Part shown: piece by piece, positions 1 through 64,000 of the stretch
How the letters are laid out: each line of letters begins with the position of its first letter
How positions within the stretch are numbered: position 1 is the stretch's first letter
NCBI GenBank assembly: GCA_036264095.1
Contig: DATARO010000080.1
Span: forward strand, 14,853 to 78,852
Source: Solirubrobacteraceae bacterium
Lineage (GTDB): Bacteria > Actinomycetota > Thermoleophilia > Solirubrobacterales > Solirubrobacteraceae
Direction: 5' to 3'
DNA: 64,000 nt
Position numbers and translations under genes: made by a program
Notes under the pieces: generated by a model
Databases searched by the model: none
Told to the model about the DNA's origin: nothing
The model's input: the letters and a program-made list of their open reading frames with translations, nothing else

Positions 1-1180
1 GGTCGGTGGCTCCGAAGACGAACACCAGGAATATCCAGCTCATGAACGCCACGCCGAAGGCGGTGCGCGTCGGCGCCTCCCGAGGACGGTCGAGCACGTT
101 GTGGACAGCGCGGTCGCGCGTGAAGACGCGCTCCACCCACGGGAAGGCGGCGAGCACCCCGAGCACGACGAGCGGGAACGCGACGCCGCCCCAGAACGGG
201 TTCGGGACGACCGTGTAGCTGCCGATCACGACATCGAAGCCCGGCATCAGCCGCAGCGCCCCGATCAACCAGCCCAGGTACCAGTCGGGCTGCGCGCCGT
301 TCGTCGCCAGCCATGGCTCGTAGGGACCCCACTGCCAGATCGGGTTGATCTGCACGAGGCCGCCGAGCAGGAACAGCACGGCCATCACGACGAGCATCAG
401 CGCGAGCGAGCGCGGGACCTGGGCGGGGAACATCGGCATCCCGATCAGCCGGCGGTCGGTGTGGCGCCGGTCGCGGCGGAACTGGGTGTGGTGGCGGGCG
501 GCGACGAGCGCGAGATGCGCGGCGATCAAGACGGTCAGCAGCGCGGGGAGCAGGAACACGTGCGCGATGTACATGCGCGACTCGAACAGGCCCTTGCCGG
601 GGAACGGGGCGCCGAAGACCAGCAGCGCCAGCGGGCCGCCGAGCAGCGGCACCGACAGCAGCACGCCGTATCCGATCGCGAGCCCGATGCCGGAGAGGAG
701 GTCGTCGACGAGCGAGTAGCCGAGATAGCCCTCGAGCAGCGAGGTGAACAGCAGCAGCAGCCCCAGCAGCCACGTCAGCTCACGCGGCTTGCGGTAGGCG
801 CCGGTGAAGAACACCCGCATCAGGTGCAGCACGATCGACGCCAGGAACACGTCGGCGGCCCAGTGATGCGTCTGCCGGATCAGGAGCCCGGCCTTGTACG
901 ACAGCGAGATTTCGACGACCGACTTGTAGGCCTCGCTCATCTGCTGGCCCTGGAGCGGGGCGTAGGCGCCGTGGTAGGTCGTCTTCGCCACGCTCGGGTC
1001 GAAGAACAGCGCGAGGTAGGTCCCGGTCAGGATCAGCGTGATGAACGCATACAGCGCTATCTCACCGAGAAGGAAGGACCAGTGGTCGGGGAACAGATAG
1101 CGAAGGGCCTTCTTGATCAGGCCAGCCGAGGCGGTCCGTTCGTCGACGAAGCGGACGGGATCGAGCACGCGGTCGCTCAC
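1..1180 (-). CDS. qcrB: Cytochrome bc1 complex cytochrome b subunit (runs off the window edge)
   Basis: Manual translation from GTG at 1180: MSDRVLDPVRFVDERT...YLFPDHWSFLLGEIALY...IRQTHHWAA...LHLMRVFFTGAYRKPRELTW. GTGA overlap with the qcrA stop. Not in the ORF track. Confidence 0.95.
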   Translation of the reverse strand, partial: MSDRVLDPVRFVDERTASAGLIKKALRYLFPDHWSFLLGEIALYAFITLILTGTYLALFFDPSVAKTTYHGAYAPLQGQQMSEAYKSVVEISLSYKAGLLIRQTHHWAADVFLASIVLHLMRVFFTGAYRKPRELTWLLGLLLLFTSLLEGYLGYSLVDDLLSGIGLAIGYGVLLSVPLLGGPLALLVFGAPFPGKGLFESRMYIAHVFLLPALLTVLIAAHLALVAARHHTQFRRDRRHTDRRLIGMPMFPAQVPRSLALMLVVMAVLFLLGGLVQINPIWQWGPYEPWLATNGAQPDWYLGWLIGALRLMPGFDVVIGSYTVVPNPFWGGVAFPLVVLGVLAAFPWVERVFTRDRAVHNVLDRPREAPTRTAFGVAFMSWIFLVFVFGATD

Positions 1181-2250
1181 GCCGGCTGCTCCCTCACGCC
1201 CCACCACGCCGGCCCGACGCGGCCCGAGAGGTCGCCTGCCGCGGCGAGGTAGCCGTTGACGTCGATCATCAGGGGCAGCTGGGGCAGCGGGCGCCCGGCG
1301 GGTCCGAAGATCACGCGCGCGCCGTCCGCGGGGTCGAACGTCGAGTAGTGGCACGGGCACACGAGCGCGGGGCGCGGCTCGGTGACGGGGAAGCGCGGCT
1401 TGCGGTAGAGGTTGATCGCGCAGCCCGCGTGCGTGCAGATGCGGGAGTACGCGAGGATCCCGTACGGCGCCCACGACTCGCGGCCGCGCGGGAGCTTCAG
1501 CGCCGACGGCTGCAGGCGCACCACGACGAGCAGCGAGGAGATGTCCTCCTGGTCCCAGCCCTCCGCGAAGGCGCTGTAGAACGTCTCTTCTTCGATGGCG
1601 CTCGCGCGCAGCGGCTTGCCGTCGACGCCGACCAGCCTGCGGCCGCGCCGCCAGGGCGTCGCATCGAGCGGTCGGGTGTCCCACAGCGGGCCGAGCGAGA
1701 GCACCGGTGCGAGACCGGCGAGCCCGAGCGCGCCGCCGGCGGTGGAGGCGGCGCCGATCAGGAGCTTGCGGCGCGTGATCCCGCCCGCGCTGTCGCGGAC
1801 GAGCTGCGCGATCTCCTCCTGCGCCTCGGGGTCCTCCCGCGGGTAGTCCTCTGCGATCTCCTCGCTGGCGACCAGGCGCCGCGCAACCACGACGAGCGCG
1901 GCGGCGAGGAACAGCAGCGAGCCCGCGATGCAGGCGCCGAGCAGCTGGTTGGGCATCGAGCCCGGACTGAAGACGGCGTACACCACGACGAAGCCGGCAG
2001 CGAACAGCGCCGCGAGCAGCAGCAGCGCCGCGACGAGCAGCTCCGCGCTGCTGTCGGGCTCGGGGTGCGGCGCCACGTGCCCGGGCGGGGGCGGGCTCGA
2101 GACGTGGACCCGGTGCTCGGCATCCTCGCCGTCGCGCTCGCGGCGGCGGCGGCGGAGGCGTCCGTAGAAGATCGCCACGGCCGCGAGCAGCCATCCGATC
2201 GCGCGTCGGCCCCGGCCGGGCCGCGACTCCCCTGAGGGCGGGCGGCTCAC
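1177..2250 (-). CDS. qcrA: Rieske 2Fe-2S subunit of cytochrome bc1
   Basis: C-terminal part of ORF 1177..3039. Motifs CTHAGC and CPCHYSTF, N-terminal TM helices, internal TRRKLL. GTG at 2250 overlaps the qcrC stop. Confidence 0.93.
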   Translation of the reverse strand: MSRPPSGESRPGRGRRAIGWLLAAVAIFYGRLRRRRRERDGEDAEHRVHVSSPPPPGHVAPHPEPDSSAELLVAALLLLAALFAAGFVVVYAVFSPGSMPNQLLGACIAGSLLFLAAALVVVARRLVASEEIAEDYPREDPEAQEEIAQLVRDSAGGITRRKLLIGAASTAGGALGLAGLAPVLSLGPLWDTRPLDATPWRRGRRLVGVDGKPLRASAIEEETFYSAFAEGWDQEDISSLLVVVRLQPSALKLPRGRESWAPYGILAYSRICTHAGCAINLYRKPRFPVTEPRPALVCPCHYSTFDPADGARVIFGPAGRPLPQLPLMIDVNGYLAAAGDLSGRVGPAWWGVREQPA

Positions 2251-3065
2251 GAGCGCAGCCTCCGCGAGACGGCCAGGCAGGAGACGCCGAGCAGCAGCGC
2301 GGCGAGCCAGGCGACCATGCCCTCGGGGATCGGCCCGAGGTTCCCGATCGACCAGCCGCCGCGGTTGTCGGGCTTGTTCGTCGTGAGCACGTACCTGACG
2401 ATCGAGGCCAGCTGGGATTCGGAGATCTGGCTCGCCGGGAAGCGCGGCATCAGGTAGGGGCCGATGCGCACGGCCTCGGCGATCTCGCTCGCGTCGATCC
2501 CCTGCAGTGGCGGGACGCGGGCGCCCGTGACGTAGCCGCCGCGCCCGAGGCTCTGATGGCATCCGGCGCAGTCTTCGGTGAACAGCTGGAACCCGCGCGA
2601 GACGTTGCCCCGGCGGACTTCCGGGTGGAGGATCCCCGGCCCTTTGCCGAGCGACGCCACGAACGCCGTCATGGAGGCGATCTCGGTCGGCGTGAACTGC
2701 ACGGGATGGTTGGCCGGCTCGTCGTGGATGCCGGCGAGCGGCATGAAGCCGGTGCGCAGATAGAAGTCCGCCGCCAGCGCGCCGACCCCTTGCAGCGGCG
2801 GGCCGGCTCCGGGCACGACGCCGGCGCCGATGCGCGGGCGGCTGATCCCTTCGCCGGCGATCCCGTGGCAGCTCGCGCAGTTCGCGCTGAACAGCTGCCG
2901 GCCGAGCTCGAGCGACGGTGTGGACGGCTCGGACGAGGGCCGCACGATGCCGTTCTGGGAGGCGGCGAGCGCCGTCGTCACGCCGCCCGCCAGGCCGACG
3001 AGCGTCAGCACCGCGGCCGCGCGGGCGAGCCAGCTGCAAGCGGTCTGGCGGCTCGGCGCGGTCAT
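2247..3065 (-). CDS. qcrC: Diheme cytochrome c subunit of bc1
   Basis: Two CxxCH motifs (CASCH, CAGCH); C-terminal GPIPEG plus TM anchor. Confidence 0.93.
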   Translation of the reverse strand: MTAPSRQTACSWLARAAAVLTLVGLAGGVTTALAASQNGIVRPSSEPSTPSLELGRQLFSANCASCHGIAGEGISRPRIGAGVVPGAGPPLQGVGALAADFYLRTGFMPLAGIHDEPANHPVQFTPTEIASMTAFVASLGKGPGILHPEVRRGNVSRGFQLFTEDCAGCHQSLGRGGYVTGARVPPLQGIDASEIAEAVRIGPYLMPRFPASQISESQLASIVRYVLTTNKPDNRGGWSIGNLGPIPEGMVAWLAALLLGVSCLAVSRRLRS

Positions 3066-3475
3066 GACTGCCGGCAGAGCGTGAGCAGCGGGTGACCGAT
3101 CGCGACCATCGCGCAGATCACCGCTGGAAACGGATTGACGGTCAGCGCCACGGCCGAGAGGAAGTGGATGCGCCCGGTGGCGATGTCATCGGGCTCCTGG
3201 GTGCCCGGATCGGCGCGCGTGGCTCTGAAGACTGCGAGTGCGAGCAGCTCGGCGGCGACCCCGACGATGAACCCAGCTCCTCCGAGCGCCGCCGCGATCG
3301 CGTGCACCGGGAACTGGAAGCGGGCGTCCGGGGACTCACAGCGCGCGAGGCTGAACTGCATCGCGAACAGGAACTGCAGCGCCCACGCGGCGGGGCCGGC
3401 GAGGACGGCGAGCCACACCAACCGGCCCAGTCGCGACAGGCTCCGGCTCGCACGTGTCTGCACGGCGGGGCTCAT
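3062..3475 (-). CDS. Hypothetical membrane protein (about 3 TM), 137 aa, inside the respiratory operon
   Basis: MSPAVQTRAS...LCRQS. ATGA overlaps with both neighbours; hydrophobic segments. Confidence 0.75.
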   Translation of the reverse strand: MSPAVQTRASRSLSRLGRLVWLAVLAGPAAWALQFLFAMQFSLARCESPDARFQFPVHAIAAALGGAGFIVGVAAELLALAVFRATRADPGTQEPDDIATGRIHFLSAVALTVNPFPAVICAMVAIGHPLLTLCRQS

Positions 3476-4137
3476 AGGACCGGGGTCAGCTCGGTCAGCA
3501 GCACCGCGACCGCGATCACGTTGACGACGTGCCAGTAGAGCGCCACGCAGCGCACGCCGGTGACGCGGTAGTCCGAGAGCCCCGAGAGCGCCAGCCAGAA
3601 GAGCATCCCGAGGTCGAGCAGCACGCCGAGCAGCACGTGCGCGTGATGCAGCCCCAGCAGGGCGATGTACGCCGACGCGTAGGCGCTGCCCTGCGGCGGC
3701 AGCGAGTGGACCTGGTCGACCAGGTCGTGGAGCTGGTAGGCGAGGTATCCGGACTGCACGAACGCCGCCAGGCCGAGGAGCGCCATCGTCGCCGCCCTTC
3801 GCCCGGCGATCGCGCGGCGCGCGGCGAGCGCCACCGGGACCGACGTGGTGACCAGCACCGCCGTCAGGATCGAGGGGATGAGCGTTTCCGGGAGCCTGGC
3901 GCCGGCCGGGGGCCAGCGCGTCGCGCGGAAGTCGAGGTAGAAGTAGCTCGAGATCAACCCGGCGAACAGCATCGACTCGGCGCCGAGGAACAGCGCCATG
4001 CCCCACATCCCGCTCGGCAGTGCGCGCCGGCGCGAGGCGACGCGCCCGGCCGCGGCGGGGGTCGGGGCGAGCGACGGCCGCTGCGGGGCGAGCGAGAGCT
4101 CGCGACCGCCCGCCGCGTCGGGGTGGGCGCCGCTCAT
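3472..4137 (-). CDS. ctaE: Cytochrome c oxidase subunit III (short form)
   Basis: GMALFLGAESMLFAGLISSYF...SAYIALLGLHHAHV...YWHVV; ATG at 4137. Confidence 0.9.
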   Translation of the reverse strand: MSGAHPDAAGGRELSLAPQRPSLAPTPAAAGRVASRRRALPSGMWGMALFLGAESMLFAGLISSYFYLDFRATRWPPAGARLPETLIPSILTAVLVTTSVPVALAARRAIAGRRAATMALLGLAAFVQSGYLAYQLHDLVDQVHSLPPQGSAYASAYIALLGLHHAHVLLGVLLDLGMLFWLALSGLSDYRVTGVRCVALYWHVVNVIAVAVLLTELTPVL

Positions 4138-6062
4138 CGAGCGCCTCCCTCGGCGGCCGGCTTCTCGCCGCGCGGCGGGACGTGCCACGCGACCAGCAGC
4201 GCCGCCGCGAGCCCGCCGATTCCGGCCGCGATCAGGAAGTGCGCGAGCACCAGCGCGATGAAGCCGGCGAACACGACCGCTCCCACCAGCGCCGGCAGCG
4301 GAGAGCTCGGCGGCATCGCGAGCACCTCGTCGAGCAGGGCGTCCTGGACGGTGGTCCCCGGCGTCTCGTGCCCGCGCGCGAGCAGCCCCTGGCCGCGCTC
4401 GAGGCGGCGGCGATCGCGCTCGCGGTCCTCCTCGTCCCACATCGGGTAGGCGCTCGACACGGTCGGGATGACCGCGTAGTTGTAAGCCGGGGGTGGGGAG
4501 GACGTGGCCCACTCGAGCGTGTCGCCGCCCCATGGATCGGCCCCGGCGGGCGCGCCTTTGAAGAGGCTGACCGCGAGGTTGACGATCACCAGCAACAGGC
4601 CGGCGGCGAGCAGGTAGGCGCCGGCCGACTCCAGCGCGTTCAGCGTCGTCCAACCGCTCGCCGCCGTGTAGGTGTAGATGCGCCGCGGCATCCCTTCGAT
4701 GCCGGCGATGTGCATCGGGAAGAACGTGACGAGCGTGCCGATGAAGCTGAGCCAGAAGCTGAGCTTGCCGACCCCTTCGTGGTACATGCGGCCCGTGACC
4801 TTCGGGAACCAGTAGTAGAGGCCGCCGAGGATCGGGAACACGGCGCCGCCGAAGATCACGAAGTGGAAGTGGGCGACGATGTAGTAGCTCGCGTTCACCT
4901 GCTGGTCGAACGGGATCGCGGCCACCGTGACGCCCGACAGCCCGCCGATGATGAAGAACACGATGAAGCCGATGATCCACAGCAGCGGCGTCGTGAACTC
5001 GGGCTTTCCCGTCAGGATCGTCGTGATCCACGCGAACAGCTGGATCGCGCTCGGGATCACGATGATCAGGCTCGTCGCGGCGAAGTAGACCGTCACGAGC
5101 GTCGGCAGGCCGACCGCGAACATGTGGTGCGCCCACACCCCGAAGCCGAGGAACGCGACCAGCAGCTCCGCCAGCGCGACCATCGGGAACATCACCATCC
5201 GTCGGTGCACGAACGTCGGGATGATCGAGGTCGCGATCCCGAACGCGGGCAGGATGATGATGTAGACCTCGGGGTGGCCGAAGATCCAGAACAGGTTCTG
5301 CCACAGCAGCGGATCGCCTCCGAAGCCGGCGTCGTAGAAGTGGAAGCCGAGCTGCCGGTCGAGCTCGAGGAAGATCGTGGCGAGCGTCAGCGCCGGCAGC
5401 GCGAACACGAGCGAGAAGGCGGCGGCGAGGAACGCGTAGCAGAACAGCGGCATGCGATTCAGCGACATGCCGGGCGCGCGCAGCTTGAAGATCGTGACGA
5501 TGATGTTGATCGCGGTCGCAGTGCTGGCGATCCCGTTGAAGATCAGGCCGTAGCCGTAGAAGTCGATGTTGGTGCCGGGGTCGAACTGCTTTGACGCGAG
5601 CGGGACGTAGTCGAACCAGCCGGCGTTCGGCGCCTGGCCGGTGGCGAGCGCGACGTACAGGAACACGCCGGACCCGAGGAAGATCCAGAACGAGACAGCG
5701 TTCATGCGCGGGAAGGCCATGTCGCGCGCGCCGATCATCAGCGGCACGAGGTAGTTCCCGAACGCCCCCGTCGTCATCGGGATCACGACGAGGAAGATCA
5801 TCGTGATGCCGTGCATGGTGAAGATCTCGTCGTATGTCTCAGGCGAGAGCAGGTGCTGCTGCGGGCCGATCAGCTGCGTGCGGATCAACAGCGCCTCGAC
5901 TCCGCCGGCGGCGAAGAACGCCATCGAGGCGAACAGGTACATCAGCCCGATGCGCTTGTGATCGACCGTGGTGACCCAGCCGAACACGCCTTTGCGCTCC
6001 TCCCAGACGCGCTCGAGGAGCTCGACATGAGCGCGTGCCGGAGGTGAGAGGGTGCTCGCCAT
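4134..6062 (-). CDS. ctaD: Heme-copper oxidase subunit I (A-type GHPEVY), with C-terminal extra TM pair
   Basis: DHKRIG, FTMHG, DMAFPRMN, WIFGHPEVY, WAHHMF, AHFHFV, GMPRR; ATG at 6062. Confidence 0.97.
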   Translation of the reverse strand: MASTLSPPARAHVELLERVWEERKGVFGWVTTVDHKRIGLMYLFASMAFFAAGGVEALLIRTQLIGPQQHLLSPETYDEIFTMHGITMIFLVVIPMTTGAFGNYLVPLMIGARDMAFPRMNAVSFWIFLGSGVFLYVALATGQAPNAGWFDYVPLASKQFDPGTNIDFYGYGLIFNGIASTATAINIIVTIFKLRAPGMSLNRMPLFCYAFLAAAFSLVFALPALTLATIFLELDRQLGFHFYDAGFGGDPLLWQNLFWIFGHPEVYIIILPAFGIATSIIPTFVHRRMVMFPMVALAELLVAFLGFGVWAHHMFAVGLPTLVTVYFAATSLIIVIPSAIQLFAWITTILTGKPEFTTPLLWIIGFIVFFIIGGLSGVTVAAIPFDQQVNASYYIVAHFHFVIFGGAVFPILGGLYYWFPKVTGRMYHEGVGKLSFWLSFIGTLVTFFPMHIAGIEGMPRRIYTYTAASGWTTLNALESAGAYLLAAGLLLVIVNLAVSLFKGAPAGADPWGGDTLEWATSSPPPAYNYAVIPTVSSAYPMWDEEDRERDRRRLERGQGLLARGHETPGTTVQDALLDEVLAMPPSSPLPALVGAVVFAGFIALVLAHFLIAAGIGGLAAALLVAWHVPPRGEKPAAEGGAR

Positions 6063-6064
6063 CG

Positions 6065-7141
6065 TCAACGCATCTCGCCGAGGAAGGCAGCGACCTTCTT
6101 CGCCTGGGCGCCGCTCAGACCGAGGTCGGGCATGTGGTTCCCGGGCTTGATCGCCTGCGGGTTCTCGATCCAGGCTGCGAGCTCGGACGGCGTGTCGGGG
6201 ATCGTGAGCGCCGCGAGCGTCGAGCGCGTGGCGAGGTGCGTGAGGTCGGGCCCGACCGTTCCTTCGGCGCTCGTCCCGGCGAGCCGGTGGCATCCGCCGC
6301 ATCCCTTGGACATGAACAGCTGCTGCCCTTCGCGCTGTTCGCCGCTCGCCGGAGCGGCGGCCGGCCGCTCCATGTCGGCGAGCCATGCCTCGAACGACGC
6401 GCGCGGTTCCGCGATCACCGTGAAGCGCATGTACGAGTGCTGCAGCCCGCAGAATTCCGAGCACTGGCCGAGATAGGAGCCGGGGGAGGGGGCTTCGAGC
6501 AGGATCGCGTTGGTGCGCCCGGGGATCATGTCGATCTTGCGCGCGAGGCTCGGGACCCACAGGCTGTGGATGACGTCCGCCGTGGTCGCGTACAGGCGCA
6601 CGCGGGTCCCGGTCGGGATGTGGATTTCGTTGGCGCTGACGGCCGCGGTCCCCGGGTAGTGGATCTCCCACCACCACTGGTGGCCCTTCACTTCCACGGA
6701 CATGCTCGTCGAGCCCGCCGGGGGCGCCTCGCTGAAGCGCACGGCGTAGATGTCGCTCGCGCCGAAGAGCACCAGCAGCACGATCAGGGGCACGGCGATC
6801 CCGAACACGATCACCATCGCGCCGGCGAGGCTCTCGCGCTCGCCGACGAACGGCAGTCCGGCTCGCCCGCGCCGGACGTAGGCGAGCACCAGCAGCACGA
6901 CCGCGCCGGCGAAGACGACCCCCGCGGCGGCGAGCATCCACCACCACAGCACGGAGATCACGTGCGTCTGGTGGCTGTCCGAGCGCAGAATCGACTGCTG
7001 CCCGCCGCACCCGCTCAGAGCGGCGGCGGCGAGCAGGAGCAGAGCGAGCGCGCCGCGGCGCCGAGACCCTCCTCGCACGGGGCGCGCCTGCGGTCCGCCA
7101 CCAGCGACACCCTGCAGCCGCTCCTGCGAACCCGCGCGCAC
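6065..7141 (-). CDS. ctaC: Cytochrome c oxidase subunit II with fused cytochrome c (caa3 type), lipoprotein
   Basis: Lipobox LSGC; CuA ligands HSLW...CSEFCGLQHSYM; C-terminal CGGCH...MP. Confidence 0.95.
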   Translation of the reverse strand: MRAGSQERLQGVAGGGPQARPVRGGSRRRGALALLLLAAAALSGCGGQQSILRSDSHQTHVISVLWWWMLAAAGVVFAGAVVLLVLAYVRRGRAGLPFVGERESLAGAMVIVFGIAVPLIVLLVLFGASDIYAVRFSEAPPAGSTSMSVEVKGHQWWWEIHYPGTAAVSANEIHIPTGTRVRLYATTADVIHSLWVPSLARKIDMIPGRTNAILLEAPSPGSYLGQCSEFCGLQHSYMRFTVIAEPRASFEAWLADMERPAAAPASGEQREGQQLFMSKGCGGCHRLAGTSAEGTVGPDLTHLATRSTLAALTIPDTPSELAAWIENPQAIKPGNHMPDLGLSGAQAKKVAAFLGEMR

Positions 7142-7152
7142 ATAGGTCCGCC

Positions 7153-7176
7153 TACCCGGGGGTCATTCCGCCAAAC
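7153..7176 (-). promoter_or_regulatory. SigB/SigF-type promoter of the cta-qcr operon
   Basis: Minus strand GTTT-N15-GGGTA, ending 11 nt before GTG 7141. Confidence 0.75.
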
Positions 7177-7681
7177 GAGCGGGGATGTTCGCTCCGGTCG
7201 TGCCGGGCGGGAGCAGCAGGAACACGTCAGTTTCGATTCCATGGGTCGGGTCGCACGCGCTCGTCACGGAGCGCACTGACCACGTCAGGTGGCTTTGCAC
7301 CGCGGCGCGCAGCTCGCCGTGCAGGGCGCGCTGGATCGCGCGTCGCGCGAGCGCGACCTCCTGGACCGAGCCGGCTTCCACCAGCGTCTGCTGCCCGCGC
7401 GTCAAGATGCCCTCGAGCACGATCGTGAGAACGTCGTCCGCGAGCAGGCTCCGGGTCCTGGTCGGAGCGCGCCCGTGCGTGCGCTTGTAGATCGCCGCCA
7501 CCGAGCGTGAGAGCGCCGCGAGATCGGCGGCCTTCGGCGCCGCCGGCCTCGCCGGCGCGTCGCCGAGCCGTGCACGCCGCCGCCCCGGGCTGCGCCGCAC
7601 CCTGGCTGCGTCGCGAGCGACTTCCTGCACACGCCACTCGGCGGGCTCCGGTCCGCCGGGGTGGATGTTGTTGTCAGACAT
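7163..7681 (-). CDS. DUF2294 / MpsC-like protein
   Basis: AALSRSVAAIYKRTHGRAPTRTRSLLADDVLTIVLEGILT... resembles the family pattern. Confidence 0.7.
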   Translation of the reverse strand: MSDNNIHPGGPEPAEWRVQEVARDAARVRRSPGRRRARLGDAPARPAAPKAADLAALSRSVAAIYKRTHGRAPTRTRSLLADDVLTIVLEGILTRGQQTLVEAGSVQEVALARRAIQRALHGELRAAVQSHLTWSVRSVTSACDPTHGIETDVFLLLPPGTTGANIPARLAE

Positions 7682-8802
7682 CAGCGCTCATACCGTTCGG
7701 CGTCTCCTACTCGCAGCGAGAGTCCGAGCCCGGGCACCCCCGCGTCGGGCCAGAGCTTCCCTTCGCGCAGGACGGGCAAACCGTCGAACAGCAGCGACTC
7801 GATCCGCGCGTGGTCGTGGAAGTACTCCACGTGGGCGAGGGCAGGGATCGCGCTGCCCACATGGGCGTGGATCGACGGGCTGGTGTGTGCCGAGAGCGGA
7901 ACCGCGTTCGCCTCGCACAGCGCCGCCACCCTCAGCATCTGGGTCACGCCGCCGCAGCGGGTGACGTCGGCCTGCAGGACGTCGACGGCTCCCGCATCGA
8001 GCATGCGGCGGAAGTAGAAGAGGTCGTAGCCGTACTCGCCGGCGGCCACCGCCATCGGCGCGGGGACGCGGTCGCGTAGCAGGCGCAGGCCCTCCAGGTC
8101 ATCGGAGGAGACAGGCTCCTCGAACCATGTCGCGCCGGACTCCTCGACGAACGTGTGCGCGAGGCCGAGCGCCTGCTTGCGCTCATACGCGCCGTTGGCA
8201 TCGACGAACAGCTCGACATCCGGCCCGATCGCGTCTCGCGCGCGGCGGACGCGTTCGGGGTCGCGCCCCGGATCGGAGCCGACCTTCATCTTCACCCTCG
8301 CCATCCCGCCCTCGACCCAGGCGGCGAGCTGGTGCTCGAGGCGGGCGTCCGAGTAGGAGGTGAAGCCACCGCTGCCGTAGACCGGCACCCCGTCGTGCAC
8401 GCGCCCGAGAAGGCCGGACAGCGAGATGTTCAGCAGCCGCGCCTTCATGTCCCACAGCGCCGTATCGACCGCTGCGAGTGCGCTCGAGATCACGCCCGGG
8501 TAGCCGGCGTTGCGCACCGCCGCGCGCATCTTCTCCCAGGCGGCGCCCGGCGACGTCGCGTCGAGCCCCTGCACCACGCCCGCGAGCATCCCCTGGATCA
8601 CGTCCGCCGCGGCGGACGACGTGTACGAGAAGCCGATGCCGGTCTCGTCTCCGGCCGTCGCTTCGGCCAGCACGAGCGTCGTCGCATCCCATGCAAGCGT
8701 CCCGTCGGCCTCCGGGGCGTCGGTGGGGATCTCGAACACGCGCGCGCGCACGCGCTCCACGGCCGGCGCTCCGGTCGACGTGTCAACGGCCTGCGTGCTC
8801 AC
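7681..8802 (-). CDS. Mandelate racemase/muconate lactonizing enzyme family (enolase superfamily)
   Basis: VKMKVG, LFVDANG, WFEEP, AAGEY, LQADVTRCGG. Confidence 0.9.
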   Translation of the reverse strand: MSTQAVDTSTGAPAVERVRARVFEIPTDAPEADGTLAWDATTLVLAEATAGDETGIGFSYTSSAAADVIQGMLAGVVQGLDATSPGAAWEKMRAAVRNAGYPGVISSALAAVDTALWDMKARLLNISLSGLLGRVHDGVPVYGSGGFTSYSDARLEHQLAAWVEGGMARVKMKVGSDPGRDPERVRRARDAIGPDVELFVDANGAYERKQALGLAHTFVEESGATWFEEPVSSDDLEGLRLLRDRVPAPMAVAAGEYGYDLFYFRRMLDAGAVDVLQADVTRCGGVTQMLRVAALCEANAVPLSAHTSPSIHAHVGSAIPALAHVEYFHDHARIESLLFDGLPVLREGKLWPDAGVPGLGLSLRVGDAERYER

Positions 8803-8824
8803 CGCAGCACGGCTCCGTTACCGC

Positions 8825-9037
8825 TTACCGGCGCGTGCCCACGTAGCGGCTGTGCTGCTCGTTCTCGACCGCGACGTGCTCCGGTCGCTCCGGCGCATCG
8901 CGCCGGCCCTCGACCTTGTCGCGTTCGGGATGGAGCTGCCGGTTACGCAGCCCCGCGGCGATCGCATACACGCCGCCGCCGAGCACAGCCAGCACGATCA
9001 GGACCAGCAGGAGTATGAAGAAGCCTCCGATTTCCAC
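8825..9037 (-). CDS. Small single-TM protein (70 aa)
   Basis: MEIGGFFILLLVLIVLAVLGGGVY...; follows its own promoter motif. Confidence 0.75.
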   Translation of the reverse strand: MEIGGFFILLLVLIVLAVLGGGVYAIAAGLRNRQLHPERDKVEGRRDAPERPEHVAVENEQHSRYVGTRR

Positions 9038-9049
9038 TGCTTGGGCGCC

Positions 9050-9073
9050 TACCCGGGGCGTCCCTGCTCAAAC
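9050..9073 (-). promoter_or_regulatory. SigB/SigF-type promoter
   Basis: GTTT-N15-GGGTA, 12 nt before GTG 9037. Confidence 0.75.
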
Positions 9074-10891
9074 GGAGACCTGCGCCGGGGCCTCGGAGAG
9101 GGCGATCGCCGCCGCGACGTGAGAGAGGTGCGTGAGCGTCTGCGGGTAGTTTCCGAGCGGCTCGCGCGTGCGGGGGTCGATCTCCTCGGAGAACAGCCCG
9201 AGCGGGCTCGCAGCACGCATCGCGCCGTCGAAGACCTCGCGCGCCGCGGCCAGCCGGTCCTGGCGCGCGTAGCACTCGGCCAGCCAGAACGAGCACGCGA
9301 TGAACGCGCCCTCCTGGCCCGGGAGGTCGTCGTCGCGCCGGTAGCGGTACAGGAAGCCGTCGGCGTCGAGCTCCTCGCGGACCGCGTCGGCCGTACGGAC
9401 CATGCGCTCGTCCTCGAATGCGATGAAGCCGGCGACGGGCAGCAGCAGCAGCGCCGCGTCGAGCTCCGGCTCGTCGAAGCACTGCACGAAGATGCCGCGA
9501 TCGGCGTCATAGCCACGCTTGTCGATCGCCTGCTCGATCTCGCGCCGCGCCTTCTCCCAGCGGCGTCGCGGCGCGCTGCGTGAGCACTCCTCCGCCAGGC
9601 GCAGGCCCCGGTCCAGCGCAGCCCAGCAGCAGGCCTTGGAGTGGACGAAATGCCGCGGCTCGCCGCGCCACTCCCAGATCCCGCGGTCCGGTTCGCTCCA
9701 GCGTTCGGCAGCCGAATCGACGAGCTCCGCGAAGAAGCGCCACTCGTCGTCGGTCGGCGAGCGCCCGCGCCGGTGCCAGCGCCACGCGAGGTTGAGGATC
9801 TCGCCGTACGCGTCGAGCTGGACCTGGCGCGCCGCGTCGTTGCCGACGCGCACCTGGCGCGAGCCGCGGTAGCCGGCGAGCTCGATCTCTTCTTCTGGCA
9901 CGCGCCGCTCGCCGCCGATGCCGAACAGGATCTGCAGGTCCTCGGCGTGACCCGCCGAGCTGCGGACGATGAAGTGGCGGAAGCGTTCCGCCTCGCGCGC
10001 GCATCCGAGCTCGGCGAGCGCGTGCGCGGCCAGCGTCGAGTCGCGGATCCAGCTGTAGCGGTAGTCCCAGTTGCGTGCGCCTCCGAGGGTCTCGGGCAAG
10101 GAGGTGGTAGGCGCCGCCACGATCGCGCCCGTCGGCGCGTACGTGAGCGCCTTCAGCGTCAGCGCCGAGCGCACGAGCGCGCCGTCGTCGTCGAGGTCCG
10201 CCCCGACGCGTTCGCGCCAGCGTCGCCACCAGGCCGTCGTGTCTTCCAGCCGGGTGTCGATGTCCGCCGCCGTCGGCAGCTCCGGCGGTTCGTGCTCGAG
10301 CAGGTGCGGGCGCACGTAGCGGATCAGGAGCCGGGCGCGCTCGCCCGCGTGCAGCGTCCGGACCTCGGACAGCTGCTGGCCGTCGCTCTCGAGCTCGCAG
10401 TCGCCGGCGATCAGCAAGCCGTCGTCGCCCCCGATCGCGCTGAACGCCTGGGTGCCTTCCCGGCGCAGCCACGGGCGCACCGCTCCGTAGTCGAAGCGCG
10501 GCGCGACCGTGATCTCGACCTCGGCGGCGCCGCGTACGCACTCGATCACGCGCACCAGCTCGCGGTGCGGGTCGAGCGCGCCGCCGTCGTGCATCGCGAA
10601 GAAATCCAGCACGCGGATGGTCGCCTCGCGGCTCTCCAGCACGGTTTGCAGGATCAGCGTGTCCGGGACGTATGAGCTCGAGCCCGAGCCCGGGTCGGCG
10701 CCGCTCAGCAGCACCGAGCAGAAGCCGCCGCGCTCGGGGTCGAGCAGCCGCCCGAAGCAGCTTCCGCTGTCGAAGCGCGGCAGGCAGCACCAGTCGATCG
10801 ACGCGTCGCTGGAGACGAGCGCGGAGCTGTGGCAGTCGCCGATCAGGCCGTAGTCGCCGATCGAGGGCTGCTCGCCGGAAGGCTCGCTCAT
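9068..10891 (-). CDS. Glycoside hydrolase family 15 (trehalase/glucoamylase-like)
   Basis: IGDYGLIGDC, GAIVAAPTTSLPE, RNWDYRYSWIRD, GIWEWRG, GLFSEE...GNYPQTLTH; ATG at 10891. Confidence 0.93.
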   Translation of the reverse strand: MSEPSGEQPSIGDYGLIGDCHSSALVSSDASIDWCCLPRFDSGSCFGRLLDPERGGFCSVLLSGADPGSGSSSYVPDTLILQTVLESREATIRVLDFFAMHDGGALDPHRELVRVIECVRGAAEVEITVAPRFDYGAVRPWLRREGTQAFSAIGGDDGLLIAGDCELESDGQQLSEVRTLHAGERARLLIRYVRPHLLEHEPPELPTAADIDTRLEDTTAWWRRWRERVGADLDDDGALVRSALTLKALTYAPTGAIVAAPTTSLPETLGGARNWDYRYSWIRDSTLAAHALAELGCAREAERFRHFIVRSSAGHAEDLQILFGIGGERRVPEEEIELAGYRGSRQVRVGNDAARQVQLDAYGEILNLAWRWHRRGRSPTDDEWRFFAELVDSAAERWSEPDRGIWEWRGEPRHFVHSKACCWAALDRGLRLAEECSRSAPRRRWEKARREIEQAIDKRGYDADRGIFVQCFDEPELDAALLLLPVAGFIAFEDERMVRTADAVREELDADGFLYRYRRDDDLPGQEGAFIACSFWLAECYARQDRLAAAREVFDGAMRAASPLGLFSEEIDPRTREPLGNYPQTLTHLSHVAAAIALSEAPAQVSV

Positions 10892-11961
10892 CGCTGCCGG
10901 CCGGCGCGGCCCGCGGCGAAGCCCGCCGCGATCGCGGCGGCGCCGAGGAGGCGCCGGTGACGGGTCAGAAGCCACTGGACGCTGTGGCCGTGCGAGCGGT
11001 CGTCGAAGTCCCCGTGCGTACCGTGGTCGCCGGGCAGCGGATGCAGCAGGTTGTCCGCTCGATCGGGCCCCACCGGTTCTTTGGTCTGCTGGGATTCGAA
11101 GCCGTTGCGTGCCAGATAGCGGTCGCCCACGCCCGGCAGCACGGCGTTGCCGAGCAGCGTCACAGCGGTCGTCGCGCCCACCCACCACTCGCGGCGCTCC
11201 GGGCGGTCCGCCGCGGCGACGATCGCGCGCGCTGCGACCTCCGGCTGGTAGATCGGGGGCACCGGTTGCGGGTGCCGCGGCAACCGCGTGCGCACCATGT
11301 CGAACTGGGGCGTGTTCAGCGCCGGCATCTGCACCATCGTCACCCGCACGGAGCTGCCTTCGTGGAGCAGCTCGCAGCGCAGGGACTCGTTGAAGCCCTG
11401 GATCGCGTGCTTGCTCGCGCAATAGGCGCTCTGCAGCGGTATCCCGCGATAGGCCAGCGCCGAGCCGACCTGGACGATCACGCCGCGGTTGCGCTCCCGC
11501 ATCCGCCGCAGCGCGCTGAGCGTGCCGTATACGAAGCCGAGGTAGGTGACTTCGGTGACGCGCCTGAACTCGGCGGCGGTGATCTCGTGCACCGGCGCGA
11601 ACACCGACGCCATCGCGTTGTTGACCCAGACGTCGATCGGTCCGTGGGCCTGCTCCAATGCCTCGGCTGCCGCCTCGACCGCTTCGGGGTCGGCGACGTC
11701 CGCCTCGAGCACGAACGCGCGGCCCCCGAGGGTCTCGACCTCGTCGGCTGCGGCCTCCAGCGAATCTCGCCCTCTGGCGAGCAGCCCGACTGTCGCGCCG
11801 CGGCGCGCGAACTCATGCGCGGTCGCGCGCCCCACGCCCGAGCTCGCGCCCGTGATCACCACGACGCGCTGCGCCGCCGCCTGGCCGCTGCGGCGGCGCA
11901 CCGCCGGGGGGACCATCTGCGCGGGTAGCTCGTTCCAGATCGAGAAGCGCCGGGAGGACAC
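10888..11961 (-). CDS. SDR family oxidoreductase
   Basis: TGASSGVG, WVNNA, YCASK. Confidence 0.92.
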   Translation of the reverse strand: MSSRRFSIWNELPAQMVPPAVRRRSGQAAAQRVVVITGASSGVGRATAHEFARRGATVGLLARGRDSLEAAADEVETLGGRAFVLEADVADPEAVEAAAEALEQAHGPIDVWVNNAMASVFAPVHEITAAEFRRVTEVTYLGFVYGTLSALRRMRERNRGVIVQVGSALAYRGIPLQSAYCASKHAIQGFNESLRCELLHEGSSVRVTMVQMPALNTPQFDMVRTRLPRHPQPVPPIYQPEVAARAIVAAADRPERREWWVGATTAVTLLGNAVLPGVGDRYLARNGFESQQTKEPVGPDRADNLLHPLPGDHGTHGDFDDRSHGHSVQWLLTRHRRLLGAAAIAAGFAAGRAGRQR

Positions 11962-11971
11962 GTCGTGGCGC

Positions 11972-11996
11972 TACCCCGCTCCTCCGAGCGGCAATC
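11972..11996 (-). promoter_or_regulatory. SigB/SigF-type promoter (SDR-GH15)
   Basis: GATT-N16-GGGTA, 10 nt before GTG 11961. Confidence 0.6.
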
Positions 11997-12070
11997 GAGG
12001 CGCGTGGCGCCGCGCCACGCGGGTAGACGCGGCCTATGGCCCGTTTGCACCCAGACCGCGGCGCACGGCG

Positions 12071-12733
12071 ATGAGCGTCGCCATCCTCGACATCGACGGG
12101 ACGCTCGTCGACACCAACTACCAGCACGCGCTCGCCTGGTACCGCGCGTTTCGCGAGAGCGGCATCGTGCTCCCGATCTGGCGCATCCACCGCCACATCG
12201 GCATGGGCGGCGACCAGCTCGTGGGCGCGCTCACCGACCGGGACGTCGAGGCGCGGCTGGGCGATCGAATCCGCTCACGCGAGGGCGACCGCTACGCCGA
12301 GATGATCGACGAGGTCGAGCCGATGGAGGGGGCCGGCGAGCTCCTCCGCGAGCTGCACGACCGCGGCCACACGGTCATCCTCGCGAGCTCGGCCAAGGAG
12401 TCGGAGGTCGAGCACTACGTCGACCTGCTCGGCGCGCGCCGGCTCGTCGAGGCATGGACGAGCTCGGGGGACGTCGAGTCGACGAAGCCCCGGCCCGACC
12501 TGGTGCAGGTGGCCCTCGAGCGGGCCGGGTCGGGTCCCGAGCAGGCCGTGATGGTCGGCGACTCGCCGTGGGACGTAGAGGCCGCCGAGCGGGCCGGGGT
12601 GCAGACCCTCGCCGTGATGACGGGCGGCTTTGCGCGGGAAGAGCTCTGCGAGGCCGGCGCCGCCGCGGTGTATGAGTCGGTCGCGGAGCTTTGCTCAGGC
12701 CTCGACCGCACGCCCCTCGGCGGCAGCGCCTGA
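12071..12733 (+). CDS. HAD family hydrolase
   Basis: LDIDGTLVD, LASS, KP, MVGDSPWD. Confidence 0.92.
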   Translation: MSVAILDIDGTLVDTNYQHALAWYRAFRESGIVLPIWRIHRHIGMGGDQLVGALTDRDVEARLGDRIRSREGDRYAEMIDEVEPMEGAGELLRELHDRGHTVILASSAKESEVEHYVDLLGARRLVEAWTSSGDVESTKPRPDLVQVALERAGSGPEQAVMVGDSPWDVEAAERAGVQTLAVMTGGFAREELCEAGAAAVYESVAELCSGLDRTPLGGSA

Positions 12734-12776
12734 GGCGCGGCACCCGCGCGGCCCCGTGGCGCCGGGGCGGCCACGC

Positions 12777-12800
12777 GGTTGCCTGCGCCGCCACTGGGTA
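12777..12800 (+). promoter_or_regulatory. SigB/SigF-type promoter
   Basis: GGTT-N15-GGGTA upstream of SD AAGGAG and ATG 12840. Confidence 0.7.
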
Positions 12801-12839
12801 GCCGCTTGATCAGGAAAAACCGTCCGCGAAGGAGCCGTT

Positions 12840-13349
12840 ATGTCAGCAGCCGCAAGCCGTACCAGTGCAGGGATCCTTGCCGACGGTGCGCGTGAGGAGC
12901 GCGCGCGAATCGTCGAGATGCTCACCAAGGCGTACTGGATGGAGCTCGAGACCGTGATGAGCTATCTCGCCAACTCGGTGAACCCGGACGGCGTGCGGGC
13001 ACAGGAGGTGATCGCCTCGCTGCGCGAGGACATCGAGGAGGAGCTCGGGCATGCGACGCAGTTCGCCCACCGCATCAAGGAGCTCTACGGGATCGTGCCG
13101 GGCTCGATGGAGTTCCACGCCGAGCAGGCCTACCTCCAGCCTCCGGAGGTGCAGACCGACATCGTGCATGTCATCAAGGGCGTGATCGCGGCCGAGAGCG
13201 GCGCGATCGATTTCTACACGCAGATCATCGACGCCACCGAGGGATCCGATCCGGTGACCAACGACATGGTGATCGCGATCCTGCACGACGAGGAACGGCA
13301 CCGCCGCCTGTTCGAGGGGTTCCTGCGCGAGTACGAAGGGCGGCCGTGA
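12840..13349 (+). CDS. Ferritin-like/rubrerythrin-like di-iron protein
   Basis: Two ExxH pairs (EELGH, DEERH) in four-helix spacing. Confidence 0.85.
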   Translation: MSAAASRTSAGILADGAREERARIVEMLTKAYWMELETVMSYLANSVNPDGVRAQEVIASLREDIEEELGHATQFAHRIKELYGIVPGSMEFHAEQAYLQPPEVQTDIVHVIKGVIAAESGAIDFYTQIIDATEGSDPVTNDMVIAILHDEERHRRLFEGFLREYEGRP

Positions 13350-13383
13350 GCCGTCGTACCGGCGCGCGAAAGGGCGCGCCGGT

Positions 13384-14460
13384 ATGAGCGCGCGCGAGCG
13401 GGCCGCGCCCGCCGCCGCCTCGCTCGCCGGAGCGCTGGAGCGCATCGCCTCCCGGTCGGCCGACCTCGACCGGCGCCCTCGGTTTCCGGCCGAGAACTTC
13501 AGGGACCTCGCCGATGCCGGCGCCCTGGCACCGCCCGCCGGGGGGCTCGCGGGAGAAGTTCGCCTGGTGCGCGCCGTGGCCGCGGTCGACGGCTCGACGG
13601 CGCGCATCCTCGACGGGCATCTCAACGGCGTCGAGCGGCTGGCGTCCAGCGGTCCCGAGCAGCTCCGCTTCAACGAGCTCCGGCAGATACGGAAGGGAAC
13701 GCTGCTGCTCGGCGTATGGGGCGCCGACCCGGTGGCCGGCGAGGGACCTCCCGCCCGGATGGAGGATCGGGACGGCCGGCTCGTGCTGCGCGGCGTGAAG
13801 ACATTCTGCTCCGGCGCCGGCGGCGTGCAGCGGGCGCTCGTCGTCGCCGCTCACGGCGAGGAGCGCGGCCGGCTTGCGTACGTCGACACGGGCAGCGGGG
13901 TGCGCGTGGACCGCGCCTGGTACCGGGCATCGGGGCTGCGCTCGTCCGAGAGCCACCGCGTCGAGTTCCACGACACCCCCGTGCTCGCGCTGCTGGGCGA
14001 GCCGGGCGAGCTGGCGCGAGAGCCGTGGTTCTCGCGTGATGCGGTTCGCACATCCGCGACCTGGGCCGGCCTGTCCGACGGCCTCGTGGCGGAGACCGTC
14101 TCCAGGCTCGACCGCGCGCGGGTGGATGCCACGCAGGCGCAGGCCGTCGGGCGGATGCGCGTCGCGCTCGGCACGATCGACCGCTGGCTGGACCACACCG
14201 CCGCGGTGCTCGGGCGGCCCGGCGAGGGCGTTCCCGTGCCTGACCAGACAGCGCTTGCGCTCGAATGCCGCCTCGCCCTGCACGAGTGCGCACGTCTGAT
14301 CGCATCGCTCGCGGCTCGCGCCTGCGGCTCGCGCGCGCTCGTCGACGGTGGCAGGCTGGACCGGGCCCGGCGCGACCTGGACCTGTTCCTCCTTCAGCAC
14401 CGGCTCGACCCGAAGCTCGCAACGCTCGGCTGCGACTCGCTCCAGGCGGGAGCGCGGTGA
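13384..14460 (+). CDS. Acyl-CoA dehydrogenase-like flavoprotein
   Basis: KTFCSGA, GLRSSESHRVEF, RDLDLFLLQH. Confidence 0.75.
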   Translation: MSARERAAPAAASLAGALERIASRSADLDRRPRFPAENFRDLADAGALAPPAGGLAGEVRLVRAVAAVDGSTARILDGHLNGVERLASSGPEQLRFNELRQIRKGTLLLGVWGADPVAGEGPPARMEDRDGRLVLRGVKTFCSGAGGVQRALVVAAHGEERGRLAYVDTGSGVRVDRAWYRASGLRSSESHRVEFHDTPVLALLGEPGELAREPWFSRDAVRTSATWAGLSDGLVAETVSRLDRARVDATQAQAVGRMRVALGTIDRWLDHTAAVLGRPGEGVPVPDQTALALECRLALHECARLIASLAARACGSRALVDGGRLDRARRDLDLFLLQHRLDPKLATLGCDSLQAGAR

Positions 14461-15029
14461 GCACCGCCGCCGAGATCGAGCGCTTCGAGGCTCTCTACCG
14501 GGAGAGCCCCGACCCGTGGGGCTACAGCACCAGCAGCTATGAGCGGGACAAGTACGCGGCGACGCTCGCAGCCCTCCCGGAGCGCTCCTGCGGCCTCTGC
14601 CTGGAGGTCGGGTGCTCGATCGGCGTGTTCACTGCGCAGCTGGCGGCGCGCTGCGGGCATCTCGTGGCGATCGACTTCTCCCCGAGCGCGCTCGAGCTCG
14701 CCCGCGAGCGGCTGCAGGGCGCGCGCAACGTCGATCTGCTGCGGGCTGTCTTTCCCAGCGATGTGCCGGCGGGCTCCTGGGATCTGATCCTCTGCTCGGA
14801 GGTCCTCTACTACCTCCACGAGCCGGCCCTCGCGGAGGCGCTCAGCTGGCTCAGCGCACAGGTCTCCGAGGGCGCGAGCGTCCTCGCCGTCAGCTGGCGC
14901 GGTCCCGGTCGCGACGAGCCGCACACCGGCGACGAGGTGCACGATCGCCTGGCGCGCGAGCTCTCGGCCTGGCACACCCTCGACGCCCGCCGCGATCGCT
15001 ACCGGCTCGACCGCTTCGACGGCCCGTGA
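14457..15029 (+). CDS. NodS-like SAM-dependent methyltransferase
   Basis: DPWGYSTSSYERDKY, LEVGCSIG, DLILCSEVLYY; GTGA overlap. Confidence 0.85.
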   Translation: MSTAAEIERFEALYRESPDPWGYSTSSYERDKYAATLAALPERSCGLCLEVGCSIGVFTAQLAARCGHLVAIDFSPSALELARERLQGARNVDLLRAVFPSDVPAGSWDLILCSEVLYYLHEPALAEALSWLSAQVSEGASVLAVSWRGPGRDEPHTGDEVHDRLARELSAWHTLDARRDRYRLDRFDGP

Positions 15030-16183
15030 AGCCGCGGCGCATCGTGATCGTCGGCGCCGGGCCCGCAGGCCTCGCCACCGCCCAGGCGTACCGTGAGCAC
15101 GGCGGCTCCGGCGCGGTGACGATGCTCGGCAAGGAGGGTCTCCTTCCGTATCAGCGGCCGCCCCTGACGAAGGAGTTCGTGCGCGGCGAGCTCGATGCCG
15201 ACGAGCTTCCGATCCGTCCTGCCGAGTGGTTCGATGAGCACGACATCGAGCTGTGCCTCGAGCTCGAGGTGACCTCGATCGATCCGGACGCCGGCGATGT
15301 CGGCCTGGACGGCCGCACTTTGCGCGCCGACACGATCGTGCTCGCGACCGGTGCCGAGCCCGCGCGCCCGGAGCTGCCGGGTTTCGACGATCCGCGCGTG
15401 CACACGATGCGCGAGCGCTCCGACAGCGAACGGATAGCCGCGGCGGTGCGGCCGGGGACGAGCGTCGTCGTGCTGGGGAGCGGGTTCATCGGCTGCGAGC
15501 TCGCCGCGTCGCTCGCGCTCAACGGGGCCGGCGTCACGCTCGTGAGCAACGAGGCCGCGCCCCAGCAGCGCCGCCTGGGGGCCGCGGCGGCGAACAACAT
15601 CGCGCGATGGCTGGAAGACCTCGGCGTCGGACTGAGGATGGGCGTCGAGGTGTGCGCGGTGCGCGGTGGCCGGATCGTGGAGCTGCGCGAGGGCGAGCCC
15701 GTCGAAGCGGAGAACGTCGTGCTCGGACTGGGCATGCGGCCACGGGTCGAGCTGGCCGAGCGCGCGGGCCTCGCGACCGCCGAGGGAGCGGTGCTCACCG
15801 ATGCGCAGATGCGCGCACACGAGCGGGTCCTCGCCGTCGGCGACGTCGCGTTCGCGCACAACCGGAGAGCGGGGCGGCGGCTGCGCGTCGAACACTGGGG
15901 CGACGCGCTCGGCCAGGGCGAGGTCGCGGGACGTGTCCTCGCCGGCGAGGACACGCACTGGCAGGACGTCCCCGGTTTCTGGTCCACGATCGGCCGCCGC
16001 ACGCTCAAGTACGCCGCGTGGGGCGACGGGCACGACCGCAGCCGCCTCGACACCTACCCCGGCGGCGCGTTCACCGTGTGGTACTCGCGTGCGGGCGAGC
16101 TCGTCGGCGCGCTCACGCATGAGCGCGACGAGGACTACGAGCGGGGACGGCGCTTGATCGCGACCGGGGAGGGTCCACCGTGA
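15026..16183 (+). CDS. FAD/NAD(P)-dependent oxidoreductase (ferredoxin reductase-like)
   Basis: IVGAGPAG, YQRPPLTK, LATG, LGSGFIGCE, AVGDVA, RVEHW. Confidence 0.9.
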   Translation: MKPRRIVIVGAGPAGLATAQAYREHGGSGAVTMLGKEGLLPYQRPPLTKEFVRGELDADELPIRPAEWFDEHDIELCLELEVTSIDPDAGDVGLDGRTLRADTIVLATGAEPARPELPGFDDPRVHTMRERSDSERIAAAVRPGTSVVVLGSGFIGCELAASLALNGAGVTLVSNEAAPQQRRLGAAAANNIARWLEDLGVGLRMGVEVCAVRGGRIVELREGEPVEAENVVLGLGMRPRVELAERAGLATAEGAVLTDAQMRAHERVLAVGDVAFAHNRRAGRRLRVEHWGDALGQGEVAGRVLAGEDTHWQDVPGFWSTIGRRTLKYAAWGDGHDRSRLDTYPGGAFTVWYSRAGELVGALTHERDEDYERGRRLIATGEGPP

Positions 16184-17943
16184 GCGTTCCCGCCCCAGGG
16201 GCCTCGGGCGCCGATCTCGGAGCGATGCCCCTCCCCGACCCGCGCCTGCAGGCGATCGTCGTCGTCCCCGCCCGCGATGAGGCGCCGCGCATCGCGGCCT
16301 GCCTGCGCGCGCTCGCCGGCCAGGAGGGCGTCGCCCCCGGCAGCTACGAGGTGATCGTGGTCCTCGACGGCTGCCGCGACGGCACCCTGGATGTCGTTGC
16401 GGAGGCCGAGCGCGCCAACGCATCGCTCTCGGTCCACGCGATCACCCTGCCCGAGCCCGAGGGTGTCGGACGCGCAAGGCGCCTCGGTATGGACCTCGCC
16501 TACGCGCGGCTGATGCGGATCGGCGCCGCGGATGGCCTGATCGCCAGCACCGACGCCGACACGATCGTGGCCGATGACTGGCTCGCGGTCCAGCTGGCGC
16601 TGGCCGGCGCCGGGGCAGCGGCGATCGGCGGGCTGATCGAGCTCGAGCCGGATGAGCGCCGCGCGCTCGACCCGCGGGCGCTCGCAGCGCGCGAGCGCGA
16701 CATGGCGGCCCGCATCGCGCGCGCGATCGAGCAGGCCGGGGATCCCGCGGACGTCGAGCACGCGCACTTCTCCGGGGCGTCGCTTGCGTTGACGGCCGCT
16801 GCCTACAGGCGCTGCGGCGGCCTGCCCGTGCGGGCGGCGCTCGAGGATGAGGCGCTGGCCGAGGCGCTCACGCGGCAGGGCATCTCGATCCACCGCAGCC
16901 GCGGCGTCAGGGTGCGGACCTCGGCGCGCACGGACGGGCGTGCGCCCCGCGGTCTGGCCCAAGACCTCGCCCGCGCCGATTGGCGAGCGCGCCGCGCGTT
17001 CGATGCGAGCGAGTTCCCGCTCGAGCGGCTGCTCGCGGCCAAGCGCGACACGATCGCGCTGCTGCTGCCCGCGCGCGAAGTCGCCGAGACGATCGGGCCG
17101 ATCGCCGAAAGCGCCGTGCGCCTGAGGGACGCGGGTCTGCTCGACGACGTACTCGTGGTCGACGCTGCCTCCAAGGACGACACGGCGGCGATCGCGACGC
17201 GCGCCGGCCTGCCGGTGGTGCAGGAGAGCGAGCTGCTCAGCGAGTACGGCCCGGTGCAGGGTAAGGGGGACGCGATGTGGAGGGGGCTATCCGCCGTCGG
17301 CGGGGAGATCGTCGCGTTCGCCGACACCGACACGGAGGGCTTCCACGACGGCTTCATCCTCGGTCTCGTCGGCCCGCTGATCTGCGACCGCGGCATCGAG
17401 CTCGTCAAGGGCGCGTTCCGCCGCCCCTTCCGCAGCGGTGCGACCGTGGCCGCCGAAGGCGGAGGCCGCGTCACGGAGCTGATGGCGCGGCCACTGCTCA
17501 ATCTGCACGCGGTCGAGCTGGCGGTCTTCGCCCAACCGCTCGCGGGGGAGACCGCCGCGCGCCGCGAGCTGCTCGAGGGGATCCCGTTCAGCGCCGGCTA
17601 CGGCGTGGAGATCGCGATGCTGATCGATTGCTGGCGCCGGTGCGGGCTCGGCGCGCTCGCCGAGGTCGACCTCGGGGTGAGGCAGAACCGCCACCAATCC
17701 CTTCGCGACCTGTCGGCGATGGCCTACGCCGTGCTCGTCGCAGCCGAGACGCGCTTCCTCGGCGAGGGTTTCGCCGACAGGCACGCGTGCAGGTCTGTCG
17801 TCCTGCCGCCGCTCCCGGGCGGTGCCGGGGGGACGGAGAACCGACCGGTCACGGTCGAGGAACGCCCCCCGCTGGCGGAGCACCGCGCCCGCGCCGGCGG
17901 ATCCGTTTTGGGGGATCGGCCCAGGGTAGGGGCGGGACAATGA
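16180..17943 (+). CDS. Two-domain glycosyltransferase: GT2 fused to a glucosyl-3-phosphoglycerate synthase-like domain
   Basis: N-half VVVPARDE...STDADT...EDEA. C-half LLLPAREVAETI...GKGDAMW...FADTD...GGRVTELMARPLL...QPLAGE...GYGVEI. Confidence 0.85.
   Translation: MSVPAPGASGADLGAMPLPDPRLQAIVVVPARDEAPRIAACLRALAGQEGVAPGSYEVIVVLDGCRDGTLDVVAEAERANASLSVHAITLPEPEGVGRARRLGMDLAYARLMRIGAADGLIASTDADTIVADDWLAVQLALAGAGAAAIGGLIELEPDERRALDPRALAARERDMAARIARAIEQAGDPADVEHAHFSGASLALTAAAYRRCGGLPVRAALEDEALAEALTRQGISIHRSRGVRVRTSARTDGRAPRGLAQDLARADWRARRAFDASEFPLERLLAAKRDTIALLLPAREVAETIGPIAESAVRLRDAGLLDDVLVVDAASKDDTAAIATRAGLPVVQESELLSEYGPVQGKGDAMWRGLSAVGGEIVAFADTDTEGFHDGFILGLVGPLICDRGIELVKGAFRRPFRSGATVAAEGGGRVTELMARPLLNLHAVELAVFAQPLAGETAARRELLEGIPFSAGYGVEIAMLIDCWRRCGLGALAEVDLGVRQNRHQSLRDLSAMAYAVLVAAETRFLGEGFADRHACRSVVLPPLPGGAGGTENRPVTVEERPPLAEHRARAGGSVLGDRPRVGAGQ
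17905..17928 (+). promoter_or_regulatory. SigB/SigF-type promoter for the TPP-GMC operon
   Basis: GTTT-N15-GGGTA inside the 3' end of the GT gene. Confidence 0.7.
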
Positions 17944-18088
17944 GCACTGCGCAGAACGAGGCGCGTTGCCGTTCCTTCGGTCGAGCCCGCACCGCCCCCA
18001 CCGCGGCGCCCACCGGGCCGGCCAGGCTCACCCCGGCCGGCGGTCCCGATCGCTGGAGCGGCGCCCACCGCCACCGAAAGGGAGCCCC

Positions 18089-19879
18089 ATGAGCGAGACC
18101 GTAGCCGCCCACCTACTCGCACGACTCGCCAACGAGTGGGGGGTGAAGCGGATCTACGGATATCCCGGCGATGGCATCAACGGGATCATCGGCGCTCTCG
18201 GGCGCGCCGGGGACCGCCCCGAGTTCATCCAGGTGCGCCACGAGGAGATGGCCGCGTTCATGGCCTGCGCCCACGCGAAGTTCACGGGCGAGGCGGGCGT
18301 GTGCCTCGCGACCTCGGGCCCCGGAGCGATCCACCTGTTGAACGGGCTCTATGACGCGAAGCTCGACCACCAGCCGGTCGTCGCGATCGTCGGGCAGCAG
18401 GCGCGGCTCGGCCTCGGCGGCAACTACCAGCAGGAGGTCGACCTCACGACGCTCTTCAAGGACGTCGCGCACGAGTACGTGCAGATGGCGACCGAGGCGG
18501 GCCAGATCAGGCACCTGATCGATCGTGCGATGCGGATCGCCCTCTCGGAGCGCACCGTCACGTGCGTGATCGTCCCCAACGACCTGCAGATGGAACCGGC
18601 GGTCACCACCCCGCCGCATGCGCACGGGACGGTCCACTCGGGCCCGGGCTACGCGGCGCCCCGCGTGACGCCGTCCGATGACCAGCTGCAGCGCGCGGCA
18701 GAGATCCTGAACGCCGGGAAGAAGGTCGCGATGCTCGTCGGCGCCGGCGCCCTGCATGCCACCGACGAGGTGATCCAGGTCGCTGACGCGCTCGGGGCGG
18801 GCGTGGCCAAGGCGCTGCTCGGGAAGGCCGCGGTGCCCGACGACCTGCCGTTCGTGACCGGCTCGATCGGGCTGCTGGGCACGCGTCCGAGCTGGGACAT
18901 GATGCAGGACTGCGACACGCTGCTGATGGTCGGCTCGAGCTTCCCGTACTCGGAGTTCCTGCCGGAAGAGGGCCAGGCCCGCGGCGTGCAGATCGACCTC
19001 GACGGACGCATGCTCGGGATCCGCTACCCGATGGAGGTAAATCTCGTCGGCGACAGCGCGTTGACGCTGAAGGCGCTGCTGCCGATGCTCGAGCGCAAGG
19101 CCGATCGCGGCTGGCGCGAGAAGCTCGAAAAGCAGATCCACTCGTGGTGGGAGGTGATCGACCAGCGCGCGCACGAGCCGGCGAAGCCCGTCAACCCGCA
19201 GTTGATCTTCCACGAGCTCTCCAAGCGCCTGCCCGACCGCGCGATCCTCGCTTCCGACTCCGGTTCGGCCGCCAACTGGTACGCGCGCGACGTGCGGCTC
19301 CGCGCCGGCATGCACGCATCGCTATCGGGGACGCTCGCCACGATGGGCGCGGGCGTGCCCTACGCGATCGGTGCGAAGTTCGCCCACCCCGATCGGCCAG
19401 TGATCGCGCTCGTGGGCGACGGTGCGATGCAGATGAACGGGCTCGCCGAGCTGATCACTGTCGCCAAGTACCGCGAGCGCTGGAGTGACCAGCGCCTGAT
19501 CGTCGCCGTGCTCAACAACCGCGACCTCAACCAGGTCACCTGGGAGCAGCGCGCGATGTCCGGGGACCCGCGGTTCGCCGAGTCGCAGGCGTTGCCCGAC
19601 ATCCCATACGCGCGCTGGGCAGAGCTGATCGGCCTGAACGGCATCCGCACCGAAAATCCCGAGGAGATCGGGGAGTGCTGGGATCGAGCGCTCGCAGCCG
19701 ACCGGCCGACCGTGCTCGAGGTGGTGTGCGATCCCGAGGTCCCGCCGCTGCCGCCGCACATCACGATCGAGCAGGCCCGCTCGTTCGCGTCCGCCGTCGC
19801 CCACGGCGACCCCGCGCGTCGGCGGATGATCGCCCAGTCGATCCGGCAGATGCTGCCCGAGATCGTCCACGGCCGATGA
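18089..19879 (+). CDS. Thiamine pyrophosphate-requiring protein (pyruvate oxidase/PoxB-like)
   Basis: YGYPGDG, RHEEMAAF, ATSGPG, GDGAMQM...LNN; SD GAAAGGGA. Confidence 0.92.
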   Translation: MSETVAAHLLARLANEWGVKRIYGYPGDGINGIIGALGRAGDRPEFIQVRHEEMAAFMACAHAKFTGEAGVCLATSGPGAIHLLNGLYDAKLDHQPVVAIVGQQARLGLGGNYQQEVDLTTLFKDVAHEYVQMATEAGQIRHLIDRAMRIALSERTVTCVIVPNDLQMEPAVTTPPHAHGTVHSGPGYAAPRVTPSDDQLQRAAEILNAGKKVAMLVGAGALHATDEVIQVADALGAGVAKALLGKAAVPDDLPFVTGSIGLLGTRPSWDMMQDCDTLLMVGSSFPYSEFLPEEGQARGVQIDLDGRMLGIRYPMEVNLVGDSALTLKALLPMLERKADRGWREKLEKQIHSWWEVIDQRAHEPAKPVNPQLIFHELSKRLPDRAILASDSGSAANWYARDVRLRAGMHASLSGTLATMGAGVPYAIGAKFAHPDRPVIALVGDGAMQMNGLAELITVAKYRERWSDQRLIVAVLNNRDLNQVTWEQRAMSGDPRFAESQALPDIPYARWAELIGLNGIRTENPEEIGECWDRALAADRPTVLEVVCDPEVPPLPPHITIEQARSFASAVAHGDPARRRMIAQSIRQMLPEIVHGR

Positions 19880-20304
19880 GCACCGCCAGGAGGATGCTCT
19901 CCAACCTGCGCCGCGGGCGCGTGCAGCGCACGCTCTCGGCGGCGACTGCGCTGAGCGCACTGCCGCTCGGCCTGGAGATCTACTTCGAGCACTTCCGGGG
20001 CTCGTTCGGCGACAAGTGGATGTGGACGCCGGTCGCGCTCTCGCCCCTGCTCACGCTCGCCGGGTTTGCCGGCGTGGGCTCGAGGCGCGCGGCGACGACG
20101 GTGCTGCCGGCCATATCCGCCCTGTACTGCCTCGATGGACTGGTCGGCGTCTACACGCACGTCCAGGGCGTGCGCAAGCGCCCGGGAGGCTTCGCGGAGC
20201 CGCTTTACAACATCGTGATGGGCCCGCCCCTGCTCGCGCCGGGCTCGCTCGCGCTGGTCGGGGGGATGGGCCTGACGGCTGCCCTCGCCGAGCGGGAGCG
20301 CTGA
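19876..20304 (+). CDS. Hypothetical membrane protein (about 4 TM)
   Basis: MSTARR...EHFRGSFGDKWMWTP...MGPPLLAP; ATGA overlap. Confidence 0.75.
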   Translation: MSTARRMLSNLRRGRVQRTLSAATALSALPLGLEIYFEHFRGSFGDKWMWTPVALSPLLTLAGFAGVGSRRAATTVLPAISALYCLDGLVGVYTHVQGVRKRPGGFAEPLYNIVMGPPLLAPGSLALVGGMGLTAALAERER

Positions 20305-20308
20305 GCCG

Positions 20309-21040
20309 GTGGCCGACGTCCGTTCCCCGAGCCGGGCGGGGCATCTACCGAAGCAGGGCGGCGACACGAGCCCCGGCCCGCCGCGCGACCTGCCGCGGCA
20401 GCGCAAGGGGACCACGCCGCAGCTGCGCGTCCGCTACCCCGACTACGACGTCCTGGCCGAGACCGAGCACTGGGATGCCCACACGCGCCGCGTGGTCCTC
20501 GACCGCGTTGCCAACGTGCCCGAGATCACGTTCTTCGACGAGTCCGAGGCCAGGACCCTGCGCGCGTTCTGCGACGTAGTCGCCGGCCAGGATCACGATC
20601 CGCGCGTTCCCGTGCTCGAGATGGTCGACGCGAAGATGGCGGCGCGGCAGCTCGACGGGTTCCGCCATCACGACATGCCGCCGGACCCCGAGACCTGGCG
20701 GCAGGTCGCCGCCGCGCTCGACCGGAGTGCCGAGCAGGCGGGCTGCGACGAGGGGTTCGCGGCCGCCGGCTCGGAGCTGCAGCACGAGATCGTGCAGCGC
20801 TTCTCCGAAGGCGAGCTCGACTGGGATCTGCCCGTCGAGAAGGCATGGGGGGTGGTGATGCGCGGGGTGCTCAGCGCCTTCTACTCACACCCCTGGGCGT
20901 GGAACGAGATCGGGTTCGGCGGGCCGGCCTACCCGCGCGGCTACGCGCGGCTCGGAGCCGGCCAGCGCGAGCACTGGGAGGCGCCCCCCGAGTTCTCCAC
21001 CGATCCCGTGCACGACGTGCCCGACCGGGGTCTCGAGTGA
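20309..21040 (+). CDS. Gluconate 2-dehydrogenase subunit 3-like protein
   Basis: FYSHPWAWNEIGFGGPAYPRGY C-terminal signature; lies directly before the GMC gene. Confidence 0.75.
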   Translation: MADVRSPSRAGHLPKQGGDTSPGPPRDLPRQRKGTTPQLRVRYPDYDVLAETEHWDAHTRRVVLDRVANVPEITFFDESEARTLRAFCDVVAGQDHDPRVPVLEMVDAKMAARQLDGFRHHDMPPDPETWRQVAAALDRSAEQAGCDEGFAAAGSELQHEIVQRFSEGELDWDLPVEKAWGVVMRGVLSAFYSHPWAWNEIGFGGPAYPRGYARLGAGQREHWEAPPEFSTDPVHDVPDRGLE

Positions 21041-22689
21041 AAGAGCGCCTCCGTGTGACGCTGAAGGGCGCGGTGCACCCGCCCGAGAACGACTCGGCGT
21101 TCCTGCTCGACCCTCACCGCCGCGGCGTGCCAGGGCGCGAGCGGATGCGCCGCTACAGGCCCGAGGAGCCAGTCGACCTGCTGATCGTCGGCGCTGGCGC
21201 CGGGGGTTCCACGCTCGCCCAGCGCCTGGCGCGCAAGGGCTGGCGCGTGCTGATGCTCGAGGCCGGTCCGTTCTGGGATCCCGACGAGGACTGGGTCTCG
21301 GACGAGGCCGGCTCGCACGAGCTGTACTGGACCGAGCCCCGCGTCATCGGCGGCGAGGACCCCGTCGAGCTCGGCAAGAACAACTGCGGGCGCGGCGTCG
21401 GCGGCTCGATGATCCACTACGCCGGCTACACGCCGCGCTTCCACCCGTCCGACTTCGAGGTCTACAGCCGGGACGGCGTGGGGGCCGACTGGCCGATCGG
21501 CTACCAGGACCTGAAGCCCCACTACGAGCGCCTCGAGCAGGAGCTCCCGGTCGCCGGAGAGTTCTGGCCGTGGGGGGACCCGCACGGCTACCCGCATGCC
21601 CCGCACCCCGTCGGCGGCGGCGCACTGCGCGCCTGGGAAGGCGCCAGGCGCCTCGGGATCGAGATGCGGGTGGGGCCGGTCGGGATCGCGAACGGCTCCT
21701 TCGGCCACCGGCCGCATTGCATCTACCGCGGCTTCTGCCTGCAGGGATGCAAGGTCAATGCGAAGGCCTCACCGCTCGTCACGCACGTCCCGGATGCGCT
21801 CGAGCACGGGGTCGAGATCCGCGCCGACTGCATGGTCACGCGAATCGAGGTCGACGAGGCCGGGAGGTGCACGGGCGTCACCTATTTCCACGAGGGCCGG
21901 GAGCAGTTCCAGGCGGCGGCGGCGGTCGCGGTCGCCGGGTACTCGATCGAGACCCCGCGGCTGCTGCTTCACTCAACGAGCAAGCGCTTCCCGGCCGGAC
22001 TCGCAAACGACAACGACCTCGTGGGGCGCGGGATAATGGTGCAGGGGGCGCCCCAGGTCGCCGGGCGCTTCCCGGAAGAGCTGCGCATGTACAAGGCTCC
22101 GCCGCCGGAGATCGACTCCGAGCAGTTCTACGAGACGGACGAGTCGCGCGGCTTCGCGCGCGGCTTCTCGATTCAGACGGTCGGGCCGCTGCCGATCGGC
22201 TGGGCGGAGCACGTCCTCGCCGACGGGCACTGGGGACAGGCGCTGCGCGAGTACATGCGCGACTACAACCACTGGTACACGCTGGGTGTCCTCTCGGAGC
22301 TGCTGCCGCGAGCCGAGAACCGGGTCACGCTGGCTGAGGAGACGGACCGCCACGGGATGCCGATCGCGCGCCTGGACTACACCCAGTGCGAGAACGACCG
22401 CGCCAACATCGCCTATGCGAAGGACACGCTGCACAAAATCTGGGACGCCGCCGAAGCGCAGGACGTCCTTGAGATCGACCGCTACGCGCATCTCGTCGGC
22501 GGTTGCGTGATGTCCGCGACGCCAGAGACGGGCGTGGTCGGGCCCGACCACCGCGCGTGGGGGGTACCGAACCTGTTCGTCGCCGACGGCAGCGTGATGC
22601 CGACCCAGGGCTCCGCCAACCCGGCGCTGACGATCATGGCGCTTTCGAGCCGGCTGGCCGAGCGCCTCGCGAGCAAGGAGGTAGCGTGA
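21037..22689 (+). CDS. GMC family oxidoreductase
   Basis: IVGAGAGG, GVGGSMIHY, four-Cys CIYRGFCLQGC, HLVGG, NLFVADGS, NPALT. Confidence 0.92.
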   Translation: MKERLRVTLKGAVHPPENDSAFLLDPHRRGVPGRERMRRYRPEEPVDLLIVGAGAGGSTLAQRLARKGWRVLMLEAGPFWDPDEDWVSDEAGSHELYWTEPRVIGGEDPVELGKNNCGRGVGGSMIHYAGYTPRFHPSDFEVYSRDGVGADWPIGYQDLKPHYERLEQELPVAGEFWPWGDPHGYPHAPHPVGGGALRAWEGARRLGIEMRVGPVGIANGSFGHRPHCIYRGFCLQGCKVNAKASPLVTHVPDALEHGVEIRADCMVTRIEVDEAGRCTGVTYFHEGREQFQAAAAVAVAGYSIETPRLLLHSTSKRFPAGLANDNDLVGRGIMVQGAPQVAGRFPEELRMYKAPPPEIDSEQFYETDESRGFARGFSIQTVGPLPIGWAEHVLADGHWGQALREYMRDYNHWYTLGVLSELLPRAENRVTLAEETDRHGMPIARLDYTQCENDRANIAYAKDTLHKIWDAAEAQDVLEIDRYAHLVGGCVMSATPETGVVGPDHRAWGVPNLFVADGSVMPTQGSANPALTIMALSSRLAERLASKEVA

Positions 22690-22750
22690 TGACCGCTTTC
22701 GACCGCCGCCGCGGCTCCTCGACCCGCGCGCTCGCCTGGGAGACCGCGTC

Positions 22751-23269
22751 GTGAGCTCGCGACTGGAGGAGCCCGTGCGAGCCGCCGAGGCGGCCGCCGC
22801 CGACTACGCACCGGGTCAGGAGCGCCCCCTGCGCGGATACATGGTGCTCGCTGGTGTGTTCGGCACCGCGTTCGGCGGCGCGCTCGCTGGCCTGCGTGCC
22901 TCCGGCCGCGAGCTGCCCGAGCACTTCGCTGCGGCCGACGTGGTGATGGTGGGCGTCGCGGCCCACAAGCTCAGCCGCCTGATCGCCAAGGACAAGGTGA
23001 CGAGCTTCCTGCGCGCCCCGTTCACTCGCTTCCAAGAGCCCTCCGGCCAGGGGGAGGTCGAGGAGGAACCGCGCGGTCGCGGCGTGCAGCTCGCCGTCGG
23101 CGAGCTGCTCGTCTGTCCGTACTGCCTCGGGCTGTGGGTCGCCAGCGGCTTCACCCTGGGCCTCGTCGCGGCGCCCCGGCCCACGCGGCTGGTCGGGACG
23201 ATCTTCGTCGCCCACACCATCTCGGACTTCCTGCAGGTCGCCTCGCGGGCCGCCGGCGAAGAGCTCTAG
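22751..23269 (+). CDS. DUF1360 family membrane protein
   Basis: HKLSRLIAKDKVTSFLRAPF, GELLVCPYCLGLW. Confidence 0.8.
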   Translation: MSSRLEEPVRAAEAAAADYAPGQERPLRGYMVLAGVFGTAFGGALAGLRASGRELPEHFAAADVVMVGVAAHKLSRLIAKDKVTSFLRAPFTRFQEPSGQGEVEEEPRGRGVQLAVGELLVCPYCLGLWVASGFTLGLVAAPRPTRLVGTIFVAHTISDFLQVASRAAGEEL

Positions 23270-23405
23270 TCAGCTCGCGCGCGCGGTCGCGCGGCGCGCA
23301 GTCCGCTCGCGCCCACCCGTGGGTCCCGCTGCCAGACCACAGAGACCTCGTGTGCTCTCGCCGGCCGTGGGTAGCGCACAGGAGAGTCGAGAAAGGAGAT
23401 CGAAG

Positions 23406-23981
23406 ATGGCACAGCTTCAGGGAAAGAAGGTCGCGTTTCTGGTGGCCCAGGAGGGCGTCGAGCAGGTCGAGCTGACAGAGCCGTGGAAGGCCGTCGAGGC
23501 CGCCGGCGCCACGCCGGAGCTCGTCGCTCCGGAGAAGGGCAAGGTGCAGGCCTACAACCACCTCGACAAGGGCTCGACGTTCGACGTCGACACCGAGATA
23601 GGGGAGGCGGATCCCGGCCGTTACGACGCGCTCGTGCTTCCGGGCGGAGTCGCCAATCCCGATCAGCTCCGCACCGATCCGGAGGCGGTCGAGTTCGTGC
23701 GCGGGATCTTCTCGGCGGGGAAGCCCGTCGGCGTGATCTGCCACGGCCCGTGGACGCTCGTCGAGGCCGACCTCGTGCGTGGCCGCACGCTCACCTCGTG
23801 GCCGTCGCTGAAGACCGACATCCGCAACGCCGGCGGCGAGTGGGTCGATGAGGAGGTCGTCGTCGACCAGGGACTGGTCTCGAGCCGCAAGCCCGACGAT
23901 CTCCCGAAGTTCTGCGCGAAGATCGTCGAGGAGTTCGCCGAGGGTCGTCACGAGGTGGCGCAGGCGGGCGCGACGTCCTAG
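23406..23981 (+). CDS. PfpI/DJ-1 family (type 1 glutamine amidotransferase-like) protein
   Basis: GVEQVEL, LPGGVANPD, ICHGPW; SD GAAAGGAG. Confidence 0.92.
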   Translation: MAQLQGKKVAFLVAQEGVEQVELTEPWKAVEAAGATPELVAPEKGKVQAYNHLDKGSTFDVDTEIGEADPGRYDALVLPGGVANPDQLRTDPEAVEFVRGIFSAGKPVGVICHGPWTLVEADLVRGRTLTSWPSLKTDIRNAGGEWVDEEVVVDQGLVSSRKPDDLPKFCAKIVEEFAEGRHEVAQAGATS

Positions 23982-24031
23982 CGGCACGCGGATCGCGGCC
24001 GGAGACGCGGGGGCCGGCCGCGGTCGCGTTC

Positions 24032-25066
24032 TCAGGTGTCCGCGTCGGAGAGCAGCTCGAGCACAGCGGCCTCGATGCGCGTGCGCTCGCGCGGCCGGGC
24101 GAGATCGCCGGCGTGGCCCAAGGTCTCGGCGATCGTGTGGCCCGCATGGAAGCGGTCGATCACGCGCGGGTCGATGTAGGCCGTGCGGCAGACGGCGGGC
24201 GTGTTCCCGAGATACGCCGAGACCGTGCGCACGGCGTCCCTCACCGCTCGCTCGCGTGCCGGCCCGCTCACATCTCGCGGGTCGGTGGCGGCGAGCGCGA
24301 CGGCCGCGAGGACGCTCGCGTTCCAAGTCCGGAAGTCCTTGGCGGAGAAGACCTCAGACATGTGGCGCTTGATGTATTCGTTGACGTCGGCCGCCGCAAC
24401 ATCGCTCCATCCCCGCGCCGTCCGGTAAGCGAGCAGCTGCTGGCCGGCGCGGCGGCGCCTGAGCGCCGCGACGACGGCTAGCGCGCCGGCGTCAGTGATC
24501 TCCTGGACGCGCCGCTGGCCCGACTTCGCGCGGTAGTCGAAGATCATCGAGCCGCCGGTGATCGTGACGTGCTCGCGCAGCAGCGTCGTGAGGCCGTAGG
24601 ACTCGTTCCGCTCGGCGTAGTCGTCGGAGCCGATGCGGAAGAAGCCGACGTCGAGCAGGCGCACGGCGCACGCGAGCACCCGCTCTTCAATGAGGTCCTC
24701 TGCCGTCAGGGGCGCCGAGCTGGAGCCCAGCTCGCGCGATACGCGGCGACGCAGCCGCGGCAGGGCTTTGCCGAACGCGAGCATCGTGTCGAACTTCAGG
24801 CGATCGCGATGCGAGCGCCAGCGCTCGTGGTAGAGGTACTGCTTGCGTCCGGCGGCGTCGCGCCCGGTCGCCTGCAGGTGCCCGAGCGGATCCATGCAGA
24901 TCCACACGTCGCGCCACGCAGGCGGGATCGCGAGGCCGGCGATGCGCTCGATCACCTCCGGATCGTCGATCCGCTCTCCGTCGGCGTCGCGATACTCGAA
25001 TCCCCTGCCGCGGCGCCGGCGCGAGAAGCCCGGCGCGGCGCAGCTGCTGCGCCTGAGGCGGGCTAT
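24032..25066 (-). CDS. DNA topoisomerase IB (bacterial type); expected start position is ATA
   Basis: GHLQATGRDAAGRKQYLYH, FFRIG, AKDFRTW, LGNTPAVCRTAY. Confidence 0.9.
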   Translation of the reverse strand: MARLRRSSCAAPGFSRRRRGRGFEYRDADGERIDDPEVIERIAGLAIPPAWRDVWICMDPLGHLQATGRDAAGRKQYLYHERWRSHRDRLKFDTMLAFGKALPRLRRRVSRELGSSSAPLTAEDLIEERVLACAVRLLDVGFFRIGSDDYAERNESYGLTTLLREHVTITGGSMIFDYRAKSGQRRVQEITDAGALAVVAALRRRRAGQQLLAYRTARGWSDVAAADVNEYIKRHMSEVFSAKDFRTWNASVLAAVALAATDPRDVSGPARERAVRDAVRTVSAYLGNTPAVCRTAYIDPRVIDRFHAGHTIAETLGHAGDLARPRERTRIEAAVLELLSDADT

Positions 25067-25126
25067 CGCAGCGTCTCCGCGACGGCCCGCCCGCTTTGCA
25101 TTCGTGAGCCCATTGCGCACGGGCGA

Positions 25127-25150
25127 TACCCGGGCCGCTCGACGCGAACC
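25127..25150 (-). promoter_or_regulatory. SigB/SigF-type promoter of topIB
   Basis: GGTT-N15-GGGTAT. Confidence 0.7.
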
Positions 25151-25213
25151 GTCGCTCGGGCCGGCTCGAGGTCGCGCCGACGCGCAGCGAGCGGGGGCTG
25201 CCGTGCGCCCATT

Positions 25214-25244
25214 TGATCCAGATCGGCGGTCGCCGTCGTAGAAG
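25214..25244 (+). promoter_or_regulatory. ECF (SigK/ECF19-like) promoter
   Basis: TGATCC-N17-CGTAGAAG upstream of the ferritin-like/tat operon. Confidence 0.7.
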
Positions 25245-25291
25245 CGCACCAAACCACACCGGCCGGTTCCGCTTCCTTCGGCCCTCCAGAG

Positions 25292-25993
25292 GTGAACATG
25301 ACCCAGCACGCGACACAGCAGGAATCTGAGCACCCGCCGCCCGGAATCGTGCAGCGCCTCGTCGAAGACGACGTGGACCGCAAGCGCTTCCTGAAGGCGC
25401 TCGGCGGCGCCGGCGCAGCCGGCTTTGGAGCATTCGCGCTCGCCGCCTGCGGAAGCGCCAGCAAGAGCAGCACCGCGTCCACCGGCGCGGCGACGGGCGC
25501 CTCGCAGGCCAGCGCCTCCCGCTCGAGCGACATCGGGATCCTCAACTACGCGCTGACGCTCGAGTACCTCGAGACCCAGTTCTACGAGAAGGTCAACGCG
25601 GCCGGCCTGTTCAGCGGGAAGGTGGGGAGCCTCATCAAGGAGTTCGGCGCGCAGGAGCAGACGCACGTCGAAGCGCTCAAAGGGGCGGTCGCGAAGCTCG
25701 GCGGGACGCCGGCGATGAAGCCGGAAGGCAGGTTCCCGATCAAGAGTGCGACGCAGGTCGCAGAGCTCGCCTACACGGTCGAGAACCTCGGCGCCGCGGC
25801 CTACCTGGGGCAGGCCGCGAAGATCCAGAGTCCCGAAGTGCTCGCGGCCGCACTCGCGATCCACTCCGTCGAGGCGCGCCACGCGGCGACGCTCGGCACG
25901 CTCGTCAAGAAGTCCCTGACCCCCGACGGCGCGTTCGCGAAACCGGCGGACATGTCCACGGTCCGCGCCGCGGTCAAGCCATTTCTGGCGTGA
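25292..25993 (+). CDS. Ferritin-like domain lipoprotein with Tat-like signal
   Basis: DRKRFLK, lipobox LAAC, LNYALTLEYLE...EQTH...VEARHAA. Confidence 0.85.
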   Translation: MNMTQHATQQESEHPPPGIVQRLVEDDVDRKRFLKALGGAGAAGFGAFALAACGSASKSSTASTGAATGASQASASRSSDIGILNYALTLEYLETQFYEKVNAAGLFSGKVGSLIKEFGAQEQTHVEALKGAVAKLGGTPAMKPEGRFPIKSATQVAELAYTVENLGAAAYLGQAAKIQSPEVLAAALAIHSVEARHAATLGTLVKKSLTPDGAFAKPADMSTVRAAVKPFLA

Positions 25994-26022
25994 GCCACCA
26001 GCGAAGAAAGGACTGCATCGAC

Positions 26023-26658
26023 ATGACGACGACGAACAACACGGAGGCCGGCGACCTCGGCGCGGTCGAGGTGAGCGGGATCACTCGCTCGAGCTTCATC
26101 CTGCGCGGGGCGCTCGCGGCAGGAGCACTGTATGGCGCCGGTGCGGTGACGCCGCTCGTAACGGCGGCGCTGGCCGGGAGCGCAGGCGGCGACGTCGAAA
26201 TCCTGAACTTCGCGCTGACGCTCGAGTACCTCGAGTCGGACTTCTACAACGTCAAGGGCCGGACGGTCGGTCTCAGGGGGCAGGCAGCGAGCTACGCCCG
26301 CATGTTCGGCGAGCAGGAGGCGTCGCACGTGAACGCGCTGGAGACCGTCGTCAAGCAACTGGGCGGCACCCCTGCGGCGAGACCGAAGTTCGTGTTCCCT
26401 GCGACCGACGAACGCTCGTTCCTGGCGCTGGCCTCGGTCCTCGAGAACACCGGCGTCGGCGCCTACAACGGCGCCGCCCCCTCGATCAAGAGCAAGGAAG
26501 TGCTCGAAGCCGCCGGCGGCATCGTGCAGGTCGAGGCGCGCCACGCGGCGGCGATCAACCTGCTGATCGAAGCATCCCCGACGCCCGACCAGGGCTTCGA
26601 CCGGCCCCTGGCCAGGAGCGAAGTGCTCGCCAAGGCCGGCCCGCTGATCAAGAAGTAG
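26023..26658 (+). CDS. Ferritin-like domain protein, paralog of the preceding gene
   Basis: TRSSFIL, LNFALTLEYLE...EASH...VEARHAA; SD AAAGGA. Confidence 0.85.
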   Translation: MTTTNNTEAGDLGAVEVSGITRSSFILRGALAAGALYGAGAVTPLVTAALAGSAGGDVEILNFALTLEYLESDFYNVKGRTVGLRGQAASYARMFGEQEASHVNALETVVKQLGGTPAARPKFVFPATDERSFLALASVLENTGVGAYNGAAPSIKSKEVLEAAGGIVQVEARHAAAINLLIEASPTPDQGFDRPLARSEVLAKAGPLIKK

Positions 26659-26687
26659 ACGTCGACCATCTACCAAAGGAGAAACAC

Positions 26688-26900
26688 ATGGGCCTCGACA
26701 ACCCGATCCATATCGCCTTCCTGCTGGTCGTCCTGCTGCTGGTGTTCGGCGCGAAGCGGCTGCCGGAGATGGGCCGCTCGCTCGGCAGCGGCATGCGCGG
26801 CTTCAAGGACGCGATCGGCGGCCAGAACCCGGTAGAGGTCACGCCGCTCGCGCCGGTCGCCGGCCCGCAGGTCGAGAACCGCGAGACCAGCGCCGCCTGA
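26688..26900 (+). CDS. tatA: Twin-arginine translocase TatA
   Basis: TM plus FGAKRLPEMGRSLGSGMRGFK; SD AAAGGAG. Confidence 0.93.
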   Translation: MGLDNPIHIAFLLVVLLLVFGAKRLPEMGRSLGSGMRGFKDAIGGQNPVEVTPLAPVAGPQVENRETSAA

Positions 26901-26918
26901 GCGCGGGCGCGGAGCGAG

Positions 26919-27866
26919 ATGGCGGCAGCGACCGCACGCATAGGTCACCAGGAGCGCGCCAGCGTCGTCGAGCATCTCGACGAGCTGCGCGCGCGTCTGA
27001 TCGTCTCGCTCGTCGCAGTCGCGATCGCGTTCGGGTTCTGCATGTGGCAGAACCACGCGCTGCTGAAGCTGGTCAACGCTCCGCTGGCGCAGCAGACGCG
27101 CAAGCAGGTCGAGCGGGGCCACGGGACCCTCGGCGCCACGTTCACGGTGCAGCAGGGCACTCGTTCTGTTGCGGTGCAGCTCCGCACCGTCGTCGCCGCG
27201 CTCGAGCGTCCCGGCAGCGGCGCGAGCCCCGCTGTGCGAGCCGCGCTCGCCGGCGTCGCCCCGGCGCTCGACCGCGACGTGACGCGCCTGGCGGCGGCGC
27301 CGGAAGGGGACAAGCCGGTCACGCTCGGAATCGGCGAGCCGTTCACGACGACGATCGGGATCGCATTCCTCTTCGCCCTGGTCCTCTCCCTGCCGGTCGT
27401 CCTGTACGAGCTCTACGCCTTTCTGATCCCGGCGTTCGCGCCCGAGCAGCAGCGAATCGCGCGACCGCTGCTCGCTGCGATCCCGTTCCTGTTCGCGACT
27501 GGGGTCGTGTTCGGGTACTTCGTGGTGCTGCCCGCTGCGGTGCGCTTCTTCCAGAACTTCAACAGCGACCAGTTCAACGTGCTCGTCCAGGCGAGCCAGT
27601 ACTACCACTTCGCCGCGGTCACGCTGCTGGCGATGGGGCTCGTCTTCCAGGTGCCCGTGGCGATCCTCGCGGCGACCCGCTCGGGCGTCGTCACCCCGCA
27701 ACAGCTCGGCCGCAACCGCCGCTACGCCCTGCTCGGGTGCGCCGGTGTCGCGGCGCTGCTGCCGGGCGATGCGATCACGCTGCTGCTGGAGACGGCGCCG
27801 CTCTACCTCCTGTTCGAGGCGAGCGTGCTGCTTGCACGCATCTTCGCGCGGCGCGAAGCCGCATGA
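26919..27866 (+). CDS. tatC: Twin-arginine translocase TatC (with loop insertion)
   Basis: VEHLDELRARL, EPF, YELYAFLIPA, FQVP. Confidence 0.92.
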   Translation: MAAATARIGHQERASVVEHLDELRARLIVSLVAVAIAFGFCMWQNHALLKLVNAPLAQQTRKQVERGHGTLGATFTVQQGTRSVAVQLRTVVAALERPGSGASPAVRAALAGVAPALDRDVTRLAAAPEGDKPVTLGIGEPFTTTIGIAFLFALVLSLPVVLYELYAFLIPAFAPEQQRIARPLLAAIPFLFATGVVFGYFVVLPAAVRFFQNFNSDQFNVLVQASQYYHFAAVTLLAMGLVFQVPVAILAATRSGVVTPQQLGRNRRYALLGCAGVAALLPGDAITLLLETAPLYLLFEASVLLARIFARREAA

Positions 27867-27893
27867 TCCACGCGCCGGCCGGCGCCGTAGAAG
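27864..27893 (+). promoter_or_regulatory. ECF autoregulatory promoter of the sigma gene
   Basis: TGATCC-N16-CGTAGAAG, 8 nt from CGTA to GTG 27898. Confidence 0.7.
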
Positions 27894-27897
27894 GGTC

Positions 27898-28509
27898 GTG
27901 AGACGGGGCAGGCGATCGCATTCCGAACCACCCGAGCGGCTCGACCGGCTCGCGGACGAGGAGCTCATGCCGCTCGTCGCGGGTGCCGACGCGAGCGCCT
28001 TCGCAGTCGTGCTCGAGCGGCACGGCGACGCGGCCTTCTCACTCGCGTACCGCATGTGCGGGACGCGCGCGCTCGCCGAGGACGTGACCCAGGAGGCGTT
28101 CCTGACCGCCTGGCGCAAGGCTGGCCGCTACGAGGCTGCGCGCGGGAGCCTGCGCACCTGGATCCTTACGATCGTGCACAACCGCGCCGTCGACATGCTG
28201 CGGGGCAGTGCGCGCCACACCTCGAAGCTCGCCGGCTCCGAGGACGGCAGCGAGTACCTCGAGGTCGCCTCGCCGGAGCGCACCGACGCCGAGGCGATCG
28301 GGAACGTCGCGGCGGACGCGGTCCGCGACGGCTTGGACATGCTCCCGGAGACACAGCGCCAGACGATCGAACTCGCCTACTACGGAGGCTTCACGCAGAG
28401 CGAGATCGCCGCGATGCTCGAGCAGCCGCTCGGCACGATCAAGGGGCGCATGCGGATCGGCCTGCACAAGCTGCGCGACCACTGCCAGGGCTGGGAGGCG
28501 GCGGCGTGA
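27898..28509 (+). CDS. ECF sigma factor, SigK-like
   Basis: LAEDVTQEAFLTAWRKA...WILTIVHNRAVD; LAYYGGFTQSEIA...PLGTIKGRMRIGL. Confidence 0.92.
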   Translation: MRRGRRSHSEPPERLDRLADEELMPLVAGADASAFAVVLERHGDAAFSLAYRMCGTRALAEDVTQEAFLTAWRKAGRYEAARGSLRTWILTIVHNRAVDMLRGSARHTSKLAGSEDGSEYLEVASPERTDAEAIGNVAADAVRDGLDMLPETQRQTIELAYYGGFTQSEIAAMLEQPLGTIKGRMRIGLHKLRDHCQGWEAAA

Positions 28510-29207
28510 GCCTTCCCCTGTCCAGCCGCTGCCCGCGCATCGAGGATGCGGCCGCCTACGTTCTCGGCGCGCTCGACGACCCCGACGCGTTCCGCGAGCA
28601 CGCGCGGACGTGCGCGACGTGCGGCGAGGAGATCGTGCGGCTGGCTTCGCTGCCCGCGGCGCTGGCGGCGGCGCCTTTGTCCGTGCGCGCGCCGCAGGCC
28701 ATGCGGCAGCGGATCCTCGACCGAGTGACCGCGGAGGCCGAAGTGCTGAACGCCTCGGGGCCGCAGGCCGACCGGCCCCCCCGCGCGCGCGTTCCGCTCG
28801 CGCGGCGCTGGAGGTTCTCCGGCGCGGCGGCCGCGCTCGCGCTGGCGGCCGGACTCGTGATCGCCCTCGCGGGGGGCGGCGGCTCTCCCCGCACGACCTA
28901 CGCGACGGCCTCGGGAGCCGCCACCGGTGCGCGCGCGATGCTGCGGCAGTACGGCGGCCGCGCCGAACTCTCGGTCAGCCACATGCCCCAGGCGCCGTTG
29001 GGCAAGGTCTACGAGGTGTGGCTCAAACGACCGGGCGGCGCCCCGCAGCCCACGGATGCCCTGTTCAGCGTCACCAATGACGGCCGCGGCACCGTGAACG
29101 TCCCGAGCGGCCTGCGGCACGTCGCCGAAGTGATGGTGACGAGCGAGCCGATCGGCGGCAGCGAGCATCCGACGAGCGCGCCGCTGCTCACGTTTCGCCT
29201 GACCTGA
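28506..29207 (+). CDS. Anti-sigma factor, RskA-like, with zinc-binding HxxxCxxC
   Basis: HARTCATC, TM helix, GKVYEVWL, VTSEPIGGSEHPT. Confidence 0.88.
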   Translation: MSLPLSSRCPRIEDAAAYVLGALDDPDAFREHARTCATCGEEIVRLASLPAALAAAPLSVRAPQAMRQRILDRVTAEAEVLNASGPQADRPPRARVPLARRWRFSGAAAALALAAGLVIALAGGGGSPRTTYATASGAATGARAMLRQYGGRAELSVSHMPQAPLGKVYEVWLKRPGGAPQPTDALFSVTNDGRGTVNVPSGLRHVAEVMVTSEPIGGSEHPTSAPLLTFRLT

Positions 29208-29292
29208 CCAGCCTCGCGACGCGGCGAGCCGGCCGGTTGATCGCGAGATTGCAACGCTTGACACAAAGATCGGCTCCTCTGACCATGCGGTC

Positions 29293-29862
29293 ATGGGGGA
29301 GACGCGATCGATGGACGTGCAGACGGAGCTGTCGCTGCTCGAGGCCTCGATGGCCGGTGGGGAGGTCACGTGGGTGCCGGTCCAGCGGACACTCGCGACC
29401 GTCCTCTTCACGGACATCGTCGACTCCACCCGGCACGCCGTCTCGCTCGGCGACACCGCGTGGCGGGAGGTCCTCGACCGCCACGACACGATCTCCAGGG
29501 GGGCGGTGGCGCACTGGGGAGGGCGCGTCATCAAGGGGACCGGCGACGGGATGCTGGCCCGGTTCGACGCGCCCGTGGGCGCGCTGCGCTGCGCGAAGGC
29601 TCTGAGGGTGGCTCTCGAGCACGCAGGAATCGAGATCCGGGCCGGCATCCATACCGGCGAAGTGGAGCTGCGCGGCGACGACATCGCCGGGATCGGCGTC
29701 CACATCGCTGCCCGCATCACCGCGCTCGCATCCGCCGGCGAGCTGCTCGCCTCGCGCACCGTCAAGGACCTCGTCGCAGGCTCCGAGCACCGCTTCACCA
29801 GCCGCGGGATCCACGGTCTCCGTGGCGTACCGGAGCGCTGGGAGCTCCACGCCGTCAGCTGA
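29293..29862 (+). CDS. Class III adenylate/guanylate cyclase, catalytic domain only (LipJ-like)
   Basis: TVLFTDIVDST, IKGTGDG, RAGIHTGE, DIAGIGVHIAAR; TTGACA-N17-GACCAT upstream. Confidence 0.88.
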   Translation: MGETRSMDVQTELSLLEASMAGGEVTWVPVQRTLATVLFTDIVDSTRHAVSLGDTAWREVLDRHDTISRGAVAHWGGRVIKGTGDGMLARFDAPVGALRCAKALRVALEHAGIEIRAGIHTGEVELRGDDIAGIGVHIAARITALASAGELLASRTVKDLVAGSEHRFTSRGIHGLRGVPERWELHAVS

Positions 29863-29967
29863 GCGCCACGGCGCTCAGGCACCTCCCAGCATCGTCCCAC
29901 GGGCGGCACGGGCAGCGGCGCGACCCTGGTTCCGTGGTTCCAGGTTCCGATCCGAAGGAGGTCCCAG

Positions 29968-30027
29968 ATGCACAGCCTGATCGCTGCGATCACGCGGGCG
30001 CTCGGCCGGCTCGCGTGGGTCGGCTAG
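29968..30027 (+). CDS. Putative 19-aa small peptide MHSLIAAITRALGRLAWVG
   Basis: Perfect SD AAGGAGGT 5 nt before ATG; stand-alone intergenic position. Confidence 0.55.
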   Translation: MHSLIAAITRALGRLAWVG

Positions 30028-30251
30028 CCCGTGGCGGCCGGCGGGAGGACCGCGTCTGCTCGCCGGCCGTCCGCGCTTTGGCCGCCGACCGCGCGCTGGG
30101 TCGCGCCGCGGCTCAGCGGCCTGCGCACCGCCGCGGCATCTGCCCGCGCAGCCCGTTCGAAGCGCCCCCCGCGGGCTGACTGCCGAAGCAGATCACGGTG
30201 GGCGCGCTGCGAGCTCTGCACGCCCGGCCGCTTCCGGGTAGCGTGACGCGT

Positions 30252-31721
30252 GTGGAGAGTGTCGTCGTCCGAACGGCCGCGGGTGCGGTGCGCGGGGTGC
30301 GGCGCGAGACGGGGGTGCTGTTCGGAGGCATCCCCTACGCCGCGCCACCGGTCGGCGATCTGCGCTTCATGGCGCCCCAGCCGGCTGCACCCTGGGCCGG
30401 AACGCTCGACGCCACCGCGCAAGGGCCGCCGTTGCCCCAGCCCGTGCGCGTGCTCCCGGGCCTGCGCAGCGACACGCTGCTCGGCGGTTGGGACGGACAG
30501 GCCCCGGCGCTCACGCTGAACGTCTGGACGCCCGCGCCGGGGGCGAGCGGGCTGCCCGTGCTCGTGTGGCTCCACGGCGGCGCGTTCGTGGCCGGATCGC
30601 CGGCGCAGGCCGTCTACGACGGCTCGGCGTGGATGCGCGACGGGGTCGTGCTCGTGACGGTCGGCTACAGGCTCGGGGTCGAAGGGTTCGTGCACTTCGC
30701 CGGCGGCGATTCGAACGTCGGCCTGCGCGACCAGCTGGCCGCGCTCGAATGGGTGCAGAGCGAGATCGGCGCCTTCGGCGGCGACCCGTCGCGCGTGTGC
30801 GTCGGGGGCCAGTCCGCCGGCGCCATGTCGATCGGCTGGCTGCTGGGATCGGAGCGCTCGCGCGGGCTGTTCGCGCGCGCCATCAGCATGAGCGGCGGTC
30901 TCGACCTCACGCTCTCGGGCGAGCAGGCCGACCGCGTCGCCGCCCATGTCGCGCGGACGCTGTCGGTGGAGGCGACGGCTGAGTCGATGCGCGCCCTGCC
31001 AGTGTCGCGCGTCGTCGAGGCGCAGGGCGCGATCACGCCCGACCAGCTCGACCTCGACACCGCCGCGGATCGCGATCCCGGCGGCGGCCTGCTGTGGGTG
31101 ATGCCGGTGCGCGACGGCGAGATCGTCGCCGAGGACCCCGTGGGGGCGATCGGCACGGTCCCGGACGTCGATCTGCTCGCAGGCTGCACGAGCGAGGAGG
31201 GGCTGCTGTACCTCGCGGGCGTGCCCGGCTTCGATGCGATGCCGCTCGAGGCCGCCGAGGCGTTCGCCGGCCGTCTCACGCCCGACGCGGCGGCGATGCT
31301 CGCCGCGTTCCGCGCCGAGCAGCCGGATGCGAGCCCGGGGGAGCTGGCGGCGCGGGCGATCACCGAGGTGGCGTTCCGCGCGCCCACCGAGCGGCTCCTG
31401 CGTCGCCACGCCGAGCTCGGCTCGGGAGCCACCCACGCCTACCGCTTCAGCTGGCGCTCGGGGGCGCTGGGCGGCAGGCTCGGCGCGGCACACGCGGTCG
31501 ACCTGCCGTTTTCCTTCGACACGCTGGACACGCCCGGCGCCTCGGGTACCGACGACGCGCTGCTCGGCACCGAAGGCGGCCCGCAGGAGCTCGCGACGCG
31601 CATGCACGCGGCGTGGGTGCGCTACGTGGAGGACGGCGATCCCGGCTGGGCGCCCTATGAGCACGTGCAGCTCTTCGGGGGCGCCTCCACCCGCCTCGGG
31701 GAGGCCTCGGCGGTCGTCTAG
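30252..31721 (+). CDS. Type-B carboxylesterase
   Basis: GIPYAAPP, WLHGG, GQSAG, HAVDLPF; -10 TAGCGT 7 nt before GTG. Confidence 0.92.
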   Translation: MESVVVRTAAGAVRGVRRETGVLFGGIPYAAPPVGDLRFMAPQPAAPWAGTLDATAQGPPLPQPVRVLPGLRSDTLLGGWDGQAPALTLNVWTPAPGASGLPVLVWLHGGAFVAGSPAQAVYDGSAWMRDGVVLVTVGYRLGVEGFVHFAGGDSNVGLRDQLAALEWVQSEIGAFGGDPSRVCVGGQSAGAMSIGWLLGSERSRGLFARAISMSGGLDLTLSGEQADRVAAHVARTLSVEATAESMRALPVSRVVEAQGAITPDQLDLDTAADRDPGGGLLWVMPVRDGEIVAEDPVGAIGTVPDVDLLAGCTSEEGLLYLAGVPGFDAMPLEAAEAFAGRLTPDAAAMLAAFRAEQPDASPGELAARAITEVAFRAPTERLLRRHAELGSGATHAYRFSWRSGALGGRLGAAHAVDLPFSFDTLDTPGASGTDDALLGTEGGPQELATRMHAAWVRYVEDGDPGWAPYEHVQLFGGASTRLGEASAVV

Positions 31722-31727
31722 GCCGGG

Positions 31728-32012
31728 TCAGGCGGCCGTCTGCTCGCCGATCCAGCGCATGATGGCGCGCGAAGGCGCGAGCGTCGTGCCGTCGGGGAGC
31801 TTCAGCGTCGGCAGGCGCTCCTCGCCGGTCGCGGCACGCAGCTCCTCGCGCGAGCCTTTGCGCAGGAACGGGATCGGGCTTCCGTGGGCCGCGACCACCT
31901 TCTCGTACTCGATGCCCTTCGCCTTCAGCGCTTCCTGAACGCGGCGGCACGGGTGCATGCGCGGACCGCCTTCGTCGCCATGGCACACATAGAGCGTCGG
32001 CTTCTCACCCAT
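31728..32012 (-). CDS. GST N-terminal/glutaredoxin-like small protein
   Basis: HPCRRVQEALKAKGIEYE...LPTL...SRAIMRW; SD GGAGGAG. Confidence 0.7.
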   Translation of the reverse strand: MGEKPTLYVCHGDEGGPRMHPCRRVQEALKAKGIEYEKVVAAHGSPIPFLRKGSREELRAATGEERLPTLKLPDGTTLAPSRAIMRWIGEQTAA

Positions 32013-32085
32013 GGTCTCCTCCCGGGGTCGATCTGCAACGGAGCCTAGATGATCGCTCCCGCGACCACCCCCGCCGTGCAGCCGG

Positions 32086-32102
32086 TTTCAGCTTGCATTC
32101 AG
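32086..32102 (+). promoter_or_regulatory. OmpR/MprA-type direct-repeat box
   Basis: TTTCAG-N5-ATTCAG upstream of the response regulator. Confidence 0.55.
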
Positions 32103-32124
32103 GTTCGCGCGGGAGCATCCAAAC

Positions 32125-32805
32125 ATGCGCTTGCTGGTCGTCGACGACGACCCGGCCGTACGGGATGCGCTCGCGCTCGTGCTGGGCCTGGACGGCTTCG
32201 AGGTATCGCTCGCCGCCGACGGCCGCGAGGCGATCCGCGCGCTCGACAGCCAGCGCCCGGACGCGATCGTGCTCGACGTGCTGATGCCGGACCTGGACGG
32301 CCTCGAGGTGTGCCGGCGCATCCGGGCCACGGGAGATCGCATTCCGGTGTTGATGCTCACGGCGCGCGCCGAGGTGCGCGACCGGGTCGCGGGCCTCGAG
32401 GTGGGCGCCGACGACTATCTCGTGAAGCCCTTCGCCCGCGAGGAGCTGGTCGCGCGGCTCCGCGCGCTCCTCCGCCGCACGGGGTGGCAGGGCGACGAGC
32501 CGGCGCTGCGCTTCGAAGATCTCGAGCTCGACCCGCTCGCGCACGAGGCGCGGCGCGGCGACCGCCTGCTCGACCTCACCCGCACCGAGTTCCTGCTGCT
32601 GGAACTGCTGATGTCGCACCCGCGCCAGGTGCTCCCACGCTCGACGATCTTCGACCGGGTATGGGGCTACGACTTCGGTCCCTCCTCGAACTCGCTCGAG
32701 GTCTACATCGGCTACCTGCGCCGCAAGACCGAGGCCGGCGGCGAGCCGCGTCTGCTCCACACCGTTCGCGGCGTCGGCTACGTGCTCAGATCGGTGCGGC
32801 GATGA
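32125..32805 (+). CDS. OmpR-family response regulator (MprA-like)
   Basis: [40 protein letters not shown]. Confidence 0.95.
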
Positions 32806-34475
32806 GCTTCCGCCGGCGCGTCGTGCTGCTGGCGGCGGGCGCGGTCGCGACGGCGGTCGTGATCGCCTCGGCTGTCGTCTACGTCGTCACGAGCCACGAG
32901 CTGAGCGGGCAGCTCGACGCGAGCCTGACGCAGAAAATCACACCGGGCGGAGCCCAGGCGGTGAAGATCCAGCGCGTCGTCCGCGCCGGGCGCGTCGGCT
33001 CCGGGAGCGCCGCCGGCGAAGGGAACGTGAAGTTCGAATTGACAGACGCCGACGGACGCGTGATCGAGCGCGGGACGGCCAGCAGGAAGCTCGTCGAAGC
33101 CGGCGTGGTGCCGAAGGCGCCGTCCTCGACGGGCAAGGCGCGATCGAGCGCGCCGCTTCCGCTCGGCGGGACATCCTCGGGAGTGCTGTCCGGCTCGGTG
33201 AGGCGGCTTGCGCCCACGTCCGCGACACCATCCGGGCCGGGGGTGCCGTCCGCCGGCGCGCGCGTGCTGGTGCCGGACAAAGGCCTCGGGCAGGTCGCCG
33301 GGTACGTGCAGCTGTTCGTGCCGGGCAGATCGGTGCTTCGCTCCGAAGACATCGGGCCGGGGCTTCCCGTCAACGCCGCCACGCGCGCCGTGGCCGAAGG
33401 CCGCCGCGGGCCGTTCTTCAGCAACGCCACGATCGCGGGTACGAAGGTCCGCACGCTGACCTCGCGGGCCGCGTTCGGCGGGGTGTGGCAGGTCGCGCTG
33501 CCGCTCACCGACGTCAACGGCACGCTGGCGCATCTGCGGCTCGTGCTCGCGATCGTCAGCCTCGGCGGTGTGCTGCTGGCCGCCGCCCTCGGCCTGCTGG
33601 TATCGCGCGCGGCTATGGTGCCGGTCCGCCGCCTGACGCGCGCGACCAGGCGCGTGGCCCGCACGAGCGACCTCGGTCACCGCATCCACGGGGGCGGGAG
33701 CGACGAGCTCGGCGAGCTCGCGGCGAGCTTCAACGAGATGCTCGCGGCGCTCGAGCGTTCGCGGCTCGCCCAGCGCGCGCTGATCTCCGACGCCTCGCAC
33801 GAGCTGCGCACGCCGCTGACAGCCGTGCGCGCGAATCTCGACGCGCTCGCGAGCGGGCGCCTGGACGACGCCGACCGGTCGCGCGCGGTCGAATCGGCCC
33901 GCGACCAGCTCGCGGAGCTGACCGTGCTGGTCGGCGACCTCGTCGACCTCTCGAAGACCGGCCTCGACGCGGAGGAGGTGGAGGACGTGCGCCTGGACCT
34001 GGCCGTCGCGGCGACCGTCGAGCGGGTGCGGATGCTCGCCGGCCGCTCGCCCGACGGCGCGGCCGACCGCGTGATCGCGCTGGACGCCGATCCCTGTCTC
34101 GTGCGCGGCGCGCCCGCGCAGCTCGACCGAGCGGTCGCGAACCTGCTCGACAACGCGTGCAAATGGAGCCCGCCGGGAGAGCCGATCGAGGTCAGCGTGC
34201 GGCACGGGTGCGTGCGCGTGCGCGACCACGGACCCGGCTTCACCCCTGAGGACCTGCCGCACGTCTTCGACCGCTTCTACCGCGCCCGCGCCGCTCGCGC
34301 GCTCCCGGGCTCGGGACTCGGGCTCGCGATCGTACGCCAGTTCGCCGAGCTGCACGGCGGCTCGGCCACGGCCGAGAACCATCCGGGCGGCGGCGCGGAG
34401 TTGACGCTGCAGCTTCCGCCGAGCCCGCCCGCGGAGCCCGATCGGCCGTCCTCCGCGACCGCCGTCGCGGCGTAG
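32802..34475 (+). CDS. HAMP sensor histidine kinase (MprB-like)
   Basis: [32 protein letters not shown]. Confidence 0.95.
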
Positions 34476-34507
34476 CGCGGACGCCGTTCACCAACCTCCT
34501 CGCCGCC

Positions 34508-34524
34508 TCTCAGCGTTCGTTCAG
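34508..34524 (+). promoter_or_regulatory. Second direct-repeat box
   Basis: TCTCAG-N5-GTTCAG upstream of the lipoprotein-exporter operon. Confidence 0.55.
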
Positions 34525-34555
34525 GCGCCGCCCGCTTGATCTGTGCTGGAAACGA

Positions 34556-35197
34556 ATGCGAAGGAGCCCCGTGCAGAGCGTCCGATCAACCGCCCCCCGC
34601 CGCAGCCTCTCGCGCACCCGCGCCGCTGCGTTGCCCATCTTCGCGGCGCTGGCCGCGCTGCTCGCGTGCGCGCTGCTGAGCGCGTGCGGCGGGTCCTCCA
34701 AGGACCCGACTGCATCGAGTGAACAGCAGGACGAAACCAGGCTCGCGAACTTCGCGAAATGCCTGCGCGAACACGGCGTCGACGCCGAAGCCGGCTCGGG
34801 TCCGTTCGGCGGGCGCGGCGTGAAGGTCAGCCCCGGCAAGGCGGGCGCCAGCCCGGCGGCGATGGAAGCCGCCCAGAAGGCGTGCGCGCGCTACCGGCCC
34901 ACGTTCAAGCGGGTGAACCTCTCCCCGCAGCAGAAGGTCGAAAGCGAAGAAGCCGTGCGGAAGTTCGCGACGTGCATGCGCGCGCACGGGATCAAGCTCG
35001 AAGCGTCGAGCTCGGGCGGCGGCGCGGAGATCAGGATCCACTCCCCCGGGGCAGGGGGGCCCAACCCGCAGAGTCCCGGGTTCCAGGCCGCGCAGAACGC
35101 CTGCCAGAAGCTGCTCCCGTCCAAGGGCGGCCCCGGGCCCGGCGGCGCCACCGCGGACGGACAGGGCTCCGGGGCGGCCCTGGCGCCCGGTGGCTGA
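34556..35197 (+). CDS. Lipoprotein with two Cys-paired repeats
   Basis: Lipobox LSAC; FAKCLREHGV...AQKAC and FATCMRAHGI...AQNAC. Confidence 0.82.
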   Translation: MRRSPVQSVRSTAPRRSLSRTRAAALPIFAALAALLACALLSACGGSSKDPTASSEQQDETRLANFAKCLREHGVDAEAGSGPFGGRGVKVSPGKAGASPAAMEAAQKACARYRPTFKRVNLSPQQKVESEEAVRKFATCMRAHGIKLEASSSGGGAEIRIHSPGAGGPNPQSPGFQAAQNACQKLLPSKGGPGPGGATADGQGSGAALAPGG

Positions 35198-36692
35198 GGG
35201 TCTCGTCGTGGATGCGCTCGATGCAGTCGAGGCCGAAGCCCACGTCCCCGCCGCGGGCGCCGCGGTGCAGCCGAGGCGCGCGCGGCGCAGGCTCGCCGCC
35301 GCGGGCGCGGTGCTCGTCGCCGCGATCGCCGCGATCGCGATCGTGCTGCTCTCCTCCGGATCCGCCAGCCCGCGCAGCGCCGGCACGGGAGTCCCCGCGG
35401 GAGACACCACCTCCGAGGTCGCGCGGCGGACGCTCAGCGAAGGCTCCACGATCGACGGGACGCTCGGCTACGGCAGCACGCTCGAACTCTACGACCGGCT
35501 CGGCGGCACGTTCACGTGGCTCCCGTCGGTGGGGGCGATCATCTCGCGGGGAGGAGCGCTGTTCCGGATCGACAACGAGCCGGTGGTCCTCATGTACGGC
35601 TCCGTCCCCGCATACCGCGAGCTGAAGCAGGGCGTCAGCGACGGGCCCGACGTTAGCGAGCTGAACGCCAACCTGATCGCGCTCGGCGACGACCCGTACG
35701 GCGCGATCGGCGAACGCGACCGCTTCGGCGAGGCCACGGCGGCGGCGGTCGAGCGCTGGCAGAAGGCGGAGGGCCTCCCAGAGACCGGCTCGATCGAACT
35801 CGGTCGCGTGATCTTCGCCCCCAGCGCGCGCCGCGTGACGGCGGTGAAGGTCTCGCTCGGCCAGGACCCGCCGGGAGCCTCGGCACCGTCCCCCGCCTCC
35901 ACGACCCCCGCGTCCACGACCCCGGCGTCCACGACCCCGGCGTCCACGACCCCCGCGTCCACCACTCCGGCGCCGGCGCCGGCCGCGACGGCTCCTGCCA
36001 AATCGCATGGTCACGCACCTTCGAGACCCCAAAAAAAATCCAATAAAAAATCCAAACCCGCGAAACACCCGTCGAGCGGAGCGGGCAACCCGTCGAACGG
36101 CGCCGGCAAAACCCCGGCGTCGTCGAAATCGAGCGAAGGCGCCAACAAAGAACAGTCGGGCAAAGGCAACGAAGGCGGCGCCGGCGCGGGCGAGCTGGCG
36201 CTCAGCACCACCACGACGCAGCAGATCGTCCAGCTGAAGGTCAAGGCCGAACAGCAGCAGCTGGCTCACGTGGGCGAGGTCGCGCCGGTGCTGCTCCCCG
36301 GCGGGGCGACCGTTTCCGGGCGGATCACGTCCGTCGGCACGGTCGCCTCCGCGTCGAGCAGCGAAAGCGAACACGGCGCCGGCGGATCGAACGGCGGCGG
36401 CTCCGAAGCCGGCGAATCGACGATCTCGGTCACGCTCGCCCTGGAGCACCGCGTCGCGCGGCTCGACGAGGCTCCCGTGAGCGTCGAACTCGTCAAGAGC
36501 GTGCAGCACGACGCGCTGACCGTGCCTGCCACGGCGCTCGTCGCCACCGCGGGAGGGGGCTATGCGATCGAGGTGCTCGAAGGGGCGAGGCGGGTGCCGC
36601 TGCCCGTCACGCCCGGGATGTTCGCCCAGGGCTACGTGGAGATCGAAGGAGCGGGCGTACGCTCGGGGCTGACGGTGCTCGTGCCGCGGTGA
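35190..36692 (+). CDS. Efflux periplasmic-adaptor-like protein with peptidoglycan-binding domain
   Basis: [11 protein letters not shown]...TAAAVERWQ (PG-binding); LTVPATAL; GYVEI. Confidence 0.82.
35895..35969 (+). repeat. 5 x 15-bp in-frame tandem repeat (ASTTP)
   Basis: GC(C/G)TCCACGACCCC(C/G) units, the last degenerate. Confidence 0.9.
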
Positions 36693-37375
36693 TCGCGCCG
36701 CCGGTGCTCGAGCTCGAGGACGTCTCCAAGTCGTATCCGGGCGGGGTGCAGGCGCTGCGCGGCGTAGACCTCGTCGTGCGGGAGCGCGAGCTGTGCGCGA
36801 TCGTCGGCCCGTCCGGATCGGGCAAGTCCACGCTGCTGCACATCATGGGCACGCTCGAGCGCGCCACGTCGGGCACGGTGCGGATCGCGGGCGCGAGCGT
36901 GGCCGATGCGTCCGACCGCCGGCTCGCCGCGCTGCGGGCGCGGCGCATCGGATTCGTGTTCCAGCAGTTCCACCTGCTCGAGGCCGGCAGCGCGCTCGAG
37001 AACGTGGCCACCGGGCTCCTGTACGCCGGCGTCCCCGCCGGCGAGCGTCGTGCCGCCGCGTTCGCCGCGCTCGAGCGCGTCGGACTCGCCCATCGCGCCG
37101 GGCACAAGTCGGCGCTGCTGTCGGGCGGCGAGCGCCAGCGCGTGGCGATCGCGCGCGCGCTCGTGAGCCGACCCGCGCTTGTGCTCGCCGACGAGCCGAC
37201 GGGCAACCTCGACAGCGCGAAGGGGGCGCAGATCCTCGAGCTGCTGCGCTCGCTGAACGAGCACGGCACGACTGTCGTCGTGATCACGCACGACCGGGAG
37301 ATCGCGGCCTGCCTGCCTCGCCGCGTGGAGCTGCGCGATGGGATGCTCGAGACGGGGAACGGCGCGCCGGCATGA
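36689..37375 (+). CDS. ABC transporter ATP-binding protein (MacB/LolD-like)
   Basis: [25 protein letters not shown]. Confidence 0.95.
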
Positions 37376-38625
37376 GTGTTGCCGCGCGCACCGTCCGGCG
37401 CCGGACCGTCGCGAGGACGGACGAGGTTCCGCGCAGCCGGCTCTTGCCGGGGGATGTCCTGCGGGTCGCGAGCATCGGCCTGCGCACGCGCCGCTTGCGC
37501 GCCGCGCTCTCCGCGCTCGGCGTCGCGATCGGGATCGCAGCGATGGTGGCCGTGCTCGGGATCTCGGATTCGAGCCGCGCCGGACTCGAGGCGGAGCTTG
37601 GGCGTCTCGGCACGAACCTGCTCACCGTCACCCCCGGTCAGACGTTCCTCGGCGCGAATGCGCAGCTGCCCGAAGCCGCGGGCGGCGCCGTACGCGGCCT
37701 CCAGAGCGTGCTCTCGGCCGCGGCGGTCACCGCGGTCAGCGGCGCGAGCGTGCGCCGCAGCCCCTACATCGAAGCGGCGGAAACGGGCGGGATCGGCGTC
37801 TACGCCGCCGACCCGCAGCTGCTCGACACGCTCGGCGGGCGCGTCGTGCGCGGGCGCTTCCTCGACGCCGGCGACGAACGCCTGCCGCTCGTCGTGCTCG
37901 GCGCCGTCGCAGCGCAGCGTCTCGGCGTCACGCAGCTGCTCATCGACGGCGGACCCGTGCAGGTCTACCTCGGCGATCGCTGGTTCACCGTCGCGGGCAT
38001 CCTCGGCCCGCAGCCGCTCGTGCCCGAAATCGAACGCACCGCCCTGATCGGCTACCCGGTGGCAAAACGGCTGTTCGGCACCACGCGCCACGCGAGCACG
38101 CTGTACGTGCGCGCGGATCCCGAACGGGTGCGCGAAGCCTCCGCGCTGCTCGGCGCGACGGCCGATCCCAAGAGCCCGGAAGACACGCAGGTCAGCCGTC
38201 CCTCAGACGCGCTCCAGGCGCGCGCCGACGCGCAGGGGACGCTCACGTCCGTGTTCCTCGCCCTCGGCGCCGTCGCGCTGCTGGTCGGCGGGGTCGGGAT
38301 CGCCAACGTGATGGTGATCTCGGTGCTCGAGCGCCGTCCCGAGATCGGGCTGCGCCGGGCCCTCGGAGCGAGGGGCGTGCACATCGGGGTCCAGTTCCTC
38401 GGCGAGTCTGTCCTGCTGTCGCTGTTCGGCGGCGTGGCCGGCATCGGGCTCGGGGCCGGGGCGACGGCGATCTACGCCTCAGCCCAGGGATGGAGCGTCG
38501 TCGTCCCGGCCGCGGCGGTCGCGGGTGGCGTCTCGATCGCGCTCGTGCTGGGTGCGCTCGCAGGACTCTACCCGGCGGCGCGCGCCGCGCGCCTGGCACC
38601 GGCCGCGGCGCTGCGGAGCACGTGA
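37372..38625 (+). CDS. ABC permease (MacB/FtsX-like)
   Basis: [32 protein letters not shown]. Confidence 0.93.
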
Positions 38626-38702
38626 GCGAGTCGCCGCCGGCTGCGCCCCCACGCAGCCGGCCGCGAGCTCCCTGAAGGCGGCGCCGCTACCGGCGCCGTC
38701 TG

Positions 38703-38879
38703 TCATGCGCGCCTGGGTTCGATCCCCAGCGCGCGGCGCAGCGGCTCGCGCATCAGTAGCCGGTAGGCCACATCGCTAGCGGCAAGTGCGGTGATCAGCG
38801 CCGCACCCTGCCAGTGAGCCGCGACATCTTCACGCGCGCGGTCCAACGCGCGTCGCGTACCTAGAGTTGCTCCCCCCAT
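38703..38879 (-). CDS. Putative 58-aa small protein
   Basis: SD AAGGAGG; upstream TTGACC-N16-TACTCT (38953-38980). Confidence 0.55.
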   Translation of the reverse strand: MGGATLGTRRALDRAREDVAAHWQGAALITALAASDVAYRLLMREPLRRALGIEPRRA

Positions 38880-39124
38880 GTTCGTCCCTCCTTGAACACC
38901 TGGGCGCCGCGCGGAGCCCCCCTGGCTCCGCTCGCTTGCACGACGCAGGCCGAGAGTAGGGGATGGAGGGCCGGGGGTCAACGCCTGCAACGCCGGGAGC
39001 GCGCGCGCGTGCGGGTCGCGCCGACGCGAGGAGGAGGAGGAAGGGTCATGACCCCGCCGCGGGGGGGAGGGGTCGCCCGCGGCAGGGGTCATGCGCGGCA
39101 TGCGCGGTGGGCGATGCACGCGCA

Positions 39125-39613
39125 TCACGCCGCCAACGCCCGCGCCGGCTGACGGCCGGTCAGGCGTCCGATCGAGGTTCGTTCCTCGCGCTCGGCTCGG
39201 TGTTCGGGGCAGTAGACCCCGCGCACCCGGCCGTTGCGCAGCCCGTAGGCGAGCCAGGCTTCGCCACGCCAGGCGAAGCGGAAGAAGCGGTCGCCGCGGC
39301 GCTCTGCGCGCTCGCGCTCCCACGCCGCCACGACGACCTCGGCGGGCACCTGCGCCTCGCAGGAGCAGCCGTGGGTCAGGTAGCCGGAGGAGACGCAGCG
39401 GAGGAGGCGCTCGTCGGCGCTCTGCGGAGCGAACGGCGGCGGGCCGGCGACCAGCGACTCCAGCTCCGCAGCCGAAACGGGCCGCCGGCATTCATCCGCC
39501 GACGGCTTGGGGCCATCGTGCGAGGTGACACCACGCACCTCACACGGACGGCCGGCGGCCCGCTCATCGCACCCCCACTCGGGAAGCTCGTTCTCACGAT
39601 CAGGGCAGGTCAT
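39125..39613 (-). CDS. Hypothetical Cys-rich protein (162 aa)
   Basis: SD GAAAAGGA; HGCSC and CPEH; 8 Cys. Confidence 0.65.
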   Translation of the reverse strand: MTCPDRENELPEWGCDERAAGRPCEVRGVTSHDGPKPSADECRRPVSAAELESLVAGPPPFAPQSADERLLRCVSSGYLTHGCSCEAQVPAEVVVAAWERERAERRGDRFFRFAWRGEAWLAYGLRNGRVRGVYCPEHRAEREERTSIGRLTGRQPARALAA

Positions 39614-39817
39614 GTCGTCCTTTTCGGGCAGCGGCGCCCGACTTGATACCCGCGGCCGCAAAATTGGACGCCCGTTCGAGGAACGGGAACGGATCTTCGG
39701 CACCCGGGGCGGCGAGCTCCATCGAGATCGGCGACCACGCGTGCGGCACCGCGCCGGGGCGGCAGACCGGCGGGTGTCACGCGGGGCGGTCCAGCGCGCC
39801 GCCGGTAGGCTGGCGCG

Positions 39818-40297
39818 GTGCCGAACATCAACGAGCCGCGCTTCGACGAGCCCCGCGAGCACCCGGGGTTCCGCGCTCAGCGCTCGCGCATCGGCCGGCA
39901 CGCCGGCAGCCGCCGCCTGGGGGCGAGCCTGTGGGAGGTGCCGCCGGGCGAAGCGGCCTATCCGTACCACTACCACCTCGGCGAAGAGGAGCTGCTCGTG
40001 ATCCTCCAGGGGCGCCCCAGCCTGCGCACGGCCCAGGGCTGGCGCGAGGTGGAGGAGGGCGAGGTGCTGTCCTTCCCGCGCGGCGAGGAGGGCGGGCACC
40101 AGCTCGTCAACCGCACGGACGGCGTCGTCCGCTTTCTCGCGGTCAGCACGCAGGGCGACCCCGACCTCGTCGTCTACCCGGACTCGGGCAAGCTAGGGGC
40201 GTTCGAGCGCCTGCCCGCAGGCGGCGGCATCAACGCCCTCTACCGCATCGCCGACGCCGTCGACTACTACGACGGCGAGCAGCCGCCCGCGGCCTGA
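39818..40297 (+). CDS. Cupin domain protein
   Basis: YPYHYHLGEEE...GHQLVN; -10 TAGGCT 6 nt before GTG. Confidence 0.88.
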   Translation: MPNINEPRFDEPREHPGFRAQRSRIGRHAGSRRLGASLWEVPPGEAAYPYHYHLGEEELLVILQGRPSLRTAQGWREVEEGEVLSFPRGEEGGHQLVNRTDGVVRFLAVSTQGDPDLVVYPDSGKLGAFERLPAGGGINALYRIADAVDYYDGEQPPAA

Positions 40298-40303
40298 CCT
40301 CCT

Positions 40304-40329
40304 CGGCGGCTCGCGCGCGCGAGCCGCCG
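40304..40329. terminator. 26-bp perfect palindrome after the cupin gene
   Basis: CGGCGGCTCGCGC|GCGCGAGCCGCCG. Confidence 0.55.
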
Positions 40330-40453
40330 TCGGGCGGCGGCGATCGTCGAGGAGCCTTGCGGGCCACCTCGAGGGGAGCGCGGCCCCGACCGCCGAGCGG
40401 CGAGAACTGCCTTCTCTATCAAGGAAGAACGCGACTCGGCCGATGCTTGCGAA

Positions 40454-41743
40454 GTGGGATTGCAACCGCGCAACGACGCGCATGACGCGCGCACGCTCGC
40501 GAGCGCCGATGAAGCGGCCGACGCGGCGCTGCGCGAGCTGCCGGACGCGCTGATCGTCGCGTTCGACAACGAGCTGCGCTTCATCCTGACGGCCGGCCAG
40601 CCGATCGAACGGCTCGGCCGCACCAGCGCCTTTCAGCCGGGCGCGCCGGTCGCCGCCGCCTTCACGCCGCAGCTGTGGGAGGTGATCGGCGGGCTGTTCG
40701 AGTCTGCGCTCGAAGGCGAGACACGTTCTCGTGAGATCTGGACGACCGACGAGCGCTGCCTGACCGTCGACATCGGGCCGCTGCGCCTGAACGACCAGGG
40801 CCGCGTCGAGGAGGGAGCGGACATCGTCGGTGGCATGGCGGTCGTGCTCGACAGCACCGCGCGCCGGACGGCCGACGTGATCGCGAGCAGCGGCGACGGC
40901 TTCGAGCAGATCTTCGAGCGAGCACCCGTGGGCACCGGCCTGCTGGACCGCGACGGCCGCTGGCTGCTCGTCAACCGCGCGCTCTGCGAGATCACCGGCT
41001 ACACGTCCGAGGAGCTGATCGGCAAGCGCTTCGACGGGATCATCCACCCCGAGGACGCTTACAACGACAGCGCTCGCCGCGAACAGCTGCTCGCCGGCGA
41101 CGTCGACGCCTACCGCGTCGAGAAGCGGTACTTCGACGCCTCCGGGGAGATCGTCGCCGCGCTGCTGTCGATGTCGCTCGTGCGCGATCGCGACGGCGCG
41201 CCGCTGCACTACATCGCCCAGCTGCAGGACGTCTCCGAGCGCCGGGCGTTCGAGGAGGAGCTGCGTGCGCTGGGCGACCACGACCCGCTCACCGGCCTTC
41301 GCAACCGCAGGCTCTTCCTGCACGACCTCTACCTGCAGGTCGCGCGCTCGCGCCGCTACGGCGAGGTCGCCGGGCTGGTCGTCATCGACATCGACGGCAT
41401 GAAGGAGCTGAACCAGACCTACGGGTCCGATGCGGGCGATGTCGTGCTGCAGTCGGTCGCGCGCGCCCTGACACGCCGGCTTCGGCAGACCGACCTCGTG
41501 GCAAGGGTGGGCGGCGACGAGTTCGGGATCCTGCTGCCGCACATCGACCAGGAGGGACTGGCGGTCGTCGCCGAGGGCCTCGCACGCGTGATTCCCACGT
41601 GTGGCGTCGACGTCGGCTCCAGCGTCGTCCATCCATCGGCCGCCTTCGGCTACACGCTCGTCGACGCGAGCACCGTCAGCGCGCAGGTGGCGCTCAGCGC
41701 AGCCGCCGAGGGGCTGGCGCCGCAGCTGCCGCCGCGCGACTGA
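40454..41743 (+). CDS. PAS-PAS-GGDEF diguanylate cyclase
   Basis: DPLTGLRNRR, DIDGMK, RQTD I-site, intact GGDEF; start position uncertain. Confidence 0.9.
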   Translation: MGLQPRNDAHDARTLASADEAADAALRELPDALIVAFDNELRFILTAGQPIERLGRTSAFQPGAPVAAAFTPQLWEVIGGLFESALEGETRSREIWTTDERCLTVDIGPLRLNDQGRVEEGADIVGGMAVVLDSTARRTADVIASSGDGFEQIFERAPVGTGLLDRDGRWLLVNRALCEITGYTSEELIGKRFDGIIHPEDAYNDSARREQLLAGDVDAYRVEKRYFDASGEIVAALLSMSLVRDRDGAPLHYIAQLQDVSERRAFEEELRALGDHDPLTGLRNRRLFLHDLYLQVARSRRYGEVAGLVVIDIDGMKELNQTYGSDAGDVVLQSVARALTRRLRQTDLVARVGGDEFGILLPHIDQEGLAVVAEGLARVIPTCGVDVGSSVVHPSAAFGYTLVDASTVSAQVALSAAAEGLAPQLPPRD

Positions 41744-41801
41744 GCCGATCTCCCGGCATCGCAGCCCCGGGGCCCTCCGGTACGGCCAATACGCTGGATC
41801 C

Positions 41802-43340
41802 ATGAAGGAGGGGGAGCGCCTGGCGGTGATCGATCTCGGATCCAACTCGTTCCGCCTCGTCGTGTTCATGGCGGGGGCAGCGGGGTCGTGGAGGCGTACC
41901 GACGAGATCTATGAGCCCGTGCGGATCGGCCAGGGCATGGCCGAGACCGGGGAGCTCGGCGCCGAGCCGATCGAGCGCGCGCTCGCGACGCTCGACGTCT
42001 TCAGCCACTTCTGCCGTGCGAGCGGGTTGGGACCCCGCGAGGTCGATGCGGTGGCGACGAGCGCGATCCGCGACGCACGCAACGCCGACGCGTTCCTGTC
42101 GCGCGCCCGCGCGCTGTCGGGGCTGCCGATCCGCGTGCTCAGCCGAGAGGAGGAGGCGCGTTACGGCTATCTCGCGGCGGACAACTCGACGACGCTGTCG
42201 GACGGCTTCGTCCTCGACCTCGGCGGCGGGTCGATGCAGCTCGTGCGGGTGCAGGAGCGGGACGCGCGCGAGAGCGGCTCGTGGCGGCTCGGCACGGTGC
42301 GCATGAGCGAGCGCTTCCTGCCTCCCAACGGCCCGGCCAAGCGCAAGCAGCTCCAGGAGCTGCGCGAGCACGTCACCGACGAGCTCGGCGACGCCGATTG
42401 GCTCGCGGCGGCGACCCGGCGCGGGCCCGGCCGGCTCGTAGGCATAGGCGGCACGGTGCGCAACCTGGCGGCGGCCGCGCAGCGCGCGGCGGGGCTGCCC
42501 TCGAACGGCGTGCAGGGCATGGTGATCGGCGCCGACCGCCTCGACGAGCTGATCGAGCGGCTCGCTGCGCTCCCGGCAGCCGAGCGCGCGAACGTTCCCG
42601 GCGTGAAGCCCGCGCGCGCCGACCTGATCCTCGCCGGCGCCGTCGTGGTCGCGGGCGTCCTGCGCGCCGGCGGCTTCGATGGGCTCGAGACGACCGAGGC
42701 CGGGCTGCGCGAGGGCGTGTTCTTCGAGCGGCTGCTCGAGGGCCGCGAGCCGCCGCTGTTCGCAGACGTGCGGCGGGCGAGCGTGCTCAACATGGCGGCC
42801 CAGTACCGCGTCGACGCCGACCACACCAACCACGTCGCCCTGCTCGCGCTGGGCATGTTCGACGAGCTCGCCGCACTCGGCCTGCACGACGGTGACGGGC
42901 GCGAGCGCGAGCTGCTGTGGGCCGCCTGCATGCTGCACGACATCGGCATGTCGATCGACTACGACGACCACCACAAGCACTCCCGCTACCTGATCCTCAA
43001 CGGCGGGCTCCCGGGGTTCGAGCCGGTTGAGACCGCGATCATCGCGCAGGCGGCGCGCTACCACCGCAAGGGCATGCCGACCCCCGGTCCGCTCGCGAGC
43101 CTGTTCGGCGAGGGCGACGCCGAGCGCCTGGACCGCTGCGCGGTTCTGCTGCGGCTCGCCGAGGACCTCGAGCGCTCGCGCGACCAGCTCGTGCGCAGCA
43201 CCAGCATCGCTCTGCAGAACGGGGAGGTGCAGCTGCGGCTGCTGGCCGAGGGCGAGTCAGCGCTGCCGCGCTGGGCGGCGGGGCGAGAGCGTCAGCTCTT
43301 CGCGCGGGCGTTCGGCCGGGACCTGCTCGTCACCGCTTAG
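41802..43340 (+). CDS. ppx: Ppx/GppA exopolyphosphatase with HD domain
   Basis: IDLGSNSFRL, EEARYG, DLGGGS, GLREG, LHDIG. Confidence 0.92.
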   Translation: MKEGERLAVIDLGSNSFRLVVFMAGAAGSWRRTDEIYEPVRIGQGMAETGELGAEPIERALATLDVFSHFCRASGLGPREVDAVATSAIRDARNADAFLSRARALSGLPIRVLSREEEARYGYLAADNSTTLSDGFVLDLGGGSMQLVRVQERDARESGSWRLGTVRMSERFLPPNGPAKRKQLQELREHVTDELGDADWLAAATRRGPGRLVGIGGTVRNLAAAAQRAAGLPSNGVQGMVIGADRLDELIERLAALPAAERANVPGVKPARADLILAGAVVVAGVLRAGGFDGLETTEAGLREGVFFERLLEGREPPLFADVRRASVLNMAAQYRVDADHTNHVALLALGMFDELAALGLHDGDGRERELLWAACMLHDIGMSIDYDDHHKHSRYLILNGGLPGFEPVETAIIAQAARYHRKGMPTPGPLASLFGEGDAERLDRCAVLLRLAEDLERSRDQLVRSTSIALQNGEVQLRLLAEGESALPRWAAGRERQLFARAFGRDLLVTA

Positions 43341-43505
43341 ATGATTGATTCCACGACCCTGCACCGCCGGTGGCACGCTTGGCCTTCGCACGCCGTTGTC
43401 CTCGGCCTCGCCCTTACCACCAGTAAGGGCTTCGGTCTGCGTCCTAGGCCTGCTCGACCACCCGCACCACCGGAACAACGGCACACGACCGCGAAATCAA
43501 TCATC
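43340..43505. mobile_element. MITE-like non-coding element, 166 bp, flanked by TA
   Basis: Perfect 11-bp TIR GATGATTGATT / AATCAATCATC (14 of 16 if extended); TA on both sides; internal hairpins; no transposase. Confidence 0.7.
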
Positions 43506-45679
43506 TAGCGGCGCAGGGCGCGCGCGTCGCCCTTGCAGTCGAACAGCGTCAGCGCGTCGAGCACGTAGCGGAGCGGGCTGTGCCACGTGCTGAGCGACAG
43601 CTCCTTGCACGCGCGCAGCACCGCGGCGGTCGCCTTGTTGCCGCCGCGCGTCGAGTAGTCGCCGCCCAGCAGCACGTAGCGCGCTTCGTGGCGTTCGACC
43701 ATCTTCGCGACCCCCGTCCCGTCGAGCGCGGGATCGCTGCCGCTGTAGCCGCCGAGCGCCGCGGCATCGACCCCCATCAGGATGAACGGCGAGGCCTGCG
43801 TGGAGGAGACGGTGAAGAGCGGGAAGCGCTTCGTCGCGCCGTGGGTCGTGATGTAGGCGATCAGCGCGCGGTCGACCCGCAGCTCGGGCCCCGCGATCCC
43901 GACGCCGCCGGTCCCCTCGGCGAATTTCGGGCCGGCCGCCGGGAACGTCCCCTCGACCGGGCCGAGCCACGTCGTGGTCGCATAGGCGGTTGGGACGATC
44001 ATGAAGAGCGCGAACATCAGCACGACGGCAGGCCGCGCCAGCGAGCGCGAGAGCGCGAAGCCGAGCAGGGCGAGCGCGCCGACGACGAGGAACACGGGCA
44101 CGAGCCACAGCAGGTAGCGCTCGCGGTGGAGCAGCACGGTCTGCGCCGCGATGCTGCCCGCGACCGACAGTCCCGCGAGCGCGACGGCCGCCAGCCAGCG
44201 CCCGTCCTCGCGCAGCCGGACGAGGCCCAGCGCGCCCACCCCGGCCATCGCACCCGTCGCGGGCGCGAGCGCGGAGGCGTAGTAGGGGTGGACGATGCCC
44301 TTGGACCCGCTCAGCACGATGACCTCGACGAGGAACCAGCCCCCCATCACGAGCAGGAACGGCATCAGCGCGCCGCGCTCGGGCGGGGGCGCGGGCGCAG
44401 CTCGCGCAGGTCGCAGGCGACGCACGAGGCGCTCGAGCGGCCCAGCCCCGGCCTGCGGCCGGGGCTCCTCGCGGCCGTCGATCCCGGGCAAGTCGTCGGG
44501 GCGCCGCCTGCCGCGCCACTCGCGCGCGGCGAGCAGCGCGAGCGCGATCGCCCCGAACAGCGCGAGCGGGATCTGCCAGCCGTCCTGGTCGCCGAGGCCT
44601 TTGCCCCACAGCCGCACGGGGCTCGGTTTGCCTCCGAACGGGAACGGGTTGCGGTAGTGGCCGTTCCTCAGGAACGTCGAGCTGTTCGGTCCTTTGGTCG
44701 GGGCGTGCGCCGCGCCGACCGTCGTGCCCACGACGGCCGGGGCGGCGTGGTGGGGGCTGTGGTGGTAGACCGGTCGCGCGCCGGGCAGCGTGAGAACCGT
44801 GTCGGGCCCGCCGAGCTGTCCTTCGACGCGCCCGAAGCCGTTGTATTCGAACGTCAGGCCGAGCTGCGTGTTGTTGGTCGAGCTGCCCACGAACGGGCGC
44901 TTGGACGCCGGCGTGGCTTCGACGTAGGCGATCCAGGCGCCGGAGACGATCAGCATCGCGATGCCTCCCGCGAGCAGGCCGAGCGCGCGCGTGCGCCACG
45001 ACACCGGGGCGCACAGCAGATAGGCAGCCGCGATGCCGGGCACGGCGAGGTAGGCCGCGAGCGTCTTCGTGTTGAACGCGAGGCCGATGAAGACACCGCT
45101 GGCGACGATCCAGCGCACGCGGCCGGTCTCGGCGGCGCGCAGCCCGGCGCCGCACGCTGCGAGCATCAGCAGGATCAGGAGCGCATCGACGCCGTTGTCG
45201 CGCGAGACGGCGACGAACGACGGGAAGACGGCGAGCGCGAACGCCGAGGCGAAGGCCGCGGCGGCGCCGAGCCGGCGGGCGACGATCACGTACAGGAGCG
45301 CCACCGTCAGGACGCCGATGATCGCCTCGGGGAGCAGCACCGCCAGCGGCGTGAAGCCGAAGATCTTCGCGCTGGCCGCCTGCACCCACAGCGCGAGCGG
45401 CGGCTTGTCGACGGAGATCAGCCCGCCGGGGTCGAACGAGACGAAGACGAAGTTGTGCCACGAGCGGAGCATCGAGCGCACGGCGGCCGAATAGAAGATG
45501 TTCGACCAGCCGTTCTGGGAGAGGCGGTGCACGTTCAGCACCGCTGACAGCGCGACGACGAGCGGCAGGCCCGCGTGGCGAGCGAGGGCGAGCGATGCGG
45601 GCAGGCGCCGGCCGCCGCCGGCGTCGGCTTCGCGCGCGAGCGGGATCTCGTGGCTGGCGGTGGTCGGGAGGCTGCTCAT
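43505..45679 (-). CDS. Glycosyltransferase family 39 (ArnT/YkcB-like) membrane protein
   Basis: NIFYSAAVRSM...DKPPLALW, SRDNGVD, AFNTK; many TM helices. Confidence 0.85.
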   Translation of the reverse strand: MSSLPTTASHEIPLAREADAGGGRRLPASLALARHAGLPLVVALSAVLNVHRLSQNGWSNIFYSAAVRSMLRSWHNFVFVSFDPGGLISVDKPPLALWVQAASAKIFGFTPLAVLLPEAIIGVLTVALLYVIVARRLGAAAAFASAFALAVFPSFVAVSRDNGVDALLILLMLAACGAGLRAAETGRVRWIVASGVFIGLAFNTKTLAAYLAVPGIAAAYLLCAPVSWRTRALGLLAGGIAMLIVSGAWIAYVEATPASKRPFVGSSTNNTQLGLTFEYNGFGRVEGQLGGPDTVLTLPGARPVYHHSPHHAAPAVVGTTVGAAHAPTKGPNSSTFLRNGHYRNPFPFGGKPSPVRLWGKGLGDQDGWQIPLALFGAIALALLAAREWRGRRRPDDLPGIDGREEPRPQAGAGPLERLVRRLRPARAAPAPPPERGALMPFLLVMGGWFLVEVIVLSGSKGIVHPYYASALAPATGAMAGVGALGLVRLREDGRWLAAVALAGLSVAGSIAAQTVLLHRERYLLWLVPVFLVVGALALLGFALSRSLARPAVVLMFALFMIVPTAYATTTWLGPVEGTFPAAGPKFAEGTGGVGIAGPELRVDRALIAYITTHGATKRFPLFTVSSTQASPFILMGVDAAALGGYSGSDPALDGTGVAKMVERHEARYVLLGGDYSTRGGNKATAAVLRACKELSLSTWHSPLRYVLDALTLFDCKGDARALRR

Positions 45680-45725
45680 ATGGCTCTACGTACACCCGCG
45701 GTGCGGGCGCGGCGGTGGCTGCGGC

Positions 45726-46805
45726 TCACGCGCGCAGGGCGGCCAGAAGCCGCGCGAGGTCCGTCTCGTCGTTCCAGGCGCCCACCGATGCCCGCAACCA
45801 GGGCCTGCCGGGAATGTTACGCACCACGACCCCCGACTCGGCCAGCAGCGCGCGTTCCTGCTCGGCGTCCGCGCAGGAGAACGAGACGAGCGTGGTGCGG
45901 TCGCGCGGCTGCACGACGCTGCCGCGCTCGGCCAGCTGCTCGGCCAGCCGGGATGCCAGGGCAGCGGCGCGCTCGTGGATCTGATCCCAGCCCTCCTCCG
46001 CGAGCAGCTCGAGCGAGGCGAGCGCGCAGGCGTTCGCCTCGGCGCTCAGTGCCGGGCTGTCGAAGCGGCGGCCGTCGTCGCGCAGCCCGGCCGCGAGGCC
46101 CGCGTTCGCGTCCTCGAGGTTGCCGTAGCCGCGGCGCGGGACCTCCAGGCGCTCGCGCAGCTCGGGGCTGACGTACAAGAAGCCGCTGCCGTCCGGGCCG
46201 CAGCACCACTTCTGGCCGGCGGCGGCATAGGCGTCGCAGCCGAGCGTGCGCACGTCCGTCGGCACCGCGCCGGCCCCCTGGGCGCCGTCGAGCAGGACGG
46301 GGACATCGACCTCGGCGAGCGCGGCCGGCGCGAGCCGACCCGTCATCCAGCTCACGTGCGAGCACGCGACCAGGCGCGTGCGCGGCCCGACGGCCTCGGC
46401 AACATCGGCAAACGGAACCGCGCGGACCTCGACGCCGCGCAGCTCGCGCGCGGCGGCGAGCGCGCCCTGGAGCCCCGGGTGCTCCTCGTCGCTGGTGACG
46501 ATCTCGTCCCCAAGGCCGAGCGGCAGGCCGATCATCACGGCGGCGATCCCCTCGGTGGCCGAGGTCGTCAGCGAGACCTCGGTCGCATCGCATCCGAGCA
46601 CGCCTGCGTAGAGCGCGCGCAACCGGTCCGACAGCTCGCTGCGGCGCTCGAAGTGCTCTTTCGCGCGTCCGTCCTGCAGCTCGCGCTCGAGCTCCGCCGC
46701 CGCTGCGGCGACGGCGCGCGCGGGCAGCGGCCCGTCGGTGCCGGCGTTCAGGAAGGCGAGGCGCGCGAGCACCGGGAACTCCGCACGCAGTCGCGAGGCG
46801 TCCAC
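45726..46805 (-). CDS. Class V PLP aminotransferase (cysteine desulfurase/isopenicillin epimerase-like)
   Basis: FLNAG, EEHP, SHVSW, LDGAQ, GQKW. Confidence 0.85.
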   Translation of the reverse strand: MDASRLRAEFPVLARLAFLNAGTDGPLPARAVAAAAAELERELQDGRAKEHFERRSELSDRLRALYAGVLGCDATEVSLTTSATEGIAAVMIGLPLGLGDEIVTSDEEHPGLQGALAAARELRGVEVRAVPFADVAEAVGPRTRLVACSHVSWMTGRLAPAALAEVDVPVLLDGAQGAGAVPTDVRTLGCDAYAAAGQKWCCGPDGSGFLYVSPELRERLEVPRRGYGNLEDANAGLAAGLRDDGRRFDSPALSAEANACALASLELLAEEGWDQIHERAAALASRLAEQLAERGSVVQPRDRTTLVSFSCADAEQERALLAESGVVVRNIPGRPWLRASVGAWNDETDLARLLAALRA

Positions 46806-46824
46806 GATCGGCGAGAATAGCCGC

Positions 46825-48849
46825 ATGGCAGAGCCGGACCCCGGAGCGCTCCTCTGGCAGCCGTCGCAGCAGATGCTCGACGCCGTCGAGATGGGCGCGT
46901 ACATGCGACGCGCCGGCGCGCTGCGCGGTGAGCCGTTCGCGGACTACGGCGAGCTGTGGCGCTGGTCGGTCGAGCACCTCGAGGACTTCTGGGCGAGCAT
47001 CTGGGAGTTCTGCGGCGTGCGCGCGTCGCGACGGTACGAGCGCGTGCTCGGGCGCCGCGAGATGCCCGGCGCGAGCTGGTTCGAGGGCGCTGCGCTCAAC
47101 TACGCCGAGAACCTCCTGACGGGGCGCCCCGACGAGGAGGTCGCGGTCATCCATGCCTCGGAGGCGCGCCCGGGCGGCGAGCTGACGTGGGGCGAGCTCC
47201 GCGCCCAGGTCGCGGCCGCCGCCGCCGGGCTGCGCGCCCTCGGCGTGACGCGCGGAGACCGGGTCGTGGCCTACATGCCGAACATCCCCGAGACGCTCGT
47301 CGCGTTCCTTGCGAGCGCGTCGATCGGGGCGATCTGGTCGAGCGCGGCGCCGGAGTTCGGCGCGCGCAGCGTGATCGACCGCTTCGCGCAGATCGAGCCG
47401 CGCGTGCTGCTCGCCGTCGACGGATACCGCCATGGCGGCAAGGACTTCGACCGGCGCGACGCGGTGAACGGGATCCTCGCCGAGCTGCCGACCGTCGAGC
47501 ACGTCGTCGAGCTGCCGTACCTGTTCGATCCGCCGGACGGGTCCCCCGCCGCGGCGGCCGGGGCCGACGGACCGCCGCGCCTCGGCTGGCGCGGGCTGCT
47601 CGCCGCCGAGCCGCCTCAGCCGCTTCGCTTCGAGCAGGTCCCGTTCGACCACCCGCTCTGGGTCCTCTACTCCTCGGGCACCACCGGGCTACCGAAGGCG
47701 ATCGTGCAGGGGCACGGCGGGATCCTGCTCGAGCAGCTCAAGAAGCGCCTGCACCTCGACCTGCGTCCCGGGGATCGCATGTTCTGGTTCACGACGACGG
47801 GCTGGATGATGTGGAACTTCCTGATCGGGTGCCTGCACTCGGAGGCGGCGATCGTGCTCTACGACGGCAGTCCCGGGCACCCCGACCTCGGCGTGCTGTG
47901 GGACCTCGCCGAGCGCGCCGGGATCACGTGCATGGGTCTCAGCGCGGGGCTGCTGGCGAGCATGGAGAAGGCGGGGGTCGAGCCCTCCGACGGCCGCGAC
48001 CTCTCGCGGCTGCGCGCGATCGGGTCGACCGGATCGCCGCTCGCGCCCGAGAGCTTCAGATGGGTCTACCGCCACGTGCGCCCCGACGTGTGGCTGTTCT
48101 CGACGAGCGGCGGGACGGACGTGTGCACGGCGTTCGTCGCGGGCTGCCCGCTGCTACCGGTGTACGAGGGAGAGATCCAGTGCCGCGCGCTGGGCTGCGC
48201 GGTCGAGTCCTGGGATGAGCATGGCAACAGCCTCGAGGAAGCGGTGGGGGAGCTCGTGATCACCGAGCCGATGCCCTCGATGCCGCTGTTCCTGTGGAAC
48301 GACCCCTCCGGCGAGCGCCTGCGCGACTCCTACTTCGCGATGTACCCCGGGATCTGGCGCCACGGCGACTGGATCCGGATCACACCGCGCGGCGGGGCGG
48401 TCATCTACGGGCGCTCGGACTCGACGATCAACCGCCAGGGCGTGCGCATGGGCACGAGCGAGATCTACCGCGCCGCCGCGCGCGTGGAGGAGGTGCTCGA
48501 CGCGCTCGTCGTCGACATCCCGATGGGTGGAGACGAATCCCTCCCACCCGAGCTGCGCATGATCCTGTTCGTCGTGCTGGGAGAGGGGGTGGAGCTCGAC
48601 GACGCGCTCGCGGCCCGGATCAAGCAGCGGATCCGCGAGGACTGCTCGCCGCGGCACGTGCCGAACGAGGTGCGCCAGATCGCCGAGGTGCCGCGGACGC
48701 TGTCGGGCAAGGTGCTCGAGGTGCCGGTCAAGCGGATCCTGATGGGCGCGCCACCCGAGCAGGCGGCGAGCCGGGAGTCGCTCGCCAATCCCGCGGCGCT
48801 CGACTACTTCGTGGCGCTGGCGGAGGAGATGCGCGCCCCGACCGCCTGA
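46825..48849 (+). CDS. Acetoacetate-CoA ligase
   Basis: YSSGTTGLPK, STSGGTD, WRHGDW, GRSDSTINRQGVRMG, SGKVLE. Confidence 0.92.
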   Translation: MAEPDPGALLWQPSQQMLDAVEMGAYMRRAGALRGEPFADYGELWRWSVEHLEDFWASIWEFCGVRASRRYERVLGRREMPGASWFEGAALNYAENLLTGRPDEEVAVIHASEARPGGELTWGELRAQVAAAAAGLRALGVTRGDRVVAYMPNIPETLVAFLASASIGAIWSSAAPEFGARSVIDRFAQIEPRVLLAVDGYRHGGKDFDRRDAVNGILAELPTVEHVVELPYLFDPPDGSPAAAAGADGPPRLGWRGLLAAEPPQPLRFEQVPFDHPLWVLYSSGTTGLPKAIVQGHGGILLEQLKKRLHLDLRPGDRMFWFTTTGWMMWNFLIGCLHSEAAIVLYDGSPGHPDLGVLWDLAERAGITCMGLSAGLLASMEKAGVEPSDGRDLSRLRAIGSTGSPLAPESFRWVYRHVRPDVWLFSTSGGTDVCTAFVAGCPLLPVYEGEIQCRALGCAVESWDEHGNSLEEAVGELVITEPMPSMPLFLWNDPSGERLRDSYFAMYPGIWRHGDWIRITPRGGAVIYGRSDSTINRQGVRMGTSEIYRAAARVEEVLDALVVDIPMGGDESLPPELRMILFVVLGEGVELDDALAARIKQRIREDCSPRHVPNEVRQIAEVPRTLSGKVLEVPVKRILMGAPPEQAASRESLANPAALDYFVALAEEMRAPTA

Positions 48850-48859
48850 GCGCCGGTCG

Positions 48860-50017
48860 CTACAGGCCCATCGAGCGTCCGATGATCTCCTTCATGATCT
48901 CGTTCGCCCCGCCGTAGATACGCGTGACGCGGGCGTCGGCCCACGAGCGCGCGATCGGGTACTCGGTCATGTAGCCGTAGCCGCCGAAAAGCTGCAGGCA
49001 GCGGTCGGTGACGCGGCCCTGCAGGTCGGTGCACCACCACTTGGCCTTGGCGGCGTCCTCGGGGGACAGGGACTCGTCGTCGAGAGCCTGCGCGCAGCTG
49101 TCGACGAACACCCGCGCGATGTCGACTTCCGAGCGCAGCTCGGCGAGCACGAAGCGGCTGTTCTGAAAGGAGCCGAGCGACTGGCCGAATGCCTGGCGCT
49201 CGCCGACGTAGTCGAGCGTCCACGACAGCGCGGCTTCTGACGCCGCGACCGCGGCCGCGGCGATCGAGAGGCGCTCCTGCGGAAGGTTCGAGACGAGGTA
49301 GATGAAGCCCTCGCCCTCGCTGCCGAGCAGGTTCGCGGCAGGCACGTGGACGCCGTCGAAGGACAGCTCGGCGGTGTCCTGGGCGTGCTGGCCGATCTTC
49401 TCGAGGTTGCGCCCGCGCTCGAAGCCCTGCATCCCGCGCTCGACGATCATCAGGCTGATCCCGCGATGGCGCTCCTTCGGATCGGTCTTCGCTGCGAGGA
49501 TCACGAGGTCCGCGTTGATGCCGTTGGTGATGAACGTCTTCGAGCCGTCGACCACGTAGTGGCCGTTCTCGCGGATCGCGCGCGTGGTCATCGCGGCGAG
49601 GTCGGAGCCGATCCCGGGCTCGGTCATCGCCAGCGCGGTGATCAGCTCGCCGCTGACGATCCCCGGCAGCCAGCGCTCGCGCTGCTCGGGGGTGCAGTAG
49701 CGCAGGAAGTAGGGGAGGCAGATGTCGTTGTGGAGTGTGATCCCGAGACCGAACGACCCGACGCCCGCACGCTGGCACTCTTCGCTGATCACGAGGTTCA
49801 GGCGGAAATCCTTGACGCCCGCGCCCCCGTACTGCTCGGGAACCTCCATCGCGAGGAAGCCGCCGGCGCCCGCGCGCGCGTACAGCTCGCGCGGCATGAT
49901 CCCGGCTCGCTCCCACTCGCCGTAGCGGCCCTCCTCGCCCACGACCTCGCGTTCGAGGAACGTGCGGAAGCTCGCGCGGAAGTCTTCGTGGAGGTCGTCG
50001 AAGAGCGTCCGTCGCAC
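48860..50017 (-). CDS. Acyl-CoA dehydrogenase (long-chain type)
   Basis: AMTEPGIGSDL, KTFITNG, PQERL, FGGYGY, IYGGANEIM; -10 TAGGGT 7 nt before GTG 50017. Confidence 0.93.
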   Translation of the reverse strand: MRRTLFDDLHEDFRASFRTFLEREVVGEEGRYGEWERAGIMPRELYARAGAGGFLAMEVPEQYGGAGVKDFRLNLVISEECQRAGVGSFGLGITLHNDICLPYFLRYCTPEQRERWLPGIVSGELITALAMTEPGIGSDLAAMTTRAIRENGHYVVDGSKTFITNGINADLVILAAKTDPKERHRGISLMIVERGMQGFERGRNLEKIGQHAQDTAELSFDGVHVPAANLLGSEGEGFIYLVSNLPQERLSIAAAAVAASEAALSWTLDYVGERQAFGQSLGSFQNSRFVLAELRSEVDIARVFVDSCAQALDDESLSPEDAAKAKWWCTDLQGRVTDRCLQLFGGYGYMTEYPIARSWADARVTRIYGGANEIMKEIIGRSMGL

Positions 50018-50027
50018 GCGGCGCACC

Positions 50028-51311
50028 CTACAGCGGAGTGAGCGAGCCGCGGTAGCGCGGCTTGGCGAGCAGCAGCTGCACGTCGCGGATGCGGCGCTCG
50101 CGGAAGCCGCCCTCGCACCAGCTCAGATACAGCTCCCAGAGGCGGCGGAAGCGCTCGTCGTAGCCGAGCGCGGCGGCGCGGTCGGCGGCCGCCGCGAAGC
50201 GTTCGCGCCAGATGCGCAGGGTGGTCGCGTAGTGCTCGGTGATGTCCTCGAGCTGGACCTGGCGCAGGTCGCCGGCGCGGCGCAGCGTCGAAGCGATGAC
50301 CTCGAGCGAGGGCAGGCAGCCGCCGGGGAAGATATGGGTGTTGATGAAGCTGCGCCCGGCCTTCTCGACCTCGTACGCGCTGTCCTCGATCACGATCGCC
50401 TGCAGCAGCATCGCACCGTTGGGTGCGAGCAGCTCGGCACAGCGGCGGAAGTAGGTGGGGAAGTCGCGCCAGCCGACGGCCTCGATCATCTCGATCGAGA
50501 CGAGCTTGTCATAGGGGCCGCGGCGATCGAGCTCGTCGCGGTCACGGTAGTCGCGCAGCAGGACCTCGACCCGGTCCTCGAGCCCCGCCGCGCGCACGCG
50601 GGCGGTGGCGAACTCGAACTGCTCGCGCGAGATCGTCGTCGTCGTGACTCGGCAGCCGTGGCGCGCGGCGGCGTACACGGCGAAGCCGCCCCAGCCCGTG
50701 CCGATCTCGAGCACGTGGTGCTCGGGTCCGAGCTCGAGCTTGTCGCAGACGCGCGCGAGCTTCGCCAGCGACGCCTCGTGCAGGCTCGCGCCGGGGCGGT
50801 CGAAGACCGCGCAGCTGTACATCATCGTCGGGTCGAGGAACAGCGCGAACAGCTCGTTGCCGAGGTCATAGTGCGCCGCGATCTGCCGGCGCGCGCGCCG
50901 GGGCGTGTTGCGTGCGATCGCGCGCAGCCACCGCTGCCACGGGATCAGCGCGGGCGAGAGGGCACGGCGCAAGGAGTCGAGGCGGTGCACGTTGCGCGCC
51001 GCGAGGCGGGTCAGCGCGACGAGATCCTCGCAGTCCCACAGGCCGTCGACGTAGGACTCGCACAGCCCTACGCTGCCGCGCAGCAGATCGCGATAGAAGC
51101 GCGGCGCCGCCACGCGCAGGACCGCACGCGGGGCCTGCTCCCCGCGGCGGTCGCCGAACACCAGAGTGCGATCCGGCTCGACGATCACGAGCTCGCCGCC
51201 GCGCGTGCGCGAGAGCAGCGCCAGTGCGATCCGCCGCGCCGCCCGGTCGAGCAGGTGCGGGCGCTCGGCGCGGGCCGCGCGCGGGCGCTCGGCGACCTGG
51301 CGCGCGCTCAC
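50028..51311 (-). CDS. Cyclopropane-fatty-acid synthase-like SAM methyltransferase (UfaM/UfaA1-like)
   Basis: HYDLGN, MYSCA, LEIGTGWG, SIEMIEAVG, IFPGG. Confidence 0.93.
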   Translation of the reverse strand: MSARQVAERPRAARAERPHLLDRAARRIALALLSRTRGGELVIVEPDRTLVFGDRRGEQAPRAVLRVAAPRFYRDLLRGSVGLCESYVDGLWDCEDLVALTRLAARNVHRLDSLRRALSPALIPWQRWLRAIARNTPRRARRQIAAHYDLGNELFALFLDPTMMYSCAVFDRPGASLHEASLAKLARVCDKLELGPEHHVLEIGTGWGGFAVYAAARHGCRVTTTTISREQFEFATARVRAAGLEDRVEVLLRDYRDRDELDRRGPYDKLVSIEMIEAVGWRDFPTYFRRCAELLAPNGAMLLQAIVIEDSAYEVEKAGRSFINTHIFPGGCLPSLEVIASTLRRAGDLRQVQLEDITEHYATTLRIWRERFAAAADRAAALGYDERFRRLWELYLSWCEGGFRERRIRDVQLLLAKPRYRGSLTPL

Positions 51312-52075
51312 CGCGATCCCGCCGGATGCGGGTGGTAGCTCGCGCCGCGGGCGCGCAGGCGCGCGGCGCCGGCGTAGATGTGCGCGAGCATGCGCATCGT
51401 CAACAGGGGGTAGCGGGCGAGCGCGCGGCGGAGCTCGGCGGCCGTGATCTCGCGGCGGCGAAGCGCGAGTGTGGCGTCGAAGGCGTGCTCGCCGTCGGCA
51501 TGCAGGGACTCGATGTGGAGCGCGAGGCGTGAGCCCGGTTCGCTCACCCGCAAGTCGTAGGTGTGGTCCATCCCCATCAGCGGCGAGACGTGCAGCTGCT
51601 TGGCGAGCCTGCCGCGCAGCACACGTGTGCTGCCGTGGTCGTGCAGCTGCGCCGGGCCGAGCACGTAGGCGTGCCGCTCGCCCCACGGCGTGTTCGTGAC
51701 CTCCGCGACGGCTGCCGCCAGCGCTCCCCCGTCACGCTCGAAGCAGTAGTAGAAGGTCACCGGGTTGAAGCAGTGGCCGAAGCAGCGCATGTGCGTGAGG
51801 ACGCGGACCGGACCGTCGAGGCGCGCGCCCGTGCGCTCGAGCACCACCCGGCGCACCTCCTCCTCGAGCGGGCGCGCGGGGTCGCCGAGGTAGTCGGCGC
51901 GGCGGAACCAGGCGAGCGCCGGGCGGCGCGAGGAGAACAGGCAGCTGCAGTCGAAGACGTGGTCGAGCTCGCCGAGGTCGAGGTAGGCCATGAACAGCGG
52001 GTAGCGCATCTCGCTCGCGACCTGGACGCTGCGGCGGTGGCGGACGACGCCCTCATACAGGCAGCTCTGCATCAC
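51308..52075 (-). CDS. DUF1365 protein (UfaO-like)
   Basis: LYEGVVRHRR, FNPVTFYYC, EVTNTPWGERH, LHVSPL. Confidence 0.9.
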   Translation of the reverse strand: MMQSCLYEGVVRHRRSVQVASEMRYPLFMAYLDLGELDHVFDCSCLFSSRRPALAWFRRADYLGDPARPLEEEVRRVVLERTGARLDGPVRVLTHMRCFGHCFNPVTFYYCFERDGGALAAAVAEVTNTPWGERHAYVLGPAQLHDHGSTRVLRGRLAKQLHVSPLMGMDHTYDLRVSEPGSRLALHIESLHADGEHAFDATLALRRREITAAELRRALARYPLLTMRMLAHIYAGAARLRARGASYHPHPAGSR

Positions 52076-53316
52076 AGGCCGACCCCGAACGGCGCGCAGG
52101 CGCGCAGGGCGCTGTCAACGCCGTCCTCGTGGAAGCCCCAGCCCCAGTAGGCGCCGGCGAAGTGGGTGCGGTGCTCGAGGCCGCTGATCGAGGAATGCCG
52201 GGCCTGGGCGGCGACGCCGGCCGGGGTGTAGACGGGGTGCGCGTACTCGATCCGCCGGATGACGTGGCTCGGGTCGATCGCCTCGGTCCGGTTCAGCGTG
52301 ACACAGAAATGGCGGTCGGCGACGATCCGTTGGAGGTGGTTCATGTAGTAGGTGACGGTGGACAGGGGCTTCGGCTCGGCGAGCAGGTGGAAGTTCCAGG
52401 CGCTGCGGGCCCAGCGGCGGCGCGGGAGCAGGCTCGAGTCGGTGTGCAGGACCGCTTCGTTGCGCTGGTAGGGGATCGCGCCGAGGAGTTCGCGCTCGCG
52501 GGGGCTCGGGTCGCCGAGCATCGCCAGCGCCTGGTCGGAGTGGGTGGCGAGGACGACCTGGTCGAAGCGCTCGGGCTCGCAGCCGTCCGCGCGCAGCGCG
52601 ACGTGGTCGGAGTGCCGCTCGATGCGGCGCACCGGGCAGCGCAGGCGGATGCGCCCGGCGAACGGGGCCGTCAGGGCCTCGACGTAGCGCGCCGATCCGC
52701 CCGAGACGGTCGACCAGCGCGGGCGGCCGCGGAAGCCGAGCATGCCGTGGTTGGCGAAGAACTCGGCCAGGAAGCGGACCGGGAAGCTTCCCATCTGGCG
52801 CGGGTCTGCCGACCACACGGCGCTGACCTGGGGCACGATCATGCGCTCGACGAAGGCGCGTGAGAAGCGATGGCGCTCGAGGAACTCCGCGAGCGACTCG
52901 CCGCCGCGCTCGCCGCCGAGCACGCCGGCGAGCTTCGAGTTGAAGCGGAGGAGGTCGAGCACCATGCGCTGGAAGCGCGGGCTGACGGCGTTGCGCGGCT
53001 GGCAGTAGAGCCCGCGCGGGGTGCCGGCGTACTCGAAGTCCTCCTCCTCGCCCTTCACCGAGAAGCTCATGTGTGTCGGCTGCGTCGCCACGCCGAGGCG
53101 TGCCAGCAGGCGGGTGAAGTTGGGGTAGTTGCGGTCGTTCATGACGATGAAGCCCGTGTCGAGGTGATACGTGGCGTGCTCGGTGTCGACCCGAACCGTG
53201 TTCGTGTGGCCCCCGGGGTAGGAGGCCGCCTCGAACATCACGATCTCGTGCTCGCGGTGCAGCAGATGCGCCGCGACGAGTCCGGAAACGCCGGCTCCCA
53301 CGATCGCTATCCGCAT
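52072..53316 (-). CDS. FAD-dependent amine-oxidase-family protein (UfaD-like)
   Basis: IVGAGVSG, GGH, DTGFIV, AGAYWGWGFHEDG. Confidence 0.92.
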   Translation of the reverse strand: MRIAIVGAGVSGLVAAHLLHREHEIVMFEAASYPGGHTNTVRVDTEHATYHLDTGFIVMNDRNYPNFTRLLARLGVATQPTHMSFSVKGEEEDFEYAGTPRGLYCQPRNAVSPRFQRMVLDLLRFNSKLAGVLGGERGGESLAEFLERHRFSRAFVERMIVPQVSAVWSADPRQMGSFPVRFLAEFFANHGMLGFRGRPRWSTVSGGSARYVEALTAPFAGRIRLRCPVRRIERHSDHVALRADGCEPERFDQVVLATHSDQALAMLGDPSPRERELLGAIPYQRNEAVLHTDSSLLPRRRWARSAWNFHLLAEPKPLSTVTYYMNHLQRIVADRHFCVTLNRTEAIDPSHVIRRIEYAHPVYTPAGVAAQARHSSISGLEHRTHFAGAYWGWGFHEDGVDSALRACAPFGVGL

Positions 53317-53353
53317 CTGCCGTACCCCCTCGGTGCCCAGGTCATGTGACCGT

Positions 53354-53383
53354 CTCTACGTCGCGGTGCCGCCGCGCGGATCA
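53354..53383 (-). promoter_or_regulatory. Third ECF (SigK-like) promoter
   Basis: Minus strand TGATCC-N17-CGTAGAG upstream of ATG 53316. Confidence 0.7.
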
Positions 53384-53452
53384 CCGCTGCTCCGCGGCTC
53401 GCGCGAAACGCGGGGGAGGAACGGCGGGCGGGCGCGTCGAACAACAGCGCCG

Positions 53453-54370
53453 ATGAAGCGTGCGGCCACGGATATCACGGAGCGGCCTGCCGCCTCCGGG
53501 GCGGGCGGACAGAGATCCGCCGGGGGCGCGGGGCAGCACCAGAGCCTCTCCAAGTACATCCAGGCGCGTTTCGACGAATGCTCGCGGTCCCAGAAGGACG
53601 TCGCACAGTACATCGTCGACCATCTCGACGAGGCGGCGTTCCAGACCGCCGAGGAGCTGGCGCGCAGGGCGAACACGTCGAGCTCGACGGTCGTTCGATT
53701 CTCCCAGGCGCTCGGCTTCGAGGGCTTCCCCGAGCTGCAGGCGGCCGCGCGCGAGGAATATCGCCGCGTGAACGCGAAGGCCGCGAAGGAGGCGGCCGGG
53801 ACGACCTCCGCTCCGCTCTTCTCGCTCGACCAGAACGAGTTCGAGTCGGCCCTGACGGCCGACCACCTGAACGTCGAGGACACCGCGCGGAAGGTCTCGC
53901 GCAGCTCCGTCGAGGCGCTGATCGCGGCGATCGTCGATGCCGACAAGGTGCTGGTCGCCGGCACCGACCAGATGGCGTTCTTCGCGAGCTACATGCGGCA
54001 CCTGCTGATGCTGCTCGACCTGCGGGTGGACGTCGTGGCGAGCCCCTCCCAGGAGGCGCTCTCGCGGCTCGGCCGGATCGACGAACACACGCTCGTCATC
54101 GGGCTGTCCGCGGGGCGGCCTCACCCGCTCGTCGTGCGCGCGATGAAGCTCGCCCGCCACCGCCAGGCGCGCACCGCGGCGATCACCGACGCCACGCTTT
54201 CCGAGGTCGCGAAGCTCGCGCAGATCAAGCTCTACTACTCCTCGAACAGCCCCGCGTACGTGCGCTCGCACACGGCGTTGCTGAGCGTGATCCAGGCGCT
54301 GGCATACGGCGTCTACGCCCAGGACAGCGCCCAGTACGACGACCGCATCAAGGCGTTCCGGCTGAAGTGA
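53453..54370 (+). CDS. MurR/RpiR family transcriptional regulator
   Basis: HTH TAEELARRANTSSSTVVRFSQALGFEGF plus SIS domain. Confidence 0.92.
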   Translation: MKRAATDITERPAASGAGGQRSAGGAGQHQSLSKYIQARFDECSRSQKDVAQYIVDHLDEAAFQTAEELARRANTSSSTVVRFSQALGFEGFPELQAAAREEYRRVNAKAAKEAAGTTSAPLFSLDQNEFESALTADHLNVEDTARKVSRSSVEALIAAIVDADKVLVAGTDQMAFFASYMRHLLMLLDLRVDVVASPSQEALSRLGRIDEHTLVIGLSAGRPHPLVVRAMKLARHRQARTAAITDATLSEVAKLAQIKLYYSSNSPAYVRSHTALLSVIQALAYGVYAQDSAQYDDRIKAFRLK

Positions 54371-54381
54371 CAGATGGTAGT

Positions 54382-54479
54382 CGGGTGAGCCGCATGCGGC
54401 TCACCCGGGGATCGCGCATGCGCGATCCCCACGGGTCCGCACATGTGCGGACCCGCCGGTCGGCGCATGCGCCGACCGG
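54382..54479. repeat. Array of four abutting perfect palindromes (26/24/24/24 bp) centred on CATG
   Basis: 54382-54407, 54407-54430, 54432-54455, 54456-54479; each checked as self-complementary. Confidence 0.92.
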
Positions 54480-54529
54480 AGTCCGAAGGACTCTTCTCAG
54501 GGACGGGAGCGCCGATGTATGGTTTGCAC

Positions 54530-56011
54530 ATGGGGGAGGGGAGATCCTCGTGCGGGGGGCGCGTGCCGCTCGCGTCGCTGGTGGCTGCAGCCGTCGCCCT
54601 GCTGATCGCCGCCGCGGGGGCGGATACCGCCGGCGCCGCGGGCAGGGGCATCGTCGAAGGGACCGTCAGCGATGCGGTCACGCACGCGCCGATCGCGGGG
54701 ATCGAAGTGTGCGCGTACGGGCTCTCGGAAGAAGCGGAAGAACCGGTTTGCGCGGTCACCGGCGCCGGCGGCACCTATGCGCTCAGACTGGAAGCGGGCG
54801 AGCACGTGGTGGAATTCTTCTCGCCGTTCGGCAGCGGCCTCAACTACGTGACCGTCTATCAGGGCGGCGCCGAAACATGGCAAGCGGCGAAGGCGGGTCC
54901 GATCACGGTCACCGCGGGCGCCACCGTCACAGGCGTGAACGCCGCGATGCACGAAGGCGGGCGCATCGAAGGCCAGGTCACCGCAGCCGAAGATCCGGGT
55001 CACGGGATCGTAGGCATCGAAGTTTGCGCGCTGGCGCTGAGCGAAGAAGGCTTCGGCTGCGCCGTGACGGGCGCGGGCGGCGACTACGAGATCTCCGCGC
55101 TCCCGGGCGGCGAATACCGCGTCCGCTTCGCCCCGGAATACGAAAGCGGCCTCGACTGGGTGCCGCAGTTCTACGCGGACTCTCCGACGCGCGAACACGC
55201 CAAGCCAGTCTCCGTGAGCGTGGCGACGACGGCAAAGGGCATCGACGCGGCGCTCGAGCGCGGAGGCGAAATCGCGGGCTCGCTCACGGCGGCGCCTGCC
55301 GGCGAACCCCTGCCGGGCGCCGAAGCATGCGCGTTGACGAGCGAAACTAGCGCCGCCGCGTGTGCGTCCACCAACGGCAAGGGCGAATACGTGCTGCGCG
55401 GGCTAGCGCCCGGCTCCTACGCGGTGGGGTTCTCTGCGCCCGGCTACCAGTGGCAGTACTACCCGAGCGGCAGAACATGGAAGCTGGCGCAGCAGATCGC
55501 CGTCGGCCCGGGAACCGGCGTCGGGCTGTGGACCACCGAACTGCTGCCCTTGGGCTACGTCAAGCCGCCACCGGTCGTGCCGGTACCGGTCCCGCACACG
55601 GCGCCTGTGCCCCCGCCCGCACCCACGCCCGCGCCGGCCGCCGGGGTCGCTGGTGCAACGGCGCGCGCCCCGGTGATCGCGGTGTCCTCGCTGCGGCTGC
55701 GCGCGCGCCACGGGCACGTATCGGTGTCGCTCACCTGCACCGGCGCGCCGTGCAGCGGGACGCTGGACGTACAGACGCGCGTGTCCTATCGCGCGCGGCG
55801 CCACGGCCACTCGGTGACGCTGCACCGCACCGTCGTCCTCGCCCAGGGCGCCTTCGCGCTCGCGGCGGGCGCGCACGCGAACGTCTCGCTGCGCGAGACC
55901 GCCGCCGGCCGCACCCACCTGATGCACGCAGCCGGCGCTCCGATCGTCGCGCGGCTGCTCGGGAGCGTCAGCGGCGGCTCGGCGCTCGCGCTCAGCGTGC
56001 ACGTCTCCTGA
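54530..56011 (+). CDS. Secreted protein with three carboxypeptidase-regulatory-like beta-sandwich repeats
   Basis: Signal peptide; three GxIxGxV...EVC/EAC repeats; Pro-rich linker; -10 TATGGT 6 nt before ATG. Confidence 0.75.
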   Translation: MGEGRSSCGGRVPLASLVAAAVALLIAAAGADTAGAAGRGIVEGTVSDAVTHAPIAGIEVCAYGLSEEAEEPVCAVTGAGGTYALRLEAGEHVVEFFSPFGSGLNYVTVYQGGAETWQAAKAGPITVTAGATVTGVNAAMHEGGRIEGQVTAAEDPGHGIVGIEVCALALSEEGFGCAVTGAGGDYEISALPGGEYRVRFAPEYESGLDWVPQFYADSPTREHAKPVSVSVATTAKGIDAALERGGEIAGSLTAAPAGEPLPGAEACALTSETSAAACASTNGKGEYVLRGLAPGSYAVGFSAPGYQWQYYPSGRTWKLAQQIAVGPGTGVGLWTTELLPLGYVKPPPVVPVPVPHTAPVPPPAPTPAPAAGVAGATARAPVIAVSSLRLRARHGHVSVSLTCTGAPCSGTLDVQTRVSYRARRHGHSVTLHRTVVLAQGAFALAAGAHANVSLRETAAGRTHLMHAAGAPIVARLLGSVSGGSALALSVHVS

Positions 56012-56098
56012 GGCGCCCCGCCGCCGGGCGAGCGCGCGGCGAGCTCGTCCACGCGCTCCTCGCCGGCGACCGGCAGGACGGGATGTCAAACTAGGCCC

Positions 56099-56983
56099 AT
56101 GCACGACGAGGCGACCTTCCGCGTCAAGACCGGCTTGGCCGAGATGCTCAAGGGCGGCGTGATCATGGACGTCGTCACGCCCGAGCAGGCGAAGGTCGCC
56201 GAGGACGCGGGTGCCGCTGCGGTGATGGCGCTCGAACGCGTTCCAGCCGACATCCGCCGCGACGGCGGCGTCGCGCGGATGTCCGATCCCGAGATGATCG
56301 CGGGCATCCAGGCCGCCGTGAGCATCCCGGTCATGGCCAAGGCGCGCATCGGTCACTTCATGGAGGCGCGCGTGCTCGAGGCGCTCGAGGTCGACTACGT
56401 CGACGAGTCGGAGGTGCTCACGCCTGCCGACGAGCGCAACCACATCGACAAGTGGGCCTTCAAGGTCCCGTTCGTGTGCGGCGCGACCAATCTCGGCGAG
56501 GCCCTGCGGCGCATCGGCGAGGGCGCGGCGATGATCCGCTCCAAGGGCGAGGCCGGCACCGGCGACATCGTCGAGGCCGTGCGGCACATGCGCCAGATCA
56601 AGGGCGAGATCAGGCGGCTGGCGACCCTGTCGGAGGACGAGCTCGCGAGCGCCGCCAAGGAGCTCGCGGCCCCGCTCTCGGTCGTGCGCGAGGTCGCGGG
56701 CGAGGGGCGGCTCCCGGTCGTGCTGTTCTGCGCTGGCGGGATCGCCACGCCCGCCGACGCCGCGCTGATGATGGCGCTCGGCGCCGAAGGTGTGTTCGTC
56801 GGCTCGGGGATCTTCAAGTCCGACGACCCGCCGACCCGCGCCCGCGCGATCGTCGAGGCCACCACGCACTGGCAGGACGCCGCGCGCGTCGCCGACGCCT
56901 CCCGGGGTCTCGGCGCCGCGATGGCCAGCCTCGAGAGCGCGAAGCTCGAGGGCGACGAGCTGCTGGCACAAAGGGGCTGGTAG
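56099..56983 (+). CDS. pdxS: PLP synthase lyase subunit
   Basis: [40 protein letters not shown]. Confidence 0.97.
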
Positions 56984-57558
56984 CGGCCATCCGCCCGCTC
57001 GTCGGCGTCCTCGCGCTGCAGGGGGACTTCGAGGCGCACGAGCGGATGCTCCGGTCGCTCGGCGCAGACACGCGCCAGGTGCGTGTGGCGGCGGACCTGA
57101 CCGGGCTCGACGGGCTGGTGATCCCCGGTGGCGAGTCCACCACGATGACGCTCGGGATCGAGCGCGAGCAGCTGGGCGACCCGCTGCGCGAGCTCGCACG
57201 CTCCGGGACGCCGGTGCTCGGGTCGTGCGCGGGACTGATCATGCTCGACCGGGACCACCTCGGCCTGATGGACATGCGCGCCGAGCGCAACGCGTTCGGT
57301 CGCCAGGTCAGGAGCTTCGAGACCGACCTCGACGTGCGCGGGATCGAGGGCGGCCCGATTCGCGCGATCTTCATCCGCGCGCCGTGGATCGCCGAGAGCG
57401 GCCCGGACGTCGAGGTGCTCGGCGAGCTCGACGGGCATCCCGTCGCCGCGCGTCAGGCGAACATGCTGGCGGTGTCGTTCCACAGCGAGATCGCGGGCGA
57501 CGACAGGCTGCACCGCATGTTCCTGGCGACGTGCGCCGGCTCGCGCAGCGCCGTGTAG
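56980..57558 (+). CDS. pdxT: PLP synthase glutaminase subunit; no canonical start codon at the N-terminus
   Basis: [38 protein letters not shown]. Confidence 0.93.
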
Positions 57559-57588
57559 CGAGCTTCGCGTCCGCTGCCGCGAGCCGGC

Positions 57589-58764
57589 TCAGCCCGCCGC
57601 CTGCAACACCAGACCGGGCGCGACCACCCCGGGAAGTCCCAGCTCGCTGCGGATCACGTGCGTGGCGGCGCTCACGCGCGCTTCGGCCAGCAGCACCCCC
57701 CGGCGCCAGGTGGCGAGCGCGAGCCTCGGCGCCCCGGCGATCGCCCTGACGCGCGAGGTGAGCGCGCGGAGCGCGGCGAGCAGCTCGCGCCGCTGGCCGA
57801 GGGTGGCAGGCGCGAGCGCCGCCTGAGCGACCGTCCGGCGCTCGGCGTCGAGGGCGGCGGCGTAGCGTTCGGCGCCGGCGACGACTTCGCCGCGCGGGGT
57901 GCTGCCGTTCCATCTGATGAGAGCGTCGTCGAACGGGAATCGCGCCTGGTCCGCGTCGGCGCAGTCGATCAGGAACGTGGTGGCGGTCGCGGTCAGCTGC
58001 GGCGCCGGCGCGAGTGCGAACGACCCGCCCTGCAGCGGCGTGGGCGCGAGGCTCGTCCCGTTGACGGTCATCCACGTCGAATACAGCCGGTTGTAGCTCG
58101 GCCGCAGCCCGTTGACCTCCACGTCGCTGAAGCGCACGCCGTCCAGCGACGGATACGGCGCGAGCATCCCCGGCGCGAGGATCGGGTCCTCCTGTGTCCA
58201 CTCGGCGAGTTCCAGCGTGGCGGCGGTCTCGTCGCTCGTCGTGACCCGCGCGCGAACGCGACGCGTCTCATCGGCGACCGACACCTGCCAGCTCCCGCCC
58301 GCGCGCACGAGCGTCGCGGAGATCCGATCGCGGGGCCCGACGTCGAACAGGCGCTGCGGGTGGTCGGCGTGCGCGGTGTCGCTCCAGAACGCGAAGTACC
58401 CCGGCCCTTCTTCCCCGCACGGTCCCTCGGCACAGCCCTCGTCGGTGCCCACCTGGATGAACGCGGAGCCCGGCCGGGGTGCCTGCGCGCCGAGCCATGT
58501 CGAAGCGAGCGCGGACGGACTCGCGCTCTCAAGGCGCGGCACCGCCCACTCCGCGCGCAGCGAGCGCACCGGGCCGTAGCGCTGGTAGCCCGCGAAGGCC
58601 CCGAAGCCGGTCGCCGCCGGCGACGGCGAGCACCACGCGCCCCAGCCGGCGAGCGCCACCGCCGCGCCGGTCGCGACCCTGACCGCCGCCGCTCCGCGAG
58701 GCCGCCGGCGCGATCTCCGCCGCCGAGAGCCGGCCGCCCATCCTTGGCGCGCTGCAGTCCGCAT
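57589..58764 (-). CDS. Glutamic peptidase family G1 (eqolisin-like) with C-terminal helical extension
   Basis: FAGY, STWLG, IQVGT (catalytic Q), AEWTQEDP (catalytic E); signal/TM segment. Confidence 0.72.
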   Translation of the reverse strand: MRTAARQGWAAGSRRRRSRRRPRGAAAVRVATGAAVALAGWGAWCSPSPAATGFGAFAGYQRYGPVRSLRAEWAVPRLESASPSALASTWLGAQAPRPGSAFIQVGTDEGCAEGPCGEEGPGYFAFWSDTAHADHPQRLFDVGPRDRISATLVRAGGSWQVSVADETRRVRARVTTSDETAATLELAEWTQEDPILAPGMLAPYPSLDGVRFSDVEVNGLRPSYNRLYSTWMTVNGTSLAPTPLQGGSFALAPAPQLTATATTFLIDCADADQARFPFDDALIRWNGSTPRGEVVAGAERYAAALDAERRTVAQAALAPATLGQRRELLAALRALTSRVRAIAGAPRLALATWRRGVLLAEARVSAATHVIRSELGLPGVVAPGLVLQAAG

Positions 58765-58830
58765 CGAGCGCGCATCGTAAGCGCCGGCGCGCGCGGCCGC
58801 CGGCTGCGTGCGATCGTCCATACTCGGACC

Positions 58831-59679
58831 GTGCGGATCTCGATAGCCGCGGACGAGCGCGCGGGAGTTGCAGGGGACCTCGAGGCGCAGCTGCGCGAGC
58901 GGGGCCATGAAGTCCTGCTCCATGGCGCGCTCGCCGAGGACGAGCGCAGCGACTGGGCCTGGGCGTCCGCGGCGGTCGCGCGCGACGTCGCCTCGGGCCG
59001 CGCGGAGCAGGGTGTCGTGTGCTGCTGGACGGGGACCGGCGCCTCGATCGCCGCCAACAAGATCGCCGGGGTGCGGGCGGCGCTCTGCCCCGACGCCGCG
59101 ACGGCGGCCGGAGCTCGCCGCTGGAACGACGCGAACGTGCTCGCGCTGAGCCTGCGCTCGACCTCGCAGGCACTGCTCGCCGAGATGCTCGACGCCTGGT
59201 TCTCGGCCGAGCCGAGCGCCGAGCCCGATGATCGTGCGAGCGTCGATCACGTAGACACGCTCGGGAGGGGCCCCGGCGAGGTGGTCGTCGCTCCCCAGCT
59301 CTCCGTGCGCGACGGACTCGCGGCGGTCGCCTTCTACCGCCGCGCGTTCGGCGCCGTCGAGCTGCACCGCGCCGGGGGCGGCGCCGCGAACCCGGCGCTC
59401 GTCGCCCAGCTCGCGATCGGCGAGGCGACCTTCTGGGTCGCCGACGAGTCGCCCGAGCACGAGAGCTACAGCCCCGTCGCGCTCGGCGGCGGGAGCGTGA
59501 AGATGCTGCTCTCGGTCGCGGATCCCGACGGCGTCTTCGAGCGCGCGCTCGCCGCGGGCGCCCGCGAGGTGCGCCCGGTCGGCGACGAACACGGCTGGCG
59601 CCTGGGACGGGTCGTCGACCCGTTCGGCCACCACTGGGAGATCGGCCGCCCGCCCGTGCCGTGGCCGCCGGCGAGTTGA
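58831..59679 (+). CDS. RpiB/LacAB sugar-phosphate isomerase fused to a VOC (PhnB-like) domain
   Basis: CCWTGTGASIAANK, ARRWNDANVL; then APQLSVRDGLAAVAFYRRAFGA...VDPFGHHWEI. Confidence 0.85.
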   Translation: MRISIAADERAGVAGDLEAQLRERGHEVLLHGALAEDERSDWAWASAAVARDVASGRAEQGVVCCWTGTGASIAANKIAGVRAALCPDAATAAGARRWNDANVLALSLRSTSQALLAEMLDAWFSAEPSAEPDDRASVDHVDTLGRGPGEVVVAPQLSVRDGLAAVAFYRRAFGAVELHRAGGGAANPALVAQLAIGEATFWVADESPEHESYSPVALGGGSVKMLLSVADPDGVFERALAAGAREVRPVGDEHGWRLGRVVDPFGHHWEIGRPPVPWPPAS

Positions 59680-59711
59680 TCGCTGTTGCCACGCCGGTGT
59701 CGTGAGTTGGA

Positions 59712-60224
59712 ATGTTCGACGACGAACCCGTGACGATCGTCCCGTACGACCCCGCGTGGCCCGAGAGCTTCGAGCGGGAGCGCGCGGCGCTCGCGGCCGC
59801 GATCGGCGATTGGATCGTGGGCGGTATCCACCATGTGGGCAGCACATCGGTGCCCGGTCTCGCAGCGAAGCCGATCGTCGACGTGCTCGTCGGTGTGGCC
59901 AGCCTCGAGGCGGCGCGGCCGTGCTTCGGCCCGCTCGCCGGGCTGCGGTACCTGTACGCCGCCTACCGCGCGGCGGAGATGCACTGGTTCTGCAAGCCGG
60001 ATCCCGCTCGGCGCACGCACCACCTCCACCTCGTACCGACCGATTCGGCGAGATTCCGCGATGAGCTGGTGTTCTGCGACTACCTCCGGCGCGATCGCGA
60101 GGTCGCCGGGGAATACGGCGCGCTGAAGCGCCGCCTCGCGTGCCGGTTCAGGCACGACCGCGAGGCTTACACGGAGGCCAAGACCGACTTCATCCGCGGC
60201 GTGCTGGGGCGCGCACGCGTCTAG
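59712..60224 (+). CDS. GrpB/UPF0157 family protein
   Basis: IHHVGSTSVPGLAAKPIVD, FCDYLR, YGALK, YTEAK. Confidence 0.9.
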   Translation: MFDDEPVTIVPYDPAWPESFERERAALAAAIGDWIVGGIHHVGSTSVPGLAAKPIVDVLVGVASLEAARPCFGPLAGLRYLYAAYRAAEMHWFCKPDPARRTHHLHLVPTDSARFRDELVFCDYLRRDREVAGEYGALKRRLACRFRHDREAYTEAKTDFIRGVLGRARV

Positions 60225-61276
60225 GCCGTCCGGAACGTCACGACGCCGTCGCGTTCGTGTTCCTCGATCACGCCGTCGCGCAGCAGCAGGTCGGCGTGTC
60301 CCAGCACCTCCGACAGGGTCAGGTAGGCCTGCGTCACCGCCACGTTGCCCCACAGCTCGTGGGCGATCTCGTGTGCGCTCATCGGCCGCTCGGCGATCAG
60401 GCGTCCGATCTTCTCGGCGCGGCGCGCGTGCATACGGAACCGTTCGTCGATCAGCTTCGCGTGGTCGGTGATCGGCGCCCCGTGCCCGGGGAGCACGAGC
60501 TCGAGTTCCATCGCGCGGGTTTCGTGCAGTGAAGCCATGTACGTGAGCAGCGCCTTCGGCCGCTCGTGCGTGGCGTCGCCCTCCTCGCCGAGCGGCCGGG
60601 CGAGCAGCGGGTTGGACGAGATGTGCGCGATCAGGTGATCGGCAGCGAGCATCATCGAGCGCTGCTCGTCGACGAACACCGTGTCGGAGGGGCTGTGGCC
60701 GGGGCGGTGCAGGACGCGCAGCTTGCGCTCCCCGAGCACGAGCTCCGACCCAGGCGCGAGCGGCCGTGTCACCTCGACGGCCGAGCCCCAGGCGCGAAAC
60801 CCGGCCGAGACGGCGCGCAGCGCCGTCACCACCTCCGCGGGGATCCCGTGGCGCAGCATGATCTGCTCCGCGAAGCGGTCTTCCAGGTCGGTCTCGCGGC
60901 CGTAGTCGGCGAGGAACGGCGCCAGCGCGTCGAGCGCCGCCACCTCCGCGCCCGAGCGCCGCGCGAGGATCGACGCGAGTCCGAAGTGGTCCATGTGCTG
61001 GTGGCTGATCACCAGCAGCTCGATGTCCTCGATCGAGTGCCCGTGGGCGGCGAGCGCCTGCTCGAGCTCGTCGAGCGCCTTGGCGGAGTTGGGTCCTGAG
61101 TCGATCAGCGTGAGCGGCGAGTCCTCGATCAGGTACGCGTTGACGCGACCGACCATGAACGGCGTGGGGATCGCGAGCCGGTGGATGCCCGCGGCGGCGG
61201 CCCGCTCCAGCGCGCCGGCCTCGGCGTCGCGCCGGAGCGTCTCCTCCGTGCCCTCCGGCTGCGGATCGGCGCTCAC
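60221..61276 (-). CDS. MBL-fold metallo-hydrolase
   Basis: SHQHMDH, PGHS, AADH, PGHG; GTGA overlap with the pmm stop. Confidence 0.9.
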   Translation of the reverse strand: MSADPQPEGTEETLRRDAEAGALERAAAAGIHRLAIPTPFMVGRVNAYLIEDSPLTLIDSGPNSAKALDELEQALAAHGHSIEDIELLVISHQHMDHFGLASILARRSGAEVAALDALAPFLADYGRETDLEDRFAEQIMLRHGIPAEVVTALRAVSAGFRAWGSAVEVTRPLAPGSELVLGERKLRVLHRPGHSPSDTVFVDEQRSMMLAADHLIAHISSNPLLARPLGEEGDATHERPKALLTYMASLHETRAMELELVLPGHGAPITDHAKLIDERFRMHARRAEKIGRLIAERPMSAHEIAHELWGNVAVTQAYLTLSEVLGHADLLLRDGVIEEHERDGVVTFRTA

Positions 61277-62694
61277 GAGCGGATCAGCTCGAGCACCTCG
61301 TCGCGGCGGCGTTCCATGTCCTCGCTGGACACGAGTGACTCGAGGCACAGGCGCAGCAGCGGCTCGGTGTTCGACGGGCGCACGTTGAAGTGCCAGTCGT
61401 CGTAGTCGATCGAGATCCCGTCGAGCTTTTCCTGGCGGGCGTCGGAGTAGCGCGCCTCGATCTCGGCCATCTTCGCCGCCGGGTCTGCGACCTCGGAGTT
61501 GACCTCGCCGCTGATGAAGTAGCGCGCGCGGTAGGGGGCGAGCAGCTCCGACAGGCGCTTGCGCTCGCGGGCCAGCAGCTCGAGCACGAGCAGCGCCGGG
61601 ATCGTGCCGGAGTCCGCGCAGAAGAAGTCGCGGAAGTAGTAGTGCCCGGAGACCTCGCCGCCGAACAGGGAGCCCTCCTTGCGCATGCGGGTCTTGAAGA
61701 AGGCGTGGCCGACGCGGTTCACATATGGGACGCCGCCGGCAGCGCGCACGGTGTCCGCCACCGCGCGCGAGGCGCGTACGTCGTACAAGATCGCCTCACC
61801 GGGGTGCCGTGAAAGCAGCGACTCCGCCAGCAGCGCGGTCAGGAAGTCGCCGTCGACGAAGCGGCCGGTGTCGTCGATGAAGAAGCAGCGGTCGGCGTCG
61901 CCGTCCCACGCGATCCCCAGGTCGGCGCCGGTCTCGGTCACCTTCTCGATGATGAAGCGGCGGTTCTCTGGCAGCAGCGGGTTCGGCTCGTGTTCGGGGA
62001 AGTTGCCGTCCGGGACCCAGAAGGTCTCCACGAGGTCGAGCTGCAGGCTCTCGAGCAGCGGGCCGACCATCGGCCCCGCCATCCCGTTGCCGCCGTCGAC
62101 GACGACCGTCAGGCCGCGCTCGGCCGCCGCGCGGATCACATCGGCGTCGATGAACGACAGCGCCGCCGCCCGGAAGTCGCCGGAGATGTCGAGCTGCTCG
62201 ACCGCGCCGCGCTTGCCCGCGGCTGTGCCGGCGGGAGGGGGGCTGCCGTTGGCGGAGATGTCGTCGGCCTCGATCAGACGGCGGATGTCCTGGATGCCGG
62301 AGTCGCCGGAGAGCGCCAGCGCGCCCTCCCGCACCAGCTTCGCGCCGGTGTACGCCTTGGGATTGTGCGAGGCGGTGCACATCAGGCCCCCGTCGAGCCG
62401 CCGTGAGCCGACCAGGAAGTAGAGCATCTCGCTCCCGACCTGGCCCACGTCCACGACGTCGGCGCCCGCGGAGAGCATGCCCTCGAGGTAGCGCTCCGCG
62501 AGCGCGGGCGCGCTCAGGCGCATGTCGCGGCCGAGACCGACGCGCAGCTCGCCGACCTGCTTGCCTTCGAGTCCGGCGAGGACGCGTACGAACGCGCTGC
62601 CGATGCGCTCGGCGATGTCGCCGTCGATCTGCTCCGGGTAGAGGCCGCGGATGTCATACGCCTTGAAGATCTCGGGCGACGGGGGCGCGCTCAT
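61273..62694 (-). CDS. Phosphomannomutase/phosphoglucomutase
   Basis: FKAYDIRG, TASHNP, DGDADR, GEVSGH, RPSNTEP. Confidence 0.95.
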   Translation of the reverse strand: MSAPPSPEIFKAYDIRGLYPEQIDGDIAERIGSAFVRVLAGLEGKQVGELRVGLGRDMRLSAPALAERYLEGMLSAGADVVDVGQVGSEMLYFLVGSRRLDGGLMCTASHNPKAYTGAKLVREGALALSGDSGIQDIRRLIEADDISANGSPPPAGTAAGKRGAVEQLDISGDFRAAALSFIDADVIRAAAERGLTVVVDGGNGMAGPMVGPLLESLQLDLVETFWVPDGNFPEHEPNPLLPENRRFIIEKVTETGADLGIAWDGDADRCFFIDDTGRFVDGDFLTALLAESLLSRHPGEAILYDVRASRAVADTVRAAGGVPYVNRVGHAFFKTRMRKEGSLFGGEVSGHYYFRDFFCADSGTIPALLVLELLARERKRLSELLAPYRARYFISGEVNSEVADPAAKMAEIEARYSDARQEKLDGISIDYDDWHFNVRPSNTEPLLRLCLESLVSSEDMERRRDEVLELIRS

Positions 62695-62747
62695 CGGGGG
62701 CGCATCCTACGGGGCCTGCAATGCGCGCGCTTCGTAGACTCCGGGTC

Positions 62748-63497
62748 ATGTCGGGGCACTCCAAGTGGTCGAGCATCAAGCACAAGAAGGCGATCGTCGA
62801 CTCTCGCCGCGGTGCGCAGTTCTCCAAGCTCACGCGCGCGATCACGGTCGCCGCGCGCGACGGCGGCGGCGATCCGGTGGGCAACCCGGCGCTCGACCTC
62901 GCGATCCGCAAGGCGCGCGAAGCGTCGATGCCGAAGGACAACATCGAACGGGCGATCGCGAAGGGAACCGGGGAGGGAGGGGATGCCGACGCGATCGAAA
63001 GCGTGCTGTACGAGGGCTACGGGCCCGGTGGCGTCGCGATCCTGGTCGAGGCCTTCACCGAGAACCGCAACCGCACCGGCGCCGATGTGCGGCACGTCTT
63101 CTCCAAGAACGGCGGCAGCCTCGGCGAGCCGGGGTCGGTCGCCTATCTGTTTGACAAGAAGGGCACGATCGTCGTGGACGGCGAGCGTTACTCCGAAGAC
63201 GACCTGATGGTCGCCGTCGACGCGGGCGCGGAGGACATCTCGACCGACGAAGGCGTGTTCGAGGTCGTCACCGACCCGGCTGGCTTCAGCGCCGTGCGCA
63301 GCGCGCTCGAGGAGGCAGGGGTCGAAGCCGAGAGCGCGGAGCTCGCCTACCGCGCCTCGAGCCTCGTCCCCGTCGACGAGGCCCACGCCCGCACCCTGAT
63401 GAGACTGCTCGAGGCGCTCGAGGACAACGACGACGTCAGCGCCGTGCACGCCAACTTCGACGTGCCCGCCGACGTGCTCGAGCGCGTCGCGGGCTAG
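62748..63497 (+). CDS. yebC: YebC/PmpR family protein
   Basis: MSGHSKWSSIKHKK, YEGYGPGG; -10 TAGACT 7 nt before ATG. Confidence 0.95.
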   Translation: MSGHSKWSSIKHKKAIVDSRRGAQFSKLTRAITVAARDGGGDPVGNPALDLAIRKAREASMPKDNIERAIAKGTGEGGDADAIESVLYEGYGPGGVAILVEAFTENRNRTGADVRHVFSKNGGSLGEPGSVAYLFDKKGTIVVDGERYSEDDLMVAVDAGAEDISTDEGVFEVVTDPAGFSAVRSALEEAGVEAESAELAYRASSLVPVDEAHARTLMRLLEALEDNDDVSAVHANFDVPADVLERVAG

Positions 63498-63501
63498 CGC
63501 C

Positions 63502-64000
63502 TTGGCCGCCACGGGGCTCCCGCCTGTTGCGATCCTCTGCGGCGGCAGGGGCACGCGCCTGCAGGAGCGCACGCAGGAGATCCCGAAGCCGCTCGTCGAG
63601 ATCGGCGGGCTGCCGATCGTGTGGCACGTGATCGGCCTCTACGTCGCGCACGGGTTCGACCGCTTCCTGCTCGCCACGGGCTACCGCGGCGAGCAGATCG
63701 AGGCTTTCGTGGCCGGACAGGCGTGGCCCGACGGCGTGGAGGTGCGCTGCGTCGACACCGGCGCCGCGACGAACACCGGGGGCCGGATCGCCGCGCTCGC
63801 GCCGGCGCTCGCGGGCGAGGAGCGCTTCTGCGCGACGTACGCCGACGGGCTGGCCGACATCGACGTGCGCGCGCTCCTGGCCGAGCACCGCGCCCACGGC
63901 CTGCTCGCGACGATGACAGCGGTGCGGCCGAACCTGCAGTTCGGCGTCGCCGACATCGCCGCGGGCGGCGCGGTCACGGGCTTTCGCGAGAAGCCGCGCT
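63502..64000 (+). CDS. Sugar-1-phosphate nucleotidyltransferase (RfbF-like), truncated by the window end
   Basis: Manual translation from TTG: ILCGGRGTRLQERTQEIPKPLVEIGG...DTG...TGGRI...TYADG. Confidence 0.88.
   Translation, partial: MAATGLPPVAILCGGRGTRLQERTQEIPKPLVEIGGLPIVWHVIGLYVAHGFDRFLLATGYRGEQIEAFVAGQAWPDGVEVRCVDTGAATNTGGRIAALAPALAGEERFCATYADGLADIDVRALLAEHRAHGLLATMTAVRPNLQFGVADIAAGGAVTGFREKPR

Follow-up and report, generated by a model that had tools for sequence, protein, structure and literature searches.

A conserved glutamine at the K-pathway lysine site of a caa3-type oxidase from a Solirubrobacteraceae bacterium

The window, a 64,000-nt stretch of DNA from a Solirubrobacteraceae bacterium, carries on its minus strand the genes of an oxidase and of a bc complex. 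Subunit I is encoded by ctaD (4134..6062, 642 aa, ATG start). It belongs to the A-family, GHPEVY (A1-type) oxidases, matches Pfam COX1 with E = 2.8e-145, scores 676.5 against TIGR02891 (cut-off 670.75) and was aligned by phmmer to A-type oxidases in the PDB with E = 1e-140 to 1e-104. Upstream lies ctaC (6065..7141, minus strand, GTG start), coding for a caa3-type subunit II of 358 aa. In this protein a lipobox (LSGC) and two TM helices are combined with a CuA cupredoxin domain and, at the C-terminus, a cytochrome c domain. CtaC is above the cut-off for Pfam COX2 and Cytochrom_C and for TIGR02866, and its top PDB match is the T. thermophilus caa3 subunit II (2yev_B, E = 5.7e-50). Its redox-centre motifs (6287..6568) are all intact, with the CuA ligand motifs HSLWVP (6551-6568) and CSEFCGLQHSYM (6428-6463) identified in the MAFFT alignment, and CGGCH (6287-6301) as the haem c site. 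The gene ctaE (3472..4137, minus strand) has a start codon overlapping the ctaD stop (ATGA) and encodes a five-helix subunit III. The protein covers positions 78-247 of the 258 in the Pfam COX3 profile and has QoxC, CyoC and actinobacterial CtaE as top PDB matches.

On the same strand follows a gene for a 137-aa membrane protein (3062..3475), a possible subunit IV; searches of Pfam and NCBIfam returned no family match, and homologues occupy the same position in four related loci (L001, L002, L003 and L008). The bc-type menaquinol:cytochrome c reductase is represented by the dihaem cytochrome c qcrC (2247..3065, two Cytochrom_C domains), the Rieske iron-sulfur subunit qcrA (1177..2178, QcrA_N and Rieske domains) and the cytochrome b gene qcrB (1..1207, Cytochrom_B_N_2 and Cytochrome_B domains), which is cut by the window start. 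QcrC scores 179.9 bits against NF050122 bc1_QcrC_actin (cut-off 200), QcrA 201 bits against NF050121, likewise under the cut-off, and the truncated QcrB 483.7 against NF050120 (cut-off 500). In Thermoleophilia these genes form one conserved operon, ctaC-ctaD-ctaE-(137 aa)-qcrC-qcrA-qcrB, and qcrCAB synteny was found in all of the loci L001-L011 whose contigs reach that far. In an acidimicrobial locus (Acidimicrobiia, L017) the oxidase is flanked by qcr genes. The arrangement is reminiscent of the actinobacterial bcc-aa3 supercomplex (M. smegmatis, M. tuberculosis, C. glutamicum; CtaCDEF and QcrCAB), with which it shares the dihaem QcrC, QcrA, QcrB, the five-helix CtaE, the position of ctaE next to qcrCAB and top NCBIfam matches to the actinobacterial bc1 and aa3 models. 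Unlike there, the seven genes lie in one operon, subunit II has its own cytochrome c, subunit I carries a two-helix extension, scores are under the NCBIfam cut-offs and the oxidase is of the Gln type described below.

A promoter-like motif of the SigB/SigF type, GTTT-N15-GGGTA (7153..7176, minus strand), stops some 10 nt short of the ctaC GTG. It is found three times in the window, where 0.03 occurrences are expected, and four related loci (L004, L008, L009 and L010) likewise have it immediately upstream of their ctaC. The stress promoter assumed in the earlier note thus has support from the sequence, and the sigma factor recognising it may be SigB/SigF-like. A Dps-like ferritin gene and a GH15 trehalase-like gene are among the neighbours.

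The helix VIII motif of CtaD, IIVIPSAIQLFAW (5028..5066), contains Gln341 (CAG, 5040-5042) in place of the K-pathway Lys, Ser338 (5049-5051) in place of Thr and Ala344 in place of Ser/Asn. In phmmer comparisons with PDB chains it aligns without gaps to AISIPTGVKIFNW of B. subtilis aa3-600 and to LIAVPTGIKFFNW of M. smegmatis, and both alignments give the K->Q and T->S exchanges. The Gln had been reported in the earlier note, and coordinates, gene calls and the gap-free alignment agree on it. In canonical bo3 and aa3 enzymes, exchange of this Lys for Gln or Met abolishes oxidase turnover. Here, a soil actinobacterium has an otherwise complete cytochrome c oxidase with a conserved Gln at a Lys that is normally deemed essential. 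The residues described before as retained in subunit I were all located: the six metal-ligand His (H84, H263, H312, H313, H398, H400), the cross-link Y267 and E265 of GHPEVY. This helix VI motif (5262-5279, within 5229..5279) provides the CuB ligand His263, the D-pathway Glu265 and Tyr267, and helix VI also holds Thr278 (5229-5231), which corresponds to S299 of R. sphaeroides. The D pathway is kept, with its entrance residues D114 and N121 in DMAFPRMN (5700..5723); N103, S124, S180, N186 and Y42 are likewise retained.

The absence of the K-pathway entry Glu from subunit II had also been claimed. We set the register of the CtaC TM2 segment MVIVFGIAVP (6788..6817) by phmmer against 2yev_B and by MAFFT, both anchored on the conserved TM2 Pro. 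In both alignments the entry Glu of LEVVWTLIP faces Ile111 (6809-6811), flanked by Val110 and Val112, at the site of R. sphaeroides E101-II, P. denitrificans E78-II and bovine E62-II. The Glu is indeed absent, and the sole correction is that Ile111 is its exact counterpart. Compared to canonical A1-type caa3/aa3 enzymes (R. sphaeroides, P. denitrificans, B. subtilis caa3, T. thermophilus caa3, M. smegmatis aa3), with homologous subunits I-III at 35-42% identity, the window enzyme has the six His, the cross-link Tyr, the GHPEVY Glu, the D-pathway residues and CuA in common, and a cytochrome c fused to subunit II as in caa3 enzymes. It differs in subunit I, where Lys362 is replaced by Gln, Thr359 by Ser, Ser365 by Ala and the H300 equivalent by Ser, and in subunit II, where Glu101 is replaced by Ile. 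Glu299 is new, and the canonical Mg-site ligands H411/D412 are Asn/Ala.

CtaD ends in a C-terminal extension (aa 545-642, 4137..4430) with a two-helix hairpin at its end, whose counterparts are helices 1 and 2 of a 7-TM subunit III or TM13-14 of quinol-oxidase subunit I. The helices are placed at 589-605 and 609-626 in a low-confidence AF2 model (mean pLDDT 61, helix VI unformed), whose closest Foldseek match is the bo3 subunit I CyoB (TM 0.77 over 637 columns). In 824-aa relatives the extension is fused to CtaE. The best match by sequence is aa3-600 QoxB (E = 2e-140), and E. coli bo3 and B. subtilis aa3-600 share the layout of a subunit I with two C-terminal helices and a five-helix subunit III. 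Quinol oxidases, however, are devoid of CuA and possess both the K-pathway Lys and the Glu of subunit II, whereas the window enzyme has CuA and haem c, which indicates cytochrome c and not quinol as the electron donor.

The glutamine is a property of a whole group of enzymes. IP-S-x-x-Q is found in 120/120 of the 90%-identity clusters nearest to CtaD and Lys in 121/121 Lys-type comparison sequences; hence, Gln341 is neither a chance exchange nor a sequencing error. A neighbour-joining tree unites 46 Gln-type sequences and 13 derived variants in one clade (Gln in 46/59 members) with no Lys-type member, in line with the distinct oxidase clade that had been proposed. This clade is ancient and broad, is spread over several phyla, comprises dozens of 50%-identity clusters, takes in plasmids of Agrobacterium, Ensifer and Martelella and is found in many genomic contexts without stress genes. 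Its occurrence in culturable rhizobia makes the necessity of the K-pathway Lys testable. Among the fetched loci, the subunit II Glu is missing at 21/21 Lys-less loci and present at 50/50 Lys-type loci, which all have [LIV]E..W[TF] in subunit II. Loss of the Lys and loss of E101-II co-vary perfectly (21/21 vs 0/50 loci, Fisher p = 1.8e-18), a covariation that the earlier note had proposed to check for IPSxxQ, and on the tree this is essentially one evolutionary event.

The concerted loss as such has precedents: other A-family clades, the “modified K-channel” oxidases, are already on record as having lost both K354 and E78(II) (Degli Esposti et al., bioRxiv 10.1101/2020.03.01.968255; Front Microbiol 2021, PMC8239418). 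These include the rus-operon aa3 of Acidithiobacillus/Acidiferrobacter and enzymes of Thioclava, Acidimicrobiia, Chloroflexi and acidophilic Firmicutes. Like the window enzyme, they have non-ionisable residues in place of both Lys and the subunit II Glu and keep HPEVY and the D channel. The published enzymes differ in their hydrophobic Lys site (I/L/V/F/M/A) and in one or two additional TM helices at the N-terminus, which CtaD does not have. The Gln-type variant has no entry at the Lys site in the table of modified K-channel oxidases, and the “Solirubrobacterales” entries of that survey are Lys-type (bioRxiv 10.1101/2020.03.01.968255; PMC8239418). In our tree set, Lys-less sequences similar to the published ones fall outside the Gln-type clade.

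From its residues, the K pathway looks converted and not erased, since Tyr267, Thr278, Ser338 and Gln341 are polar and conserved and are joined by an invariant Glu299. Polar sites persist in Gln-type sequences (S/T/N at 338, S/T at 278), whereas in the Lys-less A-family sequences outside the clade position 338 is F, position 278 is A/L/M and the Lys site is L/I/M/V. These outside sequences resemble the published Lys-less clades. Glu299 (GAG, 5166..5168, minus strand) lies in helix VII (VALAELLVAF) at the position of M277 in the bovine enzyme and of residue 320 in R. sphaeroides and is predicted to be buried. It is invariant in the Thermoleophilia Gln-type branch (12/12 and 40/40 sequences), while position 299 is acidic in 0/121 Lys-type sequences, which have M/T/S/I/G instead. 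Eleven of the 36 branch-specific invariant positions fall within residues 277-344 (helices VI-VIII), and position 299 is part of a conserved stripe (291/295/298-299/302/306/309-310/313) that includes the CuB ligand His313. In solved structures, helices VI, VII and VIII form the K pathway, helix VII closely contacts the Lys, and the entrance is framed by helix VII and by helix II of subunit II (PMC9335260). Conservation periodicity and this architecture suggest that Glu299 faces inward, near Gln341. The channel entrance itself is more hydrophobic (Ala344, Ser279, Ile111(II)). Other Gln-type subclades have L/A/I/V and no acidic residue at position 299, and Glu299 can therefore not be a clade-wide solution. 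The “lost K pathway” of the earlier note is overstated: what has gone is the two ionisable residues. Gln341 is strictly conserved and does not drift to hydrophobic residues, Ser338, Thr278 and Tyr267 are kept, and the Thermoleophilia branch has gained Glu299, which may come close to the equivalent ionisable residue named there as contrary evidence.

Our best explanation, put forward tentatively as a whole, is that the genes specify a caa3-type haem-copper oxidase that is complete and kept by selection, that Gln-type A-family enzymes are a large clade of single origin with the helix VIII Lys changed to Gln and the subunit II entry Glu to a hydrophobic residue, and that the enzyme is respiratory, its K cavity rebuilt with Glu299. 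Weak evidence in its favour comes from soil metatranscriptome contigs that matched ctaD, including the Gln region. It would end a menaquinol -> bc -> caa3 -> O2 respiratory chain and probably form a III-IV supercomplex with the bc complex, by analogy to other Actinobacteria; transcription probably begins at the SigB/SigF-like promoter directly upstream of ctaC. The D pathway would carry pumped and oxidative-phase protons. Protons of the Lys362 route would pass the same cavity, now an uncharged relay in which Tyr267, Ser338, Gln341, Thr278 and water are linked by hydrogen bonds, and in this lineage the buried Glu299 may act as a new protonatable group or entry point replacing Lys362 and Glu101(II). 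Such a relay would resemble the Lys-free K-analogue of B-family oxidases. In T. thermophilus ba3 this K-analogue has no Lys and consists of Ser/Thr/Tyr hydroxyls and water (summarised in PMC11214002). The ba3 enzyme is thus a working precedent for an uncharged relay, although B-family oxidases lack the D pathway and keep the entrance Glu in subunit II, the opposite of the window enzyme on both counts, which by sequence is A-family and not B-family. Against a relay containing Gln stand the inability of Gln to carry a proton, the loss of turnover in canonical enzymes with this Lys exchanged and the more hydrophobic channel entrance.

Alternatively, the K pathway could be truly dead, leaving a “D-only” A-type enzyme in which the D pathway takes up every proton, chemical or pumped, and Gln341 and Glu299 are purely structural. 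D-only uptake has already been proposed for Lys-less oxidases of acidophilic iron oxidisers, and published surveys list several cases in which K354 and E78(II) were lost together, each time independently, and the D channel was kept. In the window enzyme K362, E101-II and the equivalents of H300 and S365 are all gone, the D pathway is fully canonical throughout the Thermoleophilia branch, and the lack of an acidic helix VII residue in other Gln-type subclades fits as well. However, a dead channel should drift toward hydrophobic residues, as in other Lys-less clades (I/L/V/F/M at Lys, F at T359), whereas Gln, Ser338 and Thr278 are invariant here and an invariant buried Glu is hard to account for as structural alone. 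Furthermore, canonical D-pathway residues are degraded in other Gln-type subclades (N121->I/V, D132->N/E), so D-only uptake would not be general to the clade. We consider it unlikely, albeit a serious candidate.

A peroxide-scavenging role, as suggested in the earlier note, would make the enzyme a stress-induced, quinol- or cytochrome c-driven peroxidase with little O2 turnover. Passages in PMC7601700 (citing Vygodina 1998, for K362M) and PMC9961948 describe that K-pathway mutants lose oxidase and keep peroxidase activity, which agrees with the earlier note, and the SigB/SigF-like motif and the nearby ferritin and trehalase-like genes would suit such a function. Yet we found no peroxide-specific sequence feature. 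The operon shared with qcrCAB throughout the Thermoleophilia branch points to respiration and fits a main respiratory route, and subunit III and a full pumping D pathway are maintained. The stress-island context is not conserved either, as the upstream MpsC gene is absent from related loci and the “island” genes are not conserved, and the breadth and age of the clade, with its many contexts without stress genes, speak against this role, which we regard as very improbable. That the gene is a decaying paralogue with K->Q as a neutral lesion, as the inactivity of canonical enzymes substituted at this Lys (for K362M, in a passage of PMC7601700) might imply, is effectively refuted by the intact and tightly translationally coupled ORFs, about 300 columns that do not vary among 40 relatives of 72-85% identity to the window protein, full conservation of cofactor ligands and the spread of the clade.

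The helix VIII residue that carries the K-pathway Lys in canonical A-type oxidases is a Gln in the CtaD protein (subunit I) of the window. We confirmed the assignment made in the earlier note, since the codon at 5040-5042 is CAG, encoding Gln341 of the 642-aa protein (ctaD, 4134-6062, minus strand), and the structure alignments agree. HMMER alignment against solved structures placed IIVIPSAIQLFAW opposite AISIPTGVKIFNW of the B. subtilis aa3-600 oxidase and opposite LIAVPTGIKFFNW of the M. smegmatis aa3 oxidase, with helix VIII ungapped in both cases. In R. sphaeroides numbering this gives Lys362 to Gln and Thr359 to Ser, and from His263 through His400 the numbering offset is constant at 21. 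The K-pathway entrance is less polar, with Ser at the H300 equivalent and Ala at the S365 equivalent. All six His ligands of haem a, haem a3 and CuB were found (H84, H263, H312, H313, H398 and H400), and the GHPEVY motif at residues 262-267 contains the A1-type Glu265 and the cross-link Tyr267. The D pathway is complete (D114, N103, N121, S124, S180, N186 and Y42, against D132, N121, N139, S142, S201, N207 and Y33 of R. sphaeroides), and its residues are kept at 12/12 loci of the Thermoleophilia branch, S180 at 11/12. CtaD exceeds the TIGR02891 cut-off by only 6 bits (676.5 versus 670.75), and its matches to PDB entries reach E-values of about 1e-140. Because the functional hallmark, Lys362 together with E101 of subunit II, is missing, CtaD is on sequence grounds filed as a variant that is A-family by descent and not as a typical member.

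Two further features of CtaD were observed. The Mg/Mn-site ligands H411 and D412 are Asn390-Ala391 (VNASYY; 4890-4895), a pair common to 36 of the 120 nearest relatives, the others having HD, ED or TD; elsewhere the Asp is almost universal, occurring in 55/59 sequences of the Gln-type clade and 105/121 Lys-type sequences. The C-terminal two-helix hairpin of CtaD (4137-4430, minus strand) and the five-helix CtaE, subunit III (3472-4137, minus strand), correspond to a split I+III fusion. In 824-aa close relatives the ctaD and ctaE frames are fused, and the junction in the window is an ATGA stop/start overlap. A poor-quality AF2 model of CtaD from a 40-sequence alignment (mean pLDDT 61, helix VI unformed) was used only for the hairpin and the fold match.

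The K-entry Glu of subunit II is missing as well, as had been claimed, with the correction that its exact counterpart is Ile111 of CtaC (ctaC, 6065-7141, minus strand), flanked by Val on either side. This placement was obtained with phmmer against the T. thermophilus caa3 oxidase and, across 71 loci, with MAFFT, each anchored on the conserved TM2 Pro. The CuA ligands HSLWVP and CSEFCGLQHSYM and the haem c site CGGCH are intact, Pfam recognizes COX2 and Cytochrom_C, and the top PDB match is 2yev_B, which makes this a caa3-type subunit. A quinol oxidase, considered from the top PDB matches, is ruled out by the intact CuA and haem c. The N-terminus of CtaC (7007-7141, minus strand) has a long Arg-rich leader, SRRRGALAL, that resembles a twin-arginine signal and is followed by a lipobox, LSGC.

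Enzymes with Gln at the Lys site (Gln-type, as opposed to canonical Lys-type) form a distinct clade, as the earlier note had proposed. In a neighbour-joining tree of 192 sequences, built without bootstrap, 46/46 Gln-type sequences and 13 derived variants fell into one clade of 59 that contains no Lys-type sequence. IP-S-x-x-Q and GHPEVY occur together in 120/120 of the nearest 90%-identity clusters (73-86% identical), which come from soil metagenomes and Solirubrobacteraceae MAGs. Among the best 150 representatives at 50% identity, drawn from 1.84 billion proteins, the site is Gln in 48, Lys in 69 and L, A, V, I, H or M in the remainder, a split that describes the neighbourhood of the query and not oxidases overall. 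In species-representative genomes (80 loci), Gln-type genes were found in Thermoleophilia, Acidimicrobiia, Alphaproteobacteria (Mesorhizobium and Microvirga), Terriglobia, Gemmatimonadaceae and Anaerolineae. Martelella and Agrobacterium fabrum have plasmid-borne fused I+III Gln-type genes, confirmed in their sequences, and plasmid homologues 66-84% identical occur in Ensifer/Sinorhizobium, Tistrella, Shinella, Aminobacter and Sphingobium. At 21/21 Lys-less loci the Glu of subunit II is missing, and at 50/50 Lys loci it is present (Fisher p = 1.8e-18). Given the tree, this co-variation is best counted as one historical event, not many. Public sources name CtaD and all its relatives as plain subunit I or I+III of cytochrome c oxidase, some fragments being called 'cbb3-type', and the variant is consequently hidden in annotation.

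A sister branch to the Thermoleophilia Gln-type enzymes has GHPWVY, with Trp for Glu286; its Lys site is mostly Ala, the subunit II Glu is missing, and all metal ligands and the Tyr are kept. Judged by sequence, these enzymes lack the key residue of the canonical D pathway and that of the canonical K pathway. Their hosts are Alphaproteobacteria, Paraburkholderia, Castellaniella and Gemmatimonadaceae MAGs (loci L012, L014, L024 and L038, match at 8001-9900 in each, and proteins P0001, P0013, P0030 and P0064). On plasmid pAt12D13b of Agrobacterium fabrum two differing Gln-type operons are adjacent (L084 387-8488 and L082 6141-11572), one of them coming after co-oriented genes for an FdhF/YdeP-family molybdoenzyme and a cytochrome c. 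A molybdopterin oxidoreductase also adjoins the Gln-type oxidase in Mesorhizobium (L020 6859-14017), and such neighbours hint at a dedicated electron-donor module.

The joint loss of Lys and Glu is in itself a known phenomenon, since Degli Esposti et al. (bioRxiv 10.1101/2020.03.01.968255; PMC8239418) described aa3 oxidases from acidophilic iron oxidisers in which K354 and COX2 E78 (P. denitrificans numbering) are both missing. Their related Lys-less enzymes stem from Thioclava, Acidimicrobiia, Chloroflexi and acidophilic Firmicutes, and an archaeal A-family ancestor would, according to them, require seven independent K-channel losses. In their tables the K354 site is hydrophobic only and Gln is not listed; the Solirubrobacterales that they include are Lys-type, and long-branch COX1-3 fusions were left out. 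The window enzyme has in common with these published clades the non-ionisable residues at K354 and COX2 E78, here Gln and Ile. It differs in that the published enzymes have extra N-terminal COX1 TM helices, whereas CtaD has only ~35 residues before helix I. Furthermore, the neighbour-joining tree (no bootstrap) puts the 12 other Lys-less sequences of our set outside the Gln-type clade. These resemble the published clades: their Lys site is L, I, M or V, T359 is Phe and S299 is Ala, Leu or Met. A Lys-type gene is present in another Solirubrobacterales MAG (L059). Our literature search retrieved no paper on a natural Gln-type A-family oxidase or on K362Q. The coxMNOP oxidase of rhizobia and Pseudomonas was rejected as a characterised relative: the survey assigns it to subtype a-III, with two COX3 and the K channel present, and the KF707 paper is silent on proton channels.

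The K pathway had been described as lost. Both ionisable residues are indeed gone, but the residues that remain or were gained in the Thermoleophilia branch argue against a simple loss. Gln341 is invariant there, and Ser338, Thr278 and Tyr267 remain polar. Helix VII carries Glu299 (VALAE[LI]LVAF) at 12/12 Thermoleophilia loci and in 40/40 aligned relatives, and the same position is M, T, S, I or G in 121 Lys-type sequences. Column-wise comparison of Gln-type with Lys-type sequences identified Glu299 as the sole new buried charge of the branch and no new Lys, Arg or His as a replacement; E233 was rejected as a channel residue, as it lies on the P-side outside the channel. The helix VI-VIII segment, residues 277-344, holds 11/36 branch-specific invariant positions. 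Glu299 is the counterpart of bovine Met277. The conserved stripe of helix VII in Lys-type enzymes comprises 291, 295, 298/299, 302, 306, 309/310 and 313, the last being the CuB ligand His313, and we infer that Glu299 likely points into the cavity, roughly four helical turns or 20 Å below CuB. We favor a reading in which the K pathway of the Thermoleophilia branch was converted, not simply lost. An uncharged relay, comparable to the K analogue without Lys in B-family oxidases, would carry protons, and Glu299 would serve as the new protonatable group of the converted pathway. The likeness to B-family enzymes is mechanistic only, the sequence being that of family A: B-family oxidases have no D pathway and possess the subunit II Glu, whereas the window enzyme has the D pathway and no Glu.

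Other Gln-type subclades do not have Glu299, and their D-channel region is altered, so that the Gln-type clade has no single compensating residue. The changes there include N121 to Ile or Val, N207 to Glu and D132 to Asn or Glu; query positions 98 and 177 carry additional Glu residues, and D-region motifs such as NIAFPRLN and ELPFPRLA occur. One of these groups also has a helix VIII Glu, AASEAVAIPTGVQ. Examples are proteins P0004, P0008, P0010-P0012, P0016 and others, loci L015, L016, L019, L020 and L028, and further L082 (6998-9517) and L084 (4399-6312). Taken jointly, Gln-type enzymes might be a functionally distinct A-type subfamily that reduces O2 without a protonatable K-pathway base, Glu299 replacing the Lys/Glu pair in soil Thermoleophilia, whose K pathway would then be acid-based, and the sister lineages having rewired the D pathway or lost E286 and K362 alike; we put this forward tentatively and consider it, as a whole, somewhat doubtful. 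If true, the Lys-gated reductive half-cycle, held to be universal for A-type oxidases, would be one of several solutions, and Gln-type enzymes may have a different H+/e- ratio or O2 affinity, or respond differently to membrane potential.

Lys362 is among the most studied residues in bioenergetics and is held to be indispensable for reduction of the haem a3-CuB site in A-type oxidases; gating and charge-compensation models rest on it. The large natural Gln clade, abundant in soil Solirubrobacteraceae, indicates that the Lys requirement can be bypassed, and its members on plasmids of the tractable Agrobacterium, Ensifer and Martelella are direct experimental material. Since automated annotation gives plain 'cytochrome c oxidase subunit I', metabolic inferences on how efficiently soil Actinomycetota pump protons may be wrong. 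Gln-type oxidases are of real interest for oxidase specialists, because they are abundant, uncharacterised and experimentally accessible.

A peroxide-scavenging role had also been suggested. That K362M loses oxidase and keeps peroxidase activity is stated in a passage of PMC7601700 citing Vygodina 1998, and peroxidase activity is compatible with the sequence. The synteny with qcrCAB, the bc complex genes, argues against a mere peroxide scavenger. On the minus strand ctaC, ctaD and ctaE are followed by a gene for a 137-aa membrane protein (3062-3475), qcrC (2247-3065), qcrA (1177-2178) and qcrB (from 1207, continuing past the window edge), with overlaps of 1-4 nt or gaps of at most ~70 nt. This order is kept in the 11 Thermoleophilia loci L001-L011, to the limit of each contig, and qcr genes flank the oxidase in one Acidimicrobiia locus too. 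Domains and best NCBIfam matches identify a dihaem QcrC, a Rieske QcrA and a cytochrome b QcrB, with scores under the curated cut-offs (179.9/200, 201/275 and 483.7/500, the QcrB protein being truncated), similar to the genes of the actinobacterial bcc complex. The arrangement fits a putative dedicated chain from menaquinol via bc and caa3 to O2. The window, ~72% G+C and part of a soil metagenome contig, has its closest relatives in MAGs of Solirubrobacteraceae and other Thermoleophilia.

The multi-pass 137-aa protein (3062-3475, minus strand) has the same position between ctaE and qcrC in L001, L002, L003 and L008. It matched no family in Pfam or NCBIfam and may be a new small subunit of the oxidase or of a supercomplex. 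Past the window start, the source contig (L081 17414-21929) carries a Mrp/Mnh-type multisubunit cation/proton antiporter operon just downstream of qcrB, with two luciferase-like monooxygenase fragments in between.

The claim of stress control held in part, as did the interpretation of the earlier note overall. A motif with -35 GTTT, a 15-nt spacer and -10 GGGTA lies upstream of ctaC (7153-7176, minus strand), ending ~10 nt ahead of its GTG. GTTT-N15-GGGTA, which fits the consensus of SigB/SigF-type promoters (spacer of 15-16 nt), was matched at three sites in the window, 0.03 being the expected number. The second (9050-9073, minus strand) precedes a 70-aa ORF, an MR_MLE gene and the MpsC-domain gene (7163-7681, minus strand), and the third (17905-17928, plus strand) precedes a TPP-dependent pyruvate-oxidase-like gene (17966-19879). 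Since the motif recurs directly 5' of ctaC in four loci (L004, L008, L009 and L010), the stress promoter has sequence support; the notion of a stress island was dropped, because MpsC and adjacent genes are not syntenic in relatives. The three copies point to a small set of genes under one alternative sigma factor. A sigma-70 promoter scan 5' of ctaC gave no matches, as expected at the GC content of the window, and both terminator-like sites lie on the opposite strand. Soil metatranscriptome contigs match ctaC-ctaD, and we rate them as weak evidence of expression because their coverage is highest over generic HCO motifs contributed by mixed organisms. With a putative -10 element only ~10 nt upstream, the ctaC mRNA is predicted to be leaderless or almost so, unless the real start codon lies further downstream.

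Follow-up and report, generated by a model that had tools for sequence, protein, structure and literature searches.

A SigK/RskA-type ECF sigma factor with a likely local regulon of exported ferritin-like proteins, Tat translocase and lipid-modifying genes

Overview

An ECF sigma factor of the SigK/RskA type is likely to govern a local regulon of three promoters, which unites an exported pair of ferritin-like (Fer) proteins, the Tat machinery and lipid remodelling, in the 64 kb stretch of DNA analysed here (the window). The host is an uncultured soil actinobacterium of the order Solirubrobacterales with a genome of 72% GC.

The promoter motif

The preliminary description had named three TGATCC...CGTA sites, and all of them are present: TGATCC-N16/17-CGTA has exactly three perfect copies in the window, compared with ~0.1–0.24 expected by chance. 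The restriction to spacers of 16–17 nt follows the spacings found in conserved sites. With spacers of 15–19 nt, four matches occur versus 0.24 expected, a number reached by none of 100 dinucleotide shuffles. The three sites are as follows.

25214–25244, plus strand: promoter P1, with the -35 element TGATCC at 25214–25219, a 17-nt spacer and the -10 element CGTAGAAG at 25237–25244.
27864–27893, plus strand: autoregulatory promoter P2, with the -35 element TGATCC at 27864–27869, a 16-nt spacer and the -10 element CGTAGAAG at 27886–27893.
53354–53383, minus strand: promoter P3, with the -35 element TGATCC at 53383–53378, a 17-nt spacer and the -10 element CGTAGAG at 53360–53354.

All three are sense-oriented and lie 8–57 nt upstream of operon starts. 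The start codons downstream (fer1 ATG at 25298, sigma GTG at 27898 and amine-oxidase ATG at 53316) are backed by third-position GC content. The motif is the consensus of RpoE/ChrR-type ECF promoters, validated by ChIP-seq and TSS mapping; ChIP-seq/qRT-PCR and mapped TSSs showed it for homologous ECFs in P. syringae and Shewanella, and their regulons include cfa, an amine oxidase and a homolog of RSP1090 (PMC5507510, PMC4336711).

The fourth match, with an 18-nt spacer (49897–49924, plus strand), had not been listed in the preliminary description. It lies antisense within the acyl-CoA dehydrogenase gene and is missing from orthologs; it is therefore most likely due to chance. A search of sequencing runs found the window sequence in one DNA run and in no RNA run.

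The sigma factor and its anti-sigma factor

27898–28509, plus strand: SigK-like ECF sigma factor, 203 aa from GTG 27898, with Sigma70_r2 and r4 only.
28506–29207, plus strand: anti-sigma factor (Pfam RskA_C, 1.4e-14), translationally coupled to sigma, its start overlapping the sigma stop by 4 nt.

An alternative sigma start at ATG 27967 would yield 180 aa; the homologs are mostly 202–203 aa long. Among solved structures the closest sigma factor is M. tuberculosis SigK (4NQW, 1.8e-27), followed by R. sphaeroides RpoE (2Q1Z, 4.7e-20). The best NCBIfam match is likewise the SigK subfamily, but it falls below the cutoff (145 versus 226 bits). These matches and the RskA_C domain of the downstream gene bear out the earlier reading of a SigK/RskA-like pair. 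Unlike in SigK, the redox cysteine pair is absent and the equivalent of Cys133 is a glycine, so the redox mechanism of SigK cannot be transferred to this protein.

The anti-sigma factor comprises an N-terminal ZAS-type domain, one predicted transmembrane helix and the extracytoplasmic RskA_C domain. Its ZAS residues are C9...H32-x3-C36-x2-C39, and HxxxCxxC is kept in 76 of 77 orthologs. Searches by sequence found no solved relative.

The TGA that opens the P2 -35 element doubles as the tatC stop codon. Since 8 nt separate the end of the P2 -10 element from the sigma GTG, the sigma mRNA is predicted to be leaderless or near-leaderless.

The sites could be real ECF promoters that are mainly read by a different sigma factor of the same class encoded elsewhere, such as an RpoE/ChrR-type ECF11 paralog, with the adjacent sigma gene as one target among others. 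A consensus of the TGATCC...CGTA type is indeed common to ECF11, ECF18 and ECF19 sigma factors, and in many of the related loci the sigma gene is preceded, at ~1 kb, by a second, distant ECF paralog. However, these adjacent paralogs show only 25–30% identity, and no second ECF sigma factor is detectable within the 64 kb window. Furthermore, the motif is fixed directly upstream of the sigma gene in most orthologous loci: a strict copy occurs within 160 nt in 59/80, and the first in-frame sigma start codon follows CGTA by 10–12 nt in 45/61. A motif held at such a constrained distance is the classic signature of ECF autoregulation, and we consider control by a different sigma factor unlikely.

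The Fer–Tat operon

25298–25993, plus strand: fer1, encoding a PF13668 (Ferritin_2) lipoprotein (Pfam, 1e-37).
25990–26658, plus strand: fer2, encoding a second PF13668 paralog, its start overlapping the fer1 stop by 4 nt.
26688–26900, plus strand: tatA, 70 aa (Pfam TatA_B_E, 3e-16; TIGR01411 above cutoff).
26919–27866, plus strand: tatC, 315 aa (Pfam TatC, 7.5e-52; TIGR00945 above cutoff).

P1 is intergenic, between fer1 and a divergent topoisomerase IB gene, and 57 nt separate its CGTA from the fer1 ATG. Fer1 carries a Tat-like signal (DRKRFLK), an LAAC lipobox and a Ser/Thr/Ala-rich linker. It is a four-helix bundle with the ligand set E, ExxH, E, ExxH; ligands and lipobox are invariant in an alignment of 19 orthologs. 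Over the domain, Fer2 and Fer1 share 47% identity, and the Tat-like signal of Fer2 has a single arginine (TRSSFILRG). Because neither signal peptide contains the canonical twin arginine (RK in Fer1, a single R in Fer2), it is mainly gene linkage that suggests Tat export of the pair. The tatA and tatC genes, which the preliminary description had left out, belong to the regulon. In the window tatA has no TGATCC-N16-CG[TA]A site of its own upstream; among relatives such a site is perfect in 11/26 cases and has one mismatch in another 9.

Tardigrade RvFeMP-1 is the best match to Fer1 in the PDB, both for its AF2 model (8W9K, top Foldseek match) and by sequence (8KCE). It belongs to a ‘desiccation-related’ PF13668 set together with D. 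radiodurans DRB0118, plant PCC13-62 and the nectar catalase NmNec2. Secretion or export and an association with stress are features that they share with Fer1; in the literature, members act as a phosphatase or a catalase and have been tied to desiccation or UV. In contrast, Fer1 is a lipoprotein of bacterial type that has a Tat-like signal and lacks an IgG-like domain, and its ligands differ from those of the phosphatase RvFeMP-1 (E, ExxH, ExxD, D). The literature searched contained no report of ECF-sigma control of the PF13668 family.

If the Fer pair were an iron-storage or iron-detoxification module, the regulon would serve iron homeostasis instead of a response to oxidative or envelope stress. 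Both proteins have the canonical di-iron ligand set, and bacterioferritins and Dps are among the structural neighbours of Fer1 in Foldseek. However, the Fer proteins bear export signals and a lipobox and share an operon with tatAC, the characterised PF13668 members are dimeric enzymes (phosphatase, catalase) and not cage-forming ferritins, and other bacteria use the co-regulated lipid operon as a module for oxidative stress. An iron-homeostasis role thus appears very unlikely. The earlier term ‘ferritin-like’ holds at the family level and does not extend to iron storage, while the idea that these proteins stand in place of MPT70/83 holds as a positional analogy only.

The lipid operon

52072–53316, minus strand: FAD amine-oxidase-family protein (Pfam Amino_oxidase, 1.9e-25), counterpart of Rv0449c and RSP1091 (UfaD).
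51308–52075, minus strand: DUF1365 protein (Pfam DUF1365, 7e-72), counterpart of Rv0448c and RSP1090 (UfaO) (PMC7380195); the gene overlaps each neighbour by 4 nt.
50028–51311, minus strand: CMAS-family SAM-dependent fatty-acyl methyltransferase (Pfam CMAS, 9e-83), counterpart of ufaA1, cfaS and UfaM.
48860–50026, minus strand: acyl-CoA dehydrogenase (Pfam), the fourth gene of the operon, after a 1-nt gap from the methyltransferase stop.

Between the CGTA of P3 and the amine-oxidase ATG lie 40 nt. Pfam confirms the three families recognised earlier at 50–53 kb, whose homologs are targets of M. tuberculosis SigK (PMC7509140) and of R. sphaeroides sigmaE. The acyl-CoA dehydrogenase is an addition to that set: at ~80% identity, it is found 3′ of the methyltransferase gene in most close orthologous loci that reach far enough.

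Judged by its sequence, the operon matches the furan-fatty-acid genes ufaD-ufaO-ufaM. In R. sphaeroides UfaD, UfaO and UfaM have assigned functions, are sigmaE-dependent and make lipids that scavenge radicals and singlet oxygen (PMC7380195). The pathway is encoded by RSP1091, RSP1090 and RSP2144 in R. sphaeroides and by RPA2571-2570-2569-2568 in R. palustris, where the same three families stand in the same order, followed by a fourth gene. As predicted for the operon in the window, the furan-pathway genes are under an ECF sigma factor that uses this class of promoter; the present operon differs in its fourth gene, the acyl-CoA dehydrogenase. The methyltransferase may be a cyclopropane synthase instead of a UfaM-type methylase; in NCBIfam, none of its matches to CFA synthase models reaches the cutoff.

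Conservation in relatives

The motif, its positions and the gene families are read directly from the window, and the conservation of the motif–gene pairs rests on ~160 related loci. Around 80 orthologous sigma genes, 1.36 Mb of DNA contain 90 strict motifs compared with ~2 expected from base composition, an enrichment of ~45-fold. They lie upstream of sigma (54), of ferritin-like genes (13) and of tatA (11), and the other 12 are mostly likewise upstream of sigma or of ORFs with Tat signals. The first ferritin-like gene is preceded by a perfect motif in 13 of 18 related loci and by a copy with one mismatch in 4 more. For the amine oxidase, close orthologs (at least 70% identity) have a perfect upstream motif in 18/25 cases and one mismatch in 5/25; for distant orthologs the counts are 6/50 and 23/50, and for intragenic controls 0/75 and 1/75. 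The consensus match and this conservation support the earlier proposal of an autoregulatory site and two further target operons.

In many relatives the Fer genes, tatAC and/or the lipid operon adjoin sigma-rskA in either orientation, and in loci L058, L064, L131, L133 and L148–L152 the lipid operon is directly 3′ of tatA or tatC. The PF13668 pair of Miltoncostaea, from another order of Thermoleophilia, has neither an adjacent sigma gene nor the motif; hence the link between Fer and sigma is lineage-specific.

Short motifs may recur at 72% GC, and the match at 49897 does look like chance, but the extremely unlikely reading of the three sites as chance matches or conventional transcription-factor binding sites is effectively refuted by the comparative data (enrichment and positional conservation), besides the shuffles, the promoter-like orientation, spacing and start-codon distances, and the identity with an experimentally mapped -35/-10 pair.

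Comparison with known systems

In M. tuberculosis, where the gene order is Rv0449c-Rv0448c-ufaA1-...-sigK-rskA and mpt70/mpt83 belong to the regulon, sigK autoregulation runs through the Rv0449c promoter (PMC7509140). The gene for an RskA_C-type membrane anti-sigma factor directly 3′ of sigma is shared with the present locus, as are, by prediction, autoregulation and the amine oxidase/DUF1365/CMAS operon as a target. Here, however, the lipid operon lies at a distance of 24 kb and has a promoter of its own, the anti-sigma factor has the conserved HxxxCxxC zinc motif, and the exported neighbours are PF13668 proteins with TatAC and not mpt83 of the mpt83-sigK-rskA cassette.

The singlet-oxygen regulon of R. 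sphaeroides sigmaE-ChrR has the identical consensus TGATCC-N16-CGTA, as do the homologous systems of P. syringae (PSPTO_1043) and Shewanella (RpoE2). The core targets cfaS/ufaM, RSP1091 and RSP1090 recur here, and regulons of this type also contain enzymes that are extracytoplasmic or detoxify peroxide (PgpD, a periplasmic glutathione peroxidase, in Shewanella; KatG in P. syringae). ChrR carries a ZAS-type zinc motif, as does the anti-sigma factor described here; however, ChrR is a soluble ZAS-cupin protein whereas the latter is a membrane protein with RskA_C. The host is a Gram-positive-type actinobacterium and, in contrast to the sigmaE-ChrR regulon, no photolyase gene was seen near the three sites.

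A Tat translocase dedicated to its substrate and co-expressed with it is known from phoD-tatAd-tatCd of B. subtilis. There, as proposed here, tatA-tatC and an exported metallo-enzyme cargo form one operon induced by a stress regulator, which is the PhoPR two-component system and not an ECF sigma factor.

Proposed mechanism

For the following scheme we infer that the three sites are transcribed, which signal acts, what the enzymes do and that export depends on Tat. At rest, the membrane anti-sigma factor would keep the sigma factor inactive. Stress would release it, through thiol oxidation at the ZAS site and/or regulated proteolysis begun at the external domain. As inducing signal we infer, like the preliminary description, envelope or oxidative stress, which may take the form of oxidative, photo-oxidative or desiccation-type envelope damage. 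RNA polymerase with the sigma factor would then read -35 TGATCC and -10 CGTA, 16–17 nt apart, at three promoters. P1 would drive fer1-fer2-tatA-tatC, probably with read-through into the sigma gene; P2 would give a leaderless, positively autoregulated transcript for sigma and anti-sigma; and P3 would express amine oxidase, DUF1365 protein, methyltransferase and acyl-CoA dehydrogenase as a four-gene operon. The co-induced Tat translocase would export the two folded, dinuclear-metal PF13668 proteins to the cell surface, where they are likely to remove peroxide or to hydrolyse damaged metabolites. The UfaD/UfaO/UfaM homologs may meanwhile remodel the acyl chains of the membrane.

The switch type, SigK/RskA, is itself well known. 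Here it stands in front of three operons, namely its own sigma operon, the Fer–Tat operon and a fatty-acid-modifying operon, and the output module of an exported ferritin-like pair with Tat machinery is previously undescribed.

Promoter motif and gene organization

The 64 kb window holds four matches to TGATCC-N15-19-CGTA against an expectation of 0.24, and none of 100 dinucleotide-preserving shuffles attained this count. When the spacer is restricted to 16–17 nt, three sites are left as the sole perfect matches. They are the three TGATCC...CGTA sites claimed in the preliminary description, all of which were recovered with the same sequences and coordinates. Since the G+C content of the window is 72%, reading frames were picked by third-position GC, start-codon context and Pfam/NCBIfam matches.

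Candidate ECF promoters (P1–P3) and associated genes
25214, plus strand: site 1 (P1), TGATCC, N17, CGTAGAAG
25298–25993, plus strand: fer1, Ferritin_2 (1e-37)
25990–26658, plus strand: fer2, Ferritin_2 (9e-40), overlapping fer1 by 4 nt
26688–26900, plus strand: tatA
26919–27866, plus strand: tatC
27864, plus strand: site 2 (P2), TGATCC, N16, CGTAGAAG
27898–28509, plus strand: ECF sigma factor
28506–29207, plus strand: anti-sigma factor with RskA_C domain, overlapping the sigma gene by 4 nt
53383–53354, minus strand: site 3 (P3), TGATCC, N17, CGTAGAG
53316–52072, minus strand: FAD amine oxidase, following site 3
52075–51308, minus strand: DUF1365 protein
51311–50028, minus strand: CMAS-family methyltransferase
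50026–48860, minus strand: acyl-CoA dehydrogenase

From fer1 to the anti-sigma gene, all genes lie on the plus strand and are closely packed downstream of P1; the four genes after P3 (the lipid operon) overlap or almost touch on the minus strand. P2 overlaps the end of tatC, the TGA of TGATCC being the tatC stop codon, and a gap of 8 nt separates its CGTA from the GTG of the sigma gene. Neither sigma-70-type promoters nor intrinsic terminators were found above background in the fer–sigma region or in that of the lipid operon. A search of public sequencing runs for the sequence matched one soil-metagenome DNA run and no RNA run.

The fourth match (49897–49924, plus strand, N18) is antisense within the minus-strand acyl-CoA dehydrogenase gene and is not seen at orthologous loci, for which reasons we take it as chance. 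Seven further matches carry one mismatch (8600, 10510, 20595, 34994, 49456, 54288 and 61286), compared with about three in total in shuffles. Those at 8600 and 20595 are both within genes. The match at 54288–54315 (plus strand, TGATCC-N16-CGTC) falls within the 3′-terminal part of a gene for an RpiR-family regulator, and a CarboxypepD_reg-domain protein (54443–56011) is encoded 155 nt further downstream. This match is probably no true site, given that CGTC is absent from the variants found at conserved sites.

Several neighboring genes complete the map. A topoisomerase IB gene (24032–25120, minus strand; Topoisom_I and Top1B_N_bact domains) is divergent from fer1 and shares with it the intergenic region containing P1; beyond it are genes for a DJ-1/PfpI protein (23319–23981) and a DUF1360 protein (22751–23269). 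On the other side, a gene for a 189-aa adenylate/guanylate-cyclase-domain protein (29293–29862, plus strand) begins 86 nt past the anti-sigma stop codon with no recognisable terminator in between, and could be co-transcribed with sigma–rskA. It is not kept beside rskA in relatives, where a single weak match lies 7 kb off (L059). Genes of unrelated function occupy 32125–32805, 40454–43340, 43505–45679 and 56099–56983, between and outside the sites. They encode an OmpR-type response regulator, a PAS-GGDEF diguanylate cyclase, a Ppx/GppA-HD phosphatase, a PMT_2 glycosyltransferase, an acetyl-CoA-synthetase-like enzyme and PdxS, and the motif is absent from these regions.

For SigK and sigmaE, the consensus and the core regulon, reportedly defined by Veyrier and by Dufour in 2008, are taken here from later papers which quote the original definitions. 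The sites of the window match the RpoE–ChrR (ECF11) promoter consensus TGATCC-N16-CGTA. In Pseudomonas syringae, the motif precedes the sigma gene and a phrB...cfa locus that includes amine-oxidase and RSP1090 homologs (PMC5507510). In Shewanella, start sites were mapped 3′ of TGATCC/CGTA(A/T)T (PMC4336711).

Conservation of the motif around sigma orthologs

A profile built from 19 sigma orthologs retrieved 80 loci in species-representative genomes. Each of these genomes is a MAG, and the labels are Solirubrobacterales, Thermoleophilia or the wider Actinomycetes/Actinomycetota. In 1.36 Mb of sequence the loci contain 90 strict motifs (N16–17), whereas base composition predicts about 2. Of these motifs, 54 are located 20–350 nt 5′ of the sigma gene, 13 before a ferritin-like gene and 11 before tatA; the other 12 are mostly still nearer sigma starts, or ahead of ORFs with Tat-like signals.

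A strict motif occurs within 160 nt of the sigma gene in 59 of the 80 loci. The first in-frame start codon follows CGTA by 10–12 nt in 45 of 61 loci (median 11), a spacing which points to leaderless and autoregulated sigma mRNAs. The sigK gene of Mycobacterium tuberculosis is autoregulated via the promoter of Rv0449c (PMC7509140), itself a recognised SigK-regulated gene (PMC5547695), and SigK-binding sites are said to be conserved across Actinobacteria (PMC7509140).

Of the 20 nearest loci, 13 have two to three ferritin-like paralogs together with tatA–tatC next to sigma–rskA. The fer/tatAC genes are mostly divergent from sigma–rskA; sometimes both sets run in the same direction, which is the case in the window. 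The first ferritin-like gene of the cluster is preceded by a perfect motif in 13 of 18 loci and by one with a single mismatch in another four. For tatA, a site of its own is perfect in 11 of 26 loci, differs by one mismatch in nine (typically CGAA) and is missing in six. As in these six relatives, no tatA-proximal site was found in the window, so that its tatAC genes are presumably transcribed from P1.

Motif enrichment, the conserved association of motif and genes, and synteny in related loci all support the earlier proposal that the three sites define one ECF regulon.

Sigma and anti-sigma factors

The sigma factor (203 aa) contains Pfam Sigma70_r2 (residues 40–106) and Sigma70_r4 (146–193) and no other domain, and exceeds the cutoff of TIGR02937 (sigma70-ECF). 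It thus shows the architecture of an ECF (group 4) factor, with regions 2 and 4 only in about 200 aa. The gene arrangement is likewise consistent with this class, with the 4-nt overlap of anti-sigma start and sigma stop and a conserved motif upstream. The GTG start at 27898 is supported by homologs, the majority of which are 202–203 aa long; the nearest, at 60–80% identity, come from Solirubrobacterales and Solirubrobacteraceae MAGs. The top PDB match is M. tuberculosis SigK (4NQW, 1.8e-27), followed by Rhodobacter sphaeroides RpoE (2Q1Z, 4.7e-20), and the top NCBIfam match is the SigK subfamily NF007228 at 145 bits, below its cutoff of 226.

A disulfide switch is described for SigK (as quoted in PMC7826278; PMC7509140). 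The M. tuberculosis protein has a redox cysteine pair, C133/C183, whose frequency in the two ECF18/ECF19 groups is 94% and 56% (PMC7509140). This pair is absent from the sigma factor of the window, in which the residue aligned with C133 is a glycine, and the switch is therefore inoperable here. There is just a C-terminal cysteine, C196, and this residue varies among orthologs. An mpt83-type neighbor was not found at the sigma gene, the adjacent genes being placed by Pfam in families unexpected of an mpt83 homolog: tatC, tatA, fer2 and fer1 lie upstream, the adenylate-cyclase-like gene and a carboxylesterase gene downstream. In many distant loci (L018–L080), a second ECF paralog, 25–30% identical, is located about 0.5–1 kb 5′ of the SigK-like gene; it is absent from the window.

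In the anti-sigma factor, a hydrophobic segment (about residues 102–125), predicted to form a single transmembrane helix, precedes an RskA_C domain (PF10099; residues 107–226, 1.4e-14), which is the arrangement of the SigK/RskA clade. No solved relative was detected by sequence. When searched with the ZAS pattern H/C-x23-26-H-x3-C-x2-C, the N-terminal part displays C9-x22-H32-x3-C36-x2-C39, consistent with a ZAS-type domain. HxxxCxxC is found in 76 of 77 anti-sigma orthologs and C9 in 80% of them. ChrR is a soluble protein which combines a ZAS domain with a C-terminal cupin, whereas the anti-sigma factor here would join ZAS to a transmembrane helix and RskA_C, without a cupin. If there is any direct redox sensing, the ZAS cysteines seem the likelier site.

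The lipid operon

Eighty metagenomic loci with relatives of the amine oxidase were compared, and the motif was sought in the 220 nt upstream of 75 of them. The order amine oxidase, DUF1365, methyltransferase is kept across the 80 loci; in most close relatives with long enough contigs the acyl-CoA dehydrogenase comes next, at about 80% identity.

Motif upstream of amine-oxidase orthologs (one-mismatch forms, CGAA/CGCA)
Orthologs of at least 70% identity: 18 perfect and 5 one-mismatch in 25 loci
More distant orthologs: 6 perfect and 23 one-mismatch in 50 loci
Intragenic controls of the same size: 0 perfect and 1 one-mismatch in 75 loci

In some loci (L058, L064, L131, L133 and L148–152), the lipid operon stands right after tatA or tatC, downstream of sigma–rskA, and the tatA promoter is common to it. 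Motif and synteny thereby both connect the ferritin-like proteins, TatAC, the lipid operon and the sigma/anti-sigma pair into one linked set.

Homologs of the RpoE–ChrR core regulon (cfaS, RSP1091 and RSP1090) are under the motif here too. In R. sphaeroides, RSP1091 (UfaD), RSP1090 (UfaO, DUF1365) and RSP2144 (UfaM) lead to a methylated furan fatty acid which scavenges singlet oxygen, and the Ufa genes are induced via sigmaE (PMC7380195). The order in R. palustris is ufaD–ufaO–ufaM, then a fourth gene (PMC7380195). The UfaD/UfaO/UfaM operon unites FAD desaturase-like, DUF1365 and SAM methylase families, and these families recur, identically ordered, in the window. The role in fatty-acid modification proposed at the outset can be narrowed: on the basis of family membership and gene order, the operon probably serves furan or methylated fatty-acid synthesis.

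Ferritin-like proteins and their proposed Tat export

PF13668 proteins are enigmatic and widespread in soil, and their biochemical role is contested (phosphatase versus catalase). PF13668 includes two ‘ferritin-like metabolite phosphatases’ with a link to desiccation and UV, the tardigrade protein RvY_06210 (RvFeMP-1) and Deinococcus radiodurans DRB0118, as well as the plant desiccation protein PCC13-62 (PMC11616004). Fer1, the product of fer1, is a member of this family (Ferritin_2, a four-helix bundle like RvFeMP-1). It shares 73–80% identity with 18 aligned Solirubrobacterales orthologs, a conservation above that of the sigma factor. DRKRFLK and the LAAC lipobox are invariant, as are the metal-ligand positions E89, E120/H123, E162 and E192/H195.

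The AlphaFold model of Fer1 has a pLDDT of 77–88 over most of the domain, with signal and linker disordered. Its top Foldseek match in the PDB is RvY_06210 (E 6.5e-6, TM 0.62), which is also the top sequence match, followed by Rv2844 and mini-bacterioferritins. Such resemblance notwithstanding, iron storage is an unlikely role for these ferritin-like proteins. The metal ligands of RvFeMP-1 are E51, E90, H93, E132, D135 and D162. Fer1 keeps the E, ExxH and E positions, but D135 is replaced by glycine and D162 by a glutamate which is then followed by histidine (ExxH). The metal site looks nearer the classical di-iron or di-manganese type, and phosphatase activity cannot be assumed for Fer1; with two ligand positions unlike RvFeMP-1, we leave the activity between peroxide removal and hydrolysis.

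Signal sequences were compared with the Tat motif S/T-R-R-x-F-L-K ahead of a weakly hydrophobic h-region. The Fer1 signal reads D-R-K-R-F-L-K, where RK replaces RR (RR occurs in 1 of 19 orthologs); that of Fer2 reads T-R-S-S-F-I-L-R with a single arginine (class pattern TR[SA][SA]FILR). A third class, Fer3, which adjoins sigma in many relatives and is missing from the window, has TRLGFLKK. A canonical twin arginine is thus found in none of the three paralog classes (Fer1 RK, Fer2 RS/RA, Fer3 RL). All three classes (L001–L071 and the window) retain a Tat-like n-region, T/D-R-x-x-F-L/I-K/L. Taken together with the operon link to tatAC, on which the argument mostly rests because the signals are non-canonical, this suggests export via Tat.

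TatC carries HLDELR and PEQQR, which by eye we take to be the two Glu-containing signal-binding motifs. The protein is long (315 aa): its Pfam match covers residues 18–294 for a 208-position model, and residue 134 aligns with position 49 of TIGR00945. From this span and offset we infer an insertion of about 70–80 aa, which would lie in the first extracytoplasmic loop.

PF13668 genes also occur in Miltoncostaea oceani, a cultured member of the Thermoleophilia, where its 816-kb plasmid (NZ_CP064357.1, 570793–585326; L161) bears two adjoining copies and a third 4 kb off, near STAS/SpoIIE partner-switching genes. This neighborhood has no ECF sigma gene and no TGATCC...CGTA motif, which argues that the link between PF13668 and sigma is lineage-specific rather than general to the family; PF13668 regulation may thus differ between orders.

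Concluding remarks

The switch itself, made of an ECF sigma factor, a membrane anti-sigma factor and a TGATCC/CGTA promoter, is textbook, and its tie to the amine-oxidase/DUF1365/methyltransferase operon has known precedents in Mycobacterium, Rhodobacter, Pseudomonas and Shewanella. The present comparison supports extending the regulon to TatAC and the acyl-CoA dehydrogenase, along with a putative leaderless sigma mRNA, a predicted ZAS anti-sigma factor and the furan-fatty-acid reading. Three aspects are new and useful. One is the apparent presence of an ECF promoter at Tat translocase genes in many relatives, for which no earlier report was found in the literature searched. Another is the regulatory setting of the PF13668 ‘desiccation-related’ ferritin-like proteins; no study that connects RskA/SigK to ferritin-like or desiccation-related proteins turned up in the searchable literature. 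The third is the conserved motif itself as a tool, as set out below.

A bolder proposal, which we hold tentatively and consider rather doubtful, is that the SigK-like sigma factor of Solirubrobacterales would directly induce a Tat translocase together with its PF13668 cargo, as a stress-inducible and substrate-dedicated export module analogous to PhoD–TatAdCd, the Bacillus subtilis Tat translocase co-expressed with its own cargo. The cargo would be two to three dinuclear-metal PF13668 proteins whose signals all lack the second arginine (RK, RS/RA, RL). If true, this would set homologs of ‘desiccation-related proteins’ on the cell surface and would combine a surface and a membrane antioxidant/desiccation response, the latter with furan fatty acids.

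Drawn from about 160 loci, the motif can be used directly to scan whole Solirubrobacterales genomes for all members of the regulon, and simple reporter constructs based on it could help to find the signal of SigK-type systems. In an abundant and barely cultured soil order, PF13668 proteins predicted to be exported would share their sigma factor with a lipid pathway that protects against singlet oxygen and radicals.

Follow-up and report, generated by a model that had tools for sequence, protein, structure and literature searches.

Downstream of a regulator gene of a Solirubrobacteraceae bacterium stands a row of four perfect palindromes, all centred on CATG and all different. What kind of element is this, how far does it extend beyond this one locus, and what could it do at the end of a gene? 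We addressed these questions starting from the 64,000-nucleotide stretch of DNA that carries the locus (here called the window, with positions counted from its first letter), and then followed the element through related genomes.

Results

Four different palindromes behind rpiR

The array occupies most of the spacer between two + strand genes. It starts 11 nt downstream of the TGA stop codon (54368–54370, + strand) of a gene encoding a MurR/RpiR-family regulator with HTH_6 and SIS domains. On the other side, a GGGAG Shine-Dalgarno-like motif and ATG 54515 (together 54505–54517, + strand) provide a possible start for the downstream gene, which encodes a secreted protein with CarboxypepD_reg repeats; the start lies at 54515 or at 54563, the latter being the position called both by JGI and by our own gene caller. 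This gene is followed by pdxS at 56099, and the rpiR–pdxS interval was variable in all relatives examined. The names that sources give to RpiR homologues put the host in the Solirubrobacterales (Thermoleophilia, Actinomycetota).

The four palindromes span 54382–54479, with arms of 13, 12, 12 and 12 nt, and have no strand of their own. Their CATG centres start at 54393, 54417, 54442 and 54466, which gives spacings of 24, 25 and 24 bp. Unit P1 (54382–54407; CGGGTGAGCCGCATGCGGCTCACCCG) is a perfect 26-bp palindrome with 13-nt arms that folds into a 10-bp stem with a CAUG loop. It has G54407 in common with P2 (54407–54430; GGGGATCGCGCATGCGCGATCCCC), a perfect 24-bp palindrome with 12-nt arms. P3 (54432–54455; CGGGTCCGCACATGTGCGGACCCG) and P4 (54456–54479; CCGGTCGGCGCATGCGCCGACCGG) are of the same length and perfection, again with 12-nt arms; P3 has the apex ACATGT, and P4 corresponds to the consensus terminal unit of the family described below, the unit of its polar end and the one with its commonest arm. 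A small hairpin, GAGTCC-GAA-GGACTC, with a C-GAA-G triloop (54479–54493, + strand), closes the array and is followed by TCTTCTC. On the left stands a single GTAG (54377–54380, + strand), with no tag in the individual units. In all these respects, from the palindromes and their spacing to the positions of GTAG and of the GAA hairpin, the sequence is exactly as an earlier note on this locus had described it.

A chance origin of the array is excluded by three lines of evidence. First, at 163 of the 167 CATG sites of this 72%-GC window the perfect arms do not exceed 6 nt, the exceptions being the four of the array. Second, matches to two consecutive centres occurred three times in the window, whereas 0.23 were expected from shuffles. 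Third, the segment 54365–54515 folded as RNA at −98.2 kcal/mol (z = −7.2; none of 200 shuffles equalled it), and with DNA parameters at −58.3 kcal/mol (z about −7.2); the predicted fold consists of four 10-bp hairpins with CAUG loops and the GAA hairpin. An assembly artefact is ruled out as well: the JGI metagenome contig L001 matches 11 kb around and including the array at 99.99% identity, the array shows zero differences in independent Logan contigs of the raw soil run X1, L155, a related metagenome contig, has the orthologous array of four units, and more than 100 arrays occur in long- and short-read MAGs. Neither of the two trivial explanations that the earlier note had named therefore held. 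A consensus terminator scan of 53000–56500 found no U-tract terminator, and no promoter or independent transcription unit was evident for the array.

A family of arrays in Solirubrobacterales

We searched a single genome of each species for runs of three CRCATGYG centres with the appropriate spacing, G and C being required at positions ±10, and at least 119 loci matched, nearly all of them in Solirubrobacterales. Among the matches listed, about 108 loci hold arrays of the window's kind, and their hosts are all Solirubrobacterales, Solirubrobacteraceae or unclassified actinomycete MAGs, from long- as well as short-read data; the matches from other phyla, about a dozen among those listed, are ordinary repeats or chance matches. 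The expectation of a dispersed REP/BIME-like class of stacked hairpins was thus borne out. In viral contigs the strict pattern found no palindrome arrays and a loose three-centre pattern matched only direct repeats or iterons, and a phage or plasmid origin was discarded. A full-text literature search found no description of a CATG-apex hairpin family. The arrays are a new, lineage-specific and previously undescribed family of dispersed extragenic multi-hairpin modules.

The matches listed comprise 109 arrays with 459 units, with two to seven units per array and a mode of four to five. The units are 22–24 bp long and abutting, and 330 of the 459 have perfect arms of exactly 12 nt; in these arrays the centres are most often 24 bp apart (n = 214), less often 25 (n = 65), 23 (n = 48) or 26 bp (n = 17). 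The only constant part of the units is the apex CRCATGYG, a constancy that is partly forced by the search, since the pattern fixes the apex and misses variants with other apices. The arms are GC-rich and otherwise free: the 358 perfect units among the matches listed have 250 distinct 12-nt arms. Units begin with SSGG, end with CCSS and carry no GTAG tag. They abut with 0–2 nt of A/T between them; the linkers, where there are any, measure 1–3 nt, are 74% A/T and are strand-symmetric. In single-stranded form a unit folds into a 10–11-bp, GC-rich Watson-Crick hairpin with the apex C-R-CAUG-Y-G. We took as a family member any set of at least three abutting 22–24-bp perfect palindromes with the apex CRCATGYG, a period of 23–26 bp, stems that are all different and an intergenic 3'-end position; the window array shows all of these features and belongs to the family.

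One MAG contains at least seven arrays, and about 0.85 Mb of flanking sequence contained no second independent array. These observations suggest a density of roughly 7–12 arrays per 3–4-Mb genome, the per-genome counts being lower bounds.

The modules are polar. Roughly half of the arrays have at one end a terminal unit that hardly varies, CCGGNCGGCRCATGYGCCGNCCGG, with AAC(A/T)(G/A)C after it, and the consensus of this terminal unit (unit 1) is CCGG.CGGCGCA. At the opposite end the sequence is rich in C, or there is an additional small hairpin, in many cases with a C-GAA-G loop; GAA-loop hairpins like that of the window flank the arrays in L052, L088, L134 and L125 and are not universal. In L155, the metagenome contig that carries the orthologue of the window array, the counterpart of P4 is followed by AACTAA, which places the polar end of the window array on its right.

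No array contains two identical units. Pairs of units with no more than one differing position make up 0.6–0.9% of pairs within arrays versus 3.5% between arrays; growth through recent tandem duplication was therefore rejected, units of the same array being less alike than units of different arrays. As all units in an array differ, each hairpin can pair only with itself. The arrays are not CRISPRs, as had already been supposed: there are no spacers, the units differ and no cas family occurs among the neighbouring genes. CRISPR-like polar growth can also be set aside, as orthologous sets gave no consistent pattern.

The stems covary, almost always in Watson-Crick pairs

That the differences between arms are compensatory had been deduced from the window array, and the family confirms it. 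In an unfiltered sample, to which each of 49 loci contributed its three units matched by the pattern, with false positives kept and three window units added, standard pairs filled 93.9% of cells, versus 63% in column shuffles (0 of 500 reached the observed value) and 33–54% when the partners were slid. The covariation score of this sample was 0.72 versus 0.19, and G:U wobble was almost absent from it (7 of 1470 cells). Beside the apex, at the third position of the stem, the R:Y pair covaried in 458 of 459 units, and here the pattern had permitted all four combinations. Between orthologous arrays we counted 114 compensated pair changes versus 14 one-sided changes and 1 uncompensated double change, a ratio that is somewhat inflated by the pre-selection of units as near-palindromes and drawn from comparisons that are not phylogenetically independent, its direction not being in doubt. 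The compensated changes were of transition type in 55 cases and of transversion type in 59. No strand-specific signal in linkers or wobble pairs marked one strand as the transcribed one.

Scarce wobble together with many transversion doubles is unusual for stems selected as RNA. A structure or mechanism at the level of DNA agrees with the combination just as well. We infer that it also fits copying of one arm from the other, that is, template switching at quasipalindromes. Template switching can create and maintain hairpins (PMC8794818, PMC7202029).

If DNA is the level at which the structure matters, the units may form cruciforms or lagging-strand hairpins, perhaps binding a structure- or CRCATGYG-specific dimer or gyrase in the manner of BIME-2, and manage supercoiling or the nucleoid at the ends of transcription units. 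The two-fold symmetry, which is complete down to the apex, points this way, as do the lack of wobble pairs, transversion doubles as common as transition doubles, the strand-symmetric A/T-rich linkers, a module orientation that is independent of gene direction and a DNA-parameter fold as far from its shuffles as the RNA fold; convergent genes, between which the arrays are enriched (see below), are moreover where positive supercoils accumulate. However, the 8-mer core is not enriched as solitary sites elsewhere in the window (10 observed versus 9.6 expected), and a protein reading double-stranded DNA would not need variable arms that are self-complementary. Palindromes of 24 bp are also short for cruciform extrusion in vivo. 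We consider a DNA-level role of this kind quite unlikely.

Arrays lie at the 3' ends of unrelated genes

Gene positions came from our own codon-usage caller, trained on the array loci, which reproduces most of the JGI calls in the window. The arrays are intergenic in 100 of 103 cases. Against a background of the remaining intergenic regions of these loci, they are depleted in divergent regions (4 of 89 versus 109 of 426; p = 2e-6) and enriched in convergent ones (30 of 89 versus 49 of 426; p = 1e-6). Measured from the stop codon that faces it, an array lies at a median distance of 21 nt, and for 75 of 97 arrays the distance is 50 nt or less. Neither the direction of the flanking genes nor GC skew, gene-strand bias or replication-strand bias was significantly tied to the polarity of the module.

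The 150 nearest genes belong to 141 Pfam families, among them HisA/F, FtsZ, GcvT, SufB, SOD, IspG and ribosomal protein S7. Transposases were absent from those neighbour families that have at least two members. RpiR is not enriched among the 150 neighbours, and this bears on the suggestion that the array might bind the adjacent regulator. At the 3' end of rpiR, arrays occur in the window, in L155 and in L132 and are absent from L002–L006 and L151–L153; the relatives without an array have a single long hairpin at this place, or nothing. An operator array for the RpiR/MurR protein, for which the adjacency of rpiR in the window is the sole argument, is thus ruled out by the diversity of the neighbouring genes and by the rpiR orthologues, most of which have no array. 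The chance that such an operator explains the array, or that an assembly error does against three independent assemblies of the window array, is negligible.

No consistent U-tract follows the arrays: the flank profiles read AACAGC on one side and C-rich on the other, with no T-runs. A seven-unit array, in L035, lies inside an A5...T5 terminator stem. Apart from this locus, the complementarity of the two flanks equals that of controls, and a long-range stem closing the arrays was rejected.

Persistence at orthologous sites and occasional movement

Array sites are orthologous across species whose flanks are 75–97% identical. The orthologue of the window array came from a metagenome pattern search, which found L154 and L155. 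In L155 the array has four units in the same order behind an rpiR gene that is 87.5% identical, and the array itself is 92% identical to that of the window versus 84–88% for the flanks. The counterpart of P1 reads AGGTGAGCCG...CGGCTCACCT, the core of P2 is identical, and the counterpart of P3 shows two adjacent pair changes, both fully compensated. The gene that follows the array differs between L155 and the window. The L155 flank has no GTAG and family units start with SSGG, and the GTAG beside the window array is therefore probably a coincidence of sequence. L132 has a different array, of six units, behind its rpiR. Elsewhere in the family, units were lost, gained and occasionally replaced whole, as unit 2 was in L037 and L067.

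Four genomes share one five-unit module, complete with its small hairpin at the end and AACAGCAC; the three loci concerned (L039/L092, L050 and L124) are non-homologous. Between L039 and L092 the module is inverted within the same flanking genes, and is 96% identical versus 80% for the flanks; L059/L134 is a second flipped pair. Neither target-site duplications nor direct repeats are visible at the borders of the L039/L092/L124 module, and no terminal inverted repeats are visible, flank-to-flank complementarity being that of controls. Other sharing of units between arrays is about the chance level for the arm composition (about 0.5% per unit pair), and we did not retain it as evidence of mobility; only the module of L039, L050, L092 and L124 stands out. 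From time to time, then, a whole module is copied to another locus or inverted where it stands, a conclusion that rests mainly on one module family.

Such movement raises the possibility of a selfish, non-autonomous mobile element of the REP/REPIN or MITE kind, which a distant enzyme (HUH or another) moves as folded single strands of DNA and which has no host function; gene 3' ends would be where its insertions are tolerated, and template switching alone would keep its palindromes. One module at non-homologous loci, modules flipped at the same site and the variable presence of arrays behind rpiR would all follow, and the lack of a visible target-site duplication is expected of HUH-type elements. 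The single conserved end, with its constant terminal unit and AAC(A/T)(G/A)C, the purely Watson-Crick stems and the C-GAA-G mini-hairpin, which is typical of stable DNA hairpins, agree with this as well. The mobilising enzyme was sought with an HMM of our own, built from four solved Y1 transposases and run on six-frame ORFs from 1.12 Mb around about 110 arrays. It gave no Y1- or RAYT-like ORF at E <= 10, with a sensitivity for RAYTs that is uncertain, and no transposase recurs among the neighbouring genes. The proposed link of the array to GTAG and RAYT genes accordingly found no support, in the units, in the L155 flank or in the neighbourhood. The low copy number and the heterogeneity of stems within a genome are unlike REP/REPIN populations, arrays persist at orthologous sites through at least 20% flank divergence in genomes of 3–4 Mb, a single module family is clearly multi-locus, and polarity is unbiased with respect to the replication strand. 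A selfish origin is in our opinion rather unlikely.

Discussion

Several known systems resemble the arrays in part. Like REPs and BIMEs, they are short, GC-rich, extragenic palindromes in clusters, placed after genes and between convergent or co-directional genes, with a presence and number that vary between relatives and with vertical persistence. The roles proposed for REP/BIME sequences include termination, mRNA stabilisation and supercoiling (PMC3733652). However, REPs carry a GTAG/CGTC tag, have imperfect palindromes and share one genome-wide consensus stem in hundreds of copies per genome, whereas the units described here have neither tag, are perfect and each have a different stem, with some 7–12 arrays per genome. 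With the GTAG-REPs the family shares the extragenic position, mostly after genes; the per-unit tag, the shared stem, the copy number and the nearby RAYT gene are all wanting. BIMEs consist of alternating REPs and defined linker motifs, whereas units that have no orientation abut here at 24 bp, so that neither alternating orientation nor defined linkers can be recognised. The terminal inverted repeats and target-site duplications of MITEs are likewise lacking.

Among terminators, the family has the stable hairpin shortly after the stop codon of the Rho-independent class and lacks its U-tract. The TRIT of Mycobacterium is a palindromic, bidirectional hairpin motif of conserved sequence at gene termini (PMC3152330), for which the authors suggested an extra binding factor (PMC3152330). 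Restriction to an actinobacterial lineage, palindromic and therefore bidirectional structure and gene-end position are common to TRIT and our arrays. Yet each TRIT consists of one hairpin whose stem sequence is conserved, and its 147 copies lie at around −8 relative to the stop codon, whereas the arrays stack two to seven hairpins in which the stems are free and the apex is conserved, at a median of 21 nt past the stop. Hairpin-cluster intrinsic terminators consist of several hairpins less than 15 nt apart and up to 80 nt from the stop codon, and do not require poly-U (PMC8355165). Such clusters are generic, without a shared apex, perfect palindromy, a fixed 24-nt period or kinship between loci, and their size falls exponentially beyond two hairpins, whereas our family has its mode at four to five.

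Known RNA families offered no better fit. Rfam 15 contained no family that reached its gathering threshold on the window array or on the arrays of 18 other loci, and membership in a known RNA family was set aside. The best match was RF02829 (Scr4115), a Streptomyces sRNA that is likewise multi-hairpin, GC-rich, actinobacterial and of similar length; the match scores 30.4 bits where the gathering threshold is 58, and it reflects a generic hairpin layout only. The MAEB and CsrB RNAs are similar in that they repeat a hairpin, at times in tandem, whose loop is conserved and whose stem covaries (PMC1950547). They are found 5' of specific gene sets or as a dedicated sRNA, however, and have loops that are not self-complementary and no palindromy on both strands. 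By analogy, the arrays might be multivalent RNA scaffolds or sponges, in which hairpins with a CAUG apex would titrate or recruit an RNA-binding protein. An invariant apex on free stems is the classic signature of a hairpin read through its loop, and two to seven copies per module fit the MAEB/CsrB analogy (PMC1950547). But no promoter or transcription unit of their own is evident, the modules lie in either orientation relative to the flanking genes, and several to about a dozen copies are dispersed after unrelated housekeeping genes. This makes an RNA scaffold highly improbable.

We propose instead, with about even confidence and from the sequence and placement of the arrays, that this dispersed extragenic module of Solirubrobacterales acts as an orientation-independent terminator or as a protector of RNA 3' ends. 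Because every unit reads identically on both strands, RNA polymerase coming from either side would transcribe the same stack of very stable hairpins. Such a stack may pause or terminate transcription without a U-tract, and it may block 3'-to-5' exonucleases, thereby insulating neighbouring transcription units. The invariant apex would suggest recognition by a lineage-specific factor, and selection, along with template switching within a strand (quasipalindrome correction), probably preserves the perfect symmetry. We regard a role at transcript ends as the most likely one for several reasons: the arrays lie about 21 nt past stop codons and are enriched between convergent genes, they stand where relatives have ordinary terminator hairpins, they persist for long at orthologous sites in small genomes, their orthogonal stems guarantee local folding, and there are precedents in the hairpin-cluster and palindromic terminators of bacteria that do without U-tracts (PMC8355165, PMC3152330). 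With some 7–12 arrays per genome, they cannot be the general terminator of their hosts.

A selfish element whose insertion is tolerated would likewise lie at 3' ends. Moreover, simple termination leaves unexplained the apex, the polar end, the copying and flipping of modules and the exclusively Watson-Crick stems. These features leave room for a role at the level of DNA, for an origin as a selfish mobile element or for a protein partner dedicated to the arrays. Speculatively, the arrays might form the cis-acting part of a dedicated system specific to Solirubrobacterales, in which a protein would read the apex in RNA or single-stranded DNA, the orthogonal hairpins would offer it a multivalent platform, and whole units would be copied, flipped and rewritten by this protein or by an enzyme that partners it. 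Such a system would account for the apex, the polar terminal unit with its AAC, the replacement of whole units and the inversions. Unlikely as we consider it, it would, if true, be a new kind of system of structured nucleic acid and protein, beyond a REP variant or a passive terminator.

If our reading of the arrays as transcript-end elements holds, an order of abundant and largely uncultured soil actinobacteria marks gene ends with a distinctive and easily recognised element. Operon and terminator annotation would then improve in high-GC MAGs, where classical terminator finders fail. The family would also be a natural library of several hundred orthogonal, stable hairpins around one apex, which could supply synthetic bidirectional insulators for actinobacteria, and an unusually clean data set on how stems are maintained, by compensatory selection or by template-switch conversion, given the scarcity of wobble intermediates. 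Finally, the apex and the polar end would point to a binding or mobilising factor worth finding in these bacteria.

Orthologue of the window array and a relative lacking the array at that site

The array carried by L155 (metagenome contig Ga0102924_1061960) is a true orthologue of the four-unit array found in the window at 54382-54479. It lies about 100 nt past rpiR, the gene for a MurR/RpiR-family regulator, and consists of four units in the same order as those of the window (P1-P4). At unit 3, the two loci differ by two neighbouring pair changes, both of which are compensated. The L155 array is followed on its far side by AACTAA, and the tetranucleotide GTAG, present in the window at 54377-54380, is absent from its left flank.

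A Logan contig from the soil run X1 tracks rpiR to its stop codon (54368-54370) and diverges from the window sequence at 54371. This divergence at the end of rpiR indicates that a relative devoid of the array at that position co-occurs in the same soil run. Gene content between rpiR and pdxS varies among the relatives compared (window 53453-56983; L002-L006, L151-L153 and L155): this interval contains a 498-aa secreted protein with CarboxypepD_reg repeats in the window, a 153-aa ORF in L004, a methyltransferase together with a small ORF in L006, an acetyltransferase in L151 and L155, and no gene in L002 and L152.

The P1-P2 pair was also found in L154 (metagenome contig Ga0075030_100030442, 4280-4325; 47 nt, 96% identity), as part of a four-unit array whose genomic context is unrelated to that of the window. 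The order of the pair is reversed there with respect to the GCTGTT end, and the likeness of the two loci may be due to common descent or to chance.

Other palindromes and unusual array settings

Three further palindromic elements of the window were all devoid of the CATG apex: a 26-bp perfect palindrome, CGGCGGCTCGCGCGCGCGAGCCGCCG, located 7 nt past a stop codon (40304-40329), a hairpin with an 11-bp stem and a GAAAGG loop between two genes (13357-13384), and a 24-bp perfect palindrome within a gene (15932-15955). In the viral loci L020, L021, L026 and L028, which are phage contigs, short GCGCATGCGC palindromes (arms of at most 5 nt) are repeated directly in the manner of iterons; they are unrelated to the CATG-apex modules.

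In L035 (about 3030-3270), an 18-bp stem bordered by A5 and T5 encloses an array of seven units together with a decayed one whose centre is CGTG; the array looks as if it had been inserted into a classical bidirectional terminator, within the loop of the latter. In L057 (3159-3281 and 3336-3417), a tRNA gene lies 55 nt downstream of an array.

Module inversion and unit replacement

Entire modules are flipped between the same neighbour genes across species, as seen in L039 (4056-4202) versus L092 (2890-3036), where identity reaches 96% in the module against 80% in the flanks, and in L059 versus L134. A single unit has also been exchanged as a whole: between L037 and L067, the adjacent units are identical and the flanks 93% identical, whereas unit 2 differs at five of its nine variable pairs, every change being compensated.
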